Origin: a virus
IMG/VR virus record: IMGVR_UViG_3300033144_006696
Location: 32,001-96,000 of that record
Length of the DNA: 64,000 bases
Reading direction: 5' to 3' (one strand)
The notes below the pieces were generated by a model. That model ran no database searches and was not told where the DNA came from. It saw only the letters and a list, made by a program, of their open reading frames with translations. Every line of letters starts with the position of its first letter. Within the stretch, counting starts at the first letter, position 1. Both the position numbers and the translations under genes were made by a program. Positions 1 to 64,000 of the stretch are shown here, piece by piece.

Positions 1-8
1 CAATTTTA

Positions 9-1139
9 GTGGATATTGTTTCTGCTAAGAATGAGTTTAGGTTTGTGCAATATAAAGCAGAAGATTTTATTAATTGGAAAACTGCTTTGGTTGAAGATGA
101 AAGGAATCTTATTCTTGGAGTTTTGAAAGAAGTACGTCCATCCAGTTTAGATATATTTTCTCATGACACTGATGATGTATATAGAGTTCTCAATATGAAT
201 GAAAATGGTGAATATTACACCACCCTTTATACAGATGATGGAGTAAATTTAACATCTGAAATTATTCCTCATTTTAGAGGAAAATCAATAAAAGAGATTC
301 CTCTTTTTCTTGCAGGATCAATTAACAATTCATTTGATCTGCAACCAATACCTTTGATATCTGTAGCCAATTGTTCTATCCAAATTTATCGGAAAGAAGC
401 TGATCTTGCAAATTCAGAATATTTATCATGTAATCCGACTCTTTGTATTGTTGGCGCATCTAATGATGGAGATCTTCCAAATGTTGTGGGTTCTTCAGTC
501 ATGATTGTGTTGCCTAACGAGCAAGCAAGAGTTTTCTATACAGTGACAGACACAGCAGCACTAACACACGTTAAACAGCATATAACCGATCTTTATGACG
601 AAGCTATTCGTCATGGTGTTGCTATTCTTGACGCACGAAAGGGTGTTGAAGCAGCAGAGTCATTGAGAATCAGGCAATCAACACAATCAGCTTCTATTTA
701 TTCTGTGTATCTTGCAGCTATGAATGCCATTAAGGAAGGCTTAATAGCAATGTGTAAATGGGGTGAATATAATGAAGAAGATATTATTCTTGATGCTCCA
801 TCTTCATTGACACAAGGTATTCCTGATTCATCTGTACTGAAAGAAATTATTGAAGGATTTTCAACAGAGGTTATTCCACTTCCAGTTATTCATAGATATC
901 TTGTTTATTCTGGCCTTTTAGACCAAACTGTGGGATTTGAAGATTATATAGAACAATTAAATGCTTATAAACCAACTGTTAAGACTGATAATAATGGTGC
1001 AGTTGCTGATGTATCTGATACAGTTGAAGAAGATTCTTTGGATAAAGATGGTAATATTATAAAAACTAAATCAATAAAAAAACAAACAACATCCGCAGAA
1101 ATAAAAAAAGAAAGTGAAGGACCGGAAGATACTAATTGA
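9..1139 (+). CDS. Portal protein, C-terminal part (DUF4055-like); gene probably starts upstream of the window
   Basis: Long ORF at the window edge directly before scaffold and capsid genes; sequence resembles DUF4055-type portals (LQPIPLISVANCSIQIYRKEADLANSEYLSCNPTL); acidic disordered C-tail. Confidence 0.7.
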   Translation: MDIVSAKNEFRFVQYKAEDFINWKTALVEDERNLILGVLKEVRPSSLDIFSHDTDDVYRVLNMNENGEYYTTLYTDDGVNLTSEIIPHFRGKSIKEIPLFLAGSINNSFDLQPIPLISVANCSIQIYRKEADLANSEYLSCNPTLCIVGASNDGDLPNVVGSSVMIVLPNEQARVFYTVTDTAALTHVKQHITDLYDEAIRHGVAILDARKGVEAAESLRIRQSTQSASIYSVYLAAMNAIKEGLIAMCKWGEYNEEDIILDAPSSLTQGIPDSSVLKEIIEGFSTEVIPLPVIHRYLVYSGLLDQTVGFEDYIEQLNAYKPTVKTDNNGAVADVSDTVEEDSLDKDGNIIKTKSIKKQTTSAEIKKESEGPEDTN

Positions 1140-1182
1140 TATTATCTTAATAATACAATATGTTTTGATTGATTAAATAACC

Positions 1183-1221
1183 GGAGTTTTGAGAACTCTA
1201 AACTGGAATTCTGAGAATTCC
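1183..1221 (+). promoter_or_regulatory. Tandem hairpins with YUGAG loops in the scaffold leader
   Basis: GGAGTT-TTGAG-AACTCT (1183-1199) and GGAATT-CTGAG-AATTCC (1205-1221), just before the SD AGGAG and ATG 1242. Confidence 0.6.
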
Positions 1222-1241
1222 CAAATTAGGAGATTTATAAC

Positions 1242-2021
1242 ATGACAGATTTCAATTTTATTGAAGATGAGGAACTGAGAACTAAAGCAGAAGATGTTCA
1301 CAAGATTGATGTGGATGAACTGACTGTCAATTTGACAAACAGTGCTAAGACTCAGATTGAGGAAGCCGTTGAAGGCTTGAAAACTAAAAATGCTGAAATT
1401 TTAGACGAAAAGAAAGCACTCGCACAGAATCTCAAGAAATTTGATGGTTTTGATGTTGAAGTTGCCAAAACTGCCACTGAATTTTATGAAGCACATAAGG
1501 ATGCTGAATTTTTGAAAGATGGAACTGTTGAAGAATTAATTGAAAAGAAAACATCCCAGTTGAATTCTGATCATGAAGTCCAGGTAAATGAACTTACTGA
1601 AAAACTGTCCGCAGCAGTTGAACACGGAGCAACATACCAATTACTCTTTGAATCTAAAGTCATTGATGATGGTTTAAGAGCTGAAGCAGTGAAACAGGGT
1701 GTTCGTGTTGAAGCTGTTGATGATATCATTCTACGGGGTCGTGGTGTGTTCTCACTTGATGAGAAAAAGCAGATTGAAGCTCGTGATTCTGAAGGTAAAC
1801 TTGCTATCACTGAAGATAAAAAAGTTCTGAATGTTAAAAATTGGATTACTGGATTAAAAGATACTTCTCCACATTATTGGCCAGATTCCAGAGGTGCTGG
1901 TGCTCATGGTGGAGCTGGTGGTAATGATTCTGATTACACAGTTAAATTGGCGGAACTTGCTGCAAAGGGTGATATGACAGGTTATCGTGCTTTACGTGAT
2001 AAACATCAAAAAGCTAAATAA
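1242..2021 (+). CDS. Head scaffolding protein
   Basis: Between portal and capsid genes; acidic coiled-coil (GLKTKNAEILDEKK) with a Gly-rich C-terminal linker typical of phage scaffolds; good SD. Confidence 0.75.
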   Translation: MTDFNFIEDEELRTKAEDVHKIDVDELTVNLTNSAKTQIEEAVEGLKTKNAEILDEKKALAQNLKKFDGFDVEVAKTATEFYEAHKDAEFLKDGTVEELIEKKTSQLNSDHEVQVNELTEKLSAAVEHGATYQLLFESKVIDDGLRAEAVKQGVRVEAVDDIILRGRGVFSLDEKKQIEARDSEGKLAITEDKKVLNVKNWITGLKDTSPHYWPDSRGAGAHGGAGGNDSDYTVKLAELAAKGDMTGYRALRDKHQKAK

Positions 2022-2048
2022 AGATAATTTGTAAATATTGATTGATTA

Positions 2049-2077
2049 TTGACTGTTTATTGAATTTGTAGTATAGT
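2049..2077 (+). promoter_or_regulatory. sigma70-type promoter for the endonuclease gene
   Basis: TTGACT-N17-TATAGT. Confidence 0.65.
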
Positions 2078-2097
2078 TAATTTAAATAAATGTACAA

Positions 2098-2164
2098 AAT
2101 AAGGGATAGGGTCGCTCCTGAAAGATGGTTTACTCAGCCATTTTCCCTTATTAAATTTTGAGTA
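2098..2164 (+). ncRNA. Structured leader, motif A copy 1 (three-way junction plus pseudoknot)
   Basis: P1 AATAAGGGA/TCCCTTATT; TAG; P2 (A)GG-(G)TCGCT-CC(T); GAAA; P3 GATGG/CCATT; loop TACTCA pairs with TGAGTA at 2159-2164. Confidence 0.65.
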
Positions 2165-2181
2165 TTAAATGGAGATTTAAA

Positions 2182-4035
2182 ATGGCGCCTAAATTGACAC
2201 TCTCTCAATTTATTCAAAAAGCAAATCAGGTACATAATTCAAATTATTCTTACGAAAAAACAACATACCAAAAATCTAATATTAAAACTACAGTAACCTG
2301 CAATGTTCATGGCAATTTTTCATTAACACCAAATAATCATTTGTCAGGAAAAGGATGTCCTGAATGTGCTTTAATTAAACGAGCAAATTCTTGTAAACTT
2401 ACTATTCAAGAATTTATTAAAAAAGCAAATAAAGTTCATTTAAACAAATATGATTATTCTAATTCAGTTTATTTGGGGATGGATAAAAAAATATCAATCA
2501 TTTGTCCCGTTTCTAATCATGGTGAATTTAGCCAATTAGCATGTAATCATGTTTTTGGAAAAGGATGTCCTAAATGCAAATCTGATAAAACATCTCTTCG
2601 TTGTAGACATTCAACAAAAGATTTTATCCGTAAAGCTAAAGAAATCCACGGAAATACTTATGATTATTCTATGGTTGATTATATAAGTGGTAAATTAAAA
2701 ATTAAAATTATCTGTAAAGAGCATGGTATTTTTGAACAAGTTCCACAAAGCCATTTGAGTGATAGTGGATGTCCAAAATGTGTTGGTTTTAATTCAACAT
2801 TTGAAGATTTTATTAGAGAAGCAAAATTAATTCACGGTGATAAATATGATTATTCATTAGTTAATGAGACATATAAAAATACTCGTGTAAAAATTCCAAT
2901 TATTTGTCCTGTCCATGGACAATTTTTCCAAACACCTTTTGTACATTTAAGAGGTAATGGTTGCAATTTATGTGGTTATGATACTACAGCGAAAAAGAGA
3001 ACATTAACTACTTCTGATTTTATAGAACGCTCAAAATTAATCCATAATAATTTCTATGATTATTCAAAATCAATATACATAAAGAATAAAACAGAAATTT
3101 CTATTTGCTGCCCTCTTCATGGATTATTTACTCAGTCTCCAAATAACCATCTTGCAGGAAAAGGATGTCCAAAATGTGTAGGTAGGATTTCAAAAGAAGA
3201 AATAGAAGTAGCTGATTTTTTGAAATCTTTAAATGTACAAGTACAAACATCAAACAAATCTATTCTTAATACAAAAGAATTGGATATTGTTCTTCCTGAT
3301 TTTAAAATTGCAGTAGAATATAATGGATTATATTGGCATTCTTCAGCAAGTCTAAGTTTTGGAAAATATAATCATTATAATAAAACTCAAGAATGTTTAG
3401 AAAAAGGGTATAGATTAGTTCATATTTTTAGTGATGATTGGAAGTTTAAAAAAGAAATAATTCAATCAATTTTATCTAATTTTGTGAATAAAACTCAAAT
3501 AAAATATTTTGCAAGAAAATGTATTTGTAAAAAAATACAAAAAGATTTAGCAGTAGAATTTCTTAATAAGAATCATCTTCAAGGATATGTTATAAGTTCT
3601 TTTCATTATGGTTTATTTTATAATGATAAACTTTTGCAAGTGATGTCTTTTAAAAAAGACAAACAAAATTTTAATTTAGTACGTCTTGCTGCTAAATTAA
3701 ATATTCAGGTAGTTGGTGGTGCAAATAAATTATTTAAACATTTTTGTAGAAATGAGGAATTTAAATCTGTTTTTACATTTGCTGATTTATATTTATTTAA
3801 TGGCCGTGTTTATGAACATCTTGGATTTAAGAAAATTAAAGAAATTCCAATTGATTACTCTTATGTGTATAAGGGAAAAAGAAAACATAAATTTGGTTTC
3901 AGAAGAAAACGTCTTAAAACATTATTGAATAATTTTGATGAAACTAAATCAGAATTATGGAATACTAGAAATAATGGAATTTACAGAATTTATGATTGTG
4001 GTAAAAATAAATATGAATTTGTAAAAAATACTTGA
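2182..4035 (+). CDS. Free-standing homing-endonuclease-like protein (five DUF723-like Zn-ribbon repeats, PD-(D/E)XK/Vsr-like nuclease, Hef-like C-terminus)
   Basis: Five CxxHGxF..P..HLxGxGCPxC repeats, then ELDIVLPDFKIAVEYNGLYWHS and GYRLVHIFSDDW; likely start ATG 2182 after GGAG. Confidence 0.75.
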   Translation: MAPKLTLSQFIQKANQVHNSNYSYEKTTYQKSNIKTTVTCNVHGNFSLTPNNHLSGKGCPECALIKRANSCKLTIQEFIKKANKVHLNKYDYSNSVYLGMDKKISIICPVSNHGEFSQLACNHVFGKGCPKCKSDKTSLRCRHSTKDFIRKAKEIHGNTYDYSMVDYISGKLKIKIICKEHGIFEQVPQSHLSDSGCPKCVGFNSTFEDFIREAKLIHGDKYDYSLVNETYKNTRVKIPIICPVHGQFFQTPFVHLRGNGCNLCGYDTTAKKRTLTTSDFIERSKLIHNNFYDYSKSIYIKNKTEISICCPLHGLFTQSPNNHLAGKGCPKCVGRISKEEIEVADFLKSLNVQVQTSNKSILNTKELDIVLPDFKIAVEYNGLYWHSSASLSFGKYNHYNKTQECLEKGYRLVHIFSDDWKFKKEIIQSILSNFVNKTQIKYFARKCICKKIQKDLAVEFLNKNHLQGYVISSFHYGLFYNDKLLQVMSFKKDKQNFNLVRLAAKLNIQVVGGANKLFKHFCRNEEFKSVFTFADLYLFNGRVYEHLGFKKIKEIPIDYSYVYKGKRKHKFGFRRKRLKTLLNNFDETKSELWNTRNNGIYRIYDCGKNKYEFVKNT

Positions 4036-4071
4036 CAAATGAATATTCTTTGTTTAGTGTAATGTTATATA

Positions 4072-4165
4072 GTGGTGTTTCTGGGAAACACCACATCAAT
4101 TTAGAAAAAGTCTTGGGGGCTACGATTACTTATTTTGTGAATAAGTAACTTAGTCCCTTTTTTTA
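4072..4165 (+). promoter_or_regulatory. Capsid leader: two YUGGG hairpins plus an overlapping intrinsic-terminator-like stem
   Basis: GTGGTGTTT-CTGGG-AAACACCAC (4072-4094), AGTC-TTGGG-GGCT (4109-4121); alternative stem GGGGCTA..TTACTTATT/AATAAGTAA..TAGTCCC followed by a T-run. Confidence 0.55.
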
Positions 4166-4206
4166 TGTAAAATATTTAATAAACAATTAAAGTAAGGAGA
4201 TTTATC

Positions 4207-5379
4207 ATGGCAGCAGGCGACAACATCTGGAGCCACCCTTCTATCATCGCGGCAGAGGCGTTAACACATCTCGAGGACGCACTTGTCATTGCACCACTTT
4301 GTGCTACAGACAAGACATCTGATTTTTCAAATAAAGCCAACGGTTGGAAAGTTGGTGATTCTGTTTCTTTTCGGACTCATGGTGAATATGAAGTTGATGA
4401 ATTTGCAACTACCATTAGCACACAGTCTATCGGAACCTCTACACGTCCCATGGAGATTGAAAAACATTTCGATATCTCTGTTGAAGTCGGTGCAAGAGAA
4501 TACTCTTTGGATCTGGATTCTTTTGTTGAACAGGTTATTCAGCCTGCAACATATAAACTGGCAGAAAGTGTTGACACTTATATAGGAACGAAAATCCTTG
4601 AAGCTGCTGGAGCTTATTACAGCACTGGTCTTTTTACAACTGCCGCTGACATTGCACTTGCCCGTAAAACTGCAACCATCCAGCAATTGGCAATGAATCG
4701 TTTTTGTCTTGTTGATTTGGATATTGAAGCAATTCTTCTTGGACAGACTTGGTTTAATCAGTCTAACTCTCGTGGCTCAGATGGTGAAATGACTCTTCGT
4801 AATGCAGATATGGGTCGTGTAATGGGTATGGATTTCTTTTCCAGTATCGCTTTTCCTACTGAAACTGCTGATTATACTGTGGGTACATTTATTGGTGTAA
4901 CTAATAATACCACTGCAACCAAAAACTTGATTGGTGATTCTCTTTTGATTGTTGATGGTGTTGCAGCTTCCCAGTTTACCCTTGTTGCTGGTGATCGTCT
5001 GTATATTCCTGGTGTCCGTCGTCCTCTAAAAGTTAAAACTGCTGTTGGGGATACTGACGCAACTACTTCAATTGTCCTGGTTGATCCTATTACTGAAATT
5101 ATTCCTGATGATACTGCTGTAACTGTTATTGCTTCTGGAAAAGATGTTCAACATCATGGTGTAATTATGGATGATCGTTCTCTTGCTGTTGCATTTCCTA
5201 TGCTTGATCTTCCTGAAGATCGTGTTGCTGCTACTGCGTCCAATAATGGCATTAGTATTCGTATCGTTAAAGGGTATGATTTGAGTTCCAAGAAAACTAC
5301 GATGTCCCTGGATCTTCTATGTGGTGCTTTTGCTCTTGATCCTCGTCGAATGACTCTTGTTGGTGATAAATCTTCTTAA
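4207..5379 (+). CDS. Major capsid protein (P22 coat-like, HK97 fold)
   Basis: 390 aa after the scaffold, strong SD AAGGAG; IIAAEALTHLEDALV N-terminus and GISIRIVKGYD..KKTTMSLDLLCG C-terminus typical of P22-type coats. Confidence 0.85.
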   Translation: MAAGDNIWSHPSIIAAEALTHLEDALVIAPLCATDKTSDFSNKANGWKVGDSVSFRTHGEYEVDEFATTISTQSIGTSTRPMEIEKHFDISVEVGAREYSLDLDSFVEQVIQPATYKLAESVDTYIGTKILEAAGAYYSTGLFTTAADIALARKTATIQQLAMNRFCLVDLDIEAILLGQTWFNQSNSRGSDGEMTLRNADMGRVMGMDFFSSIAFPTETADYTVGTFIGVTNNTTATKNLIGDSLLIVDGVAASQFTLVAGDRLYIPGVRRPLKVKTAVGDTDATTSIVLVDPITEIIPDDTAVTVIASGKDVQHHGVIMDDRSLAVAFPMLDLPEDRVAATASNNGISIRIVKGYDLSSKKTTMSLDLLCGAFALDPRRMTLVGDKSS

Positions 5380-5426
5380 TTTTTTGAATAGAGTAAAATT
5401 TTAATTCTAAATAAAAGGAAATAATT

Positions 5427-5615
5427 ATGAAGGTTTATGATAAAGAAGGAAAAGTTGTGAATGCAGATAAGAATCAAATTGAGATTCTTATGAATGCAGG
5501 ATGGACTAAAACTAAACCAGAACTTATTATTAAGGAAGAGCTTAAAAAGGATACTGTAGTCAAAGCAATTCCTAAAGTAAAGAAATCCATAAGAAAAATT
5601 TCCTCTAAAGTATAA
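5427..5615 (+). CDS. Small hypothetical head-associated protein
   Basis: 62-aa ORF with SD between capsid and adaptor genes. Confidence 0.55.
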   Translation: MKVYDKEGKVVNADKNQIEILMNAGWTKTKPELIIKEELKKDTVVKAIPKVKKSIRKISSKV

Positions 5616-5624
5616 GGGGGAATT

Positions 5625-6134
5625 ATGGCTTTAATTGCTACATTAGGTGCTACTGATGCAAATTCATACGTTAACAGAGCTGAGGCTGATCTCTACTTTG
5701 CAGATCGAATGCATTCCTCTACTTGGACAGCATTAACAGATGCGGTGAAAGATCAATTATTGATAACTTCTTCTCGTATGTTAGATTGGCATGTTAAATG
5801 GAAGGGCACAAAGACTGAAGACACTCAAGCAATGCAGCACCCAAGGGAGGATATGCTTCGTCCAGATGGAACTGAAATTGATGATGGTGTTCTTGCTCCT
5901 GAAGTTAAAATTGCTGTGTATGAATTAGCTCTTGTGAATATTACATCAGATAGAATGATTGATGATCCTTTAGCTGGAATAGGTCAATTAAAAGCTGGTT
6001 CTTTAATGATTAAAGCTGGCCCTGAAAAGCCAAACCAAACCAACGCTAAACCAGTGCCCTCACATATATATTCAATATTATCAGATTTGTATGTGCAGGG
6101 CAGAGGAAGTATAGTTAGATTATTAAGGGCATAA
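5625..6134 (+). CDS. Head-tail adaptor (DnaT-like family)
   Basis: ANSYVNRAEADLYFADR...W...LLITSSRMLD motif and position after the capsid gene. Confidence 0.75.
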   Translation: MALIATLGATDANSYVNRAEADLYFADRMHSSTWTALTDAVKDQLLITSSRMLDWHVKWKGTKTEDTQAMQHPREDMLRPDGTEIDDGVLAPEVKIAVYELALVNITSDRMIDDPLAGIGQLKAGSLMIKAGPEKPNQTNAKPVPSHIYSILSDLYVQGRGSIVRLLRA

Positions 6135-6135
6135 A

Positions 6136-6498
6136 ATGGCAAATCTTAGAAATACATTCTTATCTGGTCTTGAAACTATCTTCAATGTAATGAATGAAGC
6201 AGTTAAAACTGGAATATATACTGTTGAAGAAGATGATGGGTTTAATAATTCTGTCATCACTTCTGATGTTGTTAGATGTATTTTTGAGAATTTTTCTGAA
6301 AAAGATATTCATGATCTTTCTTTTTATGAATTAATTCAACCCAAAGATATTAAAGGATTAATACCATTTGTTGATTTAGTTAATTGTGAAATTACAACTC
6401 AAGCTTCTATCATGTTTGGAACTGAAAAATATATGGTAGAAGCTTATGATGTTGATCCAATGAGTGTTGTTTTTACAACCCTTTTGAGGAAAGTTTAA
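6136..6498 (+). CDS. Putative head-closure protein
   Basis: 120 aa, synteny; beta-rich C-terminus ending in TTLLRKV. Confidence 0.55.
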   Translation: MANLRNTFLSGLETIFNVMNEAVKTGIYTVEEDDGFNNSVITSDVVRCIFENFSEKDIHDLSFYELIQPKDIKGLIPFVDLVNCEITTQASIMFGTEKYMVEAYDVDPMSVVFTTLLRKV

Positions 6499-6499
6499 T

Positions 6500-7003
6500 A
6501 TGAATTTAAACGAAATTATCAAAGGATTGGCTAAAATTACAGAGGGATCAGCTATCAAAGCTAATGTTTCTCGTCTTTTATACAAAAAAGATAATGAATT
6601 AATTGATTTGTTAAAAGAGCATTCACCATACGACCCGGAACACAAAGATCCTCATTTTCGGGATCAATGGAAAGCATCAAGAAAAAAGTACGGCAATTCA
6701 AAAGTTCTGGCTCAGATTATTGTTTCCAATAGTACACCAATATATGGACAATTTTTAGTAGCTGGTGCAGAACTTAATCAAGCTCCTTGGTATTATCCTA
6801 ATAGGATTCGTAAAGGTAAGAAAAAGGGTCAGTTTAAGAAAGGTACTGGAAAACTTACAAAAGTTCAAGGTAAAGTTTGGGCTGGTGGATTAGATCCAGG
6901 TCATATTAAAACAGTTGGAGGTCCAATTGCGCAAGTTTTAACAAAATTTATTGATAAATTTACACAAGAAGTATCTGATGAATTTGTGAAGGGGTTCTTC
7001 TAA
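6500..7003 (+). CDS. Putative neck/tail-completion protein (HK97 gp10-like)
   Basis: Basic protein, SPYD..HFRDQW..IIVSNSTPIYG pattern, synteny. Confidence 0.55.
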   Translation: MNLNEIIKGLAKITEGSAIKANVSRLLYKKDNELIDLLKEHSPYDPEHKDPHFRDQWKASRKKYGNSKVLAQIIVSNSTPIYGQFLVAGAELNQAPWYYPNRIRKGKKKGQFKKGTGKLTKVQGKVWAGGLDPGHIKTVGGPIAQVLTKFIDKFTQEVSDEFVKGFF

Positions 7004-7503
7004 TGGGTATTCAAGGTATTCAAGCATTTTTGAATGTTATCTGTGCAGGAGATAACAATAGAGAAGATGCTTTACAAGAAATATATGAACGCATTAAAGT
7101 AAAAAGGATTTCTTTGGGTCTTACTTCTTTTAAAAGGACTCCAACTGAACCAATAGTTGAAAAAGATATGCCTTGTGTGTTTATGCTTGAAGGTCCTGAT
7201 AATATTATTGAATATTCCAGCAGGGGTAATATGGGATATCCTGTTAGAAGAACTTTAGAAGTTACTTTAGAATTAGTAACCAATTCCAATATAGATATTA
7301 AATCTAAATTGAGAGATTTAAGAAAAGCTGTTTTTGCTGAAAGGGATATTGATCCTCCTGTTTATAATCCAAGATTAGTAGATGTTGGACAAACTGGGTT
7401 TATTAGTGAAAATAGAACTGAGGGTCCTTCAGGATATGGTTTACAAGATATTTTAGGAATGTCTCTTGTGCTTGATTTGGTATATACAGATGATATTATC
7501 TGA
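7003..7503 (+). CDS. Putative tail terminator
   Basis: Synteny before tail tube; DMPCVFMLEG motif resembles tail terminators. Confidence 0.55.
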   Translation: MGIQGIQAFLNVICAGDNNREDALQEIYERIKVKRISLGLTSFKRTPTEPIVEKDMPCVFMLEGPDNIIEYSSRGNMGYPVRRTLEVTLELVTNSNIDIKSKLRDLRKAVFAERDIDPPVYNPRLVDVGQTGFISENRTEGPSGYGLQDILGMSLVLDLVYTDDII

Positions 7504-7581
7504 TTTTAGGAAGGTTTAAAATGGTAAATACTTCAAACAATTATAGTCTTCTCCTAATTTTTGTGATATACTAATGCAAAC

Positions 7582-7649
7582 TACAGTGGATAGGATCGCA
7601 TCCGAAAAGTGGCATCTCAACCACCCCTCCACTGTACTTCTTTTTGAGA
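7582..7649 (+). ncRNA. Structured leader, motif A copy 2
   Basis: P1 TACAGTGGA/TCCACTGTA; TAG; P2 GGAT-CGC-ATCC; GAAAA; P3 GTGG/CCAC; loop TCTCAA pairs with TTGAGA at 7644-7649; extended -10 TGaTATACT just upstream. Confidence 0.65.
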
Positions 7650-7675
7650 ATATTGCTATGAGAGGTAATATTAAT

Positions 7676-8191
7676 ATGATTTACAAAGATTTGCCAAGAG
7701 CTGATTATCTTAGATCCATTTTTAATTACAACAAAAAGACTGGAAAATTAATCTGGAAAAAGAAAACTGCTAATTGTGTTAAGATTGGAACTGAGGCAGG
7801 GTTTGTATCAGGCAGAACTGGAAGATTGCAAGTTTCTATAAAAGGTGAAGTTTTTTATGTTCCAAGAATTATTTGGAAAATGGTAAAAGGCAGAATTCCA
7901 AATTATAAACAAATTGATCATGATGATAGAAATCCTCTTAATAATGCTTGGGATAATTTGTCTTTGAAAACCCAGTCAGAAAATATGAAAAATTCTTCAC
8001 TTCAACGTAATAACACATCAGGTATTGTTGGTGTAAATTTTCATAAATTTTCTGGGTTATGGAAAGGTAGTATTTCTAATAATAAGAAAATAGAAACAGT
8101 ATATTTTAAAACCATGGATGAAGCCATAGATTGGAGGAGAAGCAAAGAAAGAGAGTATGGATTTCATAAGAACCATGGAAAGACTTTCTAA
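7676..8191 (+). CDS. HNH homing endonuclease with AP2-like C-terminal domain
   Basis: QIDHDDRNPLNNAWDNL HNH motif; NNTSGIVGVNFHKFSGLWKG AP2-like segment; likely start ATG 7676 (the ORF-track start 7574 runs through the RNA leader). Confidence 0.8.
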   Translation: MIYKDLPRADYLRSIFNYNKKTGKLIWKKKTANCVKIGTEAGFVSGRTGRLQVSIKGEVFYVPRIIWKMVKGRIPNYKQIDHDDRNPLNNAWDNLSLKTQSENMKNSSLQRNNTSGIVGVNFHKFSGLWKGSISNNKKIETVYFKTMDEAIDWRRSKEREYGFHKNHGKTF

Positions 8192-8214
8192 CAATAATTA
8201 TAGGAGATTTAATC

Positions 8215-9231
8215 ATGGCAGTAAGTCCAAATACTGACAATTATAGCCTCGGGAAAGGAGTGGTGTATTTTGATCAGCTTGTTTCTAGTGTCTATCAAGG
8301 AGAAAGGGATCTTGGTAATGCGCCCTCTTTCACATTTAATATTGCACTTGAAACACTTGAGCATTTCAGCTCACGAGGTGGTTTGAAAGCGAAAGATAAG
8401 AGTATTATTTCTCAGATCACTCCAGGTCTGGCATTCACTCTTGATGAAGTTAACAAAGAAAATATGGCATTGCTCACATTGGGCGATACCACTACTGTTA
8501 CACAAACTGCTGGATCTATAGTGGCTGAAGTTGTTACAGCACACATGGACAAACGAGTAGATCTTGATTATCGTGGAATTGAGAATTGGAATCTTACTTA
8601 TGATTCAGGTACAGTTATCTTTGTTGTTGGTGAGGTTGTTACTGGTGCTGGTGGTGCAACTGGTGTTGTTCTTTCTGTTACAGGAACTTCTGTCGCAGGT
8701 ACTTTGGTAATTGCAAAAACAAATGCAACTTTGTTTGTTACTGCTGAAGCTATTACTGGTTCCGGTACTGGTGCAGCATCTGTGACTACTGCAATTCCCA
8801 CTTTATCAACAACTCCTGTTATGCTTGTTCAAGATTCTGCCGATACAGTTACTTACGTTGCTGGGACTGATTATGAAATCTCAACAACTTTGAGTGATGA
8901 TGATATTGGACGAATTAAGTTTATTGGGAGTACCATTACTGAAAGTGATGAAATTCATATTACTTATGGCCATGCAGCACTCACGTATACAAACATTGCA
9001 GCCTTTGCAAACACACAGATCATTGGAAAACTCAGGTTTGTTTCTGATAATCCCGCTGGTAATCAGCAGGAACTGGAAGCATGGAGTGTTTCTCTTGTAC
9101 CTGCTGGGGATACTGCCATGATTGGTGACGATTGGTCTACTCTCCAATTTAATGGTGAAATTTTGAAAGACGAAACAAATCACCCACTTACTCCGTATAT
9201 GAATATCATTATGGATCAATCTCTCACATAA
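8215..9231 (+). CDS. Major tail tube protein
   Basis: YSLGKGVVYF..DLGNAPSFTF..ETLEHFSSRGG and IGKLRFVSDNPAG..GDDWSTLQFNGE motifs of siphophage tail tubes; Thr/Gly-rich inserted domain. Confidence 0.8.
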   Translation: MAVSPNTDNYSLGKGVVYFDQLVSSVYQGERDLGNAPSFTFNIALETLEHFSSRGGLKAKDKSIISQITPGLAFTLDEVNKENMALLTLGDTTTVTQTAGSIVAEVVTAHMDKRVDLDYRGIENWNLTYDSGTVIFVVGEVVTGAGGATGVVLSVTGTSVAGTLVIAKTNATLFVTAEAITGSGTGAASVTTAIPTLSTTPVMLVQDSADTVTYVAGTDYEISTTLSDDDIGRIKFIGSTITESDEIHITYGHAALTYTNIAAFANTQIIGKLRFVSDNPAGNQQELEAWSVSLVPAGDTAMIGDDWSTLQFNGEILKDETNHPLTPYMNIIMDQSLT

Positions 9232-9240
9232 TTTATAATA

Positions 9241-9275
9241 GGTATAGAGCAGTACGTAACGTACTGCTCTATACC
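9241..9275. terminator. Perfect 16-bp hairpin between convergent genes
   Basis: GGTATAGAGCAGTACG-TAA-CGTACTGCTCTATACC. Confidence 0.7.
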
Positions 9276-9281
9276 TATATA

Positions 9282-9953
9282 TTAAGTAGGATATCCTCCA
9301 TACATAATATCATTTTTTAACTCATTTACTTCTTCAAAAATCACAATTTCTTCTGGGATTCTTTTTAATATGTTTGTTTGAAACCACCAAGAATGATCAA
9401 GTAAATAACCCCCACTTATATTTCCTAATTTGCAGTATTTTAAATTAATTTTATTCTCCGAACAATATCTCATAGAAATAATCTTTCTCCATTCATTAAA
9501 CCTAATTATGCCAAATGAACAAAAATAAGCTGGAGTTATTACTTTTGGATTTATAAATCCATGTGGGTGTATTATGGTATCAGAAGAAATCCAATTATCT
9601 ATATTGAAAAAATATTTAACAGTTTCTGTATCCAATTGCATAAAGTAAGGTATTCTGATAACTTTAATTCCCATCATTGAGTATACTTTATCTTTTTTAA
9701 TATCAGCTAATATTGTTTTTGGATTAGTAAAATGTCCGTATCCATCAAATTCTATAATTAATTGTAATTTTTTACAGTAATAGTCAGGCCTATTTAGTAT
9801 GTTAGATTCTGGAACTTTTCTATCATGCACAAAATCATACCCAGGAAAAATTGTTTTTAAATGCACCCCTAATGATTTTTCATTTAAAAATGGTATGTTT
9901 TTTACATCTGCCAATGAAGTATCTGAATTTATCCCTTTTGCATATTTAGTCAT
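9282..9953 (-). CDS. PD-(D/E)XK endonuclease (DUF559/Vsr-like)
   Basis: RPDYYCKKLQLIIEFDGYGHF..D..KD..Y...GIKVIRIPYF motif. Confidence 0.7.
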   Translation of the reverse strand: MTKYAKGINSDTSLADVKNIPFLNEKSLGVHLKTIFPGYDFVHDRKVPESNILNRPDYYCKKLQLIIEFDGYGHFTNPKTILADIKKDKVYSMMGIKVIRIPYFMQLDTETVKYFFNIDNWISSDTIIHPHGFINPKVITPAYFCSFGIIRFNEWRKIISMRYCSENKINLKYCKLGNISGGYLLDHSWWFQTNILKRIPEEIVIFEEVNELKNDIMYGGYPT

Positions 9954-10092
9954 TTTTTTCTCCCTTTTCTTTAAATTCTGTTAATACCTTCCTCATTAAT
10001 TCTGATTTATTCATTTTCCTTTTCTCAGCTTCTTTTTTAAACCAATCATCAATTATTGGATTTATTCTTATTGTTGCTATTACTTTTCTCAT
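9946..10092 (-). CDS. Ribbon-helix-helix (CopG/Arc-like) protein, 48 aa, not in the ORF track
   Basis: Translated by hand: MRKVIATIRINPIIDDWFKKEAEKRKMNKSELMRKVLTEFKEKGEKND; SD AAGGAG; its stop overlaps the nuclease start. Confidence 0.75.
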   Translation of the reverse strand: MRKVIATIRINPIIDDWFKKEAEKRKMNKSELMRKVLTEFKEKGEKND

Positions 10093-10144
10093 GTTTTCTC
10101 CTTTTATAAATGTAATTGATATGTGTGTTAATTAACATACGACT

Positions 10145-10173
10145 AACGTACACTAAATTATATCGTTTGTCAA
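10145..10173 (-). promoter_or_regulatory. sigma70-type promoter of the RHH-nuclease cassette
   Basis: TTGACA-N17-TACGTT on the minus strand. Confidence 0.55.
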
Positions 10174-10299
10174 TAGAAAAATTGATTGTTTTTTTATATT
10201 TTCTGTGTTATTGTTTTATGGGTAATTTAATATAGTCTGGTAAGAAAAAGAAACAAGAAATAACTTACTGGATCAACTCACATAAAAGAAGGAAATACA

Positions 10300-10722
10300 A
10301 TGAAAAAGCAAAAACTCAACTTAGATCTTGAAGCATTATTCCCCGGTTCAGCCCTCCCCATCGGAAATGAATCAATCATTATCCGTCCCTTGAATATTGA
10401 ACAACTTGCCATTCTTTCAAAAAAAGCTTCTTGCATTGGCTCCATTCTTGTTGAGAAAGGAATCACTTTTGAAAACTTCAATACTCCTATAAATCTTTTT
10501 CAACTTGCTGTTATTTCTTTAGAAAATATTCCTGATGTACTTGCAGAAGCTGCCAATGTAGAAATGGACACTCTTAAAAAACTTCCTATTGAAATCATTG
10601 TACAAATCATTGAAAAGATCATCTCTGAAAATATGAAATCCAAAGAGGTACTGGAAAAAAACTTCAAGAGCTTGATCGAGAAATTTCAAACTCAACCTCT
10701 TCCGACTCAAAAGAAGAAATAG
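10300..10722 (+). CDS. Tail assembly chaperone (G)
   Basis: Between tail tube and tape measure; contains slippery heptamer A AAA AAC at 10656-10662. Confidence 0.75.
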   Translation: MKKQKLNLDLEALFPGSALPIGNESIIIRPLNIEQLAILSKKASCIGSILVEKGITFENFNTPINLFQLAVISLENIPDVLAEAANVEMDTLKKLPIEIIVQIIEKIISENMKSKEVLEKNFKSLIEKFQTQPLPTQKKK

Positions 10723-11033
10723 AGACTGATATCTCATTTGCTGTTCAGACATTGGTTTCAAATGGACATCATTGGTCAAGCATAAAATCATATACATTGT
10801 CAGAAATAGGTTCTTTTTTTAAAGTTGTGGTAATTCAAGAAAGAAATAAGAAAGCTCAGAATATTTCAGATTCATGGCAAGCAAATAATTTAACTTTAGA
10901 AGGATTACAGCAGGTTTTAGGTTCTTTGGGATCTCATTCAAACCTTGGTAAGAAGGAAACAGGACCACCTCCAAAAGAAGTCCAAAAAGATTGGAGTAGA
11001 TTGGCTTCATTTATGTCTAAACATCAAGGATAA
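10656..11033 (+). CDS. Tail chaperone GT extension via programmed -1 frameshift
   Basis: The -1 frame from A AAA AAC is open: KKLQELDREISNSTSSDSKEEIETDISFAVQTLVSNGHHWSSIKSYTL..., joining ORF 10752-11033. Confidence 0.75.
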   Translation, partial: KKLQELDREISNSTSSDSKEEIETDISFAVQTLVSNGHHWSSIKSYTLSEIGSFFKVVVIQERNKKAQNISDSWQANNLTLEGLQQVLGSLGSHSNLGKKETGPPPKEVQKDWSRLASFMSKHQG

Positions 11034-11048
11034 GTAAAGGAAATTGAT

Positions 11049-14000
11049 ATGGCTGATACTAAAAGAACAGCAGAGATTGTTTTAAAAATAACTGGTTTTG
11101 ATCCTGCATTATTGAAACCCCTTATTTCTGCTTTTGAAGGCATATCAAAAGCAGTTGATAATGTAGCCACAAAAGTTAAGTCATTCCAAGATACACTAAC
11201 AACCATTAAAACCCCCGCATCTCTGAATACAATCGTTAAGCATTTTCAATCTCTTGAAGCAATTAAACTTCATGCAATTGGCACTTTTGTTAATAATCTC
11301 AAAAAAATAAATGATGTTAATGCTACTGGTTTTAAAACCTTTGTCACTCAGATGACAAAATTAGCAGGACTCACAATTCCATCTTTGTTAGCTTTTAAAA
11401 ATAATATCACAGCATTAAATAAAATAAAAAAATTACCTGATTTAACACCTTTTGCAACTGCACTTAAAAGTTTATCTGGTATTGGTAATATTACAGTCCT
11501 TACATCTTTTGTCACTCAAATGACAAAATTAGCAAGGCTTACAATTCCTAGTTTTACAAAGTTTGTAACTGACCTTAAAAATCTTGTTAAAGTAGATTTA
11601 ACTGGAGTTGTTGCTAATTTAAAAGCTTTTAATAATGCAATAGTGAAGCTTGAAAAGGCTGGGAGTCTTGATGCATTCAAAAAACTTGCAACTGACGTAA
11701 ACAGCTTAAAAACAGCTTTAGCAGGGGTTGCTGCTGATGTTAATAAGACAGCTAAAGCTGTAAGCAATGCAGGAAAGAGATCCAGAGAGGCTTCTATTGG
11801 TCTTACAGGATTTACAGAGAAACTGAAATCTTTTGTAGAAAAATTCAGAACAGTTGCAACTTTTAGAAGTATATCTGAAGTAATATTACTAGTAAAAGCA
11901 GCATTCATTAGTGGCTTAGCTGCAATTATTGAATATGATCAAGCTTTAAAAGATCTCCAAGCGATTACTGGAGCAACATCTCTTGAAGTTTCTCAAATGG
12001 GTACTAAAATTCTTGAAGTTGCTTCCTCCACAAAATTCTCTGCTTCAGAAATTGCAGAAGGAATGAGAGTTATTGGTCAGGCTGGTTTTTCTGCAAGTGA
12101 TGCTATTCAGACAATGCAATCTATATCAGATCTTGCAACTGGAACTTTATCAACAATGGCTTCAACAGTTGATTTGGTTACAACTGCAATGAGAGTATTC
12201 CAGATAGATGCTTCACAATCTTCTCAGATAGTTGATGTTTTTGCCAATGCAGTAAATAAATCAAAACTCACTATTGATAAATTACGTACAGCAATGAATT
12301 ATGTTGGTCCAATTGCCAAAGCATCTGGAATTGATTTTAAAGAATTATCTGCTGCAATGGGCACTTTGGCTAATTCAGGATTACGTGCCTCTACAATGGG
12401 TACTGGACTTAGACGTATATTTGCTGAATTAGTAAGTCCTTCTAAATCTTTAAGGGTGGCAGCTAAAGAAGCTGGTGTGGCATTAAATGAATTAGATCCA
12501 ACTTCAAATAGTTTAGCCTCTGTATTGGGTAATTTACGATTAGTTTTAGATGATTCAAGTGCTGCATTTGATATTTTTGGGAAGCGTGGCGCTGCTGCTG
12601 TTTTAGCTTTGGTAGGAAATAAGGGTGATTTCAGGACTATGCTTGACACAGTTAGTAAGACTGGAACTGCTGCAAAAATGGCAGCAATTCAAATGGAAGG
12701 TCTTGGCGTATCTTTTAAGAATTTACGAGATAGATTGGGTGTTTTAGCAATTGCATTTGGTGAAGGTGGAATTTCAGGAGCAATGCGTGTTTTTATTACT
12801 GTGGTTAAAGGATTAATAATATCATTAACCTATCTTGCAGAAACAACTTTTGGAAAAATGGTAATAGGTCTAGGTATATTAGTTACTTCCATTACGGCAG
12901 TTTCTTTAGCTTTTGTGGGATTAAAAGCTGCTACAAATTTTATTGTAATGCATTCTGCAATTAAACTCCTTGTTGCTGAATGGGCTTCCGCTGCTTTATT
13001 TTTTGAAACTTCTATGAGTGGTTTATTTGCTATTGTGATAAAAAACCCAATTATTTTAGCAATAATTGGTACAGTTGCTGCATTGGCAGGAATAGCAGCA
13101 GTTATTAATCATACAATTGGTAATACTAAGGAATTAGCTGGCGAAGCTGCAAAATTGGCAGATAAGTATGGGACTTTAACAGACACAGTAAATAATTACA
13201 AAATAAGTTTAATTGGATTAGATAAAGGCTCAAAGGAAGTAAAAGAAGCAAATCTTGCTTTACGAAATAGTTTATTAGTTACTAAAAATGAATTTATTGA
13301 ATTAAATGCAGAAGCTCTTGCTGTAGTTGCAAGTATAAATGCTATAGATGGTTCTGTTACTGATGGTGGAAAAGCTTTAGATATTTATGCAGATAAATTA
13401 AATGTATTACAAAAAAATAAATTGGTTACAAGTACAGAACTTGCAAATAAATCATTACAAGAACAAACTGGATTGATTAGTCAGCTAGGAAATAAATTTT
13501 CTGATCTTGGCAAAATGATTTTCATGGCTAGTTCTGAATTAGAAGCTTTTAAAGCTAAACAAAAAGAAATTAATGAATATTCAGATCTTTTATCAAAAGG
13601 ATTTGATAAATCAGGTATAAGTTTTGAGGATCTTGGCAATAAAATTCTTTCATGGGATCATACAAAATTAACAAGTCAGCAAGAAGAGATAATTAGAAGT
13701 TATGAATTTATAAATGAACAATCTAGTAAATATGTTGATTGGTTAGTTAAAACTAACCAAGTTGGGTTAGATAATACAGTACAAAGTTTTCAAGATTTAG
13801 CGGAAGATGCAGGTTTAACTGGTGTTGCTTTAACATCTGTTGTTGAAAAACTCACAGCATTTAAAAAGGTTTCTGCTGAAGGATTTTCAAATAGAATAGA
13901 AAAATGGGAAAAAGATATCAAAAATGCAGATGGAAGTTTAAAAGATTACATTGCAACATATTTAAAATTAAATGGTGCCGCAACAGACGCTGAGAAAATA

Positions 14001-16313
14001 GAAGCTAATGCCATCAAAACTGAACAAGCTAATTTTATTTTAAAATTAAATCAAGCAAAAGAATTAAAGCAAGCTGAGATTGCCAATGGCGTTTCTAAAA
14101 AAGATGCTGCTGAAAAATATTATGCCACTGAACGAAAATTAATTGAAGGATCTGTTGATGTAGGAAAACATGCTGCTGAATCAAGACTCATCCAAAATGC
14201 TGCAATGCTTGCCAAATTAACTTCAGACACACAAAATGAATTAGATAAAAAAGCTGAACAATACAAAGGTAATGCAGATTTAATAGAGAAGTATCATAGT
14301 GAAATTAGAATAAAGTTTAGGGCAAAAGAAGCAGAGTTACTAGCTGGCACATTTGTAGATGAGAAAGTCCGAGAAGCTGAGTATAAAACTCATCTAAATA
14401 GATTGAAAACTGACCATTCAAAGTATATAAATGAATTGGCAATTCAGGAATCTCAAGGTCTTATTACAAACAAAGAATTTAACAGATTGAAATTAGAAGA
14501 TAATGTTAAATTAAACCAAGAATTATTAGATCTTGCAGTAGCACATACTGATGCAATTAAAGAAGAAGACACAGTAAAATGGGAAAAAAGTAATGCTGCA
14601 CAATTAAAAGCAGAACAAAATCTTTACAAATCAAAATTAGCAATGACTGTTGCTTATAACAAAGAAGTGGTTAATCTGAATAAAGATATCACTGATGCTG
14701 ATGAAGATTATAAAAAGAAAAGAATAAAGATAGAAGAAGATCTTAGGAACAAACTTAAGTCAATTGATAAAGAAATTGTAGATAATAGAAAAGCTCTTGC
14801 TGCTGAAACTGCATCTGATGAAATTGATTTAGCTGAAAAAGCAAATGTCAAATGGCGTGAAAGTAATGACATTAAATCAGGTGGTGATAGAGATAGAATT
14901 AAAGCATATGATAAAATTAAACAGGCAAGTGAATTATTACATCAAGCTGAAGCGGAAGGTGATGAAGGAAAATTAGCAAATGCTTTAAAGTTAATTAAAC
15001 AGTCAGAAACTCTTGCTGATGGATTAGATAATCAAACTCAATCTGCGGCTGCTTTGAGAGAAGTTCTAAAAGCCACATCAAAAGCAAGAGATGTTAAATA
15101 TGAAATTAAAGAACTGGAACTTCTTAAAAAGAAAAATGAGGAAATTGCAGATGCTGCCGCAGATCAAGCAAAAGAAAAAGAACTATATAAGGTTAAAATA
15201 ACTGAAGCCACTAAAGCATTAAAAATTATCACTAATCTTGAAAAAATCAGATATGATGCAGAAATTGCACACATAAATGCTGCAAATGCTTTAAAGATTA
15301 AGAATGAACGATTGAGGGCTGAGTATGCTGCTCTTGGAGAGGATTTTTACCTAACTGAAGCACAATACATTGCTGCAAGAGGTGTTGAGTTAGCAAAGCA
15401 AAGCAAAACAGAAATACAAGCTTCTACGGAACTTCTTGAAGCAGAGAAACAAAAAGCACAAATTAAAAGAGATGCTGCTGATTATGTTGCTTCTGGTGGA
15501 TCTATGAGTGAAGAAGAATACATCAAAAGTACAACAGAGGCTTTAAAAACAAAACATAACCAAGTAATGGCTGATACTAAGACTGAAGCTGATGCCATAA
15601 ATAAAATTGCAGAAGATAATAAACCAATTGAAATTATTGATCTAACTGATCTTGGCTTTACTGTACAAAAAGCTGAAGAAATTATAAAAAGAGGAATTAC
15701 AGAAGATGATCTTCAGTTAATGATAAGTGCAAAAATGAGAGTCAATCCTGAAGGCTCTGTTCCAGAAATGGTTGAATGGACAAAAAACAAAATTAATGAA
15801 ATTACAGAAAATGTGATTGATGTTTTGATTAATATTATTGGGATTGATAAAATAGATGATCTCAAAAATAAAATAGATAGTTTAAAAGATAAAACAGTCA
15901 CTATTACTACAAAATATAAATCAACAGGTGATAAACCTTCCGGATACGCTACAGGTGGTAGACTTCCTGGATTTGGCGGTGGTGATAGAATACCAATTCT
16001 TGGTGAAGCAGGTGAATGGATAATAAATAAACTTGCTGTTCAAAAATATGGTGATAGCTTTTTATCTAAATTGAATAATATGAGTCTTCCTAAATTTCAA
16101 AATGGTGGTTCAATATCACCATCTGTTTCTACAACATCTAATATTTCCAATGTGATAAATAAAACAGGATCGGATATTTTTTCAAAGATAAATGATTTTG
16201 GTAAAATTATTCTTGATACTGGTAATATGAAAGTTCCTGTTATTGCACATAAGAGTGTAATAACAGAATTAAGTAGTCATTTAAGAAAATCTTCATTAAT
16301 GGGGGTTAATTAA
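11049..16313 (+). CDS. Tape measure protein (TP901-family core)
   Basis: 1754 aa; STKFSASEIAEGMRVIGQAGF..GLRASTMGTGLR core, hydrophobic segment, long coiled coil, C-terminal GYATGGRLPG..DRIPILGEAGEWII motif. Confidence 0.92.
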   Translation: MADTKRTAEIVLKITGFDPALLKPLISAFEGISKAVDNVATKVKSFQDTLTTIKTPASLNTIVKHFQSLEAIKLHAIGTFVNNLKKINDVNATGFKTFVTQMTKLAGLTIPSLLAFKNNITALNKIKKLPDLTPFATALKSLSGIGNITVLTSFVTQMTKLARLTIPSFTKFVTDLKNLVKVDLTGVVANLKAFNNAIVKLEKAGSLDAFKKLATDVNSLKTALAGVAADVNKTAKAVSNAGKRSREASIGLTGFTEKLKSFVEKFRTVATFRSISEVILLVKAAFISGLAAIIEYDQALKDLQAITGATSLEVSQMGTKILEVASSTKFSASEIAEGMRVIGQAGFSASDAIQTMQSISDLATGTLSTMASTVDLVTTAMRVFQIDASQSSQIVDVFANAVNKSKLTIDKLRTAMNYVGPIAKASGIDFKELSAAMGTLANSGLRASTMGTGLRRIFAELVSPSKSLRVAAKEAGVALNELDPTSNSLASVLGNLRLVLDDSSAAFDIFGKRGAAAVLALVGNKGDFRTMLDTVSKTGTAAKMAAIQMEGLGVSFKNLRDRLGVLAIAFGEGGISGAMRVFITVVKGLIISLTYLAETTFGKMVIGLGILVTSITAVSLAFVGLKAATNFIVMHSAIKLLVAEWASAALFFETSMSGLFAIVIKNPIILAIIGTVAALAGIAAVINHTIGNTKELAGEAAKLADKYGTLTDTVNNYKISLIGLDKGSKEVKEANLALRNSLLVTKNEFIELNAEALAVVASINAIDGSVTDGGKALDIYADKLNVLQKNKLVTSTELANKSLQEQTGLISQLGNKFSDLGKMIFMASSELEAFKAKQKEINEYSDLLSKGFDKSGISFEDLGNKILSWDHTKLTSQQEEIIRSYEFINEQSSKYVDWLVKTNQVGLDNTVQSFQDLAEDAGLTGVALTSVVEKLTAFKKVSAEGFSNRIEKWEKDIKNADGSLKDYIATYLKLNGAATDAEKIEANAIKTEQANFILKLNQAKELKQAEIANGVSKKDAAEKYYATERKLIEGSVDVGKHAAESRLIQNAAMLAKLTSDTQNELDKKAEQYKGNADLIEKYHSEIRIKFRAKEAELLAGTFVDEKVREAEYKTHLNRLKTDHSKYINELAIQESQGLITNKEFNRLKLEDNVKLNQELLDLAVAHTDAIKEEDTVKWEKSNAAQLKAEQNLYKSKLAMTVAYNKEVVNLNKDITDADEDYKKKRIKIEEDLRNKLKSIDKEIVDNRKALAAETASDEIDLAEKANVKWRESNDIKSGGDRDRIKAYDKIKQASELLHQAEAEGDEGKLANALKLIKQSETLADGLDNQTQSAAALREVLKATSKARDVKYEIKELELLKKKNEEIADAAADQAKEKELYKVKITEATKALKIITNLEKIRYDAEIAHINAANALKIKNERLRAEYAALGEDFYLTEAQYIAARGVELAKQSKTEIQASTELLEAEKQKAQIKRDAADYVASGGSMSEEEYIKSTTEALKTKHNQVMADTKTEADAINKIAEDNKPIEIIDLTDLGFTVQKAEEIIKRGITEDDLQLMISAKMRVNPEGSVPEMVEWTKNKINEITENVIDVLINIIGIDKIDDLKNKIDSLKDKTVTITTKYKSTGDKPSGYATGGRLPGFGGGDRIPILGEAGEWIINKLAVQKYGDSFLSKLNNMSLPKFQNGGSISPSVSTTSNISNVINKTGSDIFSKINDFGKIILDTGNMKVPVIAHKSVITELSSHLRKSSLMGVN

Positions 16314-16690
16314 TGAGTGTTTTAATAGATTCAATTGATGTTACTGGATTAATAAAGGAGGATTTATTTCCTACTGGTATTCAAACTGTTTCTGAAATTT
16401 CCAGTGCAGGTTCTCAAATTATATATGAACGACCAATATTGTTTTTCCAATCTGATTTATTAGGAGGTGCTGATTTTGGATGGTTAACATTATCTGTTAT
16501 GGAAAGTTTACAAGTTCTTGCTAAAGTGATAGGTGCTTCATATGTACTTAATTATGAAGGTACTTTAACCAATGTTAGATTTAGAACTGAAGAACCTCCA
16601 GTAGTGTATGGAGAAAAATTGATAAATCGCTCTAATCAGATTACTTCTGATTATTATAACAATATTGTTTTAAAATTAATGGAGGTTTAA
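16313..16690 (+). CDS. Putative distal tail protein
   Basis: Translationally coupled to the tape measure gene. Confidence 0.5.
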   Translation: MSVLIDSIDVTGLIKEDLFPTGIQTVSEISSAGSQIIYERPILFFQSDLLGGADFGWLTLSVMESLQVLAKVIGASYVLNYEGTLTNVRFRTEEPPVVYGEKLINRSNQITSDYYNNIVLKLMEV

Positions 16691-16692
16691 AA

Positions 16693-18135
16693 ATGACTAT
16701 TTCTTTAACTGATATTACTTACAAGAAATCAAAGGTTATTACTGATACTACTGCTAATGGTGGAAGAATGGGAGATACCACTGTAGTTTCTGGTGCTAAA
16801 CATTCTCTTTTTCCAAGGGTAACTAAATCAGAAAGAATAAATGGAACTACAAGATATAGAAAAGAATTCTGGAAAAATGCCCAAGCAGACGATGATATAG
16901 CATATGGTGTTCTTCAGTGGATTGAAGTCCCAAGTAATGCTGGTGATCGTTTTTATATGAAAAAAGGAACTTCTATTGATACTCAAAATGGATTAACAAC
17001 TCCCGCTGCTGGAACTGTTCACCAATGGATTGGGGGTGGTCAATTAGAAACTGCTCTTTCTGGGTCTGAAACTTCTGTTGCTATTACAATGGAAAGTGAT
17101 GATTATGTTTTTGAAAATGGTGCATATCTTCATATTGCAGACAAAGTACAAGCTTCTCAAACTGTAGCTGCTGATGTAGTTGTTGGGGATTCTATTACTT
17201 TTGGAACTTCTTGGACAAAAATCACTTCAACAACTGATATCACATATCCGAATGGGGTTTATATTGGTGATAATGCTGTCCTTTCTTTGAAAACGACAAC
17301 AAATGAAGAATGGCTTACTATTGCTGAAAATCTTTATTCTGATGAAAGTATTAGTACTGGAGATGGGACAACTGAAGTTGTTCTTTCAACTTTAACTAAT
17401 AAGACAAATGGAATTTGTCAAGTTGTTGGGAAACTCCCTGTAATATCTTCTTTAACGGCTGCTGACGCTGCGTTGACAGTCTATTTGAATCAAGATGGCA
17501 CTGTTATCACTGCCACAAGTGATGCAAGTGCTGGAGAGCTTAATATGACAACGGGTGTTTGGACTACTGATATTACTTGGACAAGTGCTCCTGGTGCTGG
17601 AAAAGATGTCACATGTACTTATCAAGAGAAACCTTATTCTTATAGTGGTAATGTTGCTACAGTAGCTTTGGATGATCAAGTTGCAAATGTTTATACTACT
17701 GCTATGACCCGATGCTCTGCATGTCTTTATAATGCTGAAATAGTTTCCAGTGTCGATAGTCAAGTTGTCACAACTGTTGGTGATGGTGATTTTGATTATA
17801 CTACTTACCCGATTGTTGCTCATAATGAAGGTGCTGAACAAGATACTATTACAATAACTTTTAGTAGTGGTTCTGCTTTTGCTGTTGTCGGAACAAATCT
17901 TGGTGCGATTACAACTGGAACTACTTCTGTTGATGTTACTGCTGTAAATCCAGATACCAGTGAAGATTTATTTTTTCTTGATGCTACTGGATGGTCTGGA
18001 ACATGGGCTTCTGGGGATACTTTAGTTTTTGAACTTTATGAATCAGCTCAAAGTGTTTGGCTTAAAGAAGTGGTTCCTGTTTCTACTACACAAGAACCAC
18101 ATAATCTTTGTGTAATTGGTTTTTATCTTGAGTAA
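16693..18135 (+). CDS. Tail tip/structural protein
   Basis: 480 aa, Thr-rich and beta-rich; ANGGRMG..LFPRVTKSER..RYRKEF N-terminus typical of tail genes after the TMP. Confidence 0.55.
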   Translation: MTISLTDITYKKSKVITDTTANGGRMGDTTVVSGAKHSLFPRVTKSERINGTTRYRKEFWKNAQADDDIAYGVLQWIEVPSNAGDRFYMKKGTSIDTQNGLTTPAAGTVHQWIGGGQLETALSGSETSVAITMESDDYVFENGAYLHIADKVQASQTVAADVVVGDSITFGTSWTKITSTTDITYPNGVYIGDNAVLSLKTTTNEEWLTIAENLYSDESISTGDGTTEVVLSTLTNKTNGICQVVGKLPVISSLTAADAALTVYLNQDGTVITATSDASAGELNMTTGVWTTDITWTSAPGAGKDVTCTYQEKPYSYSGNVATVALDDQVANVYTTAMTRCSACLYNAEIVSSVDSQVVTTVGDGDFDYTTYPIVAHNEGAEQDTITITFSSGSAFAVVGTNLGAITTGTTSVDVTAVNPDTSEDLFFLDATGWSGTWASGDTLVFELYESAQSVWLKEVVPVSTTQEPHNLCVIGFYLE

Positions 18136-18181
18136 TTATATTAGAGAGATGGGCAGTTTAATTACTGCCCATAAATAAATT

Positions 18182-18475
18182 ATGGCTTTGGGTAAAATAA
18201 AATTTACTATTGATAATACAAAAGTAAACTCAATATTAACTGATTTTCCAGTCATGGTTCAATTATTCAGTTTTATTGGAACGGGTACTTATAATGGTAC
18301 GCAAATTTTTATTGATCTAACATCAAATTGGTAAAAAATAAAGTTTACAAATCTTAGTGGCACTGAACTTTATGTAGAGAAAGAAAAGTGGGATGATATT
18401 GGAAAAGAAGTTGCTTTTCATGTAAAAATAGATTTCATATTGAGTTCTATAAATACCATTTTTTATCTTGAGTAA
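18182..18475 (+). pseudogene. DUF2341-like remnant with in-frame TAA and truncation
   Basis: MALGKIKFTIDNTKVNSILTDFPVMVQL...NW*KIKFTNLSGTELYVEKEKWD...FHVKI...TIFYLE*; internal stop at 18332-18334. Confidence 0.6.
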
Positions 18476-18525
18476 CAATAAATGAGGGTAAAACCCTCCT
18501 TATTTTTTATAATATTGGAGATAAA

Positions 18526-21500
18526 ATGCCTTATTTTTCATTTAATCCATCATATGTGTCTGATATTTCTTTATGGCTTGATGCAGATGATGATAGTACT
18601 ATTACTATTGATACCGGGGTTTCTATATGGGAGGATAAATCAGGAAATGAAAATGATGCAACACAAAGTACTTCTTCATATCAACCTACTATAAATACAG
18701 GTTCTCTTAATGGAAAAAATACAGTTTTATTTTCTGGATTAAGTCAAAAAATAATATGGGATTCATTAGAACCTCATTCGTATTTATCTGTTTGTAAATG
18801 GACTGATGCTTTAGGATCATATAGACATTTTATTAATTTTTTTCATGGTCATATAGATGGGTCTTTAATTTTTTCTTCTGTATATTGCCCCGCTGGATAT
18901 GGGGGAAGTGCCTTTGTAAATGGAATAGCCGCTTTAGGGTCAGCTCTTCCCAGAAATACATCTTGGGAAATTTTAGATGTTATTCCTTTAGAAAGTGAAA
19001 CATATTCAATAGAGGGTACTGGTGCTCAAGATGGATTTCCAACAAGAGCTTTTTACGGTGAAATAGCAGAAATAATAATTTTTGATGTGGAACCGTCTAC
19101 AGAAAATAGACAAAAAATAGAAGGGTATCTTGCTCATAAATGGGCTCTTACTTCAGGACTTGCTATAGGTCACCCATATAAGACAGAAGAACCTACTATA
19201 TATATCCCTACGTTAAGTGAACCTTCGTTATTTGTAATGTATAATGCCCTTGATGAAATAAGATGTGCATTTATTTCAAAAAATTCATTGGGAACATTAA
19301 TAGAAAATAATAATATAGATAATTCATTAGGTGATGAAAAAATATTTTCAATTTTAGATTCATTATCTATTGATCAAATTTTTTCTATTATATTTGAATA
19401 TGGTACTGTAATTTATAATGCTTTTTCTATTTTTTCTTCTTTATGTTTAGATGAAAATAATAAAAAAATTGGATTTTCATTAGGGGAAGAAAAAATAGAA
19501 AAAATATTTTTTTCTTTATCTATTTTACAAGAAAATAATTTTATTATAAATGAAGTTATTTCTCTTCTTAGATATAATCTATTGAATTCTTCAATAGGTG
19601 AAAGTACTATAAATAAAATTATTTCATCTTTTGAACTTTTAACTTCTTTTCTTTCTTTTAAATTCATTTATGGAGTTGATTTTTTACTTGAAGTTTTTAA
19701 TAAAAGAAATTCATTAGGGGAAAATGTAGAATTTAAAAATCTTTTTGGAATAACTGATTCATATAATTTTTTGATTAAAAATCAATACGGTACTTATCTA
19801 GAAAATTTTCTTAGTGTTTTGAATGAAGTTAAAGGGGTTTATGAAGATAGAACTTCAGCATATACACAAGCTTTAAATAATATATTATTGATTAATGATC
19901 CATTATCTTCAAATCAATTAATAAAATCAACTTTTGAGTTATTAACTTCTAAACAAGATTTATTTAATATTATAACAAAAGGATTTGATGGTTATTTAAG
20001 TATTATTAATCAATTAAACCTTAATGATCCATTATCTTCAAATCAATTAATAAAATCAACTTTTGAGTTATTGATATCTAATGATTTAATAAAAAATATT
20101 ATTTCAGAAGGAATAAATAATAAACAATCCATAGTAAATACTCTTTCTACTTCTATTGAACGAAATCAGAAAATTATAAATGACATTTCTAATCTATCAG
20201 GTTTATTGAAAAATTTTTTGATAAAAGGTTCTATTTATGAATTACCGACAAAGTTTTATTCTTATGATGTAAAAGTTTATTTAGATGGAATAAATATTTC
20301 TTCAATGGTTTCTTCTGATATAACAATTGAAAAAGATCAAAGGAATATTCATAATTCAATTTCTTTTTCCTCTATTTCGGAAGTTTTATTTAATAAAGCA
20401 AATCCAAGTATTTTGGAAGGACAAATAAGGATTGAGGTTCAAATAGATTCTTCTGTTATGTATTTTCTTCTTGAAGAAAGAAGTTTTACTTCTGATGGAA
20501 CAGTAAGTTATTGGGGAAGAGATGCAACTGCAAGAGATAATTCTCCATGGTCTAACTCAATGAATGTTATTTTATATGAATGGCAATCAGCAAAAGATTT
20601 AGTTGAATCATTAGTTGATTATTCTGCAATTGATTGGGAAATATTTGATTGGCAGCTTCCTAATACATTTGAAGCTACAGGAACTCCAGTAGAAATCATA
20701 AGTATAATTGCTTCTGAAATTGGAGCTATTGTTAGAGCACAAGATGATGGGAGTTTGTGCATAAGATATCCATACCCAATTCGTCCAGTTGATATAAAAA
20801 CTTCACAATCAGTTTATTCTTATTCAAGTGATATTGTTTATGGGGAAAGTTTCTCTGAAGAGAATGGTGATTGGTATAATCAAGTAACTGTGACTGCTGA
20901 CACTAATGATAAAACAGCACCTCAGCTTGAATTAGAAGATGTTGTTGATGGAGAAAGAATTATAGGAACTACTTCATATGTAAGGGCCTTTTATTATGAA
21001 GATCCAGAAGAAGCCCCTTCAATTACTTCTCAAGATATTACTGATGGGTTCATAACTTTTATAAAAAAAGATGTAGAAGAAATAACAGAAATAATAACCT
21101 TTTCAAATGGTTCAGGGTCTTCTTCTTATCCATTGAAAACAAGAAAAAGTGTATCTTGGTTAGGAAGAGAAAATACAATCTTAACATGGAATGAGTATTC
21201 AACTGATATTACTTTAGAGACAGAAGATTATTGCCTTGCAGAAATAACATATGACTCTGAATATCATCGTTATAAAGCGTCGGGACATAACGTAGAGGAG
21301 CTTTTGACAATCTTTGAGATAGAGAGTACATACTATTCATCTATACTCGTTAAAACAGATTCTATTGCTTCTATAGGGGATAAAGAAGGAGATGAAATAA
21401 CAACCTCTTATTTAACAGAAGAATTTGCTTTAGTAAAAAGAGGGGAAAATTGGATTGATGATAATAAATATAATATCAAAATAATCTCATTTAATTCTTC

Positions 21501-21648
21501 ATATATTTCAACTGTAAAAGATGGGGATGTTATTTGGCTTGATATAGGTAAAATCCCTTCTGGAAATTATCAAGTTATTTCAAATGGAATTATAATAAAT
21601 GGACCGAAAGTTATTAATAATATGACGGTGAAACAATGGGAAGTATAA
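18526..21648 (+). CDS. Tail protein with N-terminal LamG/ConA-like domain
   Basis: SLWLDADD..VSIWEDKSGN..ATQ..GEIAEIIIFD..IEGYLAHKW LamG-type signature; low-complexity Asn/Ile/Ser middle; tail-hub-like C-terminal half. Confidence 0.65.
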   Translation: MPYFSFNPSYVSDISLWLDADDDSTITIDTGVSIWEDKSGNENDATQSTSSYQPTINTGSLNGKNTVLFSGLSQKIIWDSLEPHSYLSVCKWTDALGSYRHFINFFHGHIDGSLIFSSVYCPAGYGGSAFVNGIAALGSALPRNTSWEILDVIPLESETYSIEGTGAQDGFPTRAFYGEIAEIIIFDVEPSTENRQKIEGYLAHKWALTSGLAIGHPYKTEEPTIYIPTLSEPSLFVMYNALDEIRCAFISKNSLGTLIENNNIDNSLGDEKIFSILDSLSIDQIFSIIFEYGTVIYNAFSIFSSLCLDENNKKIGFSLGEEKIEKIFFSLSILQENNFIINEVISLLRYNLLNSSIGESTINKIISSFELLTSFLSFKFIYGVDFLLEVFNKRNSLGENVEFKNLFGITDSYNFLIKNQYGTYLENFLSVLNEVKGVYEDRTSAYTQALNNILLINDPLSSNQLIKSTFELLTSKQDLFNIITKGFDGYLSIINQLNLNDPLSSNQLIKSTFELLISNDLIKNIISEGINNKQSIVNTLSTSIERNQKIINDISNLSGLLKNFLIKGSIYELPTKFYSYDVKVYLDGINISSMVSSDITIEKDQRNIHNSISFSSISEVLFNKANPSILEGQIRIEVQIDSSVMYFLLEERSFTSDGTVSYWGRDATARDNSPWSNSMNVILYEWQSAKDLVESLVDYSAIDWEIFDWQLPNTFEATGTPVEIISIIASEIGAIVRAQDDGSLCIRYPYPIRPVDIKTSQSVYSYSSDIVYGESFSEENGDWYNQVTVTADTNDKTAPQLELEDVVDGERIIGTTSYVRAFYYEDPEEAPSITSQDITDGFITFIKKDVEEITEIITFSNGSGSSSYPLKTRKSVSWLGRENTILTWNEYSTDITLETEDYCLAEITYDSEYHRYKASGHNVEELLTIFEIESTYYSSILVKTDSIASIGDKEGDEITTSYLTEEFALVKRGENWIDDNKYNIKIISFNSSYISTVKDGDVIWLDIGKIPSGNYQVISNGIIINGPKVINNMTVKQWEV

Positions 21649-21893
21649 ATGATTTATTTACACAAAAACAAGAAGTCACTCTTGCGAGAGTAACTGGATT
21701 TGGTTCTTCTGGAGAATTTAAAGTCTCTATTAGTGGTATTATACGAAGAGTAAATTCTGCTGCAAATGAAATTATAAAAATAGGAGATACTGTTCTTTTG
21801 AATAAAACTCCTCATGGAAAATATTATATTGTAGGAAAAACAACTGGATTAGGAAATTCAAAAAACATAAAGGAGATTACAAGAAATGGCTGA
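21636..21893 (+). CDS. Small tail/baseplate protein
   Basis: Coupled ORF in the tail operon; OB-fold-like pattern. Confidence 0.5.
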   Translation: MGSINDLFTQKQEVTLARVTGFGSSGEFKVSISGIIRRVNSAANEIIKIGDTVLLNKTPHGKYYIVGKTTGLGNSKNIKEITRNG

Positions 21894-22446
21894 TACCTCT
21901 TTAACTATAAGTTTTTCAACACAAGTAGATGGGACGGATGATGACGGAAACGATCTTTTTATTGATATTGAATTAGATGATGAATTAAATGGTGATATTT
22001 CCACTTTTGAATTTGGAGCTACTGTTTATTTAAGGGTATTTACAAATTGTTCTATCATTGATTTTTATCCAAGTGAAGGGACTGTATTACCAACATCTAC
22101 TTCCCTTCCCCCTACAGATGGACCAGCAGAAATTTCAGAAATTATTACGTTTACACAACCTCCTGAATCTGCTGGTGGAGTAGTGGCAGATAATACAGCA
22201 TCATTATCTTATCCTGCTTCTTCTGGTTTTTCTGCTGTTAAATTAGGAAGTGGAGCAGGATGTGGTTCTATTTCACTTAGTTCTACTGACTCAAGCACGG
22301 CAGTTGCAAGTCAAGCTGGTCCTGGTGTTTATACAGCAACATATAATGCAGTATATGCAAGTAAAAATATTATAGGTCCTGCTGCTCCTATTGGATGGGA
22401 TAATGAAGAAACTTACCCTGTTGTAGTTGTTGTTGTGGGATCATAA
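21886..22446 (+). CDS. Tail structural protein
   Basis: Coupled acidic Ser/Thr-rich ORF. Confidence 0.5.
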   Translation: MADTSLTISFSTQVDGTDDDGNDLFIDIELDDELNGDISTFEFGATVYLRVFTNCSIIDFYPSEGTVLPTSTSLPPTDGPAEISEIITFTQPPESAGGVVADNTASLSYPASSGFSAVKLGSGAGCGSISLSSTDSSTAVASQAGPGVYTATYNAVYASKNIIGPAAPIGWDNEETYPVVVVVVGS

Positions 22447-22456
22447 GGAGATATTT

Positions 22457-23254
22457 ATGGCTTTTGACTCTTCAATTATTAATTTTTCAAATGAACTTTC
22501 TTCTGGCTCTCTTTCTACTGAATTAGAACTTGACAGTGATTACCATATTTCTTTGTATGGATCTGAAAAATCATCTTTTACAAAAAATGAATTAGTCTAT
22601 TTAAAAATTAAACCAATTTATACTTTAGAACCATATACTATTCAAACATCAGAAGGAACTTGTGTAAAAAATAGTCAAGGAAATATAAAAGAATTTATTG
22701 AATTTTTATCTTTTCTAAATACAACTTATGAATATTTATCACAAGAACCAATTGGGAATGTTTCTACTGAATGGACTGTTGGTAATGGTGGTTCTGTTTT
22801 AAAAGATGGAAAAATTATGTCTATCAATTCTCCAACATTGGGAATTTTAAAATGTACTTATAATGTATATTTTGATAGATTAAAATTAACAACTCCTTCT
22901 AATTTTACTGGTACTGAAATACTTGTAATAGCTGGTTCTGAATTATACGGTTATTCTAATTTATCTATCACTTATTATGATGAAGATTCAGGAGAAGGAA
23001 CTGGAGTAATTACTGATATATCTTTAATGGTTAAAGATATTATGACAGATAATGTTATTTCTGGAGCTACTGTTATTATTTCAAAAAGTGGTATAATTCT
23101 TTATACAGGAACTTCAGATTCATCAGGACAAGTGGCTGTTATTGGTATTTGTGTAACAGGAGAAACTTATGATGTAAAAACTACCGCACCTTTATATTTT
23201 GGTTCTGATGAAGATTATCTTAATAATGATTCTTTTACAGTTCCAGCGGGGTAA
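22457..23254 (+). CDS. Tail structural protein with C-terminal Ig/carboxypeptidase-regulatory-like domain
   Basis: SD AAGGAG before ATG 22457; ISGATVII..GTSDSSGQV pattern. Confidence 0.5.
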   Translation: MAFDSSIINFSNELSSGSLSTELELDSDYHISLYGSEKSSFTKNELVYLKIKPIYTLEPYTIQTSEGTCVKNSQGNIKEFIEFLSFLNTTYEYLSQEPIGNVSTEWTVGNGGSVLKDGKIMSINSPTLGILKCTYNVYFDRLKLTTPSNFTGTEILVIAGSELYGYSNLSITYYDEDSGEGTGVITDISLMVKDIMTDNVISGATVIISKSGIILYTGTSDSSGQVAVIGICVTGETYDVKTTAPLYFGSDEDYLNNDSFTVPAG

Positions 23255-23257
23255 ATT

Positions 23258-25627
23258 ATGGCTTCTTTTACAATTTATTTAAGTTCAATAGAACCATCAG
23301 TGATAGAAATTGGAGAATTAACAAACAATACTATTTCTAATTCAGAAGAACCATATACAATAAAATTACTTCCTTCATCTTCTCTAAATTCTAAAATACA
23401 AATAAATATAAATCTTAGAAAAATTGTGGATGATTATATCTTTGCTGTTTTTGATCCTGGAGATCCTTATATAAGTTGGGAAAGATCTTCTCATCAAGTT
23501 ATTATTGGTTATGATAATGATGGGAATCCTGAATACCGTAGTTCTCCAGATTCAAGTATATCAATTTCTTTTAAACAACCAGGAAATGATAAAGTAGCAT
23601 TTCCTTATTGGACTGATACTTATGTTGCGGCAAAAAATCCTGATAATATATCAGAACATTATCCTTTTATTCTTAGAAATTCGTGGACTGAAGAAATTAC
23701 TTTAGGAGAGATTCCAGAAAGTAAAGATAATATTTGGAATAAATCATATGAAATTGAAAAAGAACATACTGAAGATCAACCAATAGTAAGACCAGGAGAA
23801 TATATAACTGTTAGATGGTATATGAAAGTAAATGGAACATATTTTAATACTCCTTCTATTGTTATTTCTTATGAAACTCCTTTGTTTACTGGTGGATGGA
23901 TTACTGGAAAAACAGGAGAAGGTGTTGATGTAAAATATACTGTTGAAATTTTTGGTAAAACTGTTACAGATATAGTACCTACTGATTTTTATGATTATTC
24001 TGTTGGTAAATGGGTTTATTTAATGAAAAACGTAAATTTAATTTTAGATCCAGAATTAGACAATAAACAAATGTTTGGTTCTTCTAATATTTCTGATCCA
24101 AATTCTGATTACAGAATAGTCCCTTTTAATTTTAAAGGCCCAATGAATGTTGACTGTGCTGTCCCTTTTGAAGATTCAATTGATTTAGATTCTGCTACCA
24201 ATTTTGAAGAAGTTTTTGATATGATTAAATATGAAGCAACCATAATTTCTATAGATACAAGTAATGATACAGCGGAAGTTGATATTCCTAACGGTAGTCT
24301 ACATACATTACCTATATTTTATTATTGTGATGGAACTGAACCTGTTATTGAAGGCGGCTCCTCTGCATTTTCTGTTGGTGATCAAGTAATTGTAGAATCC
24401 CCAAATATTAATGACTTAGATGATGCAAGAATAATTGGATTTGCTGAAGGTTTAAAAGAATGTGAAGTAGTTTACTATATAAAAATAGTAAGAGAATACG
24501 ATCAACAATTAATGAGCGAGGAAATGCCAAATTATTGTTGTCCTGTTTTAATGTGGAAAAATCCAGAAGATCCTTGGTGGTGGTGGGAAAATGTAGAAAT
24601 TAAATCTAATGAATTTATTTCAGACACAGAAAATTCTTTATATGGGTATTACAAAATTGTTGTTTCTGAAATAGACCCTAATTATGAAAATATAATGTCT
24701 GATGGCTGTTTTATTTATATGGATGGAGAAGTCAGTATAGAATGTTTTTATGATGAAACACAAGTTAAAAAATATGAGTATTTATCTGATGAAATAAATA
24801 ATAATGTCATTCCTACTAAACCTGGAAAATATGATGCTAAAATACCTTATTATTTAATAGAATCAGAATATGGGCCTGAATTAGAATGGGTAAATGTGTG
24901 CACATCAGATTGCGATACAAGTGAAATACAAGGATCTATTATAATTAATGATGATCCCTTTATAGCTAACCCAATTAATTATAAAATATCATTTGATGGT
25001 TTAAATGTTAAATATTGGAAAATTAATTCTTATAGTGGTTTAACTTATAATTACTCTTCTTTTACTAAACAAAATTATGGATATAAGAAAACTACTGTGA
25101 CGTCTACAATCCCTTATTTACTTCGCACACAATTAGGATTATCTGGAGCTGTTTCAGATTACTATGGATTAGTTGATTCATTAGCATATGTGGGAAACAG
25201 TTCTTGTGATACGGAAATTCCAGGTATTACATGGGATAAGCAGTTAGTAAGATTTCTTTATCCTGCATTACAAGCTTTTTATGATCCAGAAGGTTTTAAT
25301 GAAAGCCATACTTATGAATATGGATATGAAATAGTTAATGGATCATACGATATAACTAATTCAGATGTTCATGATTATGAGACAACAGAACCATCTGTAT
25401 TTGATGATGGATCGGGAACCCCAAGAGAGCATCTTTTTGAAATAACTATTAATTCTACTTATGATTCTTGGGAAAAACAAGATGTTTATGTTTATTCGGC
25501 ACAATTAGGTGGTCCTTTTTCTCCCTATGAATTTGTTTATTGCACTAACGTGACAAACATTAAACCATTTATATGCAGGTCGTCTGAACCTAAAAATGCT
25601 GGTTATATCAATATTGATTATGAATAA
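23258..25627 (+). CDS. Large acidic tail-associated protein
   Basis: 789-aa ORF in the tail operon. Confidence 0.5.
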   Translation: MASFTIYLSSIEPSVIEIGELTNNTISNSEEPYTIKLLPSSSLNSKIQININLRKIVDDYIFAVFDPGDPYISWERSSHQVIIGYDNDGNPEYRSSPDSSISISFKQPGNDKVAFPYWTDTYVAAKNPDNISEHYPFILRNSWTEEITLGEIPESKDNIWNKSYEIEKEHTEDQPIVRPGEYITVRWYMKVNGTYFNTPSIVISYETPLFTGGWITGKTGEGVDVKYTVEIFGKTVTDIVPTDFYDYSVGKWVYLMKNVNLILDPELDNKQMFGSSNISDPNSDYRIVPFNFKGPMNVDCAVPFEDSIDLDSATNFEEVFDMIKYEATIISIDTSNDTAEVDIPNGSLHTLPIFYYCDGTEPVIEGGSSAFSVGDQVIVESPNINDLDDARIIGFAEGLKECEVVYYIKIVREYDQQLMSEEMPNYCCPVLMWKNPEDPWWWWENVEIKSNEFISDTENSLYGYYKIVVSEIDPNYENIMSDGCFIYMDGEVSIECFYDETQVKKYEYLSDEINNNVIPTKPGKYDAKIPYYLIESEYGPELEWVNVCTSDCDTSEIQGSIIINDDPFIANPINYKISFDGLNVKYWKINSYSGLTYNYSSFTKQNYGYKKTTVTSTIPYLLRTQLGLSGAVSDYYGLVDSLAYVGNSSCDTEIPGITWDKQLVRFLYPALQAFYDPEGFNESHTYEYGYEIVNGSYDITNSDVHDYETTEPSVFDDGSGTPREHLFEITINSTYDSWEKQDVYVYSAQLGGPFSPYEFVYCTNVTNIKPFICRSSEPKNAGYINIDYE

Positions 25628-25755
25628 TTAAGTATCTTTATATTCAAATAACCACTTAAAGGGGGTGATAATTATCAAATAATGATTTTAATTTCTTAAT
25701 TTTATTTAGGAGAGTTTTCAAATGAAAACTGACGATGAATCATGAGGAGAATGAA

Positions 25756-26110
25756 ATGAATCCGATTACAACCGAAGATTACACAGCAAATGCTATGTAC
25801 GACAATATTGGATGGGGAAGTTATTTATGATTCTTTATAAGCTCTCCAGGAAATTATGAACCAACTCCTAACACAATAATCTCTTTGTGTAAAAAATGAA
25901 CAGGAACTTTTAAATAAAATTGACACTTTAATTAATACTGAGAAGAAAGAGTCTAACTATTTTTCTTTCTTGAAAGAACTTAAATATTCTACTATAAAAG
26001 AAGGTAAGGAAATCGCCGCTATTTCTGATGGAATACAGAAAGCAGCTAATTCTCCTTATGAAATGATGGTTATGAATAAGTGGTTAATAATGGAATATGG
26101 AGGAAAATAA
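25756..26110 (+). pseudogene. Degenerate ORF (one frameshift, two in-frame TAA)
   Basis: SD GAGGAG; MNPITTEDYTANAMYDNIG / EVIYDSL*ALQEIMNQLLTQ*SLCVKNEQELL...EYGGK*; length 355 nt = 3n+1. Confidence 0.45.
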
Positions 26111-26341
26111 ATGGAATATAATGTTCCTATAGACCCTAAAGGAAAAGTTGCTGCTTCTGGAACTTCCGGTTTTTCTGAAACTTTTACTGCTGATGGAGAT
26201 TGGCAAGCAATTACTTTAACAAATGAATATAAAAGACTTTTAATTCAATGTGATGCTGGGGATGATGTTTATATCCACATTGATAATCCGGTTGAGTTTC
26301 ATTACTGTTTTAATTCTGATGGAACGAACATATTATTCTGA
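26111..26341 (+). CDS. Hypothetical virion-type protein
   Basis: SD GGAGG; beta-rich 76 aa. Confidence 0.45.
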   Translation: MEYNVPIDPKGKVAASGTSGFSETFTADGDWQAITLTNEYKRLLIQCDAGDDVYIHIDNPVEFHYCFNSDGTNILF

Positions 26342-26375
26342 ATTAGAATTATCTATTAAAATAAGGAATTACAGA

Positions 26376-26813
26376 ATGAAGATTTCAAGAAGTCAAGAAA
26401 TGCTCCATCCAATTTTAACAGAGTGTGTTAAAAAAATTCAAAAAGAGATCATTGATACTCATAATATCCCAATGCGCCTATTTGAAACAGGTAGAGACTT
26501 TGAACGTCATAAAATGTTAATCAGCAAAGGTAGAACAAAAGATTATATCTCAGGACATCTTTATAACCTTGAAAATGATCCTCCTTTATATGCAAAAGCA
26601 GTTGATTATGTTTTTTATGATGGTAGATGGTCTTGGAATTTCAGGGATTCTACTATAATATCTTGGTATAATATTTTTGGAAATCTTGTTTTAGATGTTT
26701 GTCCAGAATTGGAATGGTATGCTAATAATAGGAAATCAGTGAATTATTCACATTTTGTATTAAGAGAAAAAATAATAATTCAAAATTTAAATACCATTTC
26801 TTGTGTCATTTAA
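26376..26813 (+). CDS. M15-family (L-Ala-D-Glu endopeptidase-like) peptidoglycan hydrolase
   Basis: SRSQEMLHPIL..FETGRDFERH..SGHL..AVDY..SHF matches the M15C His/Asp/His zinc ligand layout; likely start ATG 26376. Confidence 0.65.
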   Translation: MKISRSQEMLHPILTECVKKIQKEIIDTHNIPMRLFETGRDFERHKMLISKGRTKDYISGHLYNLENDPPLYAKAVDYVFYDGRWSWNFRDSTIISWYNIFGNLVLDVCPELEWYANNRKSVNYSHFVLREKIIIQNLNTISCVI

Positions 26814-26895
26814 AAATAAAATATTTAAAATATTGCCTAACAGAAAATTTTGTGATAAGCTTTGATTCAAAGCTTATTAAATAAAGGAGTTTGTT

Positions 26896-27243
26896 ATGGG
26901 TGAATTAATTAAAAATAGATTGCATGATTTATATGGTGATGGAAATACTGGAGGATATACTTATACTGTTGATATTGCTAATGGTGAATCAGATACTGTT
27001 AAATTATTTTCAGCAGGAAGAGGGATGTCTATTGGAGTTGCTATTTTAGTATGTGGAGTAAATACAGGAAGGATTGATTTTACAATTGATTCTCATGAAA
27101 TGATTGATGATGGAACTGCTGTATGGGTTGTATGGGATAAAGGTGTAGTCACAGGAACTCAAATAGATACATTCAGAATCAAAATGACTGCATTGAAAGG
27201 CGTAAGTGTTTCTGGTGCAATAACTTTTAAATTGTTCTTGTAG
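26896..27243 (+). CDS. Hypothetical structural protein
   Basis: SD AAGGAG; beta-rich 115 aa. Confidence 0.5.
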   Translation: MGELIKNRLHDLYGDGNTGGYTYTVDIANGESDTVKLFSAGRGMSIGVAILVCGVNTGRIDFTIDSHEMIDDGTAVWVVWDKGVVTGTQIDTFRIKMTALKGVSVSGAITFKLFL

Positions 27244-27251
27244 GAGTAAAA

Positions 27252-27623
27252 ATGTCTAATTCAGGTTTATGGTTAAGTTCAACAGGAGTAGCATTAACTT
27301 CTAAAACAACGCCAGAATCTCTGATTTTTGGAACAGGTGATACTATTAAAAGTTTTACTATCACTGGAAATTATAAAGTTACCAGAATAATTTTGGTGAT
27401 GCCAACTTTTTCTGGTGCTGTTGTGACTGGTGTTCTTTCTATTGAAAATGCAGATGGAATTGAGATTTATGCTTCTTCTGCTGCTTCAGAAACAAATACA
27501 CATGTATATTCTCCTGATCCTGGAGTTCCTTTAGTTGGAATAAATACATTCAAATTAACACTTAGTACTAATCCATTAAGTTCAGGAACTCCTACGGTTT
27601 CATTGTATTTAGAGGAGGGTTAA
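27252..27623 (+). CDS. Hypothetical structural protein
   Basis: SD AGGAG; beta-rich 123 aa. Confidence 0.5.
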   Translation: MSNSGLWLSSTGVALTSKTTPESLIFGTGDTIKSFTITGNYKVTRIILVMPTFSGAVVTGVLSIENADGIEIYASSAASETNTHVYSPDPGVPLVGINTFKLTLSTNPLSSGTPTVSLYLEEG

Positions 27624-27624
27624 T

Positions 27625-28233
27625 ATGGGTTCAGTTCATCATGGAAATTCTATAGAAGAAACAAAGGTTATTTCTAAAGGTGTTTTCAAGAATGTGACCA
27701 TCATAGAAGTTGAAAAAGAGATTGTATTTCCTGTGATGATCCCAGTAGAAATTGAAAAACCTACCTTCGTTGAAAAAGAATATGAAAAACCAATTCAAGT
27801 AGAAAAGGAATACGAAAAACCTGTAATTGTTAAAAAGGAATACGAAAAACCTGTCATTATTGAAAAAGAATATAATCTTCCTGTAATGATGGAAAAAGAA
27901 TATATGATTCCTGTTATTATTGAAAAAGAGTATGAACTTCCAATACTGATGGAAAAAGAATACGAAAAACCAATACTGATTGAAAAGGAATATGAACTTC
28001 CTGTTGTAGCTGCTAAAGAATTCAAAGAGATCATTGAAGCATCCAAAGCGATGATTTGGGAATTAAATACAATAATTATTGGATTGAAAGAAACCATTAA
28101 TCAAATAAATTCAACAATACCAAATCAGATCAAAATTCCTGAAATTGTGCATGAAAAAGTTTTAGTAAAGGATGTTAAAATCATAGAAGAAACAATTACA
28201 GTTATTGGCAAAGTTATAACCAGAGGTAAATAA
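27625..28233 (+). CDS. Protein with tandem (V/I/M)EKEYxxP(V/I)x decamer repeats
   Basis: Eight 10-aa repeats followed by a coiled-coil segment. Confidence 0.65.
   Translation: MGSVHHGNSIEETKVISKGVFKNVTIIEVEKEIVFPVMIPVEIEKPTFVEKEYEKPIQVEKEYEKPVIVKKEYEKPVIIEKEYNLPVMMEKEYMIPVIIEKEYELPILMEKEYEKPILIEKEYELPVVAAKEFKEIIEASKAMIWELNTIIIGLKETINQINSTIPNQIKIPEIVHEKVLVKDVKIIEETITVIGKVITRGK
27769..28008 (+). repeat. Eight tandem 30-nt coding repeats
   Basis: Unit approx. (g/a)ttgaaaa(a/g)gaata(t/c)gaa(aaa/ctt)cc.. repeated 8 times in frame. Confidence 0.8.
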
Positions 28234-28234
28234 A

Positions 28235-28546
28235 ATGGCAAGTTCACAGTATCATGAATTAAATCATCCAAGAAAAATATCTTCTGTTGAAGATGGTGAA
28301 ATTGCTATTTATGGTACAAGTGATGGTGGGACAACTTGGCATCCAATTTCAGTAGATTCTTCTGGGAATCTTAATATTGTAAATGGTTTAGTTCCTTCAG
28401 GATATGATTATATTGCACTATCATATACGGGAGATAATCTCACAGGAGTAGAATATAAAGAAGGAGGAATCTCGGGTACTGTGGTTGCTTCATTGACACT
28501 TGTGTATGATTCCAATGACAATATAACATCCATTACTAAAATTTAG
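28235..28546 (+). CDS. Hypothetical virion protein
   Basis: Coupled ORF; YDYIALSYTGDNLTGVEYK..VASLTLVYD pattern. Confidence 0.5.
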   Translation: MASSQYHELNHPRKISSVEDGEIAIYGTSDGGTTWHPISVDSSGNLNIVNGLVPSGYDYIALSYTGDNLTGVEYKEGGISGTVVASLTLVYDSNDNITSITKI

Positions 28547-28555
28547 GTGTAAAAT

Positions 28556-28780
28556 ATGGCTTATGTATTCAATGTTCTTACAGGAAATCTTGATTATTAT
28601 GAACCAGCTTCTTCATCTCCCCCTGTATCAGTGGATGCTTATTTTCCTAAGTATGTTTTAACAAACGAAGAATTAACAATTCAAGCATTTGGGCAATATG
28701 TTCTACACGGAAAAGTTGCATTAACTTTAAATGGAACTGCTGAAATAATCTTAGAAGAAGGTGCGGAGGTAATACTTTGA
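28556..28780 (+). CDS. Small tail-fibre-associated protein
   Basis: MAYVFNVLTGNLDY start; coupled ORF. Confidence 0.45.
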   Translation: MAYVFNVLTGNLDYYEPASSSPPVSVDAYFPKYVLTNEELTIQAFGQYVLHGKVALTLNGTAEIILEEGAEVIL

Positions 28781-28965
28781 GTGAACCAGCAAAAATCATA
28801 CTAACAATGGGCACATCTATCCCTGCACAAAATCCAGCAATTGGAAAAATTGCACTATACCCAAAAACAGATGGATGGTATCAACTTGATTCTGATGGTG
28901 TTGAAACAAAAATAGAAGGTGGAGTAATACAAGAAGAAGCAATTATGTGGGCAATGGTTTTATAG
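28777..28965 (+). CDS. Small tail-fibre-associated protein
   Basis: TTG start overlapping the previous stop; PAIGKIALYPKTDGWYQLDSDGVET pattern. Confidence 0.45.
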   Translation: MSEPAKIILTMGTSIPAQNPAIGKIALYPKTDGWYQLDSDGVETKIEGGVIQEEAIMWAMVL

Positions 28966-28974
28966 GAGTATTTT

Positions 28975-31689
28975 ATGATTGTTTTAGAAATAGGGGATAA
29001 AATTCAAGGAGTAGCTTCAGTTAATTCTGTAGTTGATTTTTCACTTTCTGGATTGGATAACAATACTTTAAGTCTTCTTAGTACAGGCCAAATAAGTTCA
29101 TCTCTTGCAGATTTATATACAGCAGATAGTGTTGATGTAGTTAAAACACTGACATTTGTCAATACTCACTCTGATGTTGTATATTTGAATTTATATGTTC
29201 TTCCATTTGAAGGTGTTGCAAGAAGAATTTTAGCGAAAGATTTGAAACTTTCAATAGGTACTGCTATTCATACTGATGGTGAAATTTTCTCACTTGTTCA
29301 TCCTGTTGAAGAATCTTTTTTGGCAAGTGTTGATGATACACCATATGATGCAACAACATGGAATGGAAATACAGATGCTGCTACTAAAAATGCAATTCGT
29401 GATAAAATAGAAACTCTTGCAAGTGGTCATGATGCAGTAACTATAGATACAGCAAATGGTTTATCTCTCTCTACTCAAGTACTTTCCCTTGCTGCTGCAA
29501 CTAATTCTATTCCTGGTGCAGCAACAGCAGCACAAATCACTGCCATTGAAGCAAATACAGGAAAAACTACTAACGCAACACATACTGGTGATGTGACTGG
29601 TGATGTTATTTTAACTCTTGATAAAACTGCAATAACAGGACAAACTACAGTAACTGCTGATAATGCTGATTATGTGGTTATATCAGATACGAGTGACACA
29701 GGGGCATTGAAAAAAGCACTTGTTTCTGATTTTGGTGGTATTGCTATATCAAGCTTTACTCAAGATTCAGGGATACTTGTAGGGACTGGTGCAGGCACAT
29801 TTCAGGAAGAAACAGGTGCAACTCTCAGGACAAGTTTGAATGTTGATGTCTCTGGAACAGATAATAGCACTGATGTCACCTTGCATGCTTCCGCCACAAC
29901 TGGAGGATTAAGCTTATCAACTCAAGAAATAAGCAGTCGAGCCGCATCAAACGCATTGACAGGCTATGCCACAGCAGCACAAATAACAGCCCTTGAACTG
30001 GCCACAAACATCGAAAATTATGCAAATTCTCCAATGGTTATCACAGGCGGTGAAATTACCACTTTGGGAGCAGCTGCCGGGACTTTTGATGTATCTGCTA
30101 TCACAGCGTTGGTAAGATCTACAGATAGCTATACAGGTGCCTTGGTTTATATAACTTTAGGGGATCAAAGTGATGTTACTATTTCATTAGCGAATACCAC
30201 ATATTTTGTGTTTTTGGATTATAACGGTGGCGCCCCTCAAATAAATTTAGATACAACAAATGTTTATGAAGCAGGTACAGATAGAACACAGCTTCCTATT
30301 GGAAAAGTGATGAAGGACGGTTCCGATGTTGTTCATTATATTTCTGGTGGATATAATTTTCAAGATGGTGTCAGAAAATTACAACGCAGAATAAGAGATT
30401 TACACAATCTTACTCTTGCTTCTGGATCTACAATAGAATATCAGGCCACGAATCAATTTACGATGACTCAGGCGGTAATATATGCAGGTGTAAATAAATT
30501 CACTATTGCCAATTACGACAGTAATGCAACGGATTTTATTCATTTTTATTCAGCAGGAGGCGGTAATTTTACTTATACCGCTGCGACTGACACAATAGAT
30601 TTTGCTAATTACGATGCGGGTGCAGGATCTCTTGATAGCGTTAGTAATGCTAAGTTTGGGTGTTTTTGGGTGTATGTACATATTGATGGTCATGCATATG
30701 TGCGGTATGGGGAATGTAATGGATCATTAGCGGAAGCAGAAGCCTCGTTAGAGCCAAGTAAACCTATACACTTGGCTGACTTTGGTATTTTGGTTGGTAA
30801 ATTTATAATGCCTGCTGCCGGGGGTAGTTTTTCACTTGTTCAAATGGTGACTGATACACAATTTACGGCAGTATCTGCGGCTGATCATGCTAATTTAACC
30901 AGTCTTGCTTACGCGAATTCTGGGCATACGGGTTTTGCAACTGATGATAACACCACTGATGTGACACTGAGCGCTTCCGCCACGACTGGGGGAATGAGTC
31001 TATCCGGACAGGAAATCAGTAATAGATCTGCCACAAACGCGTTGACAGGATATGCTACTGCTGCACATATTACGGCTATCGAAACTAATACGGACAAAGT
31101 AAGTCTTGAAGATAATTCCGTTACTCTTGCAAAAATGGCAGGCGGAACTGATGGTAATTTAATCACTTACGATGCGGCTGGTGATCCTGCCTATGTTGCT
31201 ACAGGGACGGTAGGTCAAGTTCTAACAAGTGCTGGAGCTGGCGCAGCTCCTACTATGCAGGATGCTGGCGGTATTTCTGATGTGGTTAATGATACCACCC
31301 CTACGCTTGGCGGACCGCTGGATGCCGATGATAAAATAATCTCAAAGGCAGTAATGAAAGATACCGGAGAGACAATCAATGTTCTCGGAGACCTCGGGGG
31401 TGGCACAGATGATATTGATCTTGAAGATGGGAATGTGGTAACTGCTACTGTTTCCACAGCAGAGCAGACATTCACTTTTTCAAATCCTCCGGCAAGCGGA
31501 ACGAATGGGAGCTTTACTTTGATCCTCACGAATGGTGGCTCGCAGACTGTTAATTGGCCTGCAAGCGTTGATTGGGTCGATGCCACTGCACCCACTTTAA
31601 CCGCTGCTGGTGTTGATGTTTTGGTGTTTACGACCATAGATGCTGGTACGATTTATTTAGGCTTCACCGCCGGATTGGATGTGTCATAA
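28975..31689 (+). CDS. Tail fibre / receptor-binding protein
   Basis: 904 aa, Thr/Ala/Gly-rich; three ~42-aa repeats; fibre-type C-terminal domain (IDLEDGNVVTAT..FTLILTNGGSQTVNWPASVDW..APTLTAAGVDVLVF). Confidence 0.75.
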   Translation: MIVLEIGDKIQGVASVNSVVDFSLSGLDNNTLSLLSTGQISSSLADLYTADSVDVVKTLTFVNTHSDVVYLNLYVLPFEGVARRILAKDLKLSIGTAIHTDGEIFSLVHPVEESFLASVDDTPYDATTWNGNTDAATKNAIRDKIETLASGHDAVTIDTANGLSLSTQVLSLAAATNSIPGAATAAQITAIEANTGKTTNATHTGDVTGDVILTLDKTAITGQTTVTADNADYVVISDTSDTGALKKALVSDFGGIAISSFTQDSGILVGTGAGTFQEETGATLRTSLNVDVSGTDNSTDVTLHASATTGGLSLSTQEISSRAASNALTGYATAAQITALELATNIENYANSPMVITGGEITTLGAAAGTFDVSAITALVRSTDSYTGALVYITLGDQSDVTISLANTTYFVFLDYNGGAPQINLDTTNVYEAGTDRTQLPIGKVMKDGSDVVHYISGGYNFQDGVRKLQRRIRDLHNLTLASGSTIEYQATNQFTMTQAVIYAGVNKFTIANYDSNATDFIHFYSAGGGNFTYTAATDTIDFANYDAGAGSLDSVSNAKFGCFWVYVHIDGHAYVRYGECNGSLAEAEASLEPSKPIHLADFGILVGKFIMPAAGGSFSLVQMVTDTQFTAVSAADHANLTSLAYANSGHTGFATDDNTTDVTLSASATTGGMSLSGQEISNRSATNALTGYATAAHITAIETNTDKVSLEDNSVTLAKMAGGTDGNLITYDAAGDPAYVATGTVGQVLTSAGAGAAPTMQDAGGISDVVNDTTPTLGGPLDADDKIISKAVMKDTGETINVLGDLGGGTDDIDLEDGNVVTATVSTAEQTFTFSNPPASGTNGSFTLILTNGGSQTVNWPASVDWVDATAPTLTAAGVDVLVFTTIDAGTIYLGFTAGLDVS

Positions 31690-33839
31690 TGAGTTTACTT
31701 GCGAACAAATTAATAATGTGTGCAGGGAGTGGAGATGAAGAAATCCTCCCTGAAGCCATAGACTTTGACGGTACGAATGATTATTTGAGTCGGTCAAGTG
31801 ATTTGGTGGGTAATACAGATGGTAAGACTTTTACTTTTAGTTGTTGGGTTTATAATTATCATACAACGTCTCTTTCATTGTACTCAAGCAAAACGTCGGC
31901 AGGTACTATAAACATATATGTTAATAATTCAGGTACCTTGTATATACAGATGGTTAATGCTACCGGTACTGAGATTAGACTTAACTGGGAAGCACCGAGC
32001 AAAACAATACCTTTTGGCACATGGGTTAATATTATCATTAGTATGAATATGGCAAGTACTTCTTATAGACATATTTATGTTAGTGATAAAGTAGTAACTG
32101 GTGCATATACCTTTTATGCAAATGAAGATATTTTATTTGCTCATACGGATCATTATATCAATAGTAATTTGGGTAGCAGTGAGCGAGGCAAGGGCCGACT
32201 CTCTCATGCCTTCCTTGATTACACCTACAGAGATTTATCCACAGAATCAAACCGCCGTCTATTTTGCACTGAAGACCTAAAACCAGCAGATCCAGCCACA
32301 TTAATTGCATTAAACCCGATTATGTATATGCAATTAACAGACCCAGACACAGCTCACGTAAACAGCGGCACAGGCGGGGATTTCGTGCTTAATGGGACTG
32401 TGGCTCTTAGTGAGCGGGGACCTAATCAGGATAATTGTGTGGCTTCTGAGTTTGATGGGAGTGCGGATTATTTAAGTGTTGGAAGTGTAATCGGCTTATC
32501 TGATGGAAAAGAGCTAACATTATCATTTAATCTTAATCCACAAAGAACTGGAAATTCTGATACTTATCAATTATATGTTGCGGATGGTGCTAACTACAAA
32601 CTTCTTTTACGCTATGGCAGCGATGATATTATGCAGTTTGTTGTTAGAAATTCATCAAATACCGTGGTGTTGAATGTTACATATGCCTCTATCGGACCAG
32701 AGTTTAAGACTTATAGCATCGACATCTCAGTAGATTTGACTAACGCAGCAAATAGACATTTCATTATTAACGGTGTTGATCTTACATCATCAGTCACATG
32801 GTCAATTTATACAAATAACAACATGGATTTAACTGGTGATACCTACGAAATAGGTCGAGGGTTTGCAATATTGCAGCCACAAACCATAGGAGAGTTTTGG
32901 TTCAATACCTCCTACACAGACCTATCAACATCAAACCCATTCTGGGACTCAGACCTAAACAAACCTGTACCAGTAAGACAAGTAATAGAAAACACAGGCG
33001 TAACGCCGTTAATTGCTTTGCCTATTAGAGCTGATGACGCAGGGAATAATCTTGGTACTGGTGGGGATTTCACCTTGTATGGTGGTGGGCTGGTGGGTGC
33101 AAGAGGTGTATCTGAATTTTGGGCGAGATCTGCTAATTTTGATGGGAGCACTAATTATTTATCACGTACAACTCCGTTAGTTGGATCAGTGGATAGCAAA
33201 CAAACTACTTTAGTATTTAGTTTTAATACAGATAGCGTTAGTGGAAATCATACTCTTTTTCATGCTCGTGATAGCACATCAAACAAGACGGCTGTAGTGT
33301 GTGATAACAATAGTACGTCATTGAGATTCTATCTCCAAGATAGTTCAGGGCAAATTCTGGCAATATCGGGTGTTATGAGCACTGCTTTATCTATAAATAC
33401 TTGGTATACTGTGCTTATTTCTGATGATAGAAGCACATCCACTACTCGTATTTATGTAAATGAAATACAACAGACCCCAACTCCATCAGTTGATATTGAT
33501 AGTAATGTGACTTTAGCTAATGTGTGTATCGGAATAGGCGTGAATGAATATGATGGAGATTATGCAAATGATGGCTATTTTGATGGGGATATCGGATTTT
33601 TATATTTCTCAATAGATTACATAGACTTTTCTCAGGAATCAAACCGCCTATTATTTGTTGATGCTCTTGGATACCCAACAGACCTACAAAAGAAAATAGA
33701 TGCCGGAGAAGTGCCTGAACCATTAATCTATATGCCATTTGATGACACAAGCGATTTTGGTGTCAATTCAGGAACGGGTGGTGACTTCACTGAAAACGGA
33801 ACAATAACAGCAGGCGCAGACATAGACCCTAACGCATAA
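31689..33839 (+). CDS. Tail fibre accessory protein with repeated LamG-like domains
   Basis: Three FDG(T/S)xxYL repeats each followed by beta-sandwich segments; (VN/NN)xGTGGDF linker repeated. Confidence 0.65.
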   Translation: MSLLANKLIMCAGSGDEEILPEAIDFDGTNDYLSRSSDLVGNTDGKTFTFSCWVYNYHTTSLSLYSSKTSAGTINIYVNNSGTLYIQMVNATGTEIRLNWEAPSKTIPFGTWVNIIISMNMASTSYRHIYVSDKVVTGAYTFYANEDILFAHTDHYINSNLGSSERGKGRLSHAFLDYTYRDLSTESNRRLFCTEDLKPADPATLIALNPIMYMQLTDPDTAHVNSGTGGDFVLNGTVALSERGPNQDNCVASEFDGSADYLSVGSVIGLSDGKELTLSFNLNPQRTGNSDTYQLYVADGANYKLLLRYGSDDIMQFVVRNSSNTVVLNVTYASIGPEFKTYSIDISVDLTNAANRHFIINGVDLTSSVTWSIYTNNNMDLTGDTYEIGRGFAILQPQTIGEFWFNTSYTDLSTSNPFWDSDLNKPVPVRQVIENTGVTPLIALPIRADDAGNNLGTGGDFTLYGGGLVGARGVSEFWARSANFDGSTNYLSRTTPLVGSVDSKQTTLVFSFNTDSVSGNHTLFHARDSTSNKTAVVCDNNSTSLRFYLQDSSGQILAISGVMSTALSINTWYTVLISDDRSTSTTRIYVNEIQQTPTPSVDIDSNVTLANVCIGIGVNEYDGDYANDGYFDGDIGFLYFSIDYIDFSQESNRLLFVDALGYPTDLQKKIDAGEVPEPLIYMPFDDTSDFGVNSGTGGDFTENGTITAGADIDPNA

Positions 33840-33847
33840 GGATAAAT

Positions 33848-34399
33848 ATGAGATACTACGATGAAAACACACAAAGAATATTGACAACCAAAGGCGTTAG
33901 GAAAGCAGTTTACCCTTCTTGCCTGCCAAAGAACTTTACTCTTGGAAATATTATCAGTTTTGGAATTAAAGGATACGCTGAAACTCAAAAACCAGAGCCA
34001 TCAACAAATCTAAAAAAGATCATTGCCGGTGATCCTGTTCAAACTGAAGATGGTAATTGGGCGCAGGTTTGGGCTGAGGTTGATAAATTCTCAGACATTC
34101 CGGATAGCTTAACCAAAGCAGAACAAGAAACAGCATATCTTGCAGAATTAATAATTAGTTCCAGGATCAGAATCCAGAATCAAAACAAGGCAAATTGTAA
34201 ATCACTTATATATACCAGGTACAATCAAGAATTTCAAAACAATATGGGAATTGGATTGATCCCGGAAGCCACAGCCGCAACCGCAGCAACTTGGATCATG
34301 GACATGCGCGAAGAAGAGAACAGGGTATTTGATCTACTTGAAGCAGCAACAACCCTTGAAGAGCTCAATGCAATAGAAACCCCCACATGGGAGGTATAA
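33848..34399 (+). CDS. Putative tail fibre assembly/chaperone protein
   Basis: Follows the fibre genes; ETQKPEP..IIAGDPVQTEDGNWAQVW and C-terminal ELNAIETPTW motifs. Confidence 0.55.
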   Translation: MRYYDENTQRILTTKGVRKAVYPSCLPKNFTLGNIISFGIKGYAETQKPEPSTNLKKIIAGDPVQTEDGNWAQVWAEVDKFSDIPDSLTKAEQETAYLAELIISSRIRIQNQNKANCKSLIYTRYNQEFQNNMGIGLIPEATAATAATWIMDMREEENRVFDLLEAATTLEELNAIETPTWEV

Positions 34400-34400
34400 A

Positions 34401-34556
34401 ATGGTAAAGCACAACTTAGACAGAACAGAATTTGAAGCGAAAAAAGTGGCAAAGGATGAATTAAAAAAACCACATACTCCTGCTAATTCAGTGCCGGGGA
34501 TACGGGCGCGGGTTGATTTGATTGAACAGGTTTTGGGTATTGTAGTCGAAGAATAG
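34401..34556 (+). CDS. Small hypothetical protein (51 aa, not in the ORF track)
   Basis: SD GGAGG; MVKHNLDRTEFEAKK..IRARVDLIEQVLGIVVEE. Confidence 0.5.
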   Translation: MVKHNLDRTEFEAKKVAKDELKKPHTPANSVPGIRARVDLIEQVLGIVVEE

Positions 34557-34569
34557 CCCGGAGGCGGAT

Positions 34570-34761
34570 ATGGAATGTAAAGACTGCACGGAACATACCG
34601 GAATCATAGCGAGGATCGTATCTTTGGAAAAACAAACAGAACATCAGCAAGAATGCCTTGAACAAATGAAGGGTCGATTAAATCAAATCTTAGGAGCCGT
34701 GCTTGTGTCTGTGATTGGGGTTTTGGGCCAGGTGCTTTATGCCATGACCAAGGGGGGTTGA
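34570..34761 (+). CDS. Holin-like protein (coiled coil plus one TM)
   Basis: SD GGAGG; C-terminal hydrophobic ILGAVLVSVIGVLGQVLYA; in the lysis cassette. Confidence 0.55.
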   Translation: MECKDCTEHTGIIARIVSLEKQTEHQQECLEQMKGRLNQILGAVLVSVIGVLGQVLYAMTKGG

Positions 34762-34762
34762 T

Positions 34763-34936
34763 ATGAGCCTTGCACCGATTTCAAAAAGGATGATAATTGG
34801 TGGTTTAGTTGCCATGGGAATCATTGCAACTGCCGGCATGATTTTTAAATTAGTTGAACCTGTGAACGCTATGTCTGTTATCACACCGATTGTCACAGGT
34901 TTTTTTGCACTCCTGAATCTTGGGGACGGTAAATGA
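34763..34936 (+). CDS. Two-TM holin-like membrane protein (57 aa, not in the ORF track)
   Basis: MSLAPISKRMIIGGLVAMGIIATAGMIFKLVEPVNAMSVITPIVTGFFALLNLGDGK; ATGA-coupled to the next gene. Confidence 0.55.
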   Translation: MSLAPISKRMIIGGLVAMGIIATAGMIFKLVEPVNAMSVITPIVTGFFALLNLGDGK

Positions 34937-35355
34937 AAAAAATCGATATGCCGATTATGAGACCGGTGCCTGTAAATACCAAAAACCAATCAACATTTAC
35001 TCAGTTAAAACGCTGGATAACCATCGTTAGGCAGTGGGAAATCATGGAAAACTGGCAATTCACACTGCCAAGCGGGGTAAAAATCACCATTCCAGCAGGT
35101 TTTGTTTTTGATGGTGCCAGTGTTCCTCGTGTTTTTTGGTGTGCCTTGTCCCCCACTGGTATTTTATTTATTCCAAGCCTGATTCATGATTTTGGGTACC
35201 ACAATGGGTTTTTCTGGGCTACATCGGAAGATGGGCATCGGTATCAGTATGGCGAACTTTTCAACCGGGAAACTTTTGATCAAATTTTTTATGATGTCTG
35301 TAAAAAGGTCAATGGGATAAAATATGTTTCCAGGGCAGCATGGTTAATGATTTGA
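34933..35355 (+). CDS. DUF1353 family protein
   Basis: ITIPAGFVFDGASVPRVFW..PSLIHDFGY signature. Confidence 0.8.
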   Translation: MKKIDMPIMRPVPVNTKNQSTFTQLKRWITIVRQWEIMENWQFTLPSGVKITIPAGFVFDGASVPRVFWCALSPTGILFIPSLIHDFGYHNGFFWATSEDGHRYQYGELFNRETFDQIFYDVCKKVNGIKYVSRAAWLMI

Positions 35356-35405
35356 ATGTTTGGATGGACTTCCTGGAACAAAAATGAAAAGACGAGGGTA
35401 GGGAT

Positions 35406-35819
35406 ATGATAATCAATAAAATACATAAATTGATCAAAGAGCATGAAGGGTTGAGACTTAAACCTTACCGATGCACGAAGGGTAAACTTACAATTGGATG
35501 GGGCCATAATCTTGGAAATGGAATTACAGAAGACACAGCGCAATTTATTTTTGGTGAGGATCTGGCAGACTGTGCAGCAGACCTTGAATCAATATTCCCC
35601 GGGCAGCTTCAAAAATTGCCGATGGATGTTCAAATGGTTTTGATGGATATGCGATTCAACCTGGGGCATGGTGGTTTCCGGGGATTCAAAAAAATGATCC
35701 AAGCTGTTAAGCGGAGCAATTTGAAAGAGATGATTCGTCAGATGAAGGATTCCATGTGGTATCGGCAGGTGCCAGGCAGGGCCGAGGATTTAATCAAGAT
35801 GATTAAAATTTTTGTTTGA
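35406..35819 (+). CDS. Endolysin, T4-type lysozyme (GH24-like)
   Basis: LIKEHEGLRLKPYRCTKGKLTIGWGHNL catalytic E..T motif; DMRFNLG..FKKMIQA..DSMWYRQV..RA. Confidence 0.88.
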   Translation: MIINKIHKLIKEHEGLRLKPYRCTKGKLTIGWGHNLGNGITEDTAQFIFGEDLADCAADLESIFPGQLQKLPMDVQMVLMDMRFNLGHGGFRGFKKMIQAVKRSNLKEMIRQMKDSMWYRQVPGRAEDLIKMIKIFV

Positions 35820-35981
35820 TTAAATTTTAAATTTATGTAATGTTATTAAAGATTATTTTTATAAAATAAAATAAAATAAAATATTGTACACTAAAATGTT
35901 TTGCAAGTAATTATTATATTTTGATTTTAAATGATTGAAATCAAAATAGTAATATAAATCCTATTACAAGGAGATTTAAAA

Positions 35982-37004
35982 ATGTCAGAAATAGCTGATC
36001 GCAATGATAAAGAAAAATTCTACAAGGGACATTACGGAATTACAGGTACTTTTGCCCAAAAAATCAAAGAACTTGCTGTTGCTCATGATTACATTTACAC
36101 TGATGGTTTATTGGCAATTGATTCCACTGATGGTGAAGTTATTATTACTTTGCCTCTTATGGCTGAAATTGAAGAAAGAGAATACAGACATATTTTCCCT
36201 ATTATGCATGTTGCTGGAGACAACAATGTAAAAATTCAATGTTCTGGCTCAGAAACTTTTGCAAATGGAGCAACTTTTTTTAATCTTGGAAAAGGATTAT
36301 TTTGTTTTGATCTTTTTGTCCTGCAAACCGCTACTTATTCCACTTTTGGATTGTATTCACCATTAACCATTAAAGCTAATCATACTTACGCTGGAACTTT
36401 TGACACTGCTTTATTTGCAACAACTGCTATTGCTCCATTGGCAACTGTGAAAAATAATGATCAAAGTGAAATCTTTCTGCTTCAGGGATTGTCTGATGGT
36501 ACATTTACTTCCTGTGCCGATAGTACCCCTATTGGAGGAGATGTAGTTGTCACTGATGCCGCCCCTCATGGATTGACAACAGGTGAAGTCATTACAATTG
36601 CAGGAACAACCAGTTACAACAATGAATATGTAGTAACAGTTTTGTCCACAACTACTTTTTCCATTCCTACTCCACTTGCAGTAGGTACTGAAGCGGGTAC
36701 TTGGATTCGTTCTGCTCGTTGTACCTGTCTTTTGACTGGACGATATAAAGTTGGATACCAAATGACTGCTGTATCAACTGGTGGTGCTGCTTGGGTTATT
36801 ACTGGATCTATTTTCAAAAATGGTTCTCTGCTTGCAAATACTTCAGTAGTACGAGGTGGTATTGTTTCTGGAACGGAATCTCTTGCTCTGCCAATGACAG
36901 ATATTGAATTGGCTGCTGGGGACTTTATTGATCTTCGTGTTGATAATGATTCACTGACTGGCGCATTGACAATTGCAATGCTTTCCGTGGAAATTACTGT
37001 TTAA
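35982..37004 (+). CDS. Stand-alone putative virion surface protein (FCCH-like domain plus C1q/BclA-like C-terminus)
   Basis: VVTDAAPHGLTTGEVITIAGTTSYNNEYVVTVLSTTTFSI; TGRYKVGYQM..IFKNG..IELAAGDFIDLRV; SD AAGGAG. Confidence 0.55.
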   Translation: MSEIADRNDKEKFYKGHYGITGTFAQKIKELAVAHDYIYTDGLLAIDSTDGEVIITLPLMAEIEEREYRHIFPIMHVAGDNNVKIQCSGSETFANGATFFNLGKGLFCFDLFVLQTATYSTFGLYSPLTIKANHTYAGTFDTALFATTAIAPLATVKNNDQSEIFLLQGLSDGTFTSCADSTPIGGDVVVTDAAPHGLTTGEVITIAGTTSYNNEYVVTVLSTTTFSIPTPLAVGTEAGTWIRSARCTCLLTGRYKVGYQMTAVSTGGAAWVITGSIFKNGSLLANTSVVRGGIVSGTESLALPMTDIELAAGDFIDLRVDNDSLTGALTIAMLSVEITV

Positions 37005-37021
37005 TTTATTGTTTCTATGTA

Positions 37022-37071
37022 AAAAAGCTAAACATCTTAAAATATCACAGAGTATTGTTGTTTAGCTTTTT
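37022..37071. terminator. Bidirectional terminator-like inverted repeat where the two arms converge
   Basis: AAAAAGCTAAACA / TGTTTAGCTTTTT with a 24-nt loop. Confidence 0.55.
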
Positions 37072-37084
37072 ACAAAAGAATTGA

Positions 37085-37405
37085 TCAATAGTTTCCATGG
37101 AATTTTTTATGGAAACTATTATTAATTTCAGTATATTCATTATCCCACTTTTCACCATGTTTTCCATCTGGGCCGATGGCTACGTGGGCCAGTTCATGAG
37201 CTAAGACATCAATTGCGCCTATTATCGAGATTTCTACATCAATACTTACAATAGGAATCCCGCCGTCATTCGGGAAAAATGTTTCTCCGTATGCATCCGC
37301 TTTTTCTTTCATGCCTTGGACATATTGAACGATTACTTTTTTCTTTGGATGTCGCTGCTCAAAAATATCTATTATTACTTGTATTGGATCTTGGAATGCT
37401 ATCAT
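37085..37405 (-). CDS. HExxH metallopeptidase-like protein (SprT/ImmA-like)
   Basis: LAHELAHV..HGEKW motif. Confidence 0.6.
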   Translation of the reverse strand: MIAFQDPIQVIIDIFEQRHPKKKVIVQYVQGMKEKADAYGETFFPNDGGIPIVSIDVEISIIGAIDVLAHELAHVAIGPDGKHGEKWDNEYTEINNSFHKKFHGNY

Positions 37406-37440
37406 TTTTTTATCCTTTTTAAATTGAGAGTTTATATATA

Positions 37441-37627
37441 TTATAAATTCACATAAATACCAGATCCCGCTGATACTATATTAGAGACATGTGTTGTGAT
37501 AATTTCATCTTGAGATAATTCTTTCCCAGAATTTTCACAAATACTTGGATAGCCATTGATAAACCACGGTACACCTTCTGGGTGGACATATACAAAATTC
37601 CATCAGATCTAATTTTAATTTTATCAT
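37441..37627 (-). pseudogene. Small ORF with a +1 frameshift
   Basis: ATGA-coupled start; MIKLKLDLMEFCICP then shifted frame EGVPWFINGYPSICENSG..; length 3n+1. Confidence 0.4.
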
Positions 37628-38163
37628 TGATTTCCTTTTCGTCTATAATTCCACCAAGTAAACCATCCTCCAATTGCAACACCAATATATGCCATATAAG
37701 GTAAAACTTTCATTCCTGTTATATACCAATTAATTAAACAAAATAATTTATCAGATTCATGTTTTGATATTGGAATTTCTTTAAGATCGTGCATTCCTTC
37801 ATTAATATTAGAATAATTCAATGCAAGAATTACATTTCCTTCTTTATAACATCTGTCATGAAAAATTGCGCCAATGTACAATACACCTTCAGGAGAAACA
37901 AAACTTCTTAGAGGTTTTGGGATAGATACGCCATCTACTTCTGTTCCTTTTGGAAGTTTTATGTAAATATGACTATAAGGTTTATTATTCACCATAAATT
38001 CAAAAGGAATATAAAGATAATAGTCTTCATCAATTATTATCTTTCTTGAAAATTTCAGAAAAATTAAAGCTCTTTTATACCAAGGAAGCAATCTTGTGTT
38101 TAATGGTACTTTTCTTTCCCACGGATATTCCATTGTGCCTTTTTCAAGATTGACGATTTTCAT
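37624..38163 (-). CDS. DUF1353 family protein (second copy)
   Basis: LPKGTEVDGVSIPKPL..GAIFHDRCY..ESDKLF..YIGVAIGGW. Confidence 0.7.
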   Translation of the reverse strand: MKIVNLEKGTMEYPWERKVPLNTRLLPWYKRALIFLKFSRKIIIDEDYYLYIPFEFMVNNKPYSHIYIKLPKGTEVDGVSIPKPLRSFVSPEGVLYIGAIFHDRCYKEGNVILALNYSNINEGMHDLKEIPISKHESDKLFCLINWYITGMKVLPYMAYIGVAIGGWFTWWNYRRKGNQ

Positions 38164-38189
38164 TTTAATATTCCTTTTAAGTTTATTTT

Positions 38190-38348
38190 CTAATCATTTA
38201 AAGCTTCTCTTTCATAGCCATTTAATTTATGTGTTTTTGCACATATTTCACAAAGAAAGATTTTTGTATTAGTTTTTATGTGAAAATATACATGACCATC
38301 TGTGTCTGGATTTTTACATTCTGCACATGAAATTGGCAAATCTTTCAT
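38190..38348 (-). CDS. Small Zn-finger protein (52 aa)
   Basis: CAEC...LCEICAK; SD AAGGAG. Confidence 0.5.
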   Translation of the reverse strand: MKDLPISCAECKNPDTDGHVYFHIKTNTKIFLCEICAKTHKLNGYEREALND

Positions 38349-38357
38349 AAATTCTCC

Positions 38358-39209
38358 TTAATAAATATCTTTATAATGGTCAATGATTTCATTGATATCA
38401 GATTCATAAAGTTTCAAGGCGATTTCATAAAGCTCCCCAAGCATTCCAAGACCATTTTCTACGAAATCAACCATACTTTTTGATTTATATTTATGAGTTG
38501 CATCATACTTTGCTCTTCGTATTTGCAGATTCATATGATATTTTCTACTAAAATGATCATATAACAACTGCCATCTTTTTTGGAAATCAGATCCTTTGAA
38601 CCTGACAACTTTGTTCAACACTTGTCTTTGTGCTTCTAATCCAATTGATTTGCAAATTCCATCAATAACTTCCTCTTTATATTCTAATTCTTTTTGAACT
38701 TTTTTATTAGTTTCTTCCAGAATTAATTTCTGTTTTTCTGAAATGACCAACTGCTCTAACGCTTCAATATAATTAGTAGGAGTTATTTTTTTTGCAATCT
38801 TTTCCATTTCAATGAAATACTTTCTTGCTTCTTTTCCTTTCTGATTTCTTTCAACCATAGATAATTCTTTTGCCATATCAATTTTAATTGTATATTCTTT
38901 CCTTATAGAAGATCCTCTTACATTATTCTTACGTTTGATTTTTCTATCAAACGTAATAAAGTTTTGATTTTCAAGAAAATCATAATCTTTTATTCTTTTT
39001 GTAATCCATGTTGTATATTCTTGTTTGCTTTCAAGAAATATCCATAATTCTCTTGCATCAACTGAATTAACTTCTTCTTTTCCAATTGTTTGTTTTTCAA
39101 TAATAATCAATTCTTTTGAATCTGTCATATTTACGATTTTTGGTTGCTTTGTTAATTGTTTCTGATTTCGTTTTTTCTGTGTTTGTTTCATTGATCGTTT
39201 TTTTGCCAT
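38358..39209 (-). CDS. AntA/AntB-type antirepressor-like protein
   Basis: VDARELWIFLESKQEYTTWITKRI..YDF..DMAKELSMVERNQKGKEARKYFIEMEK; likely start ATG 39209. Confidence 0.8.
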   Translation of the reverse strand: MAKKRSMKQTQKKRNQKQLTKQPKIVNMTDSKELIIIEKQTIGKEEVNSVDARELWIFLESKQEYTTWITKRIKDYDFLENQNFITFDRKIKRKNNVRGSSIRKEYTIKIDMAKELSMVERNQKGKEARKYFIEMEKIAKKITPTNYIEALEQLVISEKQKLILEETNKKVQKELEYKEEVIDGICKSIGLEAQRQVLNKVVRFKGSDFQKRWQLLYDHFSRKYHMNLQIRRAKYDATHKYKSKSMVDFVENGLGMLGELYEIALKLYESDINEIIDHYKDIY

Positions 39210-39239
39210 TTCATTTCTCCTAAAATAAAAAAGCCTATT

Positions 39240-39295
39240 AAGAGTGGTGATGACTGGAATGTAGAAACCAATAACCCTCGAAGGGTTCACTCTCT
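39240..39295 (-). ncRNA. c4-like cloverleaf RNA upstream of antA
   Basis: P1 AGAGTG/CACTCT, P2 AACCC(T)-TTCG-(A)GGGTT, P3 ATTGG-TTTCTACATT-CCAGT; layout and context recall P1/P7 c4 antisense RNA. Confidence 0.45.
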
Positions 39296-39313
39296 TTCAA
39301 TATTGAACTTCTA

Positions 39314-40068
39314 TTAATCAGTAATTAAAATTTTATATTTCACTAAAGAATTATAAACACGATTATCTAAAACTTCTATATATTTATTTATCATGATTTT
39401 GATTTGTTCTTCTTTTGCTTTTTTATAAACTAAAAAAGTTTTTTCAGGATTACAAAAACATCTAAGATATTTTTGTTTTCCATTTACAGCTATTTGTGCT
39501 ATAAATTTATTTGATGATTTATCAAAACAAACCCCAATAGGATATTTACCTCTTGATTTATCACATTTAACCAGTAATAAATTAATTGATTGAGGAACAA
39601 AGGAACAAAATTCAGGACAATATATTTTATTTTCTCTTTTAATAATATCTTTATCAAGTTCCACTCTTTCATCAAGAAGTTCATAGTAATTTTTATGAAA
39701 CCATTCAGCAAAATTCTGAAAATTCAACCATTCTTTACACACGAAAACATCTTGATAAGTTTGTCTTCTGTTTATTGTATATGGTTCATAACATCTTCGT
39801 AGCATATTCTGCCATGTTTGATATTTAATGGTTTTTTGTTATTTATTTTTGTTTTATATTTACCAATCCCAAAATAACCAATTCCATAAATACTTGGAAA
39901 TAAGGGATCTTTTACGTTTCCTTTTTTAAAATGATTATAATCTGTCTTTATAATATACCCAGTTTTGAATTTAACTTTAATATCTCTTGCATTATTGTAT
40001 TCAACGATCTTCATTAATCCATAATGACCTTTCTTAATTTCCCCAGTTCTATCAATAAATCTACCCAT
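39314..40068 (-). pseudogene. HNH-like/AP2 endonuclease split by a 1-nt frameshift
   Basis: ORFs 39772-40095 and 39314-39805 join by adding one A in CAAAAAAC (~39832-39837): KINNKKTIKYQTWQNMLRRCYEP, collinear with the intact paralogue at 57051. Confidence 0.75.
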
Positions 40069-40088
40069 AACGTACTCCAAAAATAAAA

Positions 40089-40154
40089 ATGGCAACGTAT
40101 TTTATCAGGTTGCGTATATGAAAATAAATCCATATCCAATAAAATAGTTGCCAT
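40089..40154 (-). promoter_or_regulatory. Hairpin leader, motif B copy 1
   Basis: ATGGCAAC..TATTTTAT..ATATG/CATAT..ATAAAATA..GTTGCCAT, then TTTTATTTTTGGAG and ATG. Confidence 0.55.
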
Positions 40155-40184
40155 GTATATTCACAGATTGTCCCTTGACGCAAC

Positions 40185-40364
40185 TCAAAGTTAAGATCAA
40201 TATATCATAAGTTATATAAAGAATCAAGAATATTCAATATAAGCATATACTCAAAACCGGAATACTCCTCTGATCTGCAATAAATGCTCTTAATAGACTT
40301 GATAAGCTTAATGTACATTTTTCTGAATCAATCACAATTCATCAAAGTTAAGATCAATATATCA
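40185..40364. repeat. 23-nt direct repeat pair
   Basis: tcaaagttaagatcaatatatca at 40185-40207 and 40342-40364. Confidence 0.8.
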
Positions 40365-40717
40365 CATCTTGATAAATTTGCAAATATAATCTTTGAAATT
40401 AAACTCAATTGATCAATTTTAGCTTATTTAACGATGATAAAAGTCAAATTAGATGCAATACTCTCATTGTTTTGTAATCAAAGCGAAATGAGCAAAGATT
40501 GATCTTGATGTGCAATGAATAATCTTGAATCTGCAAAGATCAAGGATTTTTAATTCAACAAAGAATCTTATTGCAATCAAAGCGAAGCTCCTTTCCCAGC
40601 AAACTTGCACAAGCAAGTTGTATAGAGTTGTAATCTTATGTTGTTGTGTATGATGTAATCATACTTAAATAATAACTTGTTATTGTTTATCAACATAAGA
40701 GTACAGCTCTTTCTATA

Positions 40718-40768
40718 GTTAGACATCTGTGTCGCACTATATTTGTCAGAGACACAGATGTCTAACTA
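40718..40768. repeat. 17-bp inverted repeat just downstream of the wHTH gene
   Basis: AGTTAGACATCTGTGTC ... GACACAGATGTCTAACT. Confidence 0.8.
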
Positions 40769-40775
40769 TATAAGT

Positions 40776-41439
40776 TTAAATATTTATTCTTAATTTCCTG
40801 AAACGACCATCAAAATATATTTCCTCAATTAATCCTTTGTTCATAAGCTTGATTCTATTTCGTTGAATTGTTTTAGAAACACATGAAAGCAATTCAGCAG
40901 CTCTTGTATCAGATAATCCTGTAATACCTCCCTCAGAACCATTAGAAGCTTTATTTGGTGTTGTTGAATATGCTTTATACAACATAAGTAAAACTAATTC
41001 TATCGGACTTAATTTTTCTTCATCTTTTTTTATTCTGAATTAATTCTTCAAATATATTTCTTCTCATGGTAAATTCTCCTGTGGAATTTTTCCAGTATAT
41101 GCAAGATTTCAAAGCATAGGCTCCACATAATTTTAATTCTAACAAAATATCATGATATGGAATACCATTATTTCTGATGAATTTTTTAAACATAATATAT
41201 TGGTATTCAAAATCAGCAGATATTTTTGTAATTCCATATTTTAAAATTACAGAATAATTTATTGATTCAGTTTCACGTTCAACAATAATATTGAAATCTT
41301 TGCAGACTTCCCTTAACTCTTGTAATGGATTTTTTGTTCTGAAGAAATTTGAATCCACAAATCTAAGCTCTTTGTGGTTTTTATTTTGGATTCTTTCGTA
41401 ATAGAGATCTTCTTTGGAGGGAATTTTCTTGTTAAACAT
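40776..41439 (-). pseudogene. Winged-HTH (Rep-like) protein split by a +1 frameshift
   Basis: Removing one A from A7 at 41015-41021 gives IQNKKDEEKLSPIELVLLMLYKAY..TRAAELLSCVSKTIQRNRIKLMNKGLI (HTH), fusing ORFs 41020-41457 and 40776-40985. Confidence 0.6.
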
Positions 41440-41449
41440 AATTTTACCT

Positions 41450-41543
41450 TTTGCCACAAGTAGCCATAAATGAATGTGGGAAAAGAGAATGGCAAATTCT
41501 CAGTTCAATACAAGGAGCAACCCTTATATCTATCCCCACAATT
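41450..41543 (-). ncRNA. Structured leader, motif A copy 3
   Basis: P1 TGTGGGGA/TTCCCACA; TAG; P2 ATATAAGG-GTTGCT-CCTTGTAT; TGAAC; P3 GAGAAT/ATTCTC; loop TTGCC pairs with GGCAA next to the SD. Confidence 0.6.
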
Positions 41544-41606
41544 TTGGATGACTAAGTATAACAGAAGGTAAAATTTGAAGCAAGATTATTTTTAAAATGT
41601 TTGAAT

Positions 41607-41635
41607 ATAATAGAAAATTAATACAAGAAAGTCAA
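41607..41635 (-). promoter_or_regulatory. sigma70-type promoter
   Basis: TTGACT-N17-TATTAT on the minus strand, upstream of motif A copy 3. Confidence 0.6.
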
Positions 41636-41789
41636 TAAGAATAATGATTTTTTCAATAAAAATTATTAATTAAAAATCGTCTTCTAAGAGCTATTTGTTG
41701 TTCTATATATCATTATATTCATTTTCTCTAAATCATTGTTAAATCGCATATAAAGCTTATTAAATCAATAAGTATTTTCAATGAGTGTT

Positions 41790-42110
41790 TTAATGAAGAT
41801 TTTTAATGATCTTTTTTGTTTCATGTTCAGGCAAAGAATATATTACATGACCATTATTTTTAAATTTATTCAAATATTCTTGTTTAACAAAAATATTTAA
41901 AATCATCTGGATATTTTTATATATGCTCTGTTTTACTTCAGAAGCCTTAAAAGATGTTAAATCAGAAATAAAATATGTTCCTTCAATATTTGGACCATGT
42001 TTTTGAATTACATTTTTAATTTTTTCAGTCTGGATTTTTTTGCATAAATCAAGTATCATCTTTCTATTTGAATTCATAAATTTCCTTTTAATCCCCAGAG
42101 GTACATGCAT
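41790..42110 (-). CDS. Hypothetical protein
   Basis: 106-aa ORF, Lys/Ile-rich. Confidence 0.4.
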   Translation of the reverse strand: MHVPLGIKRKFMNSNRKMILDLCKKIQTEKIKNVIQKHGPNIEGTYFISDLTSFKASEVKQSIYKNIQMILNIFVKQEYLNKFKNNGHVIYSLPEHETKKIIKNLH

Positions 42111-42193
42111 ACTCTGCGTCTTTATTTATATTGCACATAAGATTTGCTTATGGATGCCCTGATTGAATGCACATGGGGAAATTATTTGAATTT

Positions 42194-42853
42194 TTACAAC
42201 ATTCCAGTTTCACTTAATTTTTTAATATCATTTTTATATTTTTCATATAATTTTTCAAAAATCACAGGAGTGCAAAAATAAAATTCAGCCAATAATGGCA
42301 ACATCACTTCCCTTATTTGTGGATGTGATTTTTTACTGCATCTTAATTTAAATACATGCATCCATTCACGAAGATTACAAGACATCACAATACTTGTAGA
42401 TAATGAATTTGGCAGCACTGAACGAGCTTCTTGTGCTGTAGCACCTCGTTTCAATAAAGTTATATATGATTCTTCAGCTACCTGACAAGCTTGCTTCCAC
42501 AATGTATATTGCATATGATTTGAAGGCCAAAAAATAGGGCGAATAACAGTAATTTCATTTCCAAATTTATCTTTGCTGAAATTACAATATCGTGTGCTTT
42601 GGATGGCAAAACTTGATAATCTATGTCTTGTTAATTCTGCCATAACACCACGATCACAAATTATTTTGACTGTAGCAGAAGCAAATTCCAGTGGTGTTTC
42701 ATGTCCATTTTTAATTAATTGTGAAATAAATTTTGAAGTATTTTCCGCAGTTGTTATTTCTGAAGCATAGCAATTTCTACCAGCAATTTCAATTTTTTCA
42801 AGAGCATTTTCTGTAAAATCTATAATTTCAACTGATGGTGTGATAATTTTCAT
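42194..42853 (-). CDS. thyX: FAD-dependent thymidylate synthase ThyX
   Basis: GHETPLEF, ELTRHRLSSFAIQSTRY (RHRxxSxxxxSxR), QEARSVLPN, NLREWMHVFKLRC..HPQIRE. Confidence 0.95.
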   Translation of the reverse strand: MKIITPSVEIIDFTENALEKIEIAGRNCYASEITTAENTSKFISQLIKNGHETPLEFASATVKIICDRGVMAELTRHRLSSFAIQSTRYCNFSKDKFGNEITVIRPIFWPSNHMQYTLWKQACQVAEESYITLLKRGATAQEARSVLPNSLSTSIVMSCNLREWMHVFKLRCSKKSHPQIREVMLPLLAEFYFCTPVIFEKLYEKYKNDIKKLSETGML

Positions 42854-43044
42854 TTTTTCTTTCCCCTTTTCTTTGGTTTATATTTTGCTGCCTGTTTTTT
42901 ATTGAATGCTGTTTCATCTTCTTTAATAAGATCTTGGCAATTTTTACAAACATTACTTCCAGGCTCATAATTCATTTTTGAAATTACTTGACTACAAACT
43001 TTACATTTCATATTGATGATCTTTCCAATGGAATATCTCTCCAT
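42850..43044 (-). CDS. Small Zn-ribbon protein
   Basis: CKVC..CKNC; ATGA-coupled to thyX. Confidence 0.45.
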   Translation of the reverse strand: MERYSIGKIINMKCKVCSQVISKMNYEPGSNVCKNCQDLIKEDETAFNKKQAAKYKPKKRGKKK

Positions 43045-43193
43045 TCAAAAACTTTATCAAGATTAACCCATTTCTGCTGAAGAACATAAACTGAACCACC
43101 ATAAACAGTAACCAAGGCAGGAGGATCATTTTCTGGAGTTGGATTCACTTCTTGCCATTTCAATTCGAGTGTAGGTGCCCATATATCTGACAT
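43008..43193 (-). CDS. Hypothetical protein
   Basis: SD AAGGA; LELKWQE..YVLQQKW..EWRDIPLE. Confidence 0.55.
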   Translation of the reverse strand: MSDIWAPTLELKWQEVNPTPENDPPALVTVYGGSVYVLQQKWVNLDKVFEWRDIPLERSSI

Positions 43194-43204
43194 TTTAAAA
43201 TTCC

Positions 43205-43555
43205 TTATAAAAACTTATATTTTCGATAATTTGAAGAATTAACACTTTCTTCAGCCCAATTACGTTTTACAGCAATTACTAAAACAATTCTCCAAAACCA
43301 TTTACTTTCTTTCATTCCTCCTGGAATTTGATTTGCATGATATCTCAAAGTATCTTTTCCACATCCATTTTTTAAACAATGACCATTTTCACTATGATAA
43401 AGTCTGTGTAATTGTTTCCAACCAGTTCTGAATTTACTTTCTGGTAAAATTAACATATTAATATCTTGTCTTTCTGCTTTCAAATATTGAAGTAAAGTTT
43501 CAAGTTCATCTAGATGGCCAAATGTTTTATTAAAAATACGCTCAATAGATGTCAT
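43205..43555 (-). CDS. Hypothetical protein
   Basis: 116-aa ORF with SD AAGGA. Confidence 0.5.
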   Translation of the reverse strand: MTSIERIFNKTFGHLDELETLLQYLKAERQDINMLILPESKFRTGWKQLHRLYHSENGHCLKNGCGKDTLRYHANQIPGGMKESKWFWRIVLVIAVKRNWAEESVNSSNYRKYKFL

Positions 43556-43662
43556 AATATTTTATTCCTTTTTAATCCCCAAAATATGATGTCAATTTAT
43601 TCTGTAAACACTTGACCACAATAAGAACAAATATAATTTAAGGTTCTTGTATTTTTTCAATT

Positions 43663-43924
43663 TTACCATATTTTGTACCCAATTGCATGATTACTATTTA
43701 TAGACATTTTATATTTACCTATACCAAGATATCCAGTTTTATAAATACTTGGAAATAAAGGATCTTTTACATTTCCAGTTTTAAAATGATCATATCTTGC
43801 TTTTACAACTGTTCCTGTTTTGAATTTAACTTTAATGTCTCTGCAACCATTATATTCAATGATCTTCATTACACCATAATTACCATTTTTAACCTCTCCA
43901 ACTTTATTTTTTTAGTTTAGCCAT
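43663..43924 (-). pseudogene. Truncated third copy of the HNH-AP2 family (N-terminal only)
   Basis: MAKLK(+1 A in A7)NKVGEVKNGNYGVMKIIEYNGCRDIKVKFKTG..VKDPLFPSIY.. then stop; collinear with the 40068 and 57806 genes. Confidence 0.7.
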
Positions 43925-43925
43925 T

Positions 43926-44639
43926 TTATTCCTTTTTAGAAAAAAAACTCTGTCCACAATAATCACACACTTTCATCATTGAATGTAAACTTTTAATTAG
44001 ATGTCCATGATTGCATTTAGAACAAATATCTTCCATTGTAGATTTAAGTGCAGGTTCAAATTGATTAGATCCAGGACTGCATATTGTGTTTTTTATTAGA
44101 ATTTTATTAATATATAAATCAGTAAAAACTTTTTCAATATGAGTTTTTAATTCATCCAAAGTTCCATTATTATAAATATAAAGAGAATAGTCATATCTAC
44201 CATACATTTTGTCACCTGTCAAAGATAGACATGATCGTTCTGCTTCCAATTCCTTATTTGTATTACTAATTCTGCAAGTATGGCAAATGACTTTATTTTC
44301 TCTGCACCATTTAACAAGTTTATCAATTTCTGACGGTTCTCGGATATCCGTCACAATTAGGTCAATTTCAGATGCTATGCTTTCTTTAATAACAGAAATA
44401 ATTTTCTTAGTTGGTAAATTATTATATTTTATCATCGCTTGTTTCATTGTAGAAAGAAGATTTCTTCCAGCAGTATCTTTAACACCATTCCACCCAAAAC
44501 TTTCTTTGGCAACTTCTTTGATATATTGAATTGAACTATATTCTTTTACATCCCAATCAAGAAGAATTTCATCAATGAATTTGAACACTTCACCTTTGCC
44601 TGATCCAGCAGCACCGTTTAAGATAAGAATTTGCACCAT
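43926..44639 (-). CDS. P-loop deoxynucleoside monophosphate kinase-like protein
   Basis: ILNGAAGSGKGEV, GWNGVKDTAGRNLL, IVTDIREPSE, IYNNGTLDEL. Confidence 0.7.
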   Translation of the reverse strand: MVQILILNGAAGSGKGEVFKFIDEILLDWDVKEYSSIQYIKEVAKESFGWNGVKDTAGRNLLSTMKQAMIKYNNLPTKKIISVIKESIASEIDLIVTDIREPSEIDKLVKWCRENKVICHTCRISNTNKELEAERSCLSLTGDKMYGRYDYSLYIYNNGTLDELKTHIEKVFTDLYINKILIKNTICSPGSNQFEPALKSTMEDICSKCNHGHLIKSLHSMMKVCDYCGQSFFSKKE

Positions 44640-44989
44640 TAAAATATTCCTTTTTCCCTTTCCTTTGTACCTTTATATTTTTGCCAAATAACCATCTTTT
44701 CCCATTTTCCAGGTTTTGCATCTTCTAATCTATCATGACATAAGATACCTTTTGCAACCAAAACATCCACAACTGCAAGGAAATGACCTACCTCAGTTTC
44801 TAATTTTTCTTTATTTGTTTGATCTGGATTCAGTGTATTATTGAAAGTGTCTAATAAACCAAACCGTATTACTTTGGATTTGGCTTGTATAACTTCTGCT
44901 GCTTCCTCTGCCAATTCTTCAAGTACTAATGTGTAATCAGTAAACAATGTAGCTAAATCCTTTTTCTCAATAGTCATTTTCAACGCCAT
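44639..44989 (-). CDS. MazG-like nucleotide pyrophosphohydrolase
   Basis: LEELAEEAAEVIQAKSKVIRFG..LETEVGHFLAVVDVL acidic helical motif. Confidence 0.65.
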   Translation of the reverse strand: MALKMTIEKKDLATLFTDYTLVLEELAEEAAEVIQAKSKVIRFGLLDTFNNTLNPDQTNKEKLETEVGHFLAVVDVLVAKGILCHDRLEDAKPGKWEKMVIWQKYKGTKEREKGIF

Positions 44990-45145
44990 ATTCCTCTTAT
45001 CAATTGTAGTCCAGTTAATTTATCTATCTTCTTTTCAATTCTATCTAATCTATTGATGACTTCTTTGTATAATTTTACAATATTATCTTCTCTTTTCTTT
45101 ATTTCTTCAAAAAGGAATGTTTCCTTTGGCCAATTATTAAATAAA

Positions 45146-45436
45146 TTACTCATATTTATCCATTTTTTTAAGTAATGCTAATCCACGCATTCCTGAAAGA
45201 CTGTGACATGCTTTTCTAACAAGGTTGACCACCTGGATGCATACAAATTTCACAATAATGAATTTATAGACATCCAATTTATGAATCTGATATAAAGTCC
45301 ATTGAATCTTATCCATTTTAAATTGCCAGCATATACACTGTGAATTTAATTCATGGCATTTTCTGCATCGATCTTCAACGTATATCAAAGTTTCACTTAT
45401 TGTTAAACTTTCTGTATTTAGTACGGCCATTCCCAT
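45146..45436 (-). CDS. Hypothetical protein
   Basis: SD AAGGAG; CRKC motif. Confidence 0.45.
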   Translation of the reverse strand: MGMAVLNTESLTISETLIYVEDRCRKCHELNSQCICWQFKMDKIQWTLYQIHKLDVYKFIIVKFVCIQVVNLVRKACHSLSGMRGLALLKKMDKYE

Positions 45437-45446
45437 AAATTTCTCC

Positions 45447-45764
45447 TTATATTTGCCTTTTCATTCGTTTAAGTTGCCGTCTAAAAGTATCAATACCTTG
45501 GTATTCTTTTTGTGAATCTTTGGCAGATTCTAAACATAACTCAATAAGTTTGTTAAATGAAGTATTATTTTCATAAATACCAAAATGTTCAAAAATTATA
45601 TTATCTATTTCTTGACTCATTTTAGTAAGTCCAGTTAAATATCTTTTATATGGACCACCTACACCAAATTTAAAAAATTGCCAATCTTCTTTAGAAAAAA
45701 GTTTTACTGCGTTTTCAAATTCATTTTCTAGTATTTTTAGAGCATATTCAATAGTTACTGCCAT
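45447..45764 (-). CDS. Hypothetical protein
   Basis: SD AAGGAG; 105 aa. Confidence 0.5.
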   Translation of the reverse strand: MAVTIEYALKILENEFENAVKLFSKEDWQFFKFGVGGPYKRYLTGLTKMSQEIDNIIFEHFGIYENNTSFNKLIELCLESAKDSQKEYQGIDTFRRQLKRMKRQI

Positions 45765-46806
45765 TTAAAATCTCCTTTATAAGTTTTTCACTAAGTAATG
45801 TAGGTCTGTAGATAGTAGCTTTTTCAATTTCCTCTGTAATTACCATCATTAACCAATTATTCCAAAATTTTTGATTAACTTTATTTGGTAAGTTTGTTGT
45901 CTGTGATAAAATCTCAATTTCATTCATAAGACTTTCTAAAATTGGAGCAACTTGAGTGAGATAATTAAATTTACCCATTTTAACATTTCTCAAAAAATCA
46001 GCATTTTTCAAAGGAAAGATAATATCACCTTTAGTAAATAAATCTCTTATCTGCCAAGCATATCTTATTGCATGTGAGACAGCTTTCCAATCAATTCCTT
46101 TGTTCTTCTCAGCTTCTTTTGCTCTGTGCCCATATGATTCTATAAATTTATCAAGTATGTCTTTACAATAGCTTATATTTGCTGTTTTTTGTAGTCTTTT
46201 TCCGCATACTTGATAAAATACTTCAGTAGAATCTTTCTTGCCTCCTGTGACAAAATGTATATGATCGCCTTTGGGAAGTTTATCCCAAACATAACTCATT
46301 GATCTTATTGCGCCATACTTCCAAATCTGATTCCCAAGAAAATCAGAAACCTTTCTTGCATCAGCAATACGACTTCCTTTAATACCATATTTTGCTGCCT
46401 GTTTTCTACAATACCCAACAAATCCTTTCAGATTATTTGTATAGAACAGGTTTTTATGCTTATGAATAAATGTCCAGACTTGTGTGTACTCTATACAACT
46501 TTCTCTATTAACGTGAAGCATGTCAATTGCTACAGTCTCACCTTTGAAAGCAAGCTCTAAAAAATAATGCAAAGAATATAACTCAATGTCAATATCTTCT
46601 TTAATATTCTTTGCATTTGGATTTCCACTACTGAATTGAATACATTTTGGAATCTTGTTGAGTAAGATTTCTTCTTTTGTGGGCATAAAAATACCTTTGT
46701 AATCAGAATCGCTCTCCTTTGTTTCAGTGCCATAAAGATGAGAACCAAATTTCATAAGCAAGATTATTTTTCTATTACCAATTACTTCTTTTAAATGTTC
46801 ATTCAT
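45748..46806 (-). CDS. Pol-beta superfamily nucleotidyltransferase (T4 NrdC.11/RlaP-like)
   Basis: FGSHLYGTETKESDSDYKGIF signature; DWKAVSHAIR. Confidence 0.8.
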   Translation of the reverse strand: MNEHLKEVIGNRKIILLMKFGSHLYGTETKESDSDYKGIFMPTKEEILLNKIPKCIQFSSGNPNAKNIKEDIDIELYSLHYFLELAFKGETVAIDMLHVNRESCIEYTQVWTFIHKHKNLFYTNNLKGFVGYCRKQAAKYGIKGSRIADARKVSDFLGNQIWKYGAIRSMSYVWDKLPKGDHIHFVTGGKKDSTEVFYQVCGKRLQKTANISYCKDILDKFIESYGHRAKEAEKNKGIDWKAVSHAIRYAWQIRDLFTKGDIIFPLKNADFLRNVKMGKFNYLTQVAPILESLMNEIEILSQTTNLPNKVNQKFWNNWLMMVITEEIEKATIYRPTLLSEKLIKEILNGSNY

Positions 46807-46850
46807 TTTGAATACAACTCCTTATTCTGTAATATCTATTAATTTAATAG

Positions 46851-47456
46851 TCAAGAAATAATCTCTGTAACTGTTGAAATATCATCTGTCTTAGTTACAA
46901 TAAATTGCTTATCAGCATATTTTGCTAATGATTTTGAATGTGTTACAATTATGAATTGTAATCCACCTTCCATTTTGCTTAACTGACTGATCATCATTGA
47001 TGCCAATTCATGTTTTTCCAAAGAAAGGTACTTTGTGGGTTCATCCAAAATAAGAATATTGTTTGAATCATTATCAAGTTTCCAATAAGCAACACGTAAT
47101 GCCAAAGAAGCAATATCGGATGCACCAAACCCACATGAATTTAATGGTGAAAGTAGTTTTCCATTTCTGGAGAACCATAAATCGGTTTCAGTACTATTTC
47201 TTCTTGAAACAAAATTAACTACAAATTTATATGGAAAACCAACAGCTTCTAATGCGTTGGATACGATCTTTTCAATTTGTGAAGATAATTGTACTTGAGT
47301 CATCTGAGAGGCTTTTTGGAAAATGACTCTTGCCTCTTCAAGATTATCAAGATGCTGAAGATGTTTATCCAACTTTGACATCTCAAGTTCCAAAATCTTC
47401 TTAGTCATTTTTCTATTTGTTATATGTTCAGAAAGAGATTTCATTAATTTTTTCAT
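46851..47456 (-). CDS. Rad50/SbcC C-terminal half (ABC-ATPase C-lobe)
   Basis: Signature SCGFG, Walker B ILILDEP, H-loop IIVTH. Confidence 0.85.
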   Translation of the reverse strand: MKKLMKSLSEHITNRKMTKKILELEMSKLDKHLQHLDNLEEARVIFQKASQMTQVQLSSQIEKIVSNALEAVGFPYKFVVNFVSRRNSTETDLWFSRNGKLLSPLNSCGFGASDIASLALRVAYWKLDNDSNNILILDEPTKYLSLEKHELASMMISQLSKMEGGLQFIIVTHSKSLAKYADKQFIVTKTDDISTVTEIIS

Positions 47457-47701
47457 TAATCATTTTCCAATAAATTCTGGTATTTCTTTTTAAAAGCACT
47501 TTTACCTTTAGCATAATGTGCCTCCATTTTTTCAACTTCTTTTTTCTTGATAGTAAGAGCTGTATTTGCTTCAGTTTTTGAATTAAAACCTAAATTTCCA
47601 AGTTCTTCAATAATCATACTTTTCCTACCCAATAGTTTGTCACGCAGTTTTTCTTTGTTTTTTATAATTTCTGACATTTTTATTAAGTCAACTTCTGGCA
47701 T
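47456..47701 (-). CDS. Small coiled-coil protein inside the split Rad50 locus
   Basis: 81-aa helical ORF coupled to the SbcC C-half. Confidence 0.6.
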   Translation of the reverse strand: MPEVDLIKMSEIIKNKEKLRDKLLGRKSMIIEELGNLGFNSKTEANTALTIKKKEVEKMEAHYAKGKSAFKKKYQNLLEND

Positions 47702-47716
47702 TTTTATCTCCTATTT

Positions 47717-48631
47717 CTATGCAATTCTTTCCATTGTATTTGAAATAATGTCCCTTACATTTTTTTTCGGGTTAGTTTGATTGATAACACTTTGTAAAAT
47801 GGTTTTAAAATTTGGTTTTTCACGTTGATTCTTTGGTAAAGAGTCAATAAATTTAGATATCTTTTCTTCAGCTAATTTTTTGGATTCATCTTTCATTTCA
47901 GCAATTGCTATTTTACCAAAATCAAAAACATCTTTAGAAGGTAAACAAGGAATCTTAATAGCTTGTGATGTCCAGTCAGCAGTATTAACTCTATAGATTC
48001 TGGGTTGAAAATTAATTTGACTTTTTGTTGATCTCATCATAGACCCACAATTTGTATTAATAGCGCCATTTACACATAAAGAATGAGGTAAATGGTTATC
48101 GCCAGAAATAATTGCCTTTGACCATGGGTACTTACGTAAAATTGCATATGCGGAACTGTAATTAGTTTGTCCAGGCCATAAAGGATCTTTTTTAACTATC
48201 ATTTTATGTATTACCAATACATCTGCTTCTATTTCAGGAATCTCTCCCCATCCAGCACCAACGAAAGAAATTCCATTAGATTTATATACTTCATTATTTT
48301 TTAAAATATGAATTACATTAGCAGCTTGTAAAATTCCAAGAGGCGTATTATTAAGTCCAGAAACGTGGTATCTCTGATCATGCTGGCCTGTTACCGATAA
48401 TATATTTACATTACTTTTTTGAATGAACTCCAAAACTTTCCTTGTTACTTTGTATGGGGCCATGGCAGAATCGAAGAAATCGCCCGCAATCACTAATATT
48501 TTTGAATCAGTCTTTTCTGCTGTTTTCAAAATAAATTTAAATTTATCTATTATTTGAGAAAAATAATCACCCTTTCTGTTTTTAGGAACTTTATTAGTTA
48601 TGTGTAAATCTGCCGCACAAATGAATAACAC
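47717..48631 (-). CDS. Mre11/SbcD (gp47-like) metallophosphoesterase nuclease
   Basis: ADLH, AGDFFD, GQHD, IHK, SGDNH, NCGS motifs. Confidence 0.88.
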   Translation of the reverse strand: MLFICAADLHITNKVPKNRKGDYFSQIIDKFKFILKTAEKTDSKILVIAGDFFDSAMAPYKVTRKVLEFIQKSNVNILSVTGQHDQRYHVSGLNNTPLGILQAANVIHILKNNEVYKSNGISFVGAGWGEIPEIEADVLVIHKMIVKKDPLWPGQTNYSSAYAILRKYPWSKAIISGDNHLPHSLCVNGAINTNCGSMMRSTKSQINFQPRIYRVNTADWTSQAIKIPCLPSKDVFDFGKIAIAEMKDESKKLAEEKISKFIDSLPKNQREKPNFKTILQSVINQTNPKKNVRDIISNTMERIA

Positions 48632-48669
48632 GTTATTTTCTCCTTTTAATCTGTAATTTCATCAAAGAA

Positions 48670-48885
48670 TCATAACTTATATTTTTCAACATTTTCAACA
48701 TCAAGAGCTTTTTCATAACACTCACACATATTACAATCATATTCAGTTAATTTATATTTACACCAATAAATATTTGGAGGAAATTTTATGTTTTGTATAT
48801 TTTTAGTATATGTACAAAAAGGTTCTGCAATTGTACTGCATTTGCGATTTGCATTATATGTACAAGTTAAATATTTATTTTTCAT
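48670..48885 (-). CDS. Small Cys-rich protein
   Basis: Six Cys in 71 aa. Confidence 0.45.
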   Translation of the reverse strand: MKNKYLTCTYNANRKCSTIAEPFCTYTKNIQNIKFPPNIYWCKYKLTEYDCNMCECYEKALDVENVEKYKL

Positions 48886-48914
48886 TATATTACTTCTTTT
48901 GTTAATTTCATATT

Positions 48915-50141
48915 CTATCCTTTACGCCCGCAGACAGGGCAAGCTTGATTAATCCATATTTCTTTGTATGTTATTTCTTCCTCATTCAAAGTTTTAATCA
49001 CCCATTCAAGATCTTTTTTATTTGTACTAAATTTTTCCAGAACTGCTTCAATTTTTTCAATTTCATCCTTATATTTTGTAATTTCAGTTTGTTTAAAATC
49101 AAGCTGTTTTAAAGCTGTTGCTGCTTCAGTGATATCAGTAGTAGCATTCAATTGTGTATTAACGTCATTCAGTGTGATAATCAAGTTAAATAGAGTATTA
49201 TATGCTGATTTTTTATCAAAGATTGTTTGATTATATTTTTTAAGTTTTTTAATTTCTAAATTCACTTGAACCAAATAATCATAATGTGTTAATTTATTAT
49301 CTACTTTATTTAGCTCATCAAGAACATTATTGAGTTTTTTATATTCAGAAGATTTAATTGCTAATTGCTTTTGTTTTGTTTTCAATTCATTAATTTCTTT
49401 AACAGCTTCATCAACCATTAAATATTCAGCAATCTCAAGATCTACTTTATTTATTTCATAAATTACAGAATCTAATTCATCACATATCTCTTGTTTATTC
49501 ATTATCTTGAATTCAATATCTTCAAGTTTTGATGCCATTTTTTTAGCGAAATCAACCCATTCCGTATTTTCTATCTCTTCTAATCTTGTATCAATTTCAA
49601 GTTTGGACACTTTTATTAAAGTATTACAGGATCTGACTTGTGAATTTATGTTTTGTATAGCTTTATCCATTACAACAAGTCCAGCAACTTTATTGAACTC
49701 TTTTGCAATTTGTCCAGGTTTGTCACCAATTAGAAAATATTGATCACTGGGATGTTGAGTCTGTATATTTACATCTTTTATTCTGGTAATTTCTTGAACT
49801 TCATCAGGAACATCTGATTTTAAAGCTCTTAAAGGCTCTCCATCATTTATCTCATAATGATTAACTCCGCCTGAAGCTCCATCTCTTGCTCGTAAAATAT
49901 TTTTTTTATCATATTTTATATTTACTTCTGTTAATTTAAGTTTATCCTTTTTTGAATCACTTAATGAATCACTTCTATAACTATCTCCTTGTGGACGATT
50001 ATGTGCATTCCATTTTATTGCTCTAATTATACTGGACTTTCCGTTGTCACTCTCACCAACCAGAACATTACAGCCAGAATGTAATTCAATATGTGTATCT
50101 TTATGAGATTCAAAATTTTTGATTGATATGGAATTTATCAT
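48915..50141 (-). CDS. Rad50/SbcC N-terminal half ending at the zinc hook
   Basis: Walker A GESDNGKS, Q-loop NIQTQH, long coiled coil, terminal CPVC. Confidence 0.88.
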   Translation of the reverse strand: MINSISIKNFESHKDTHIELHSGCNVLVGESDNGKSSIIRAIKWNAHNRPQGDSYRSDSLSDSKKDKLKLTEVNIKYDKKNILRARDGASGGVNHYEINDGEPLRALKSDVPDEVQEITRIKDVNIQTQHPSDQYFLIGDKPGQIAKEFNKVAGLVVMDKAIQNINSQVRSCNTLIKVSKLEIDTRLEEIENTEWVDFAKKMASKLEDIEFKIMNKQEICDELDSVIYEINKVDLEIAEYLMVDEAVKEINELKTKQKQLAIKSSEYKKLNNVLDELNKVDNKLTHYDYLVQVNLEIKKLKKYNQTIFDKKSAYNTLFNLIITLNDVNTQLNATTDITEAATALKQLDFKQTEITKYKDEIEKIEAVLEKFSTNKKDLEWVIKTLNEEEITYKEIWINQACPVCGRKG

Positions 50142-50152
50142 TTTGAATCCTT

Positions 50153-50455
50153 TTATTTTCTTTTTACATAAATTGTTGGCACATGACCTTGTGCATTTTC
50201 AATTTTTAAATAAAGACCTTTTTGATCAACAATAATATCACTTATTCTTTTCAACATCTCTTGTTGTGTGACGAAATTATTATCATGATTATATATCGGA
50301 ACTGACATATTAAAATTTAATGAATGTTCAATAAATGCAATTGCCATCAAATATGTTCTTCCTGAACCTCTTTGTCCCATTGGATTAGTCAACCATTTAA
50401 CTGCTTCATAATACTTGAATTGATTTTTACATAAATTTATTGAAAATGGTTTCAT
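50153..50455 (-). CDS. Hypothetical protein
   Basis: RGSGRTYLMA P-loop-like segment; coupled ORF. Confidence 0.45.
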   Translation of the reverse strand: MKPFSINLCKNQFKYYEAVKWLTNPMGQRGSGRTYLMAIAFIEHSLNFNMSVPIYNHDNNFVTQQEMLKRISDIIVDQKGLYLKIENAQGHVPTIYVKRK

Positions 50456-50824
50456 TTATTTACCTTTTAATAATTCTATCGATGCACTCTTTATATTAAT
50501 TATCATTTTGCCGCTGATAGATGTCACGAAGGGAATATCAGTGATTGGAAATTCAAGGACTATTATTGAATCTTCTGGTAATTGTATTTTACCTTGATCT
50601 TCTAAGCCAACCATTTTATCTGGAATCATTCCTGGCAGGGCTTTTAATTCTATCAATTCGTCCACATCATCAGGATTTAAATCAGTTGGTACTTCATACT
50701 CCTTGTAATTATCTTCTTTGTTAGCCGTACATAAATACCAATCCATATCTCCATCTATTTCTTCCTCACTCACCCATGATCCATCGGGCCAGACCATAAT
50801 AATTATGTGATTTTTATCAGTCAT
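50456..50824 (-). CDS. Hypothetical protein
   Basis: SD GGAG; WPDGSW..EY motif. Confidence 0.5.
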   Translation of the reverse strand: MTDKNHIIIMVWPDGSWVSEEEIDGDMDWYLCTANKEDNYKEYEVPTDLNPDDVDELIELKALPGMIPDKMVGLEDQGKIQLPEDSIIVLEFPITDIPFVTSISGKMIINIKSASIELLKGK

Positions 50825-50834
50825 TTTATCTCCA

Positions 50835-51281
50835 TTAATTATTTAATTTTTGCCATTCTTCCTGAAAATTACGACCAATCATAAAATCAACATAGATTGA
50901 ATTATCTTGACGGAGATAATAATCAACAACATTTTTTAGATTCAATATTAATTCTTTTGGATATATTGTTTTTGTTTCTTCAAGAAAACTGATGCAGAAG
51001 AGAACAATACTTGAAATATGAATATCTTCTTTCTTTTGATTATCTTTGGACATTATTTGATTGAATTTTTTCAGGTAAATTTCAATTTCTTTTTTATTTT
51101 GGATAAAGATATTATTATCTCTTGCAAACATACCATTGAGTTGATTAGTGACAAAGAAGTCAATATTTTGGAGTTTTGTTCTTAATCTTCCAGGTTTTAA
51201 TGGTTCTTTTAAAAAAGACTGAAGAGACTTTAGAATACCTAACTCTGATAGTGTAACAAGTGTATTATGTGAAGCTTTCAA
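50835..51281 (-). CDS. Hypothetical protein
   Basis: 148-aa ORF. Confidence 0.45.
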   Translation of the reverse strand: MKASHNTLVTLSELGILKSLQSFLKEPLKPGRLRTKLQNIDFFVTNQLNGMFARDNNIFIQNKKEIEIYLKKFNQIMSKDNQKKEDIHISSIVLFCISFLEETKTIYPKELILNLKNVVDYYLRQDNSIYVDFMIGRNFQEEWQKLNN

Positions 51282-51295
51282 AATAAATCTCCTTT

Positions 51296-52033
51296 TTATA
51301 ATGGATATCTTTTCCGCATGGAAAGAACATCATTTCTTATTTTTTCTTTAATATCATAAAAATTTGTAAATAAACAAGAATAACTTTGCATTGCACTTTC
51401 TCCACAATTATATGATGTAGTTCCTTTGCCTGGATGCGATATTCCTTTGTTCAAATCAACATCAATTCTTGTAATAGAAGACTTAGGAACATACCATCTA
51501 CGTATTCTCGTGAATTCTTCAATAATGTATTTAGCTTTGTAATCTCCTTCTGGCATTGCTATTGTTAAATTACCAGAAGATATAATTTCTTTGACCGTTT
51601 TATAATCACCAAGAAAGAAATCAATAAGATTAAAATTCCAAGAATGCTTGAATGTACTTCCTTTACTATATCCACATTCATCACAGAACCAAGAAAACCA
51701 AATAGTCCAATCAAATATCCTGACATTAGTTGTTAATCCATTGTATATCTGTTTTTTATGGAACCAATTTCTGATTTTCTTTGTAAATATACTCTCATAC
51801 ACAAAATAAAATCTACCTATAATTGGAAGACTTAGATTACATTGAAAATCTTCTTCTTCATCCCCGATGGTAAATCCAATTGAGCAATGAATCCCGCCAA
51901 AATGCCATTCAGTTCTAAACTCTTGCTGGTTTTTTCGTCCTAATCTTAACCAGCATCTACCAGCTTTAAGCATTGATTTTTTATCAAGCACTTGTGAATG
52001 AAAATGATAAATTGGTTCACTTAAATTTTTCAT
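51296..52033 (-). CDS. Hypothetical phage protein
   Basis: 245-aa Trp-rich ORF; IAMPEGDY..PGKGTTSYNCGE. Confidence 0.55.
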   Translation of the reverse strand: MKNLSEPIYHFHSQVLDKKSMLKAGRCWLRLGRKNQQEFRTEWHFGGIHCSIGFTIGDEEEDFQCNLSLPIIGRFYFVYESIFTKKIRNWFHKKQIYNGLTTNVRIFDWTIWFSWFCDECGYSKGSTFKHSWNFNLIDFFLGDYKTVKEIISSGNLTIAMPEGDYKAKYIIEEFTRIRRWYVPKSSITRIDVDLNKGISHPGKGTTSYNCGESAMQSYSCLFTNFYDIKEKIRNDVLSMRKRYPL

Positions 52034-52238
52034 TTCTTTTCCTCAATCTCACCAAAAAATTCATTTAGTTCTGGATCATCAACATCAATATACAATAAGT
52101 CAAAAAATCACAAGAATTATTAGTTAGCCCAATAACATGTTCATAGTGATCACTACCATGTCTATTCGTAACTGTTGGTGCTATGTAAAAAATCGTACCC
52201 TTTGGAATTATAATATCTTTCTTTAGTATTTTTGGCAT
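52030..52238 (-). pseudogene. Small ORF with a 2-nt (AT) insertion
   Basis: MPKILKKDIIIPKGTIF..LTYC then shifted frame IDVDDPELNEFFGEIEEKK*, whose stop overlaps the next ATG; length 3n+2. Confidence 0.45.
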
Positions 52239-52262
52239 TTGTATTTGCTCCTTTATTTTAAA

Positions 52263-52883
52263 TTAAATTTTCTTTCGTTTTCTTTTTCGTAATTTGTTAT
52301 TTGCTTTAAAAACAGCATTTGCAAATCCTTCGGGGGTAGTACTTCTTATCTCAACCCTTTCTGGAGTATTAGGAAGCAAATGCATTTTACTACCTTGTGT
52401 TGGTTCAACCTCGTTCTTGATAGGCATTATGAAACCACCGCCAGTCCATAAACATGTTCTTTTTTTATATGGATCACCATACATGTATGGATGAAAAGTG
52501 TAATTTGGTTTTCTCCAATATGTGCTTATTGTACTTACAGGATTTTCAATGTAATATGGTGCTTCGCACCATTCTGCAATTTTAATTGAAACTTCAAATA
52601 ATTTTAATGCATTAATCAAAGCACCAATACCTTTATCTTTGAACCATCTTGCTCCAGATACTGCTACATCTGTACATGGAGGATAGAATGCTGCAAATTT
52701 AATATTGCCTTTTGGGGGTAACCAATTTAGCATATCTGCGCCAACTTTTATTATATTTCCTTCTTTATGCTCTCCTTTAGTATGTTGTATATCAACACAA
52801 TAACAAAAATAACCAGCATCAGCCCATGGTTTTGCTCCAATAGTGGATTTATCAAAACAACTGATCATTACAGGTCTACTCAT
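52263..52883 (-). CDS. Dcm-like C5 cytosine methyltransferase family protein
   Basis: FYPPCTDVAVSGARWF (PC motif IV), YIENPVS (ENx motif VI), KRTCLWT, RSTTPEGFANA. Confidence 0.65.
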   Translation of the reverse strand: MSRPVMISCFDKSTIGAKPWADAGYFCYCVDIQHTKGEHKEGNIIKVGADMLNWLPPKGNIKFAAFYPPCTDVAVSGARWFKDKGIGALINALKLFEVSIKIAEWCEAPYYIENPVSTISTYWRKPNYTFHPYMYGDPYKKRTCLWTGGGFIMPIKNEVEPTQGSKMHLLPNTPERVEIRSTTPEGFANAVFKANNKLRKRKRKKI

Positions 52884-53056
52884 CTTTTAAATCTCTCTTT
52901 TAGTAATTTTCTATTTTTATGCAATTCCAAAAGTAATTCTTGAATTGCATTTTTATTTTCATCATTTGTTAAATGCTCATTACCTTTTAATTCAAGAAAA
53001 AGAGAATCAGATAAACGATCACATAATAGAATCATTTTATTTATGGTTTCGTTCAT
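52880..53056 (-). CDS. Small hypothetical protein (58 aa)
   Basis: Open frame coupled at both ends by ATGA overlaps. Confidence 0.45.
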   Translation of the reverse strand: MNETINKMILLCDRLSDSLFLELKGNEHLTNDENKNAIQELLLELHKNRKLLKERFKR

Positions 53057-53247
53057 TTGGCATCATCTCTTGTTGATTCTACTCTTTTCAGATTTGATTC
53101 TTTACAGTCTTTATTCCAAAGTCTTGACTTGCATTGAGGGCACGCAATTGGCTTTTTAGTTCTTGGCAGCCATTTATGATTGCATCTTTTGCAGGTTAAT
53201 TCAATAAACACTTCATTAAACACTTCACGCACTTTTTGATCTTTCAT
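53053..53247 (-). CDS. Zn-ribbon protein
   Basis: CKRCNHKWLPR..PIACPQCKSRLWN. Confidence 0.6.
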   Translation of the reverse strand: MKDQKVREVFNEVFIELTCKRCNHKWLPRTKKPIACPQCKSRLWNKDCKESNLKRVESTRDDAK

Positions 53248-53263
53248 TTAATAAGTTTTCCTT

Positions 53264-54034
53264 TTATTTGTATTTTTCTTTCAATCTATTACAAAAATAA
53301 ATCTGACCTAAAGGAGTAATCATTACTCTCTTTGATAATCTGACACCAAATAATGTGTTATAAGTGGTTTCTATTACATTGAAAAAGCCTTTTTCTAACA
53401 TATTTTGGTAGGGTAAATTGTTATCCATGATATATTTCTGAGTTCTCATCCATTTATAAAGACGATTCCTGCCAATACCTAAATGTTGATCTTTAACGAG
53501 TTTGGCAAATGTTTCAAAATCAATTGCATCATTAGAATTAGAAACTTGTTCTGCAAATTCTACAAGTGGTTTATCATTCTTGATTTTCTCCTCTAATGTT
53601 ATTGCTTTCTTTTCTGCTTTATAATAAGCTTCTAATAATTCTAATTTAGTTCTTGGTTGAATTGAATATGATCCTGTTTTCCTAATTGTAGGTAAAACTT
53701 CTGTTTTTATCCATTTTTTGAAAGCTTTTGCTTTGGGCATTTTACTACCAAAAATTGCCTCATATAATCCTGATTCATTTATAACTGTTTGATTTCTATA
53801 CTGATTTGAGCTGACATTCCGTAACGGCGTGTTAGCTTTTTCATCTTTATCAAGTCTTTTAGTCATTTTATTTGTGCCAGAATATTCTAAAATATCTGCA
53901 ATCTCTTTGGCAATAAACCAAGCTTCTCCGTCTTTTTCAAGAACAGTAAGTTTTCCAAATTCATTATTTTTGAAAATTGTTAATTCTGAATTTTTATTTA
54001 CTTTAATTTTTTCAATTCGTTGTAATTTTTTCAT
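53264..54034 (-). CDS. Bro-N + KilA-C/ANT antirepressor-like protein
   Basis: AWFIAKEIADILEY..VINESGLYEAIFGSKMPKAKAFKKWI..VLPTIRKTGSY; KPLVEFAEQV..GRNRLYKWMR..ITPLGQ. Confidence 0.88.
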   Translation of the reverse strand: MKKLQRIEKIKVNKNSELTIFKNNEFGKLTVLEKDGEAWFIAKEIADILEYSGTNKMTKRLDKDEKANTPLRNVSSNQYRNQTVINESGLYEAIFGSKMPKAKAFKKWIKTEVLPTIRKTGSYSIQPRTKLELLEAYYKAEKKAITLEEKIKNDKPLVEFAEQVSNSNDAIDFETFAKLVKDQHLGIGRNRLYKWMRTQKYIMDNNLPYQNMLEKGFFNVIETTYNTLFGVRLSKRVMITPLGQIYFCNRLKEKYK

Positions 54035-54070
54035 TCTTACTCCTTTATAATTAATGTTGAAAATACAGTA

Positions 54071-54099
54071 TCATGATAAAGAAGCAATGTCAATTTATT
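54071..54099 (-). promoter_or_regulatory. sigma70-type promoter of the Bro-ANT gene
   Basis: TTGACA-N17-TACTGT with TG extension. Confidence 0.6.
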
Positions 54100-54129
54100 A
54101 TTTTTTCATTGATTTGAGTCGATTTTATA

Positions 54130-54158
54130 TTGACTTTTTCACTTGATTATCATAATAT
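54130..54158 (+). promoter_or_regulatory. Divergent sigma70-type promoter
   Basis: TTGACT-N17-TAATAT upstream of motif A copy 4. Confidence 0.5.
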
Positions 54159-54224
54159 GATTTCTCAATAAAATAAATAACTTGCTTCATAATAATATCT
54201 CTGTTACACTTCAGTCATTCAAAT

Positions 54225-54316
54225 TGTGGGAATAGATTCAGCCTTATAACCTGAATTGAAAATCGGCTTTGTTAACCGACCTTCCCACATCTTTTTAATG
54301 ACACACCGTAACAAAG
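54225..54316 (+). ncRNA. Structured leader, motif A copy 4
   Basis: P1 TGTGGGAA/TTCCCACA; TAG; P2 ATTCAG/CTGAAT; TGAAA; P3 TCGG/CCGA; loop CTTTGTTA pairs with TAACAAAG (54309-54316) at the SD. Confidence 0.65.
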
Positions 54317-54324
54317 GTGAAAGT

Positions 54325-54939
54325 ATGAATCAGAAATTTAGTGATGAAATTTATGAAAAACTCCTCGAAGATCCTCCTTTAGCAAAATTATACCTTTCTG
54401 GCTATCCTGAACAAAAATCCAAAGTAAAGAAAATATTCCCAAAAGATTTTATTTGGTGGAAGAATAAAAAATTCAATAATATCAAAAAGAGATATAAACC
54501 TATTGAAGCCATAATTACTGAATTTAACAGTAAACCTAATAGATTATCTCACACTAAAGCTCTTATAGAATGTGAAGGAATGGATTTAAAGCATTATGTC
54601 TTTATAAAAAATAAGAATAAGAGTAAAAGAGATAAAAGTAATCAATACAAACATCCAGCATTGTTAAAATTAAACTGTAAGGTGATGATTGCTGAAAAAC
54701 TGGGCATTTCTATTTATTCAATAAAAGAATATATTGCAATGCTTGTCCGGTGCGGCATATTAAGAGTCACACATCTTGGAAATGGAAAAATATATCTTTC
54801 ATCAGGTTATTGGCAATTTTATCCATGCGAAGACAAAACAACAAGATATAAAGTTCAACCATACATGAATGAAAAAATCGGAAAAAACCTTCTTGATCCA
54901 GACAAAGCTTATCTTAGAAAACCAAAATTAAAATTTTAA
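54325..54939 (+). CDS. Winged-HTH (Rep-like) DNA-binding protein, lone + strand gene in the minus arm
   Basis: IAEKLGISIYSIKEYIAMLVRCGILRV HTH; likely start ATG 54325. Confidence 0.6.
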   Translation: MNQKFSDEIYEKLLEDPPLAKLYLSGYPEQKSKVKKIFPKDFIWWKNKKFNNIKKRYKPIEAIITEFNSKPNRLSHTKALIECEGMDLKHYVFIKNKNKSKRDKSNQYKHPALLKLNCKVMIAEKLGISIYSIKEYIAMLVRCGILRVTHLGNGKIYLSSGYWQFYPCEDKTTRYKVQPYMNEKIGKNLLDPDKAYLRKPKLKF

Positions 54940-54941
54940 TT

Positions 54942-54984
54942 AAAGGGAATATTCAAACAAACTATCTTTGAATATTCCCTTTTT
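54942..54984 (+). terminator. Intrinsic terminator
   Basis: AAAGGGAATATTCAAA..TTTGAATATTCCCTTTTTT. Confidence 0.65.
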
Positions 54985-55014
54985 TATAAAATTGAAATGT
55001 ATTACGATGTAATT

Positions 55015-55114
55015 TCATGGGTGTGTCGGACACACCCATGATTATTCCCTAAAACACACCCATGATTTTCTAAGAAGTGCGTCAATGCTGGATGTTGAAA
55101 ATCATGGGTGTGTT
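55015..55114. repeat. Four copies of ACACACCCATGA as two inverted pairs (iteron/operator-like)
   Basis: TCATGGGTGTGTC-G-GACACACCCATGA (55015-55041); AACACACCCATGATTTTC (55053-55070) / GAAAATCATGGGTGTGTT (55097-55114). Confidence 0.85.
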
Positions 55115-55558
55115 GAAGCATTTATACATTTCTTTCATCTCTTTAATGATTTCAATAAGTTACAAGGATTTTCAAAACTACTTTTTGAAGTCTCCCTATT
55201 AAAACCTACATACTTACTGTATATATATAGAATACTTCATATTTTATTTTAATTTGTTAATACTCCTTTGGAGCTAAGACGTTACACATCTTCTTTATTA
55301 TCAAATTAAAAAAAAGATAAAGTATTACGCGTTGTTCCAACGCTGGGGAAAGAGGCTTCGCCTTGGTTGCAAGAGCTTAATCCTATTGCATATCATTACT
55401 CATTGCAAATTCATGAATATCATTGCACAACAAGATCAATTCTTGTTCATTGCAGAGCATTTCAGAAATATCCTATATATTGCTATTCAAGATTATCATT
55501 GCAATTCTAAGAACATCTTATTGCACATCAGGGGAGTATTCCGGTTTTGAACATATGC

Positions 55559-55756
55559 TTATATTAATACTAAACCACGTCCAATTTTATATTTGTGTTT
55601 TGGTCTACTGTATTCTAAATCAGATATTTTACGATCTATTTCTCTATTTTTCTTTGCATCTTCACAATTACACTCAAAGTAATTTGTCATTTCATCCCAA
55701 TGCTCTTTCTTTTCTTGACCACAAAAAAAGCATGTACTGCTAAAATCGTTTTCCAT
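55559..55756 (-). CDS. Small Cys-containing protein
   Basis: SD GGAGG; CFFCG..CNC. Confidence 0.5.
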   Translation of the reverse strand: MENDFSSTCFFCGQEKKEHWDEMTNYFECNCEDAKKNREIDRKISDLEYSRPKHKYKIGRGLVLI

Positions 55757-55781
55757 ATTTCCTCCAATAAGAATTAATATA

Positions 55782-55976
55782 TTATAAAGTTGAACTTGTT
55801 GTAATGAAATGGTCTTTCAGAATAAATTTTGGACATAACCACCCATTTATTGAAGCCCGTAATTCTCCAGAAAAATTCATATATTCTTTATAGTCAATAC
55901 TTGTCTGTGATTTACATCGTTGACATTGTGTTGCCAATGGACAATATGTTGCTATACAATACACATCTATAATCAT
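55782..55976 (-). CDS. Small Cys-rich protein
   Basis: YCIATYCPLATQCQRC..WLCPKF. Confidence 0.45.
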   Translation of the reverse strand: MIIDVYCIATYCPLATQCQRCKSQTSIDYKEYMNFSGELRASINGWLCPKFILKDHFITTSSTL

Positions 55977-56003
55977 TTTATTCCCATCAAATTTAATGCA
56001 CTG

Positions 56004-56237
56004 TTAATTCTTATCTGTTTTTGGACATATAGTAAGTGAAGGAAGTGTGCGTCTTGGTGTTTTTCCCAAATAAAATTTACAATCATTACACTTATTTATA
56101 AATCCAAATTCTCCTAAAAGTTTATATAATTGACTTATAGGATCAACAGGTTCTTCTTTTAATCTATCTCTTAATTCCTCTGGAGATAATGTAAGTAGTT
56201 CTTCAAAAACTTTCTGCATTGCCTGATTGACATCCAT
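56004..56237 (-). CDS. Hypothetical protein
   Basis: SD AAGGAG; CNDC. Confidence 0.5.
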   Translation of the reverse strand: MDVNQAMQKVFEELLTLSPEELRDRLKEEPVDPISQLYKLLGEFGFINKCNDCKFYLGKTPRRTLPSLTICPKTDKN

Positions 56238-56268
56238 ATTTCTCCTTTAAAATAGATTATCTGTTTTT

Positions 56269-57039
56269 TCATATAAGCACTCTTTGTTTTGGTTTTTTCT
56301 CATTTTTTATTGCTTCAATAATTCTATTCTTTGCAATTTTGAAATATTTAGATTCTTTTTCAATACCTATGCCGTTTCTGTTTAAGTTTTTAGCTGCTAC
56401 TATAGTTGTTCCACTGCCCATTGTAAAATCCAAAACTGTTTCGTTTTCATTTGTATATGTTTTAATTAAGTATTCCATTAGTGTTACTGGCTTTTGGGTT
56501 GGGTGTACTGTCCTCCCTAATTCTCTGGGGTAGTTTAAATATGTTATGGGATATTTATATTTATAAGTTTTTTCTGTCCACTTTTTATCAGGATTATTTT
56601 TAACAGGAATAGCTTCGCTTGTTTTTACACTGCCTGCATTAATAGGTTTATCTCTCAGTGTCATTTGTGGGTAATAATTTGGTAATGTTTTTTCTATACT
56701 AAAAACACTGATTGTTTCAATAGTTTTTAATGGCATCCTTTTAACTTGAACAAAATTACTGTCAAATTTTTTATTCCAATACCAATCATACTTATAATTC
56801 TTAATATTACTCATCCGCAAAGCGGAACTGAAAGGTTCACTTCCAAACAATACAATTGCACCATTAGATTTAATTAGTTTATTAAGTCTTAACCACATCT
56901 TATCAAATGGTATAATTGAATCCCATTTGCAGGCAACAATTCCAAATGGTGGATCTGTGATAATAGCGTCTACTTTAATATTATCACAGATCAATTTATC
57001 CATTACATCTAAACAATCACCACGATAAAGTTTTATCAT
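56269..57039 (-). CDS. beta-class N6-adenine/N4-cytosine DNA methyltransferase
   Basis: ITDPPF (motif IV), HPTQKPVTLMEYLI, VLDFTMGSGTT (motif I), GIGIE. Confidence 0.92.
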   Translation of the reverse strand: MIKLYRGDCLDVMDKLICDNIKVDAIITDPPFGIVACKWDSIIPFDKMWLRLNKLIKSNGAIVLFGSEPFSSALRMSNIKNYKYDWYWNKKFDSNFVQVKRMPLKTIETISVFSIEKTLPNYYPQMTLRDKPINAGSVKTSEAIPVKNNPDKKWTEKTYKYKYPITYLNYPRELGRTVHPTQKPVTLMEYLIKTYTNENETVLDFTMGSGTTIVAAKNLNRNGIGIEKESKYFKIAKNRIIEAIKNEKKPKQRVLI

Positions 57040-57050
57040 AATTATCTACT

Positions 57051-57806
57051 TTAATCTATAATTTCAACTTCATATTTCATCAAAGAATCATAAACTCTGA
57101 CATTCAAAACTTTTCTATATTTGTTTGCCATTATTTTAATCTGTTTTTCTTTTTCAATTTTATAAGCATTGAAAGCTTTTTTCGGAGTAGAAAATAATCC
57201 AAGGTGTTTTTGTTTTCCATTAATAGCCACTTTTGCTATATATTTATTTGATGGTTTATGAAAGTATGCCCCAATAGGATATTTACCTCTTGAATTATCC
57301 CCCTTAATTAATAAACAATTAATTGAGTGTGGTACAAAAGAACAATTTTTTGAATTATAATGTTTATTTCCTCTTTTTATTATATCTTTATTCAAATCTA
57401 CTTTTTCATCAAGGAGTTCATAATGATTTTTATTATACCATTCTGCAAAGTTTTGAAAATTCAGCCATTCATCACATATCGTTGCATTTTGATAAGTTAA
57501 ATTTTTATTTATTATATAAGGATCATAACATCTTTGAATCATATTATACCATGTTTCATATTCAATAGTCATTTTACAATTTATTTTTGCTTTATATTTA
57601 CCAATTCCAAGATAACCAGTCTCATAAACAATGGGAAATAATGGATCTTTTACTTCACCATTTTTAAAATTATTGTATTGAGTTTTTATAATACTTCCAG
57701 TTTTAAATTGAACTTTGATATCCATACAACCGTTATATTTAATGATTTCCATTAAACCACAACTACCTTCCCTAATTTCACCTATACGATCAATAAATGT
57801 TACCAT
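57051..57806 (-). CDS. HNH-like/AP2 homing-endonuclease-type protein (intact copy)
   Basis: TWYNMIQRCY..ICDEWLNFQNFAEW..SFVPHSINCLL; YPIGAYF..YIAKVAINGKQKHLGLF AP2-like; likely start ATG 57806. Confidence 0.75.
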   Translation of the reverse strand: MVTFIDRIGEIREGSCGLMEIIKYNGCMDIKVQFKTGSIIKTQYNNFKNGEVKDPLFPIVYETGYLGIGKYKAKINCKMTIEYETWYNMIQRCYDPYIINKNLTYQNATICDEWLNFQNFAEWYNKNHYELLDEKVDLNKDIIKRGNKHYNSKNCSFVPHSINCLLIKGDNSRGKYPIGAYFHKPSNKYIAKVAINGKQKHLGLFSTPKKAFNAYKIEKEKQIKIMANKYRKVLNVRVYDSLMKYEVEIID

Positions 57807-57826
57807 TTTAATTCCCCAAAATAAAA

Positions 57827-57891
57827 ATGGCAGTAAAGTAAATGGGGTGATATATATCAATAAATTGATATCCCATAAACAGAACTGCCAT
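57827..57891 (-). promoter_or_regulatory. Hairpin leader, motif B copy 2
   Basis: ATGGCAGT..GTTTATGGG..ATATCAA/TTGATAT..CCCCATTTAC..ACTGCCAT, then TTTTATTTTGGGG and ATG. Confidence 0.55.
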
Positions 57892-57932
57892 ATTATCTAC
57901 GAATTGTAAACTTGATATCACACAAGTTAATG

Positions 57933-58160
57933 TTAAAATTCAGCGGCGCTGCCACTCATATAAAGTTCATGATGAAACTCTCTGGCGTCCGTTGCAATTT
58001 CTTTATTAGGAGGCTGCTCAATTGCAACGAGTAGGCCCCTAACAAAAGGCTCCCATTCAGCCGGAATTTCATACCCGAATAAGGGGCTATACTCTGGTGG
58101 CTTCAACTGGGGCCGTACTTCAAAATACTTTTTGATTAATTCGTGGTCGATATGTTCCAT
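57933..58160 (-). CDS. Small hypothetical protein with atypically high GC
   Basis: SD GAGG; lines 57961 and 58021 have 25/60 and 29/60 G+C. Confidence 0.55.
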   Translation of the reverse strand: MEHIDHELIKKYFEVRPQLKPPEYSPLFGYEIPAEWEPFVRGLLVAIEQPPNKEIATDAREFHHELYMSGSAAEF

Positions 58161-58215
58161 CTAAAATGTCCTCTTAATAGTATTATTGCATAGATTTGTA
58201 AGATTCACAAGAGAA

Positions 58216-59532
58216 TTAACGATTTAACATATCTTTCAATGTATCAGCATGATCTTTATCGAACCGAAATTCAAGTGAATCAATCTTACCCTGTGATTTC
58301 TTTCTTCTTGGCAAGTAAAGTGAATAGCATTTTGAAGATTTATCCTTGATTAGTCCCTCATAATCAACTGAAATAATTTTACCAATATGCTCATCCCAAT
58401 CCATTGCTCTCATTTCGTCTGAAAATCCAGAAATACTTACTTTCACTTTACCATCTTCTGATTCAACCAATACAGCACCCATCATTTCAGAAAATCTTGT
58501 ATCTTCTTTACCATATTTCCACCCCACAACCCTCATTTCTGCTGTGTCTATATTTTTTAATTTAACCATATCAGGAGAATTGTGGAACTTCCATTTACCA
58601 TTATAATTCTTTATGATGGCACCTTCACGATTAGTTGCTCTCATTCTATCATAAAACTCCCGAGCTTCTTCATAATTTTGTACAATTTCAGTTTCAATAG
58701 CAGTAAACAAATCATTATTAATATGGTGCACAATATTTTTTATTTTTCCCCATCTTTCAATATAGGAAACATTGAACACTTCTTCAAAGAAGGCTTTTTC
58801 ACTTATACAATCCCATACTTTACAAATTATATTTTTTGCATCTTTAAGATCAGCAGTACCTTGTAAACAAGAATTTAAGATTCCATTCCCTGTTTTTCTA
58901 TCAAGAATTTTACCATTTTTTTTAACAAGCAATTCACCATGAATCATTAAATGTTGTGGAAAATCTTTAAATAGTTCAGTAATATGTTCTATTTGGTGAA
59001 TTGCTTTCCAATTTCTTGTTCTTGCCTCGCATTTGCTTGTTGAAAAATTTACAAAACATCCATCAGCTTTTTCTTGGACAAGTGCAGGATATTTTATATT
59101 ATTGATCTTTTTTGAAGTGCTACAACGCATATACGGAGCCGAGAAAACAGTATTTGGTTTTGCTTTATTTATGGACTTCACCCCAAAGCCACATTTACAA
59201 TCTTTCACAACAATCATTTTTACAATATCGTAAGTTTTTTGATCAATACTTGCCAATTGCACAAGCATTGCTTTATCTAAATTAGTAGTTCCTTTTTGTG
59301 TTGCCAGAAGTTCCAGTAAATCAAACAATTCCTTATTCCCTTTGGTGTGAAATCCTCTCTTCATTGGAGGCATTTTCTTAATACCATATTGGTAATTTGA
59401 ATCATAAATAAATTTAATAACTCTTAGAAAAGTTTCATCCTCAAGAAATTCTTTAAGTTTATCAATCTTGTCATTGGTCCCTGGTGTATTTTTAATTTCC
59501 ATTAAGAAATCGTAATGCTCTTTTAAACTCAT
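58216..59532 (-). CDS. ATP-dependent DNA ligase (T4 gp30-like)
   Basis: QEKADG (motif I), IHGELL, EGAIIKN..W..VKLK, OB-fold MGAVLVES..KVSISGFSD..SLYLPR. Confidence 0.93.
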   Translation of the reverse strand: MSLKEHYDFLMEIKNTPGTNDKIDKLKEFLEDETFLRVIKFIYDSNYQYGIKKMPPMKRGFHTKGNKELFDLLELLATQKGTTNLDKAMLVQLASIDQKTYDIVKMIVVKDCKCGFGVKSINKAKPNTVFSAPYMRCSTSKKINNIKYPALVQEKADGCFVNFSTSKCEARTRNWKAIHQIEHITELFKDFPQHLMIHGELLVKKNGKILDRKTGNGILNSCLQGTADLKDAKNIICKVWDCISEKAFFEEVFNVSYIERWGKIKNIVHHINNDLFTAIETEIVQNYEEAREFYDRMRATNREGAIIKNYNGKWKFHNSPDMVKLKNIDTAEMRVVGWKYGKEDTRFSEMMGAVLVESEDGKVKVSISGFSDEMRAMDWDEHIGKIISVDYEGLIKDKSSKCYSLYLPRRKKSQGKIDSLEFRFDKDHADTLKDMLNR

Positions 59533-59540
59533 AATTCTCC

Positions 59541-60011
59541 TTATTTCCAGTTAAATTTCCATTCAGTGAAGTTTTTGCAAGAAACAATATTACCAATCTC
59601 TGAAAATAATGCTATTGTATCCAGATCTGGGTATAATCCTGAATAAACAATTCTTTTTGGTTTTATTCCCAAAAGCATCTTTGCACAGATAATACAGGGA
59701 GAATGTGTAATATAAATATCACAACCTTTTATATTGACACCTGTGATTGCTGCTTGAATAATGAGGTTTTGTTCTGCATGATCAGCAAAACATTTCTCAT
59801 GCTGCTTTCCTGATGGAATATTCTGTTCATCTCTTAGACAACCACCCCTATCTTCACAATGCATTATATTGGGTGGCGCACCATTGAAACCAGTGGCAAG
59901 ACATCGTTTATCTCTCACAGCAACAGCCCCTACATTACGACGTAGACAGGTAGATCTGGTAGCAACTAATTGTGTTTGTTTTATCCAATACTCATCCCAA
60001 GACTCTCTCAT
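59541..60011 (-). CDS. dCMP deaminase
   Basis: RSTCLRRNVGAV..ATGFNGAP..HAEQNLI..HSPCIICAK. Confidence 0.93.
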   Translation of the reverse strand: MRESWDEYWIKQTQLVATRSTCLRRNVGAVAVRDKRCLATGFNGAPPNIMHCEDRGGCLRDEQNIPSGKQHEKCFADHAEQNLIIQAAITGVNIKGCDIYITHSPCIICAKMLLGIKPKRIVYSGLYPDLDTIALFSEIGNIVSCKNFTEWKFNWK

Positions 60012-60803
60012 TTGAATTCCGCCTTTAGTTTATTGCAAAACCATACTTGACCTAAAGGAGTTATCATGATTCTTTTTGAAAGACGAATACCAAAAGAAGT
60101 ATGATATGTCGTTTCTACAACAATAAGGAATTGTCTTTCTATTATGTGCTGATAGGGTAAATTGTTATCCATGATATATTTTTGAGTACGCATCCATTTA
60201 TAAAGACGATTCCTACCAATAGGGATAAATTGGTCTTTAACCAATTTTGCAAATGTCTCGAAATCAATTGCATCATTACTCTTTGTAACTTGTTCTGCAA
60301 ATTCAACTAATGGACGATCTTCTTTTATCTTTTCTTCTAATATTTCATTTTTTTCAATTTCATCAGCAAGTTGTCTGAGATGTTCAGAATAAGTTTTTTT
60401 AGTAAATGAATATGATCCAGTTTTTCTGATTGTAGGCAAAACTTCATCAGTTACCCAATCTTGAAAATCTACAGCACTTGGAAGATGTGAACGCATAATC
60501 AATCTATATAAATCTTTTTCATTAATAATCTGTATTCCCCTTGGAGGAACTTCAAATGGAAATTTCAGAGACTCCGCAATGTCTTGTTTGAGTATTTTCA
60601 AATACTTACAATGCATTCTGATAGCTTTTCCAGTGTCTTTGTATCCAAGTTTATCTGCTACTTCTCTTCCAATAAACCAAACATCATTGTCATCAGAAAT
60701 GACTGTTAAACTACCAAATAGATCATGCATAAATTCTTTAACTTCTGCGGATTTTGTAAATTTTGCTGGTGATGTAATTCTCTGTAATTTTTTTATTTTT
60801 CAT
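60008..60803 (-). CDS. Bro-N + ANT antirepressor-like protein (second copy), +1 frameshift at codon 5-6
   Basis: SD AAGGAG precedes ATG 60803; removing one A from A7 (60788-60794) gives MKNKKLQRITSPAK..FMHDLFGSL, like the paralogue start MKKLQRI; the internal ATG 60730 is an alternative start. Confidence 0.75.
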
Positions 60804-60830
60804 TCTCCTTTAAATACTTCTTAATAGTTT

Positions 60831-60995
60831 TCAACTAAATTTCCATTTCATAAAGTTTTTGTTTGTCATAATTAATTTACTAACTTCAGATAATAAATCA
60901 ATTGAATCAGCATCTATGCTACGATGTAAACATGTAGATCTGGCAGTAACCAATCGTGTTTGTTTTAACCAATATTCATCCCAAGATTCTCTCAT
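60831..60995 (-). pseudogene. Internally deleted duplicate of dCMP deaminase (54 aa)
   Basis: MRESWDEYWLKQTRLVTARSTCLHRS + IDADSIDLLSEVSKLIMTNKNFMKWKFS matches the N- and C-termini of 59541-60011; catalytic core absent. Confidence 0.75.
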
Positions 60996-61006
60996 TTTTC
61001 TCCATG

Positions 61007-61201
61007 TTATTCAGGAACATTGTACATTATGCATTCTTTTACATCTGCAAGAGGGACCATCTTCATAATTCCTTTTCCAATCCAAAATACAACTCTATCA
61101 TTCTGACCAAAAGACGCATATGGGATTTTCTTTTTTTCATAAACTGTACCATTTTTCATTTTAATTGTAATTGTTATTTCTTCATTCATCGTTTTTTCCA
61201 T
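61007..61201 (-). CDS. Hypothetical protein
   Basis: 64-aa ORF with SD AAGGAG. Confidence 0.5.
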   Translation of the reverse strand: MEKTMNEEITITIKMKNGTVYEKKKIPYASFGQNDRVVFWIGKGIMKMVPLADVKECIMYNVPE

Positions 61202-61488
61202 TCTCCTTTTTTAAATAATTCCATTCGTCTGTAAAATTCAACTTGATATTCTTTTTCATCACCAAAACAAGGAGCACATAGTACAGACATACATGATCTG
61301 TTATTTGATCTCGTTGATCAGTGTCATCATATCCTCCTTCAACTATTTCAAGGAGTAGATCAGAAGGAAGACCACTTTCTTTTACCTGTTCTGGTGTAAA
61401 CTCAAACCCCCAAACATTTTGTTACTTCTTTCCATTTTTCATCAGAGATTATTTTCATCAATTTTGTATTCACATCTTTAAGAAACAA
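61186..61488 (-). pseudogene. Frameshifted hypothetical ORF
   Basis: SD AAGGAGG + TTG; stops after KCLGV but continues in another frame FEFTPEQVKESGLPSDLLLEIVEGGYDDTDQRD. Confidence 0.4.
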
Positions 61489-61651
61489 TTTATACCTCCT
61501 TCAGTTTATGTACTTGTTTTTCAAGACATTCAATTTTTTCTGGAATTCTAAATACATCAATTTTTGATTTGTATTTTAAATGGGCTATTTCATTATAAGT
61601 CAGAAACATTCCAGCATGAGGGCGTCTATGAATTGAAATCTTGTAGTTTTT

Positions 61652-61792
61652 TCATTTTTCATTTTTTTTTAAATATTTTTTAATAGTTTTTAATAAAACT
61701 TCTGTCATGGTCGTTCCATTTTTTAATGCTGCAATTCTAAATCGCAATCTAAGATCAGATGGAATTTTTATTGTAATTGTAGGTGATTTCAT
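61652..61792 (-). CDS. Ribbon-helix-helix repressor-like protein (46 aa, not in the ORF track)
   Basis: MKSPTITIKIPSDLRLRFRIAALKNGTTMTEVLLKTIKKYLKKNEK; SD AAGGA. Confidence 0.75.
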   Translation of the reverse strand: MKSPTITIKIPSDLRLRFRIAALKNGTTMTEVLLKTIKKYLKKNEK

Positions 61793-61812
61793 TGTAATTT
61801 CCTTTTATTACG

Positions 61813-61862
61813 CTAACACTGCTATAATATCTATTAATAGCAGTGTTAGTATGCAATGTCAA
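61813..61862 (-). promoter_or_regulatory. Promoter with overlapping 13-bp inverted repeat (operator)
   Basis: TTGACA-N17-TATTAA; CTAACACTGCTAT / ATAGCAGTGTTAG at 61813-61825 and 61837-61849. Confidence 0.65.
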
Positions 61863-61930
61863 GCGAATTTTTATAAAAAAAGCTAATATAATATAAAAGT
61901 GTATTAGTTTTAAAAAGTACATAAGTCATT

Positions 61931-62215
61931 TTACTTTTTTAGTGTCAAAACTGCTTCAGATTTTAATGTGATTGGTGCTATTGGTTCAGGTAATGAATCA
62001 ATAGAAATACTTATTGGATTATTATTTTTCAATTTTAATGGGTATTTAATATTGCCTTTTTTCAATTGAAATATTGCAGGAAAAAGTACTTCTGCATAAT
62101 TCAAATGTAAATTGTGTGTTCTGAAACTTATAGAATCCATGCTTCTTGTAATTGTGTAATCTTGAAAATACATATTTCTCTCAACATTGATAGTAAATAT
62201 ATTGACATCTTTCAT
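61931..62215 (-). CDS. Hypothetical protein
   Basis: 94-aa ORF coupled to the endonuclease VII gene. Confidence 0.45.
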   Translation of the reverse strand: MKDVNIFTINVERNMYFQDYTITRSMDSISFRTHNLHLNYAEVLFPAIFQLKKGNIKYPLKLKNNNPISISIDSLPEPIAPITLKSEAVLTLKK

Positions 62216-62216
62216 T

Positions 62217-62765
62217 TTACTTTCCTTTTAAAAATGAAGGTTTTAATTTAAATTCTTCATAGAATTTTTTGAGAGTTTTTGAAAGTTTTTTACCATTTTT
62301 TTCATCTTGTGCATTATAAATAAAACAAGAAGGAATTTTTCTATTTGAATAATTTACTTGAAAAAGCTTCATGAGTTTTTTAACACTGGTCTTTTTTAAT
62401 CGTTTGGGTTTAGGAGCTTCAGAAGGATGAAGATATTGAAGATGAGTTAAAGGTGGATTTTCAATAAAATCTGCCAGATTTCTAAGAAATTCAGGAAGTG
62501 AAATATTAAATTTATGCAGTCCTACCCTGATATATGAATTGGCTATCTTACCTTCTATTGAATTAGAAGCTCTATGAATTACACCACGAATTAATCCAAT
62601 TTCATTAGGTTTTCCAAGATTTTTTGCATTATTAGCATGCTGATGATCTACCACCATATCTTCTACAGGAAATTTCATTTTGAGAATAGGGCATATTCCA
62701 TTTTGTTTTTTATGAAAAAATGCCCTAATCTTTTTTAAATCTTTTTGTTTAAGTTGTTTTGACAT
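62217..62765 (-). CDS. Recombination endonuclease VII-like (T4 gp49 family) resolvase
   Basis: QNGICPIL..VVDHQH..IRGVIHRASNSIEGKI..FLRNLADFI..HP. Confidence 0.8.
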   Translation of the reverse strand: MSKQLKQKDLKKIRAFFHKKQNGICPILKMKFPVEDMVVDHQHANNAKNLGKPNEIGLIRGVIHRASNSIEGKIANSYIRVGLHKFNISLPEFLRNLADFIENPPLTHLQYLHPSEAPKPKRLKKTSVKKLMKLFQVNYSNRKIPSCFIYNAQDEKNGKKLSKTLKKFYEEFKLKPSFLKGK

Positions 62766-62991
62766 ATTTATTCTTTTGCATTAAAAATAACGTCTAACGC
62801 TTGTTTAATCTTCTGCCCACTGTATGACGTAGGTACCATATTAAAAGCTTCACAGAGGAGAAATAAAGCTTCTTTTTTTTGGAGATAATGAATCAATCAT
62901 GCATCTCTTATTTCTACATTTAGGACACATAGATAAATCTTGTTTATTAAATCTGATAAAACCACATATAGTACATCGACAATGCTTTTTT

Positions 62992-63186
62992 TTATCTGTC
63001 ATAATAATCCTCAATAAGTTCTTCACCAGTTTCAATAATAAAACCAATATCTCCACATGTACATTGTATTTCTTTAAGAAGTACATGCTCAGGTCTGATT
63101 GCCATCCATCTATATAAACATTTTAAGCAAATAACTTCAGACAGTTTGTGAGACATATTGGTTTCAATAGGTACTATATCTGCCAT
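62992..63186 (-). CDS. Small Zn-binding protein
   Basis: SEVICLKCLYRW..IQCTCG. Confidence 0.55.
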   Translation of the reverse strand: MADIVPIETNMSHKLSEVICLKCLYRWMAIRPEHVLLKEIQCTCGDIGFIIETGEELIEDYYDR

Positions 63187-63623
63187 TATTTCAATCCTTT
63201 ATTTTTCTTTTTAAAAACCCAATTGAATTTCTTTTTTGACCATTTAGCAACTGCTTTAACAGAACTATCTGAACTTATCTCCCAGACAAAATCACCATCA
63301 TCACCAATTTCATCAAGAGCTTGATCCATAATGTCAAATATTCCAGCACTATATGTTGAAAATTCTCTTCCCATTTCATTGCCAATTGCATACTTTTTAA
63401 TACTGTATCGCAACTTCTCTATTGATGGTGATGGTAATGGGCCAATCCAACCAAAAATAACTTTCTTGTAAGGTTGATCAGATCCAGGCCGACTCCATTT
63501 ATTATCAGAAGACCAGACCAATAATTCCTTCTTAGGATAGGGAGCATTGCCAATATCAGAATAAACCACATAAGTACCTATTTTAGTTGGATATCCTGTT
63601 CTGATATTAATTTTCATATTCAT
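63186..63623 (-). CDS. Hypothetical protein
   Basis: GYPTKIGTYVVY..GWIGPLP. Confidence 0.5.
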   Translation of the reverse strand: MNMKINIRTGYPTKIGTYVVYSDIGNAPYPKKELLVWSSDNKWSRPGSDQPYKKVIFGWIGPLPSPSIEKLRYSIKKYAIGNEMGREFSTYSAGIFDIMDQALDEIGDDGDFVWEISSDSSVKAVAKWSKKKFNWVFKKKNKGLK

Positions 63624-63792
63624 TCTTATTCTTCAATGCTCTATCGCTATAATCTCGATATACTTTATTTCCACATCTAAAACAATAGCAAGGAGATGTT
63701 TTTGAAGATCTTGCTGTATCATAGCTACATTTTGTACATGGTTTATACCATCTATCATAATCTTTTAGCTTATATGTCTTTTTATTATTCAT
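63607..63792 (-). CDS. Small Zn-ribbon protein
   Basis: CTKC..CFRCG. Confidence 0.5.
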   Translation of the reverse strand: MNNKKTYKLKDYDRWYKPCTKCSYDTARSSKTSPCYCFRCGNKVYRDYSDRALKNKNEYEN

Positions 63793-63796
63793 TATT

Positions 63797-64000
63797 TTAC
63801 CTCAACTTTAATGATTTACACCAAAAATCAATATCTGAAAGAATTGCTTTAAAATTATACTTTTCTGCAATCCTGATTAATCCTTTCTTTTTCAATCTAT
63901 CAGGGCGAATAGAATATTTTGGTGTGCCTCTGAATGGTAATATTACCAATGCTTTATTACGATTTATTACGTCCTTACCGCGTCGACTTTCAATTGCTTT
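63797..64000 (-). CDS. C-terminal end of a probable phage 5'-3' exonuclease/RNase H (partial)
   Basis: Open frame from the window end: KAIESRRGKDVINRNKALVILPFRGTP..FKAILSDIDFW. Confidence 0.45.
   Translation of the reverse strand, partial: KAIESRRGKDVINRNKALVILPFRGTPKYSIRPDRLKKKGLIRIAEKYNFKAILSDIDFWCKSLKLR

Follow-up and report, generated by a model that had tools for sequence, protein, structure and literature searches.

In T4-type homing endonuclease genes (I-TevI, I-TevII/III, segB, mobE), RNA structures sequester the ribosome-binding site, and the position of the promoter governs the inhibitory structure (PMC2988022). The int-alpA RNA motif (RF02996) originates from a survey of 224 motifs (PMC5737381). 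It consists of a P1 stem of about 8 bp, UA(G), a short P2 hairpin, GAAA(A), a P3 hairpin with a loop of 7-10 nt, 0-3 nt, the closing strand P1' and, further downstream, a strand that complements the P3 loop. The elements analysed here share this organization, except that copies 3-5 carry an additional outer stem and a P2 of 6-9 bp. We found no functional study of int-alpA RNA in the literature.

Our analysis covers a window of 64,000 nucleotides from a phage genome (IMG/VR record IMGVR_UViG_3300033144_006696). As a preliminary description had reported, the window holds four copies of the element, at 2098-2164 (+), 7582-7649 (+), 41450-41543 (-) and 54225-54316 (+). The shared P1-UAG-P2-GAA-P3-P1' junction appears as a three-way fold in the minimum-free-energy structure of all four, with modest z-scores for the single-sequence folds (-1.5 to -2.6). 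A descriptor scan of the whole genome (123,866 bp) found copies 2, 3 and 4, a fifth copy beyond the window (genome positions 116441-116506) and one chance match within a coding region. The P2 of copy 1, with only 2-3 pairs, was too short for the descriptor, and this copy was recovered by covariance models. The stem sequences given earlier are correct. The junction UAG is invariant in all five copies, GAAA is nearly so (GAA followed by A or C), and copies 1 and 3 do have the P2 core AGG-GU(C/U)GCU-CCU in common. With relatives included, the three-way-junction structure is far above chance. Among 52 distinct homologues, aligned with MAFFT blind to structure and compared with shuffles, 88.7% of cells were paired (62.8% in shuffles), the covariation score was 0.635 (0.169 in shuffles, with 0 of 500 as high) and 216 cells had changed on both sides of a pair (70 in shuffles). 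Covariation in this wider set is strong in P1 and P3.

The element had been presented as a candidate new system that could not be assigned to a named family. However, copy 2 lies above the curated RF02996 threshold (36.0 bits; threshold 35.8). Relatives found with the core of copies 1 and 2 score 37-57 bits, viral members reaching 57 bits, and the Rfam consensus keeps the identical order of parts. The match to a named family removes the novelty in part, because RF02996 is named yet functionally uncharacterised. Copies 1, 3, 4 and 5 fall below detection by the Rfam model. A covariance model built from the 52 viral-contig homologues, with no window sequence included (R2), scores copy 1 at 63.1 bits (E 3e-13) and copy 2 at 46.5 bits (E 4e-9); it gives copy 3 a weak full-length match (13.5 bits, E 0.69), and copies 4 and 5 are detected neither by R2 nor by RF02996. 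A second model, built from copies 3-5 (R1), recovers copy 1 with 24-26 bits (E 4e-4 to 7e-5), and the P2 tip of copy 3 is the canonical P2 sequence. Copies 1 and 2 are thus very probably canonical members of the int-alpA RNA family, and copies 3-5 probably belong to it as well. The latter form a divergent variant specific to this lineage, in which P2 is longer and an outer stem, P0, has been added; their leaders are paralogous, not separately acquired.

Copy 1 follows a promoter-like TTGACT-N17-TATAGT (2049-2077, +), recognised by consensus match only (10 of 12 positions). Its core (2098-2152, +; sequence, fold, R1 and R2) comprises P1 AAUAAGGGA / UCCCUUAUU, UAG, P2 GGUCGCUCC, UGAAA and the P3 loop UUUACUCAG. 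From sequence and complement analysis, the proximal complement of this loop is UUGAGUA (2158-2164, +), and the Shine-Dalgarno GGAG (2171-2174, +) has just 3 bp of complementarity to it. Profile matches and gene context identify the following gene (2182-4035, +) as a free-standing homing endonuclease of 617 aa. It matches phrog_559/3339 and DUF4379/MTES_1575, consistent with the nuclease proposed earlier, and is inserted with the head scaffolding gene (1242-2021) on its upstream side and the major head gene (4207-5379) on its downstream side. Copy 2 adjoins a putative extended -10-like sequence, TGATATACT (7564-7572, +). Its core (7582-7636, +; RF02996, R2) comprises P1 UACAGUGGA / UCCACUGUA, UAG, P2 GAUCGCAUC, CGAAAA and P3 GUGG-CAUCUCAA-CCAC. 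Here sequence and complement analysis give a proximal site, UUGAGA (7644-7649, +), and a distal one, UGAGAGG (7659-7665, +), which is itself the Shine-Dalgarno of the start codon at 7676. The gene (7676-8191, +; 171 aa) is an HNH endonuclease by profile matches (HNH_3/phrog_99, as the HNH assignment foresaw) and gene context, with the major tail gene (8215-9231) directly downstream.

In copy 3 a distal promoter-like TTGACT-N17-TATTAT (41607-41635, -; consensus match) is followed by a proximal extended -10-like sequence, TGTTATACT, which overlaps the P0 5' strand UUAGUCAU (41548-41563, -; sequence, fold); copies 4 and 5 conserve this block. The core (41475-41541, -; sequence, fold, R1) has P1 UUGUGGGGA / UUCCCACA(A), UAG, a 9-bp P2 with tip GGGUUGCUCC, UGAAC and, within the same interval, P3 GAGAA-UUUGCCA-UUCUC (sequence, fold). 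The proximal site AUGGC(UA) (41461-41467, -; sequence, fold) has two possible, alternative partners, GCCAU of the P3 loop and the P0 5' strand. The distal site UGGCAAA is fused to the Shine-Dalgarno AAGG (41447-41456, -; sequence) of a gene starting at 41439, whose 139-aa product (41020-41439, -) has no assigned family in profile searches. Copy 4 has a distal promoter-like TTGACT-N17-TAATAT (54130-54158, +; consensus match), nearly identical to a site 520 nt before copy 5, and a proximal extended -10-like TGTTACACT with the P0 5' strand GUCAUU after it (54202-54219, +; sequence, fold). Its core (54225-54289, +; sequence, fold, descriptor) comprises P1 UGUGGGAA / UUCCCACA, UAG, P2 AUUCAG...CUGAAU, UGAAAA and P3 UCGG-CUUUGUUAA-CCGA. 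The P0 3' strand is AAUGAC (54297-54302, +; sequence, fold), and the proximal complement of the loop is weak in this copy. The distal site UAACAAAG (54309-54319, +; sequence) forms 8 bp with the P3 loop and overlaps the Shine-Dalgarno AAGGUG; translation starts at 54325. Protein comparison makes the 204-aa product (54325-54939, +) an orphan possibly bearing an HTH, and a paralogue (36-39% identity) of the protein after copy 5. A winged HTH had been proposed for the proteins of copies 3 and 4. They have no Pfam or PHROG match, the AlphaFold model has a pLDDT of 38, and the HTH hints from the atlas for the copy 4 protein are weak only. The statement that the four genes are unrelated is right within the window, but the leaders of copies 3-5 are paralogous.

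The TTGACT-N17 promoter-like sites described before three copies are those of copies 1, 3 and 4. Read from the sequence, a putative extended -10 (TGnTAyACT) lies immediately ahead of copies 2-5, and a related TTGCTT-spacer-TGTTA motif is located before copies 3-5. Promoter-like sites stand just ahead of all five local copies. Promoter, leader and gene make up a self-contained expression cassette, in which each copy serves as the 5' leader. Of the cassettes in this phage, two encode free-standing homing endonucleases and are inserted in the structural operon, and three encode small orphan proteins. The 20-nt core, defined from copies 1 and 2, was found in 93 viral contigs and also in the genomes of 56 bacterial species, which represent more than 10 phyla. 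Homing endonucleases make up about 40% of the downstream genes in the viral contigs, where 88 of the 93 loci have a same-strand ORF some 20-90 nt downstream. Leaders of the RF02996 type also precede ordinary late structural genes (tail-tube genes, the Jersey tail operon). Between the scaffold and capsid genes of relatives, leader and endonuclease gene are gained or lost jointly: at 39 related phage loci with both flanking genes visible, both are present in 5 and both absent in about 31. This joint presence and absence agrees with the earlier proposal of a portable RNA module in the 5' UTR that travels with selfish cassettes.

Carriage by mobile cassettes inserted in operons would also suit a self-cleaving ribozyme or a host-RNase site that frees the cassette mRNA from upstream transcripts and so serves as an insulator, leaving the mRNA with a defined structured 5' end. 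Like type I hammerheads, which are common in phage-like DNA, the element is a three-way junction in which GAAA separates the second stem from the third and P1' follows P3 directly or after 1 nt. P1 and P3, continuous on the 3' strand after UA-G, resemble a tRNA acceptor/T-arm stack, and a real tRNA-Phe fitted the initial search pattern. However, the hammerhead core strand (CUGANGA, as in CUGAUGA) is missing and the junction is merely UA(G), type-B members have G at the position of the cleavage-site H, and neither the hammerhead nor any other Rfam ribozyme model matched. ARAGORN found no tRNA, and the P3 loop is not a T-loop, because it is variable and pairs downstream. Cleavage would leave the second complement, which overlaps the Shine-Dalgarno, unexplained, and we consider this explanation unlikely.

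This second complement recurs widely in the family. The pseudoknot strand of the preliminary description does lie at or beside the Shine-Dalgarno, but it mixes two classes of site: proximal in copies 1 and 2, distal in copies 3 and 4. Both are present in most members, including RF02996 members with other P2 sequences and Salmonella phage Jersey. For 68 viral members, the scores were 8.05 for the best loop complement and 5.90 for the second-best, compared with 5.35 and 3.71 (sd 0.21) when loops were dealt to the downstream regions of other members. The result was replicated in 37 distinct bacterial members (8.80 and 7.04 versus 6.22 and 4.73; 0 of 300 permutations reached the observed values). 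The median duplex energies are -8.9 (proximal) and -7.5 kcal/mol (distal), versus -3.7 and -5.0 in controls, and the distal site lies 3-13 nt ahead of the start codon in 43 of 65 members. A loop thus matches the downstream sites of its own element better than those elsewhere in the family, and the loops of the five local copies all differ, each with a match in cis. Both facts tell against a trans-acting sRNA of about 65 nt, terminated by P1 and a U-rich tract, whose C/U-rich P3 loop would target other ribosome-binding sites. Rfam does type the family as 'sRNA', its consensus has a U-run after P1', and the loop consensus AaaCCuUua resembles an anti-Shine-Dalgarno seed; but the U-run is missing in G+C-rich members and a same-strand gene follows almost always, which leaves this option a decidedly small chance. 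A passive 5' stabiliser or translation enhancer, guarding against 5'-end-dependent decay or upstream occlusion with no switching, would fit an element that begins no more than about 15 nt from the predicted start of transcription and heads highly expressed late genes besides nuclease genes. Its topology is also comparable to that of exonuclease-resistant viral RNAs, which combine a junction with a loop-to-3'-tail pseudoknot. Yet a stabiliser needs just the proximal pseudoknot, and the selection of a second, Shine-Dalgarno complement in two independent sets would go unexplained; we give this reading very little credence.

We hypothesize, with a probability of roughly 0.55 and from sequence comparison, that the leader is a cis-acting, two-state (bistable) translational switch. 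The conserved junction (UA(G), GAAA and the G-C pairs that close P1) would position P3 for pairing of its loop with one or the other downstream site. Pairing with the proximal site, 5-12 nt past P1', would close the pseudoknot and leave the ribosome-binding site free, while pairing with the distal site, 18-28 nt past P1' and usually the Shine-Dalgarno, would block initiation. In 42 of 68 members the proximal duplex is more stable than the distal one, so the switch would be mostly 'on' without input. It would set the output of a potentially harmful or tightly dosed product; the late structural genes headed by the family make damping of toxic genes alone a poor fit. Occlusion of the ribosome-binding site is not universal, because an L013-like clade upstream of tail-tube genes has both sites about 20 nt before the real Shine-Dalgarno, and the distal complement of copy 1 and its close relatives is only 3 bp. 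In copies 3-5, P0 could take the proximal site, and the proximal promoter appears to initiate inside P0. By a logic known from T4 endonuclease genes, the gene would then be silent in long read-through transcripts and active in short ones. As the upstream flank does not generally complement the proximal site across the family, this P0 logic is limited to three paralogous, barely varying copies.

The recurrence of the core in elements of hosts from more than 10 phyla suggests that the input is something universal. Candidates are folding kinetics, a small molecule or ion, and the ribosome or some other core factor of the host; a protein specific to phages is improbable. One particular form of the switch model is a true riboswitch, in which a small molecule or ion bound at the junction would stabilise the proximal pseudoknot or an alternative fold. 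The translational riboswitches preQ1-II and SAM-II form a pseudoknot with the Shine-Dalgarno. Like them, our elements are compact and aptamer-like in fold, with a loop or 3' tail that pairs with, or next to, the ribosome-binding site. The roughly 20-nt core is nearly invariant in more than 10 bacterial phyla, the junction and pseudoknot of this compact RNA extend to the Shine-Dalgarno, and two near-isoenergetic alternative pairings are what an expression platform requires. Unlike in preQ1-II and SAM-II, however, few nucleotides are invariant: family-wide constancy is limited to UA, GAAA and the closing pairs, and P2 varies in sequence and length, which leaves few nucleotides for a binding pocket. 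There is no association with metabolic genes, and the downstream nucleases, methylases, tail proteins and orphans indicate no metabolite. No Rfam riboswitch model matched the elements, nor did we find a report of a ligand for int-alpA RNA in the literature. We regard a riboswitch as possible, at rather low odds.

A switch without a dedicated ligand has a parallel in lambda cIII mRNA, which has two alternative folds with the initiation region exposed or hidden. It too is a phage mRNA leader with two folds, but it shares no sequence or structural homology with our elements and is a single-gene feature instead of a mobile conserved module. The T4-type hairpins resemble our leaders in that an RNA fold before a phage homing endonuclease gene may occlude the Shine-Dalgarno, and in copies 3-5 promoter position may likewise decide the inhibitory fold. 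However, those hairpins are simple and lineage-specific with no conserved core, whereas int-alpA leaders have a conserved three-way junction, a pseudoknot, a decoy site and hosts of many phyla.

In summary, the elements of the window are added members of a known, functionally uncharacterised RNA family. The Rfam model ends at the proximal site; the distal Shine-Dalgarno site, the homing-endonuclease link and the cassette behaviour seem to lie outside the parts of the RF02996 entry available to us. Set against those parts, our results would extend the family beyond its model with a wide distribution, an association with endonucleases and two complements of the P3 loop.

We conclude with high confidence that copies 1 and 2, the RNA leaders that start at window positions 2098 and 7582, belong to the int-alpA RNA family (Rfam RF02996). 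A 20-nt core pattern taken from these two copies, GGATAGGRTCGCNYCYGAAA, is matched by 93 viral contigs, where a rough estimate expects about 6 by chance. Nearly all of the 93 carry the full architecture with different sequences in P1 and P3, which together with P2 are the stems of the three-way junction. When eight of these loci were run against Rfam, five scored above the RF02996 gathering score and two more just below it, and further members from later searches reached 37-57 bits against RF02996. The Rfam consensus reads P1 (8 bp), UA, P2, GAAAA, P3 (loop AaaCCuUua), CU, P1', a U-rich spacer and AgGG, which is the order of parts given in the preliminary description. A direct search of the genome with RF02996 finds copy 2 (window 7583-7649) at 36.0 bits, the gathering score being 35.8, and gives no match to copies 1, 3, 4 and 5 at E<=10. 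We take two blank results as misses of filtering or sensitivity rather than as absence: cmscan of the whole 64-kb window at the gathering threshold, which loses borderline members to its speed filters and reported no family, copy 2 included, and a permissive Rfam scan around copy 1, which returned only noise. R2, a covariance model of 52 distinct viral relatives built without the window sequence, gives 63.1 bits for copy 1 and 46.5 bits for copy 2; those of its members that were sampled mostly pass RF02996. The preliminary description had presented the leaders as a candidate new system outside any named family, and had proposed covariance models and a comparison with Rfam. Carried out here, these lead to a named family, through the Rfam search for copy 2 and through R2 for copies 1 and 2.

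The family is named for a neighbourhood of int or alpA genes, and neither lies beside the local copies. Among 69 distinct proteins encoded downstream in viral contigs there is one integrase, and Phage_AlpA is absent from the 25 most frequent families listed. The int/alpA neighbourhood is a naming association and not a structural criterion. We found no report on the function of int-alpA, though the family has been in Rfam for years; the sole mention found outside the original survey counts it as one of the putative small RNAs of E. coli genomes. What is new locally is limited to three additional members, a variant with a long P2 and an outer stem (P0), and observations that may help to assign the family a function.

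All four elements of the preliminary description are present where it had placed them, the cores of copies 3 and 4 starting at window positions 41541 (minus strand) and 54225. Each of the four gives the same three-way junction in its minimum-free-energy fold, with modest single-sequence z-scores (-1.5 to -2.6). The source phage record has 123,866 bp and 31% G+C, and the window corresponds to its bases 32001-96000. Megablast of 12 kb of the window against cultured phages found no close relative, and the phage's DNA ligase shares about 30% identity with those of known phages. Scanning the whole genome with a descriptor (P1 of at least 6 bp, TAG, hairpin, GAA, hairpin, P1') yielded copies 2, 3 and 4, one chance match in a coding region, and a fifth copy at genome positions 116441-116506, outside the window. 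Compared with the Rfam consensus and structure line, all five copies have the architecture P1, UA(G), P2 hairpin, GAAA(A), P3 hairpin, 0-3 nt and P1'. A complement to the P3 loop, predicted to pair over 5-7 bp, follows shortly after P1' in copies 1, 2, 3 and 5 and is weak in copy 4.

We regard copies 3-5, with moderate confidence, as a local variant of the int-alpA family. This rests on their architecture, on the match to copy 1 (E 4e-4 to 7e-5) of R1, a covariance model built from copies 3-5, and on the P2 tip of copy 3, GGGUUGCUCC, which is one base from the canonical GGGUCGCUCC. R2 matches copy 3 over its full length at 13.5 bits (E 0.69), treating the long P2 as an insertion, and does not match copies 4 and 5. 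The three copies have in common a promoter-like block (CTTGCTTC, a spacer, then TGTTAyACT), the outer stem P0 (GUCAU/AUGAC) and a nearly identical P1; the sequences of P2 and P3 differ among them, with the pairing kept. The proteins downstream of copy 4 (window 54325-54939) and copy 5 (genome 116540-117109; L004:2541-3107) are paralogues of 36-39% identity, which argues that copies 3-5 are duplicated cassettes that have diverged while the skeleton of the leader stayed constant. This orphan pair has no relatives in the viral contigs or cultured phages and a single homologue among 5.8 billion clustered proteins. Its AlphaFold model (pLDDT 38.5) is too poor for a fold search, and a helix-helix-beta-hairpin is predicted near residues 112-160. 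The copy-4 protein receives weak HTH/RepL-like hints in the atlas, HTH reaching just 0.90, and the copy-3 protein no HTH hint.

The long-P2 variant was not found outside the source genome. The exact P1 pattern of copies 3-5 retrieved from viral contigs just a real tRNA-Phe and a plain inverted repeat; a looser long-P2 pattern gave, among the matches listed, chance matches of which none passed the structural filter; and a search of 41 related loci with R1 gave no long-P2 copy. The tRNA-Phe (L002:5392-5466) fits the pattern in that P1 and UAG mimic the acceptor stem and U8-A9-G10, while the UGAA comes from its anticodon loop. We take this match as coincidental, and it prompted a comparison with tRNA-like elements. 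A tRNA or tRNA-like structure was rejected: ARAGORN detects no tRNA gene in the window, the P3 loop varies, the P2 loop has 5 nt, and the likeness is restricted to an acceptor-like P1 plus UA-G. Weak R1 matches at window 40637-40697 and 176-233 have no UAG/GAA junction; we attribute them to chance or to a different element.

Some further features were observed nearby. Window 40096-41019, about 900 bp without an ORF of at least 80 aa, contains an exact 23-nt direct repeat in two copies (TCAAAGTTAAGATCAATATATCA) 157 nt apart, a second repeat pair of 16 nt, 99 nt apart, and a near-perfect 23-bp inverted repeat at 40711-40773; it could be an origin/iteron region or a regulatory hub. Within it, at 40624-40710 on the plus strand, a 20-bp inverted repeat around two hairpins forms a long-stemmed three-way junction that scores 19 bits with R1 and has no UAG/GAA junction. 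This may be a separate structured RNA.

The stems predicted in the preliminary description are strongly borne out by covariation in the wider family. Pairs were counted on a MAFFT alignment of the 52 sequences that was not fitted to any structure: 88.7% of cells are paired against 62.8% in shuffled alignments, 216 cells against 70 are changed on both sides, and the covariation score is 0.635 against 0.169, a value that none of 500 shuffles reaches. Sliding the partners by 1-3 columns lowers pairing to 36-55%. Double changes affect six of the eight P1 pairs and all four P3 pairs. An ORF lies within about 20-90 nt downstream, in constant orientation, in 88 of the 93 loci, and this orientation together with the G-U pairs on this strand argues that an RNA is read from this strand. 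Two known structures were considered and rejected. A hammerhead would have the core strand CUGANGA, which is missing, only GAAA being kept, the first junction strand is UA(G), and no Rfam hammerhead matched; an intrinsic terminator is at odds with the absence of a U-run in G+C-rich members.

In the aligned downstream regions, the complement to the P3 loop usually occurs twice, as in UUCGGA...UUCGGAgg, AACAGGA...AACAGGA, UUGCGGA...UUGCGGAgg and GUGAUG...UGAUGGGG. We scored the best and second-best non-overlapping loop complements of each member in its own downstream region, and as control dealt the loops to the downstream regions of other members, which keeps the Shine-Dalgarno-like composition. 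For 68 viral members the best score is 8.05 against 5.35 and the second-best 5.90 against 3.71 (sd 0.21 for both). A later set of 37 distinct bacterial members gives 8.80 against 6.22 and 7.04 against 4.73, and none of 300 permutations reaches the observed values. Counting from P1', the proximal site starts after 5-12 nt and the distal site after 18-28 nt. In 43 of 65 members the distal site ends 3-13 nt before the start codon of an ORF of 45 codons or more, and this spacing identifies it as the Shine-Dalgarno sequence in these members. Median duplex energies are -8.9 kcal/mol for the proximal site (control -3.7) and -7.5 for the distal site (control -5.0), the proximal duplex being the stronger in 42 of 68 members. 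The same two-site design is shared by RF02996 members whose P2 sequences are quite different, and by phage Jersey, where AACCA follows P1' and recurs beside AAGGG. CsrA-type GGA sites were rejected as the cause of the doubling, as many site pairs have no GGA.

The local copies follow this design to different degrees. The proximal and distal sites are UUGAGA and UGAGAGG in copy 2, AUGGC and UGGCAAA in copy 3, and UGACGG and GGCGGGA in copy 5; in copy 4 the proximal site is weak and the distal one is UAACAAAG, and in copy 1 the proximal UUGAGUA is accompanied by a distal complement of 3 bp only, at GGAG. A Shine-Dalgarno complement to the P3 loop is present in copies 2-5, and the distal complement is poor in copy 1 and its relatives. 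The single pseudoknot strand of the preliminary description corresponds in copies 1 and 2 to the proximal site, in copies 3 and 4 to the distal one. In a clade whose leaders precede tail-tube genes, the real Shine-Dalgarno is downstream of both sites.

A loop that can pair with either of two partners but not with both at once, where one partner is the ribosome-binding site, is most likely a translational switch, judging from sequence. Pairing of the loop with the proximal site would close the pseudoknot and leave the Shine-Dalgarno free; pairing with the distal site would hide it. It is also possible that the element is a ribozyme or processing site, that it acts as a trans-acting small RNA, or that it is a passive stabiliser.

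Copies 3-5 may add a further layer to such a switch. Their minimum-free-energy folds contain P0, in which the 5' leader is paired with the proximal site. A proximal transcription start (extended -10) is predicted inside the 5' strand of P0, and further upstream there is a TTGACT-type promoter. In long transcripts P0 would form and shift the loop to the Shine-Dalgarno, leaving them silent, and short transcripts would be active. In T4-type phages the same promoter-position logic has been described for I-TevI, segB and mobE, where the Shine-Dalgarno is sequestered in an RNA structure and is released by a promoter placed within that structure (PMC2988022); the predicted P0 logic is alike. A general pairing of the upstream flank with the proximal site, which would silence read-through, was rejected: the mean is -6.16 kcal/mol against -6.25 in the control. 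Since the flanks of canonical members do no better than permuted controls, the P0 logic is not general in the family.

The setting of the leaders is often that of selfish genes. Copy 1 and its endonuclease gene (window 2182-4035) lie between the head scaffolding and major head genes, and copy 2 and an HNH gene directly precede the major tail gene. A search by way of the major head protein gave 41 relatives, 39 of which show both scaffold and capsid genes. Five of the 39 have a scaffold-capsid gap of 1.75-2.0 kb with a homologous endonuclease, and in these five the leader is at the 5' edge of the insert, preceded by an extended -10. In about 31 the gap measures about 200 bp and holds neither endonuclease nor leader, and two (L285, L321) carry other insertions at the same site without the leader. 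By this pattern, promoter, leader and endonuclease move as one unit; across loci L282-L322 the presence/absence polymorphism of the cassette is clean. The earlier view that the leader travels with selfish cassettes agrees with this joint presence or absence among relatives. Of the interpretation as a whole, the portable, regulatory-looking character and the tie to selfish cassettes stand, and the claim of a new system does not.

The 69 downstream proteins of viral contigs include, in overlapping family counts, 16 HNH_3, 9 NUMOD4, 3 HNH, 3 HNH_5, 2 GIY-YIG and 3 of DUF4379 type, and also methylases, the tail-tube clade, TnpB, the integrase and SieB. Roughly 40% are homing-endonuclease-like; the leader family also stands in front of ordinary late genes. 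In the tail-tube clade (L013, L034, L059, L066, L071-L073, L075) a second, weaker copy follows about 1.3 kb after the first, at 25 bits with R2, and L030 and L031 have two copies each, so that several copies per phage are common. Among cultured phages, the core is present in about 300 Jersey-like Salmonella phages, in a divergent intergenic region upstream of two small genes preceding the tape-measure gene (in Jersey itself, upstream of Jersey_26), and in Rhizobium phage RHph_X2_25 before a Seg-like homing endonuclease. It also occurs in one genome each of 56 bacterial species, from Proteobacteria, Desulfobacterota, Acidobacteriota, Planctomycetota, Bacteroidota, Firmicutes, Nitrospinota, Methylomirabilota, Chloroflexota, Gemmatimonadota and Saccharibacteria, where most of the genes downstream are orphans. 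Its occurrence within a group is sporadic, with 3 carriers among 141 Enterobacterales species sampled.

What might set the switch is suggested by what is kept. Loop and site sequences differ in every copy (five pairs in one genome) and the junction is constant, which points to the junction as the common part that sets or senses the state, with loops matching only their own sites. As the junction core is the same across hosts of many phyla, a phage-specific protein is an unlikely input, and whatever reads the junction should be universal; candidates are a small molecule or ion, the ribosome or another core factor, temperature, or folding kinetics. A classical riboswitch seems doubtful to us, since the parts constant throughout the family are only UA, GAAA and the closing pairs, few nucleotides for a ligand pocket. 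No Rfam riboswitch family matched. It is tempting to propose, at a probability of about one in five, that int-alpA RNAs are a widespread class of sensor through which phages and other mobile elements gate the translation of their selfish and accessory genes. Binding of a universal cellular signal (a metabolite, a nucleotide messenger, an ion, or a core factor such as the ribosome) at the junction would flip the P3 loop between decoy site and Shine-Dalgarno.

In summary, a loop that chooses between a decoy and the Shine-Dalgarno offers a concrete mechanistic hypothesis for an orphan structured RNA, for which Jersey-like Salmonella phages and a Rhizobium phage are cultured carriers. The cassette setting asks how invaders between essential phage genes can be expressed and yet do their carrier no harm. 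Should the proposed switch operate, it would be a compact and naturally orthogonal part for translational control, with five loop/site pairs in one genome. If the sensor proposal is true, mobile cassettes in more than 10 phyla would carry a portable, orthogonal and condition-dependent expression switch.
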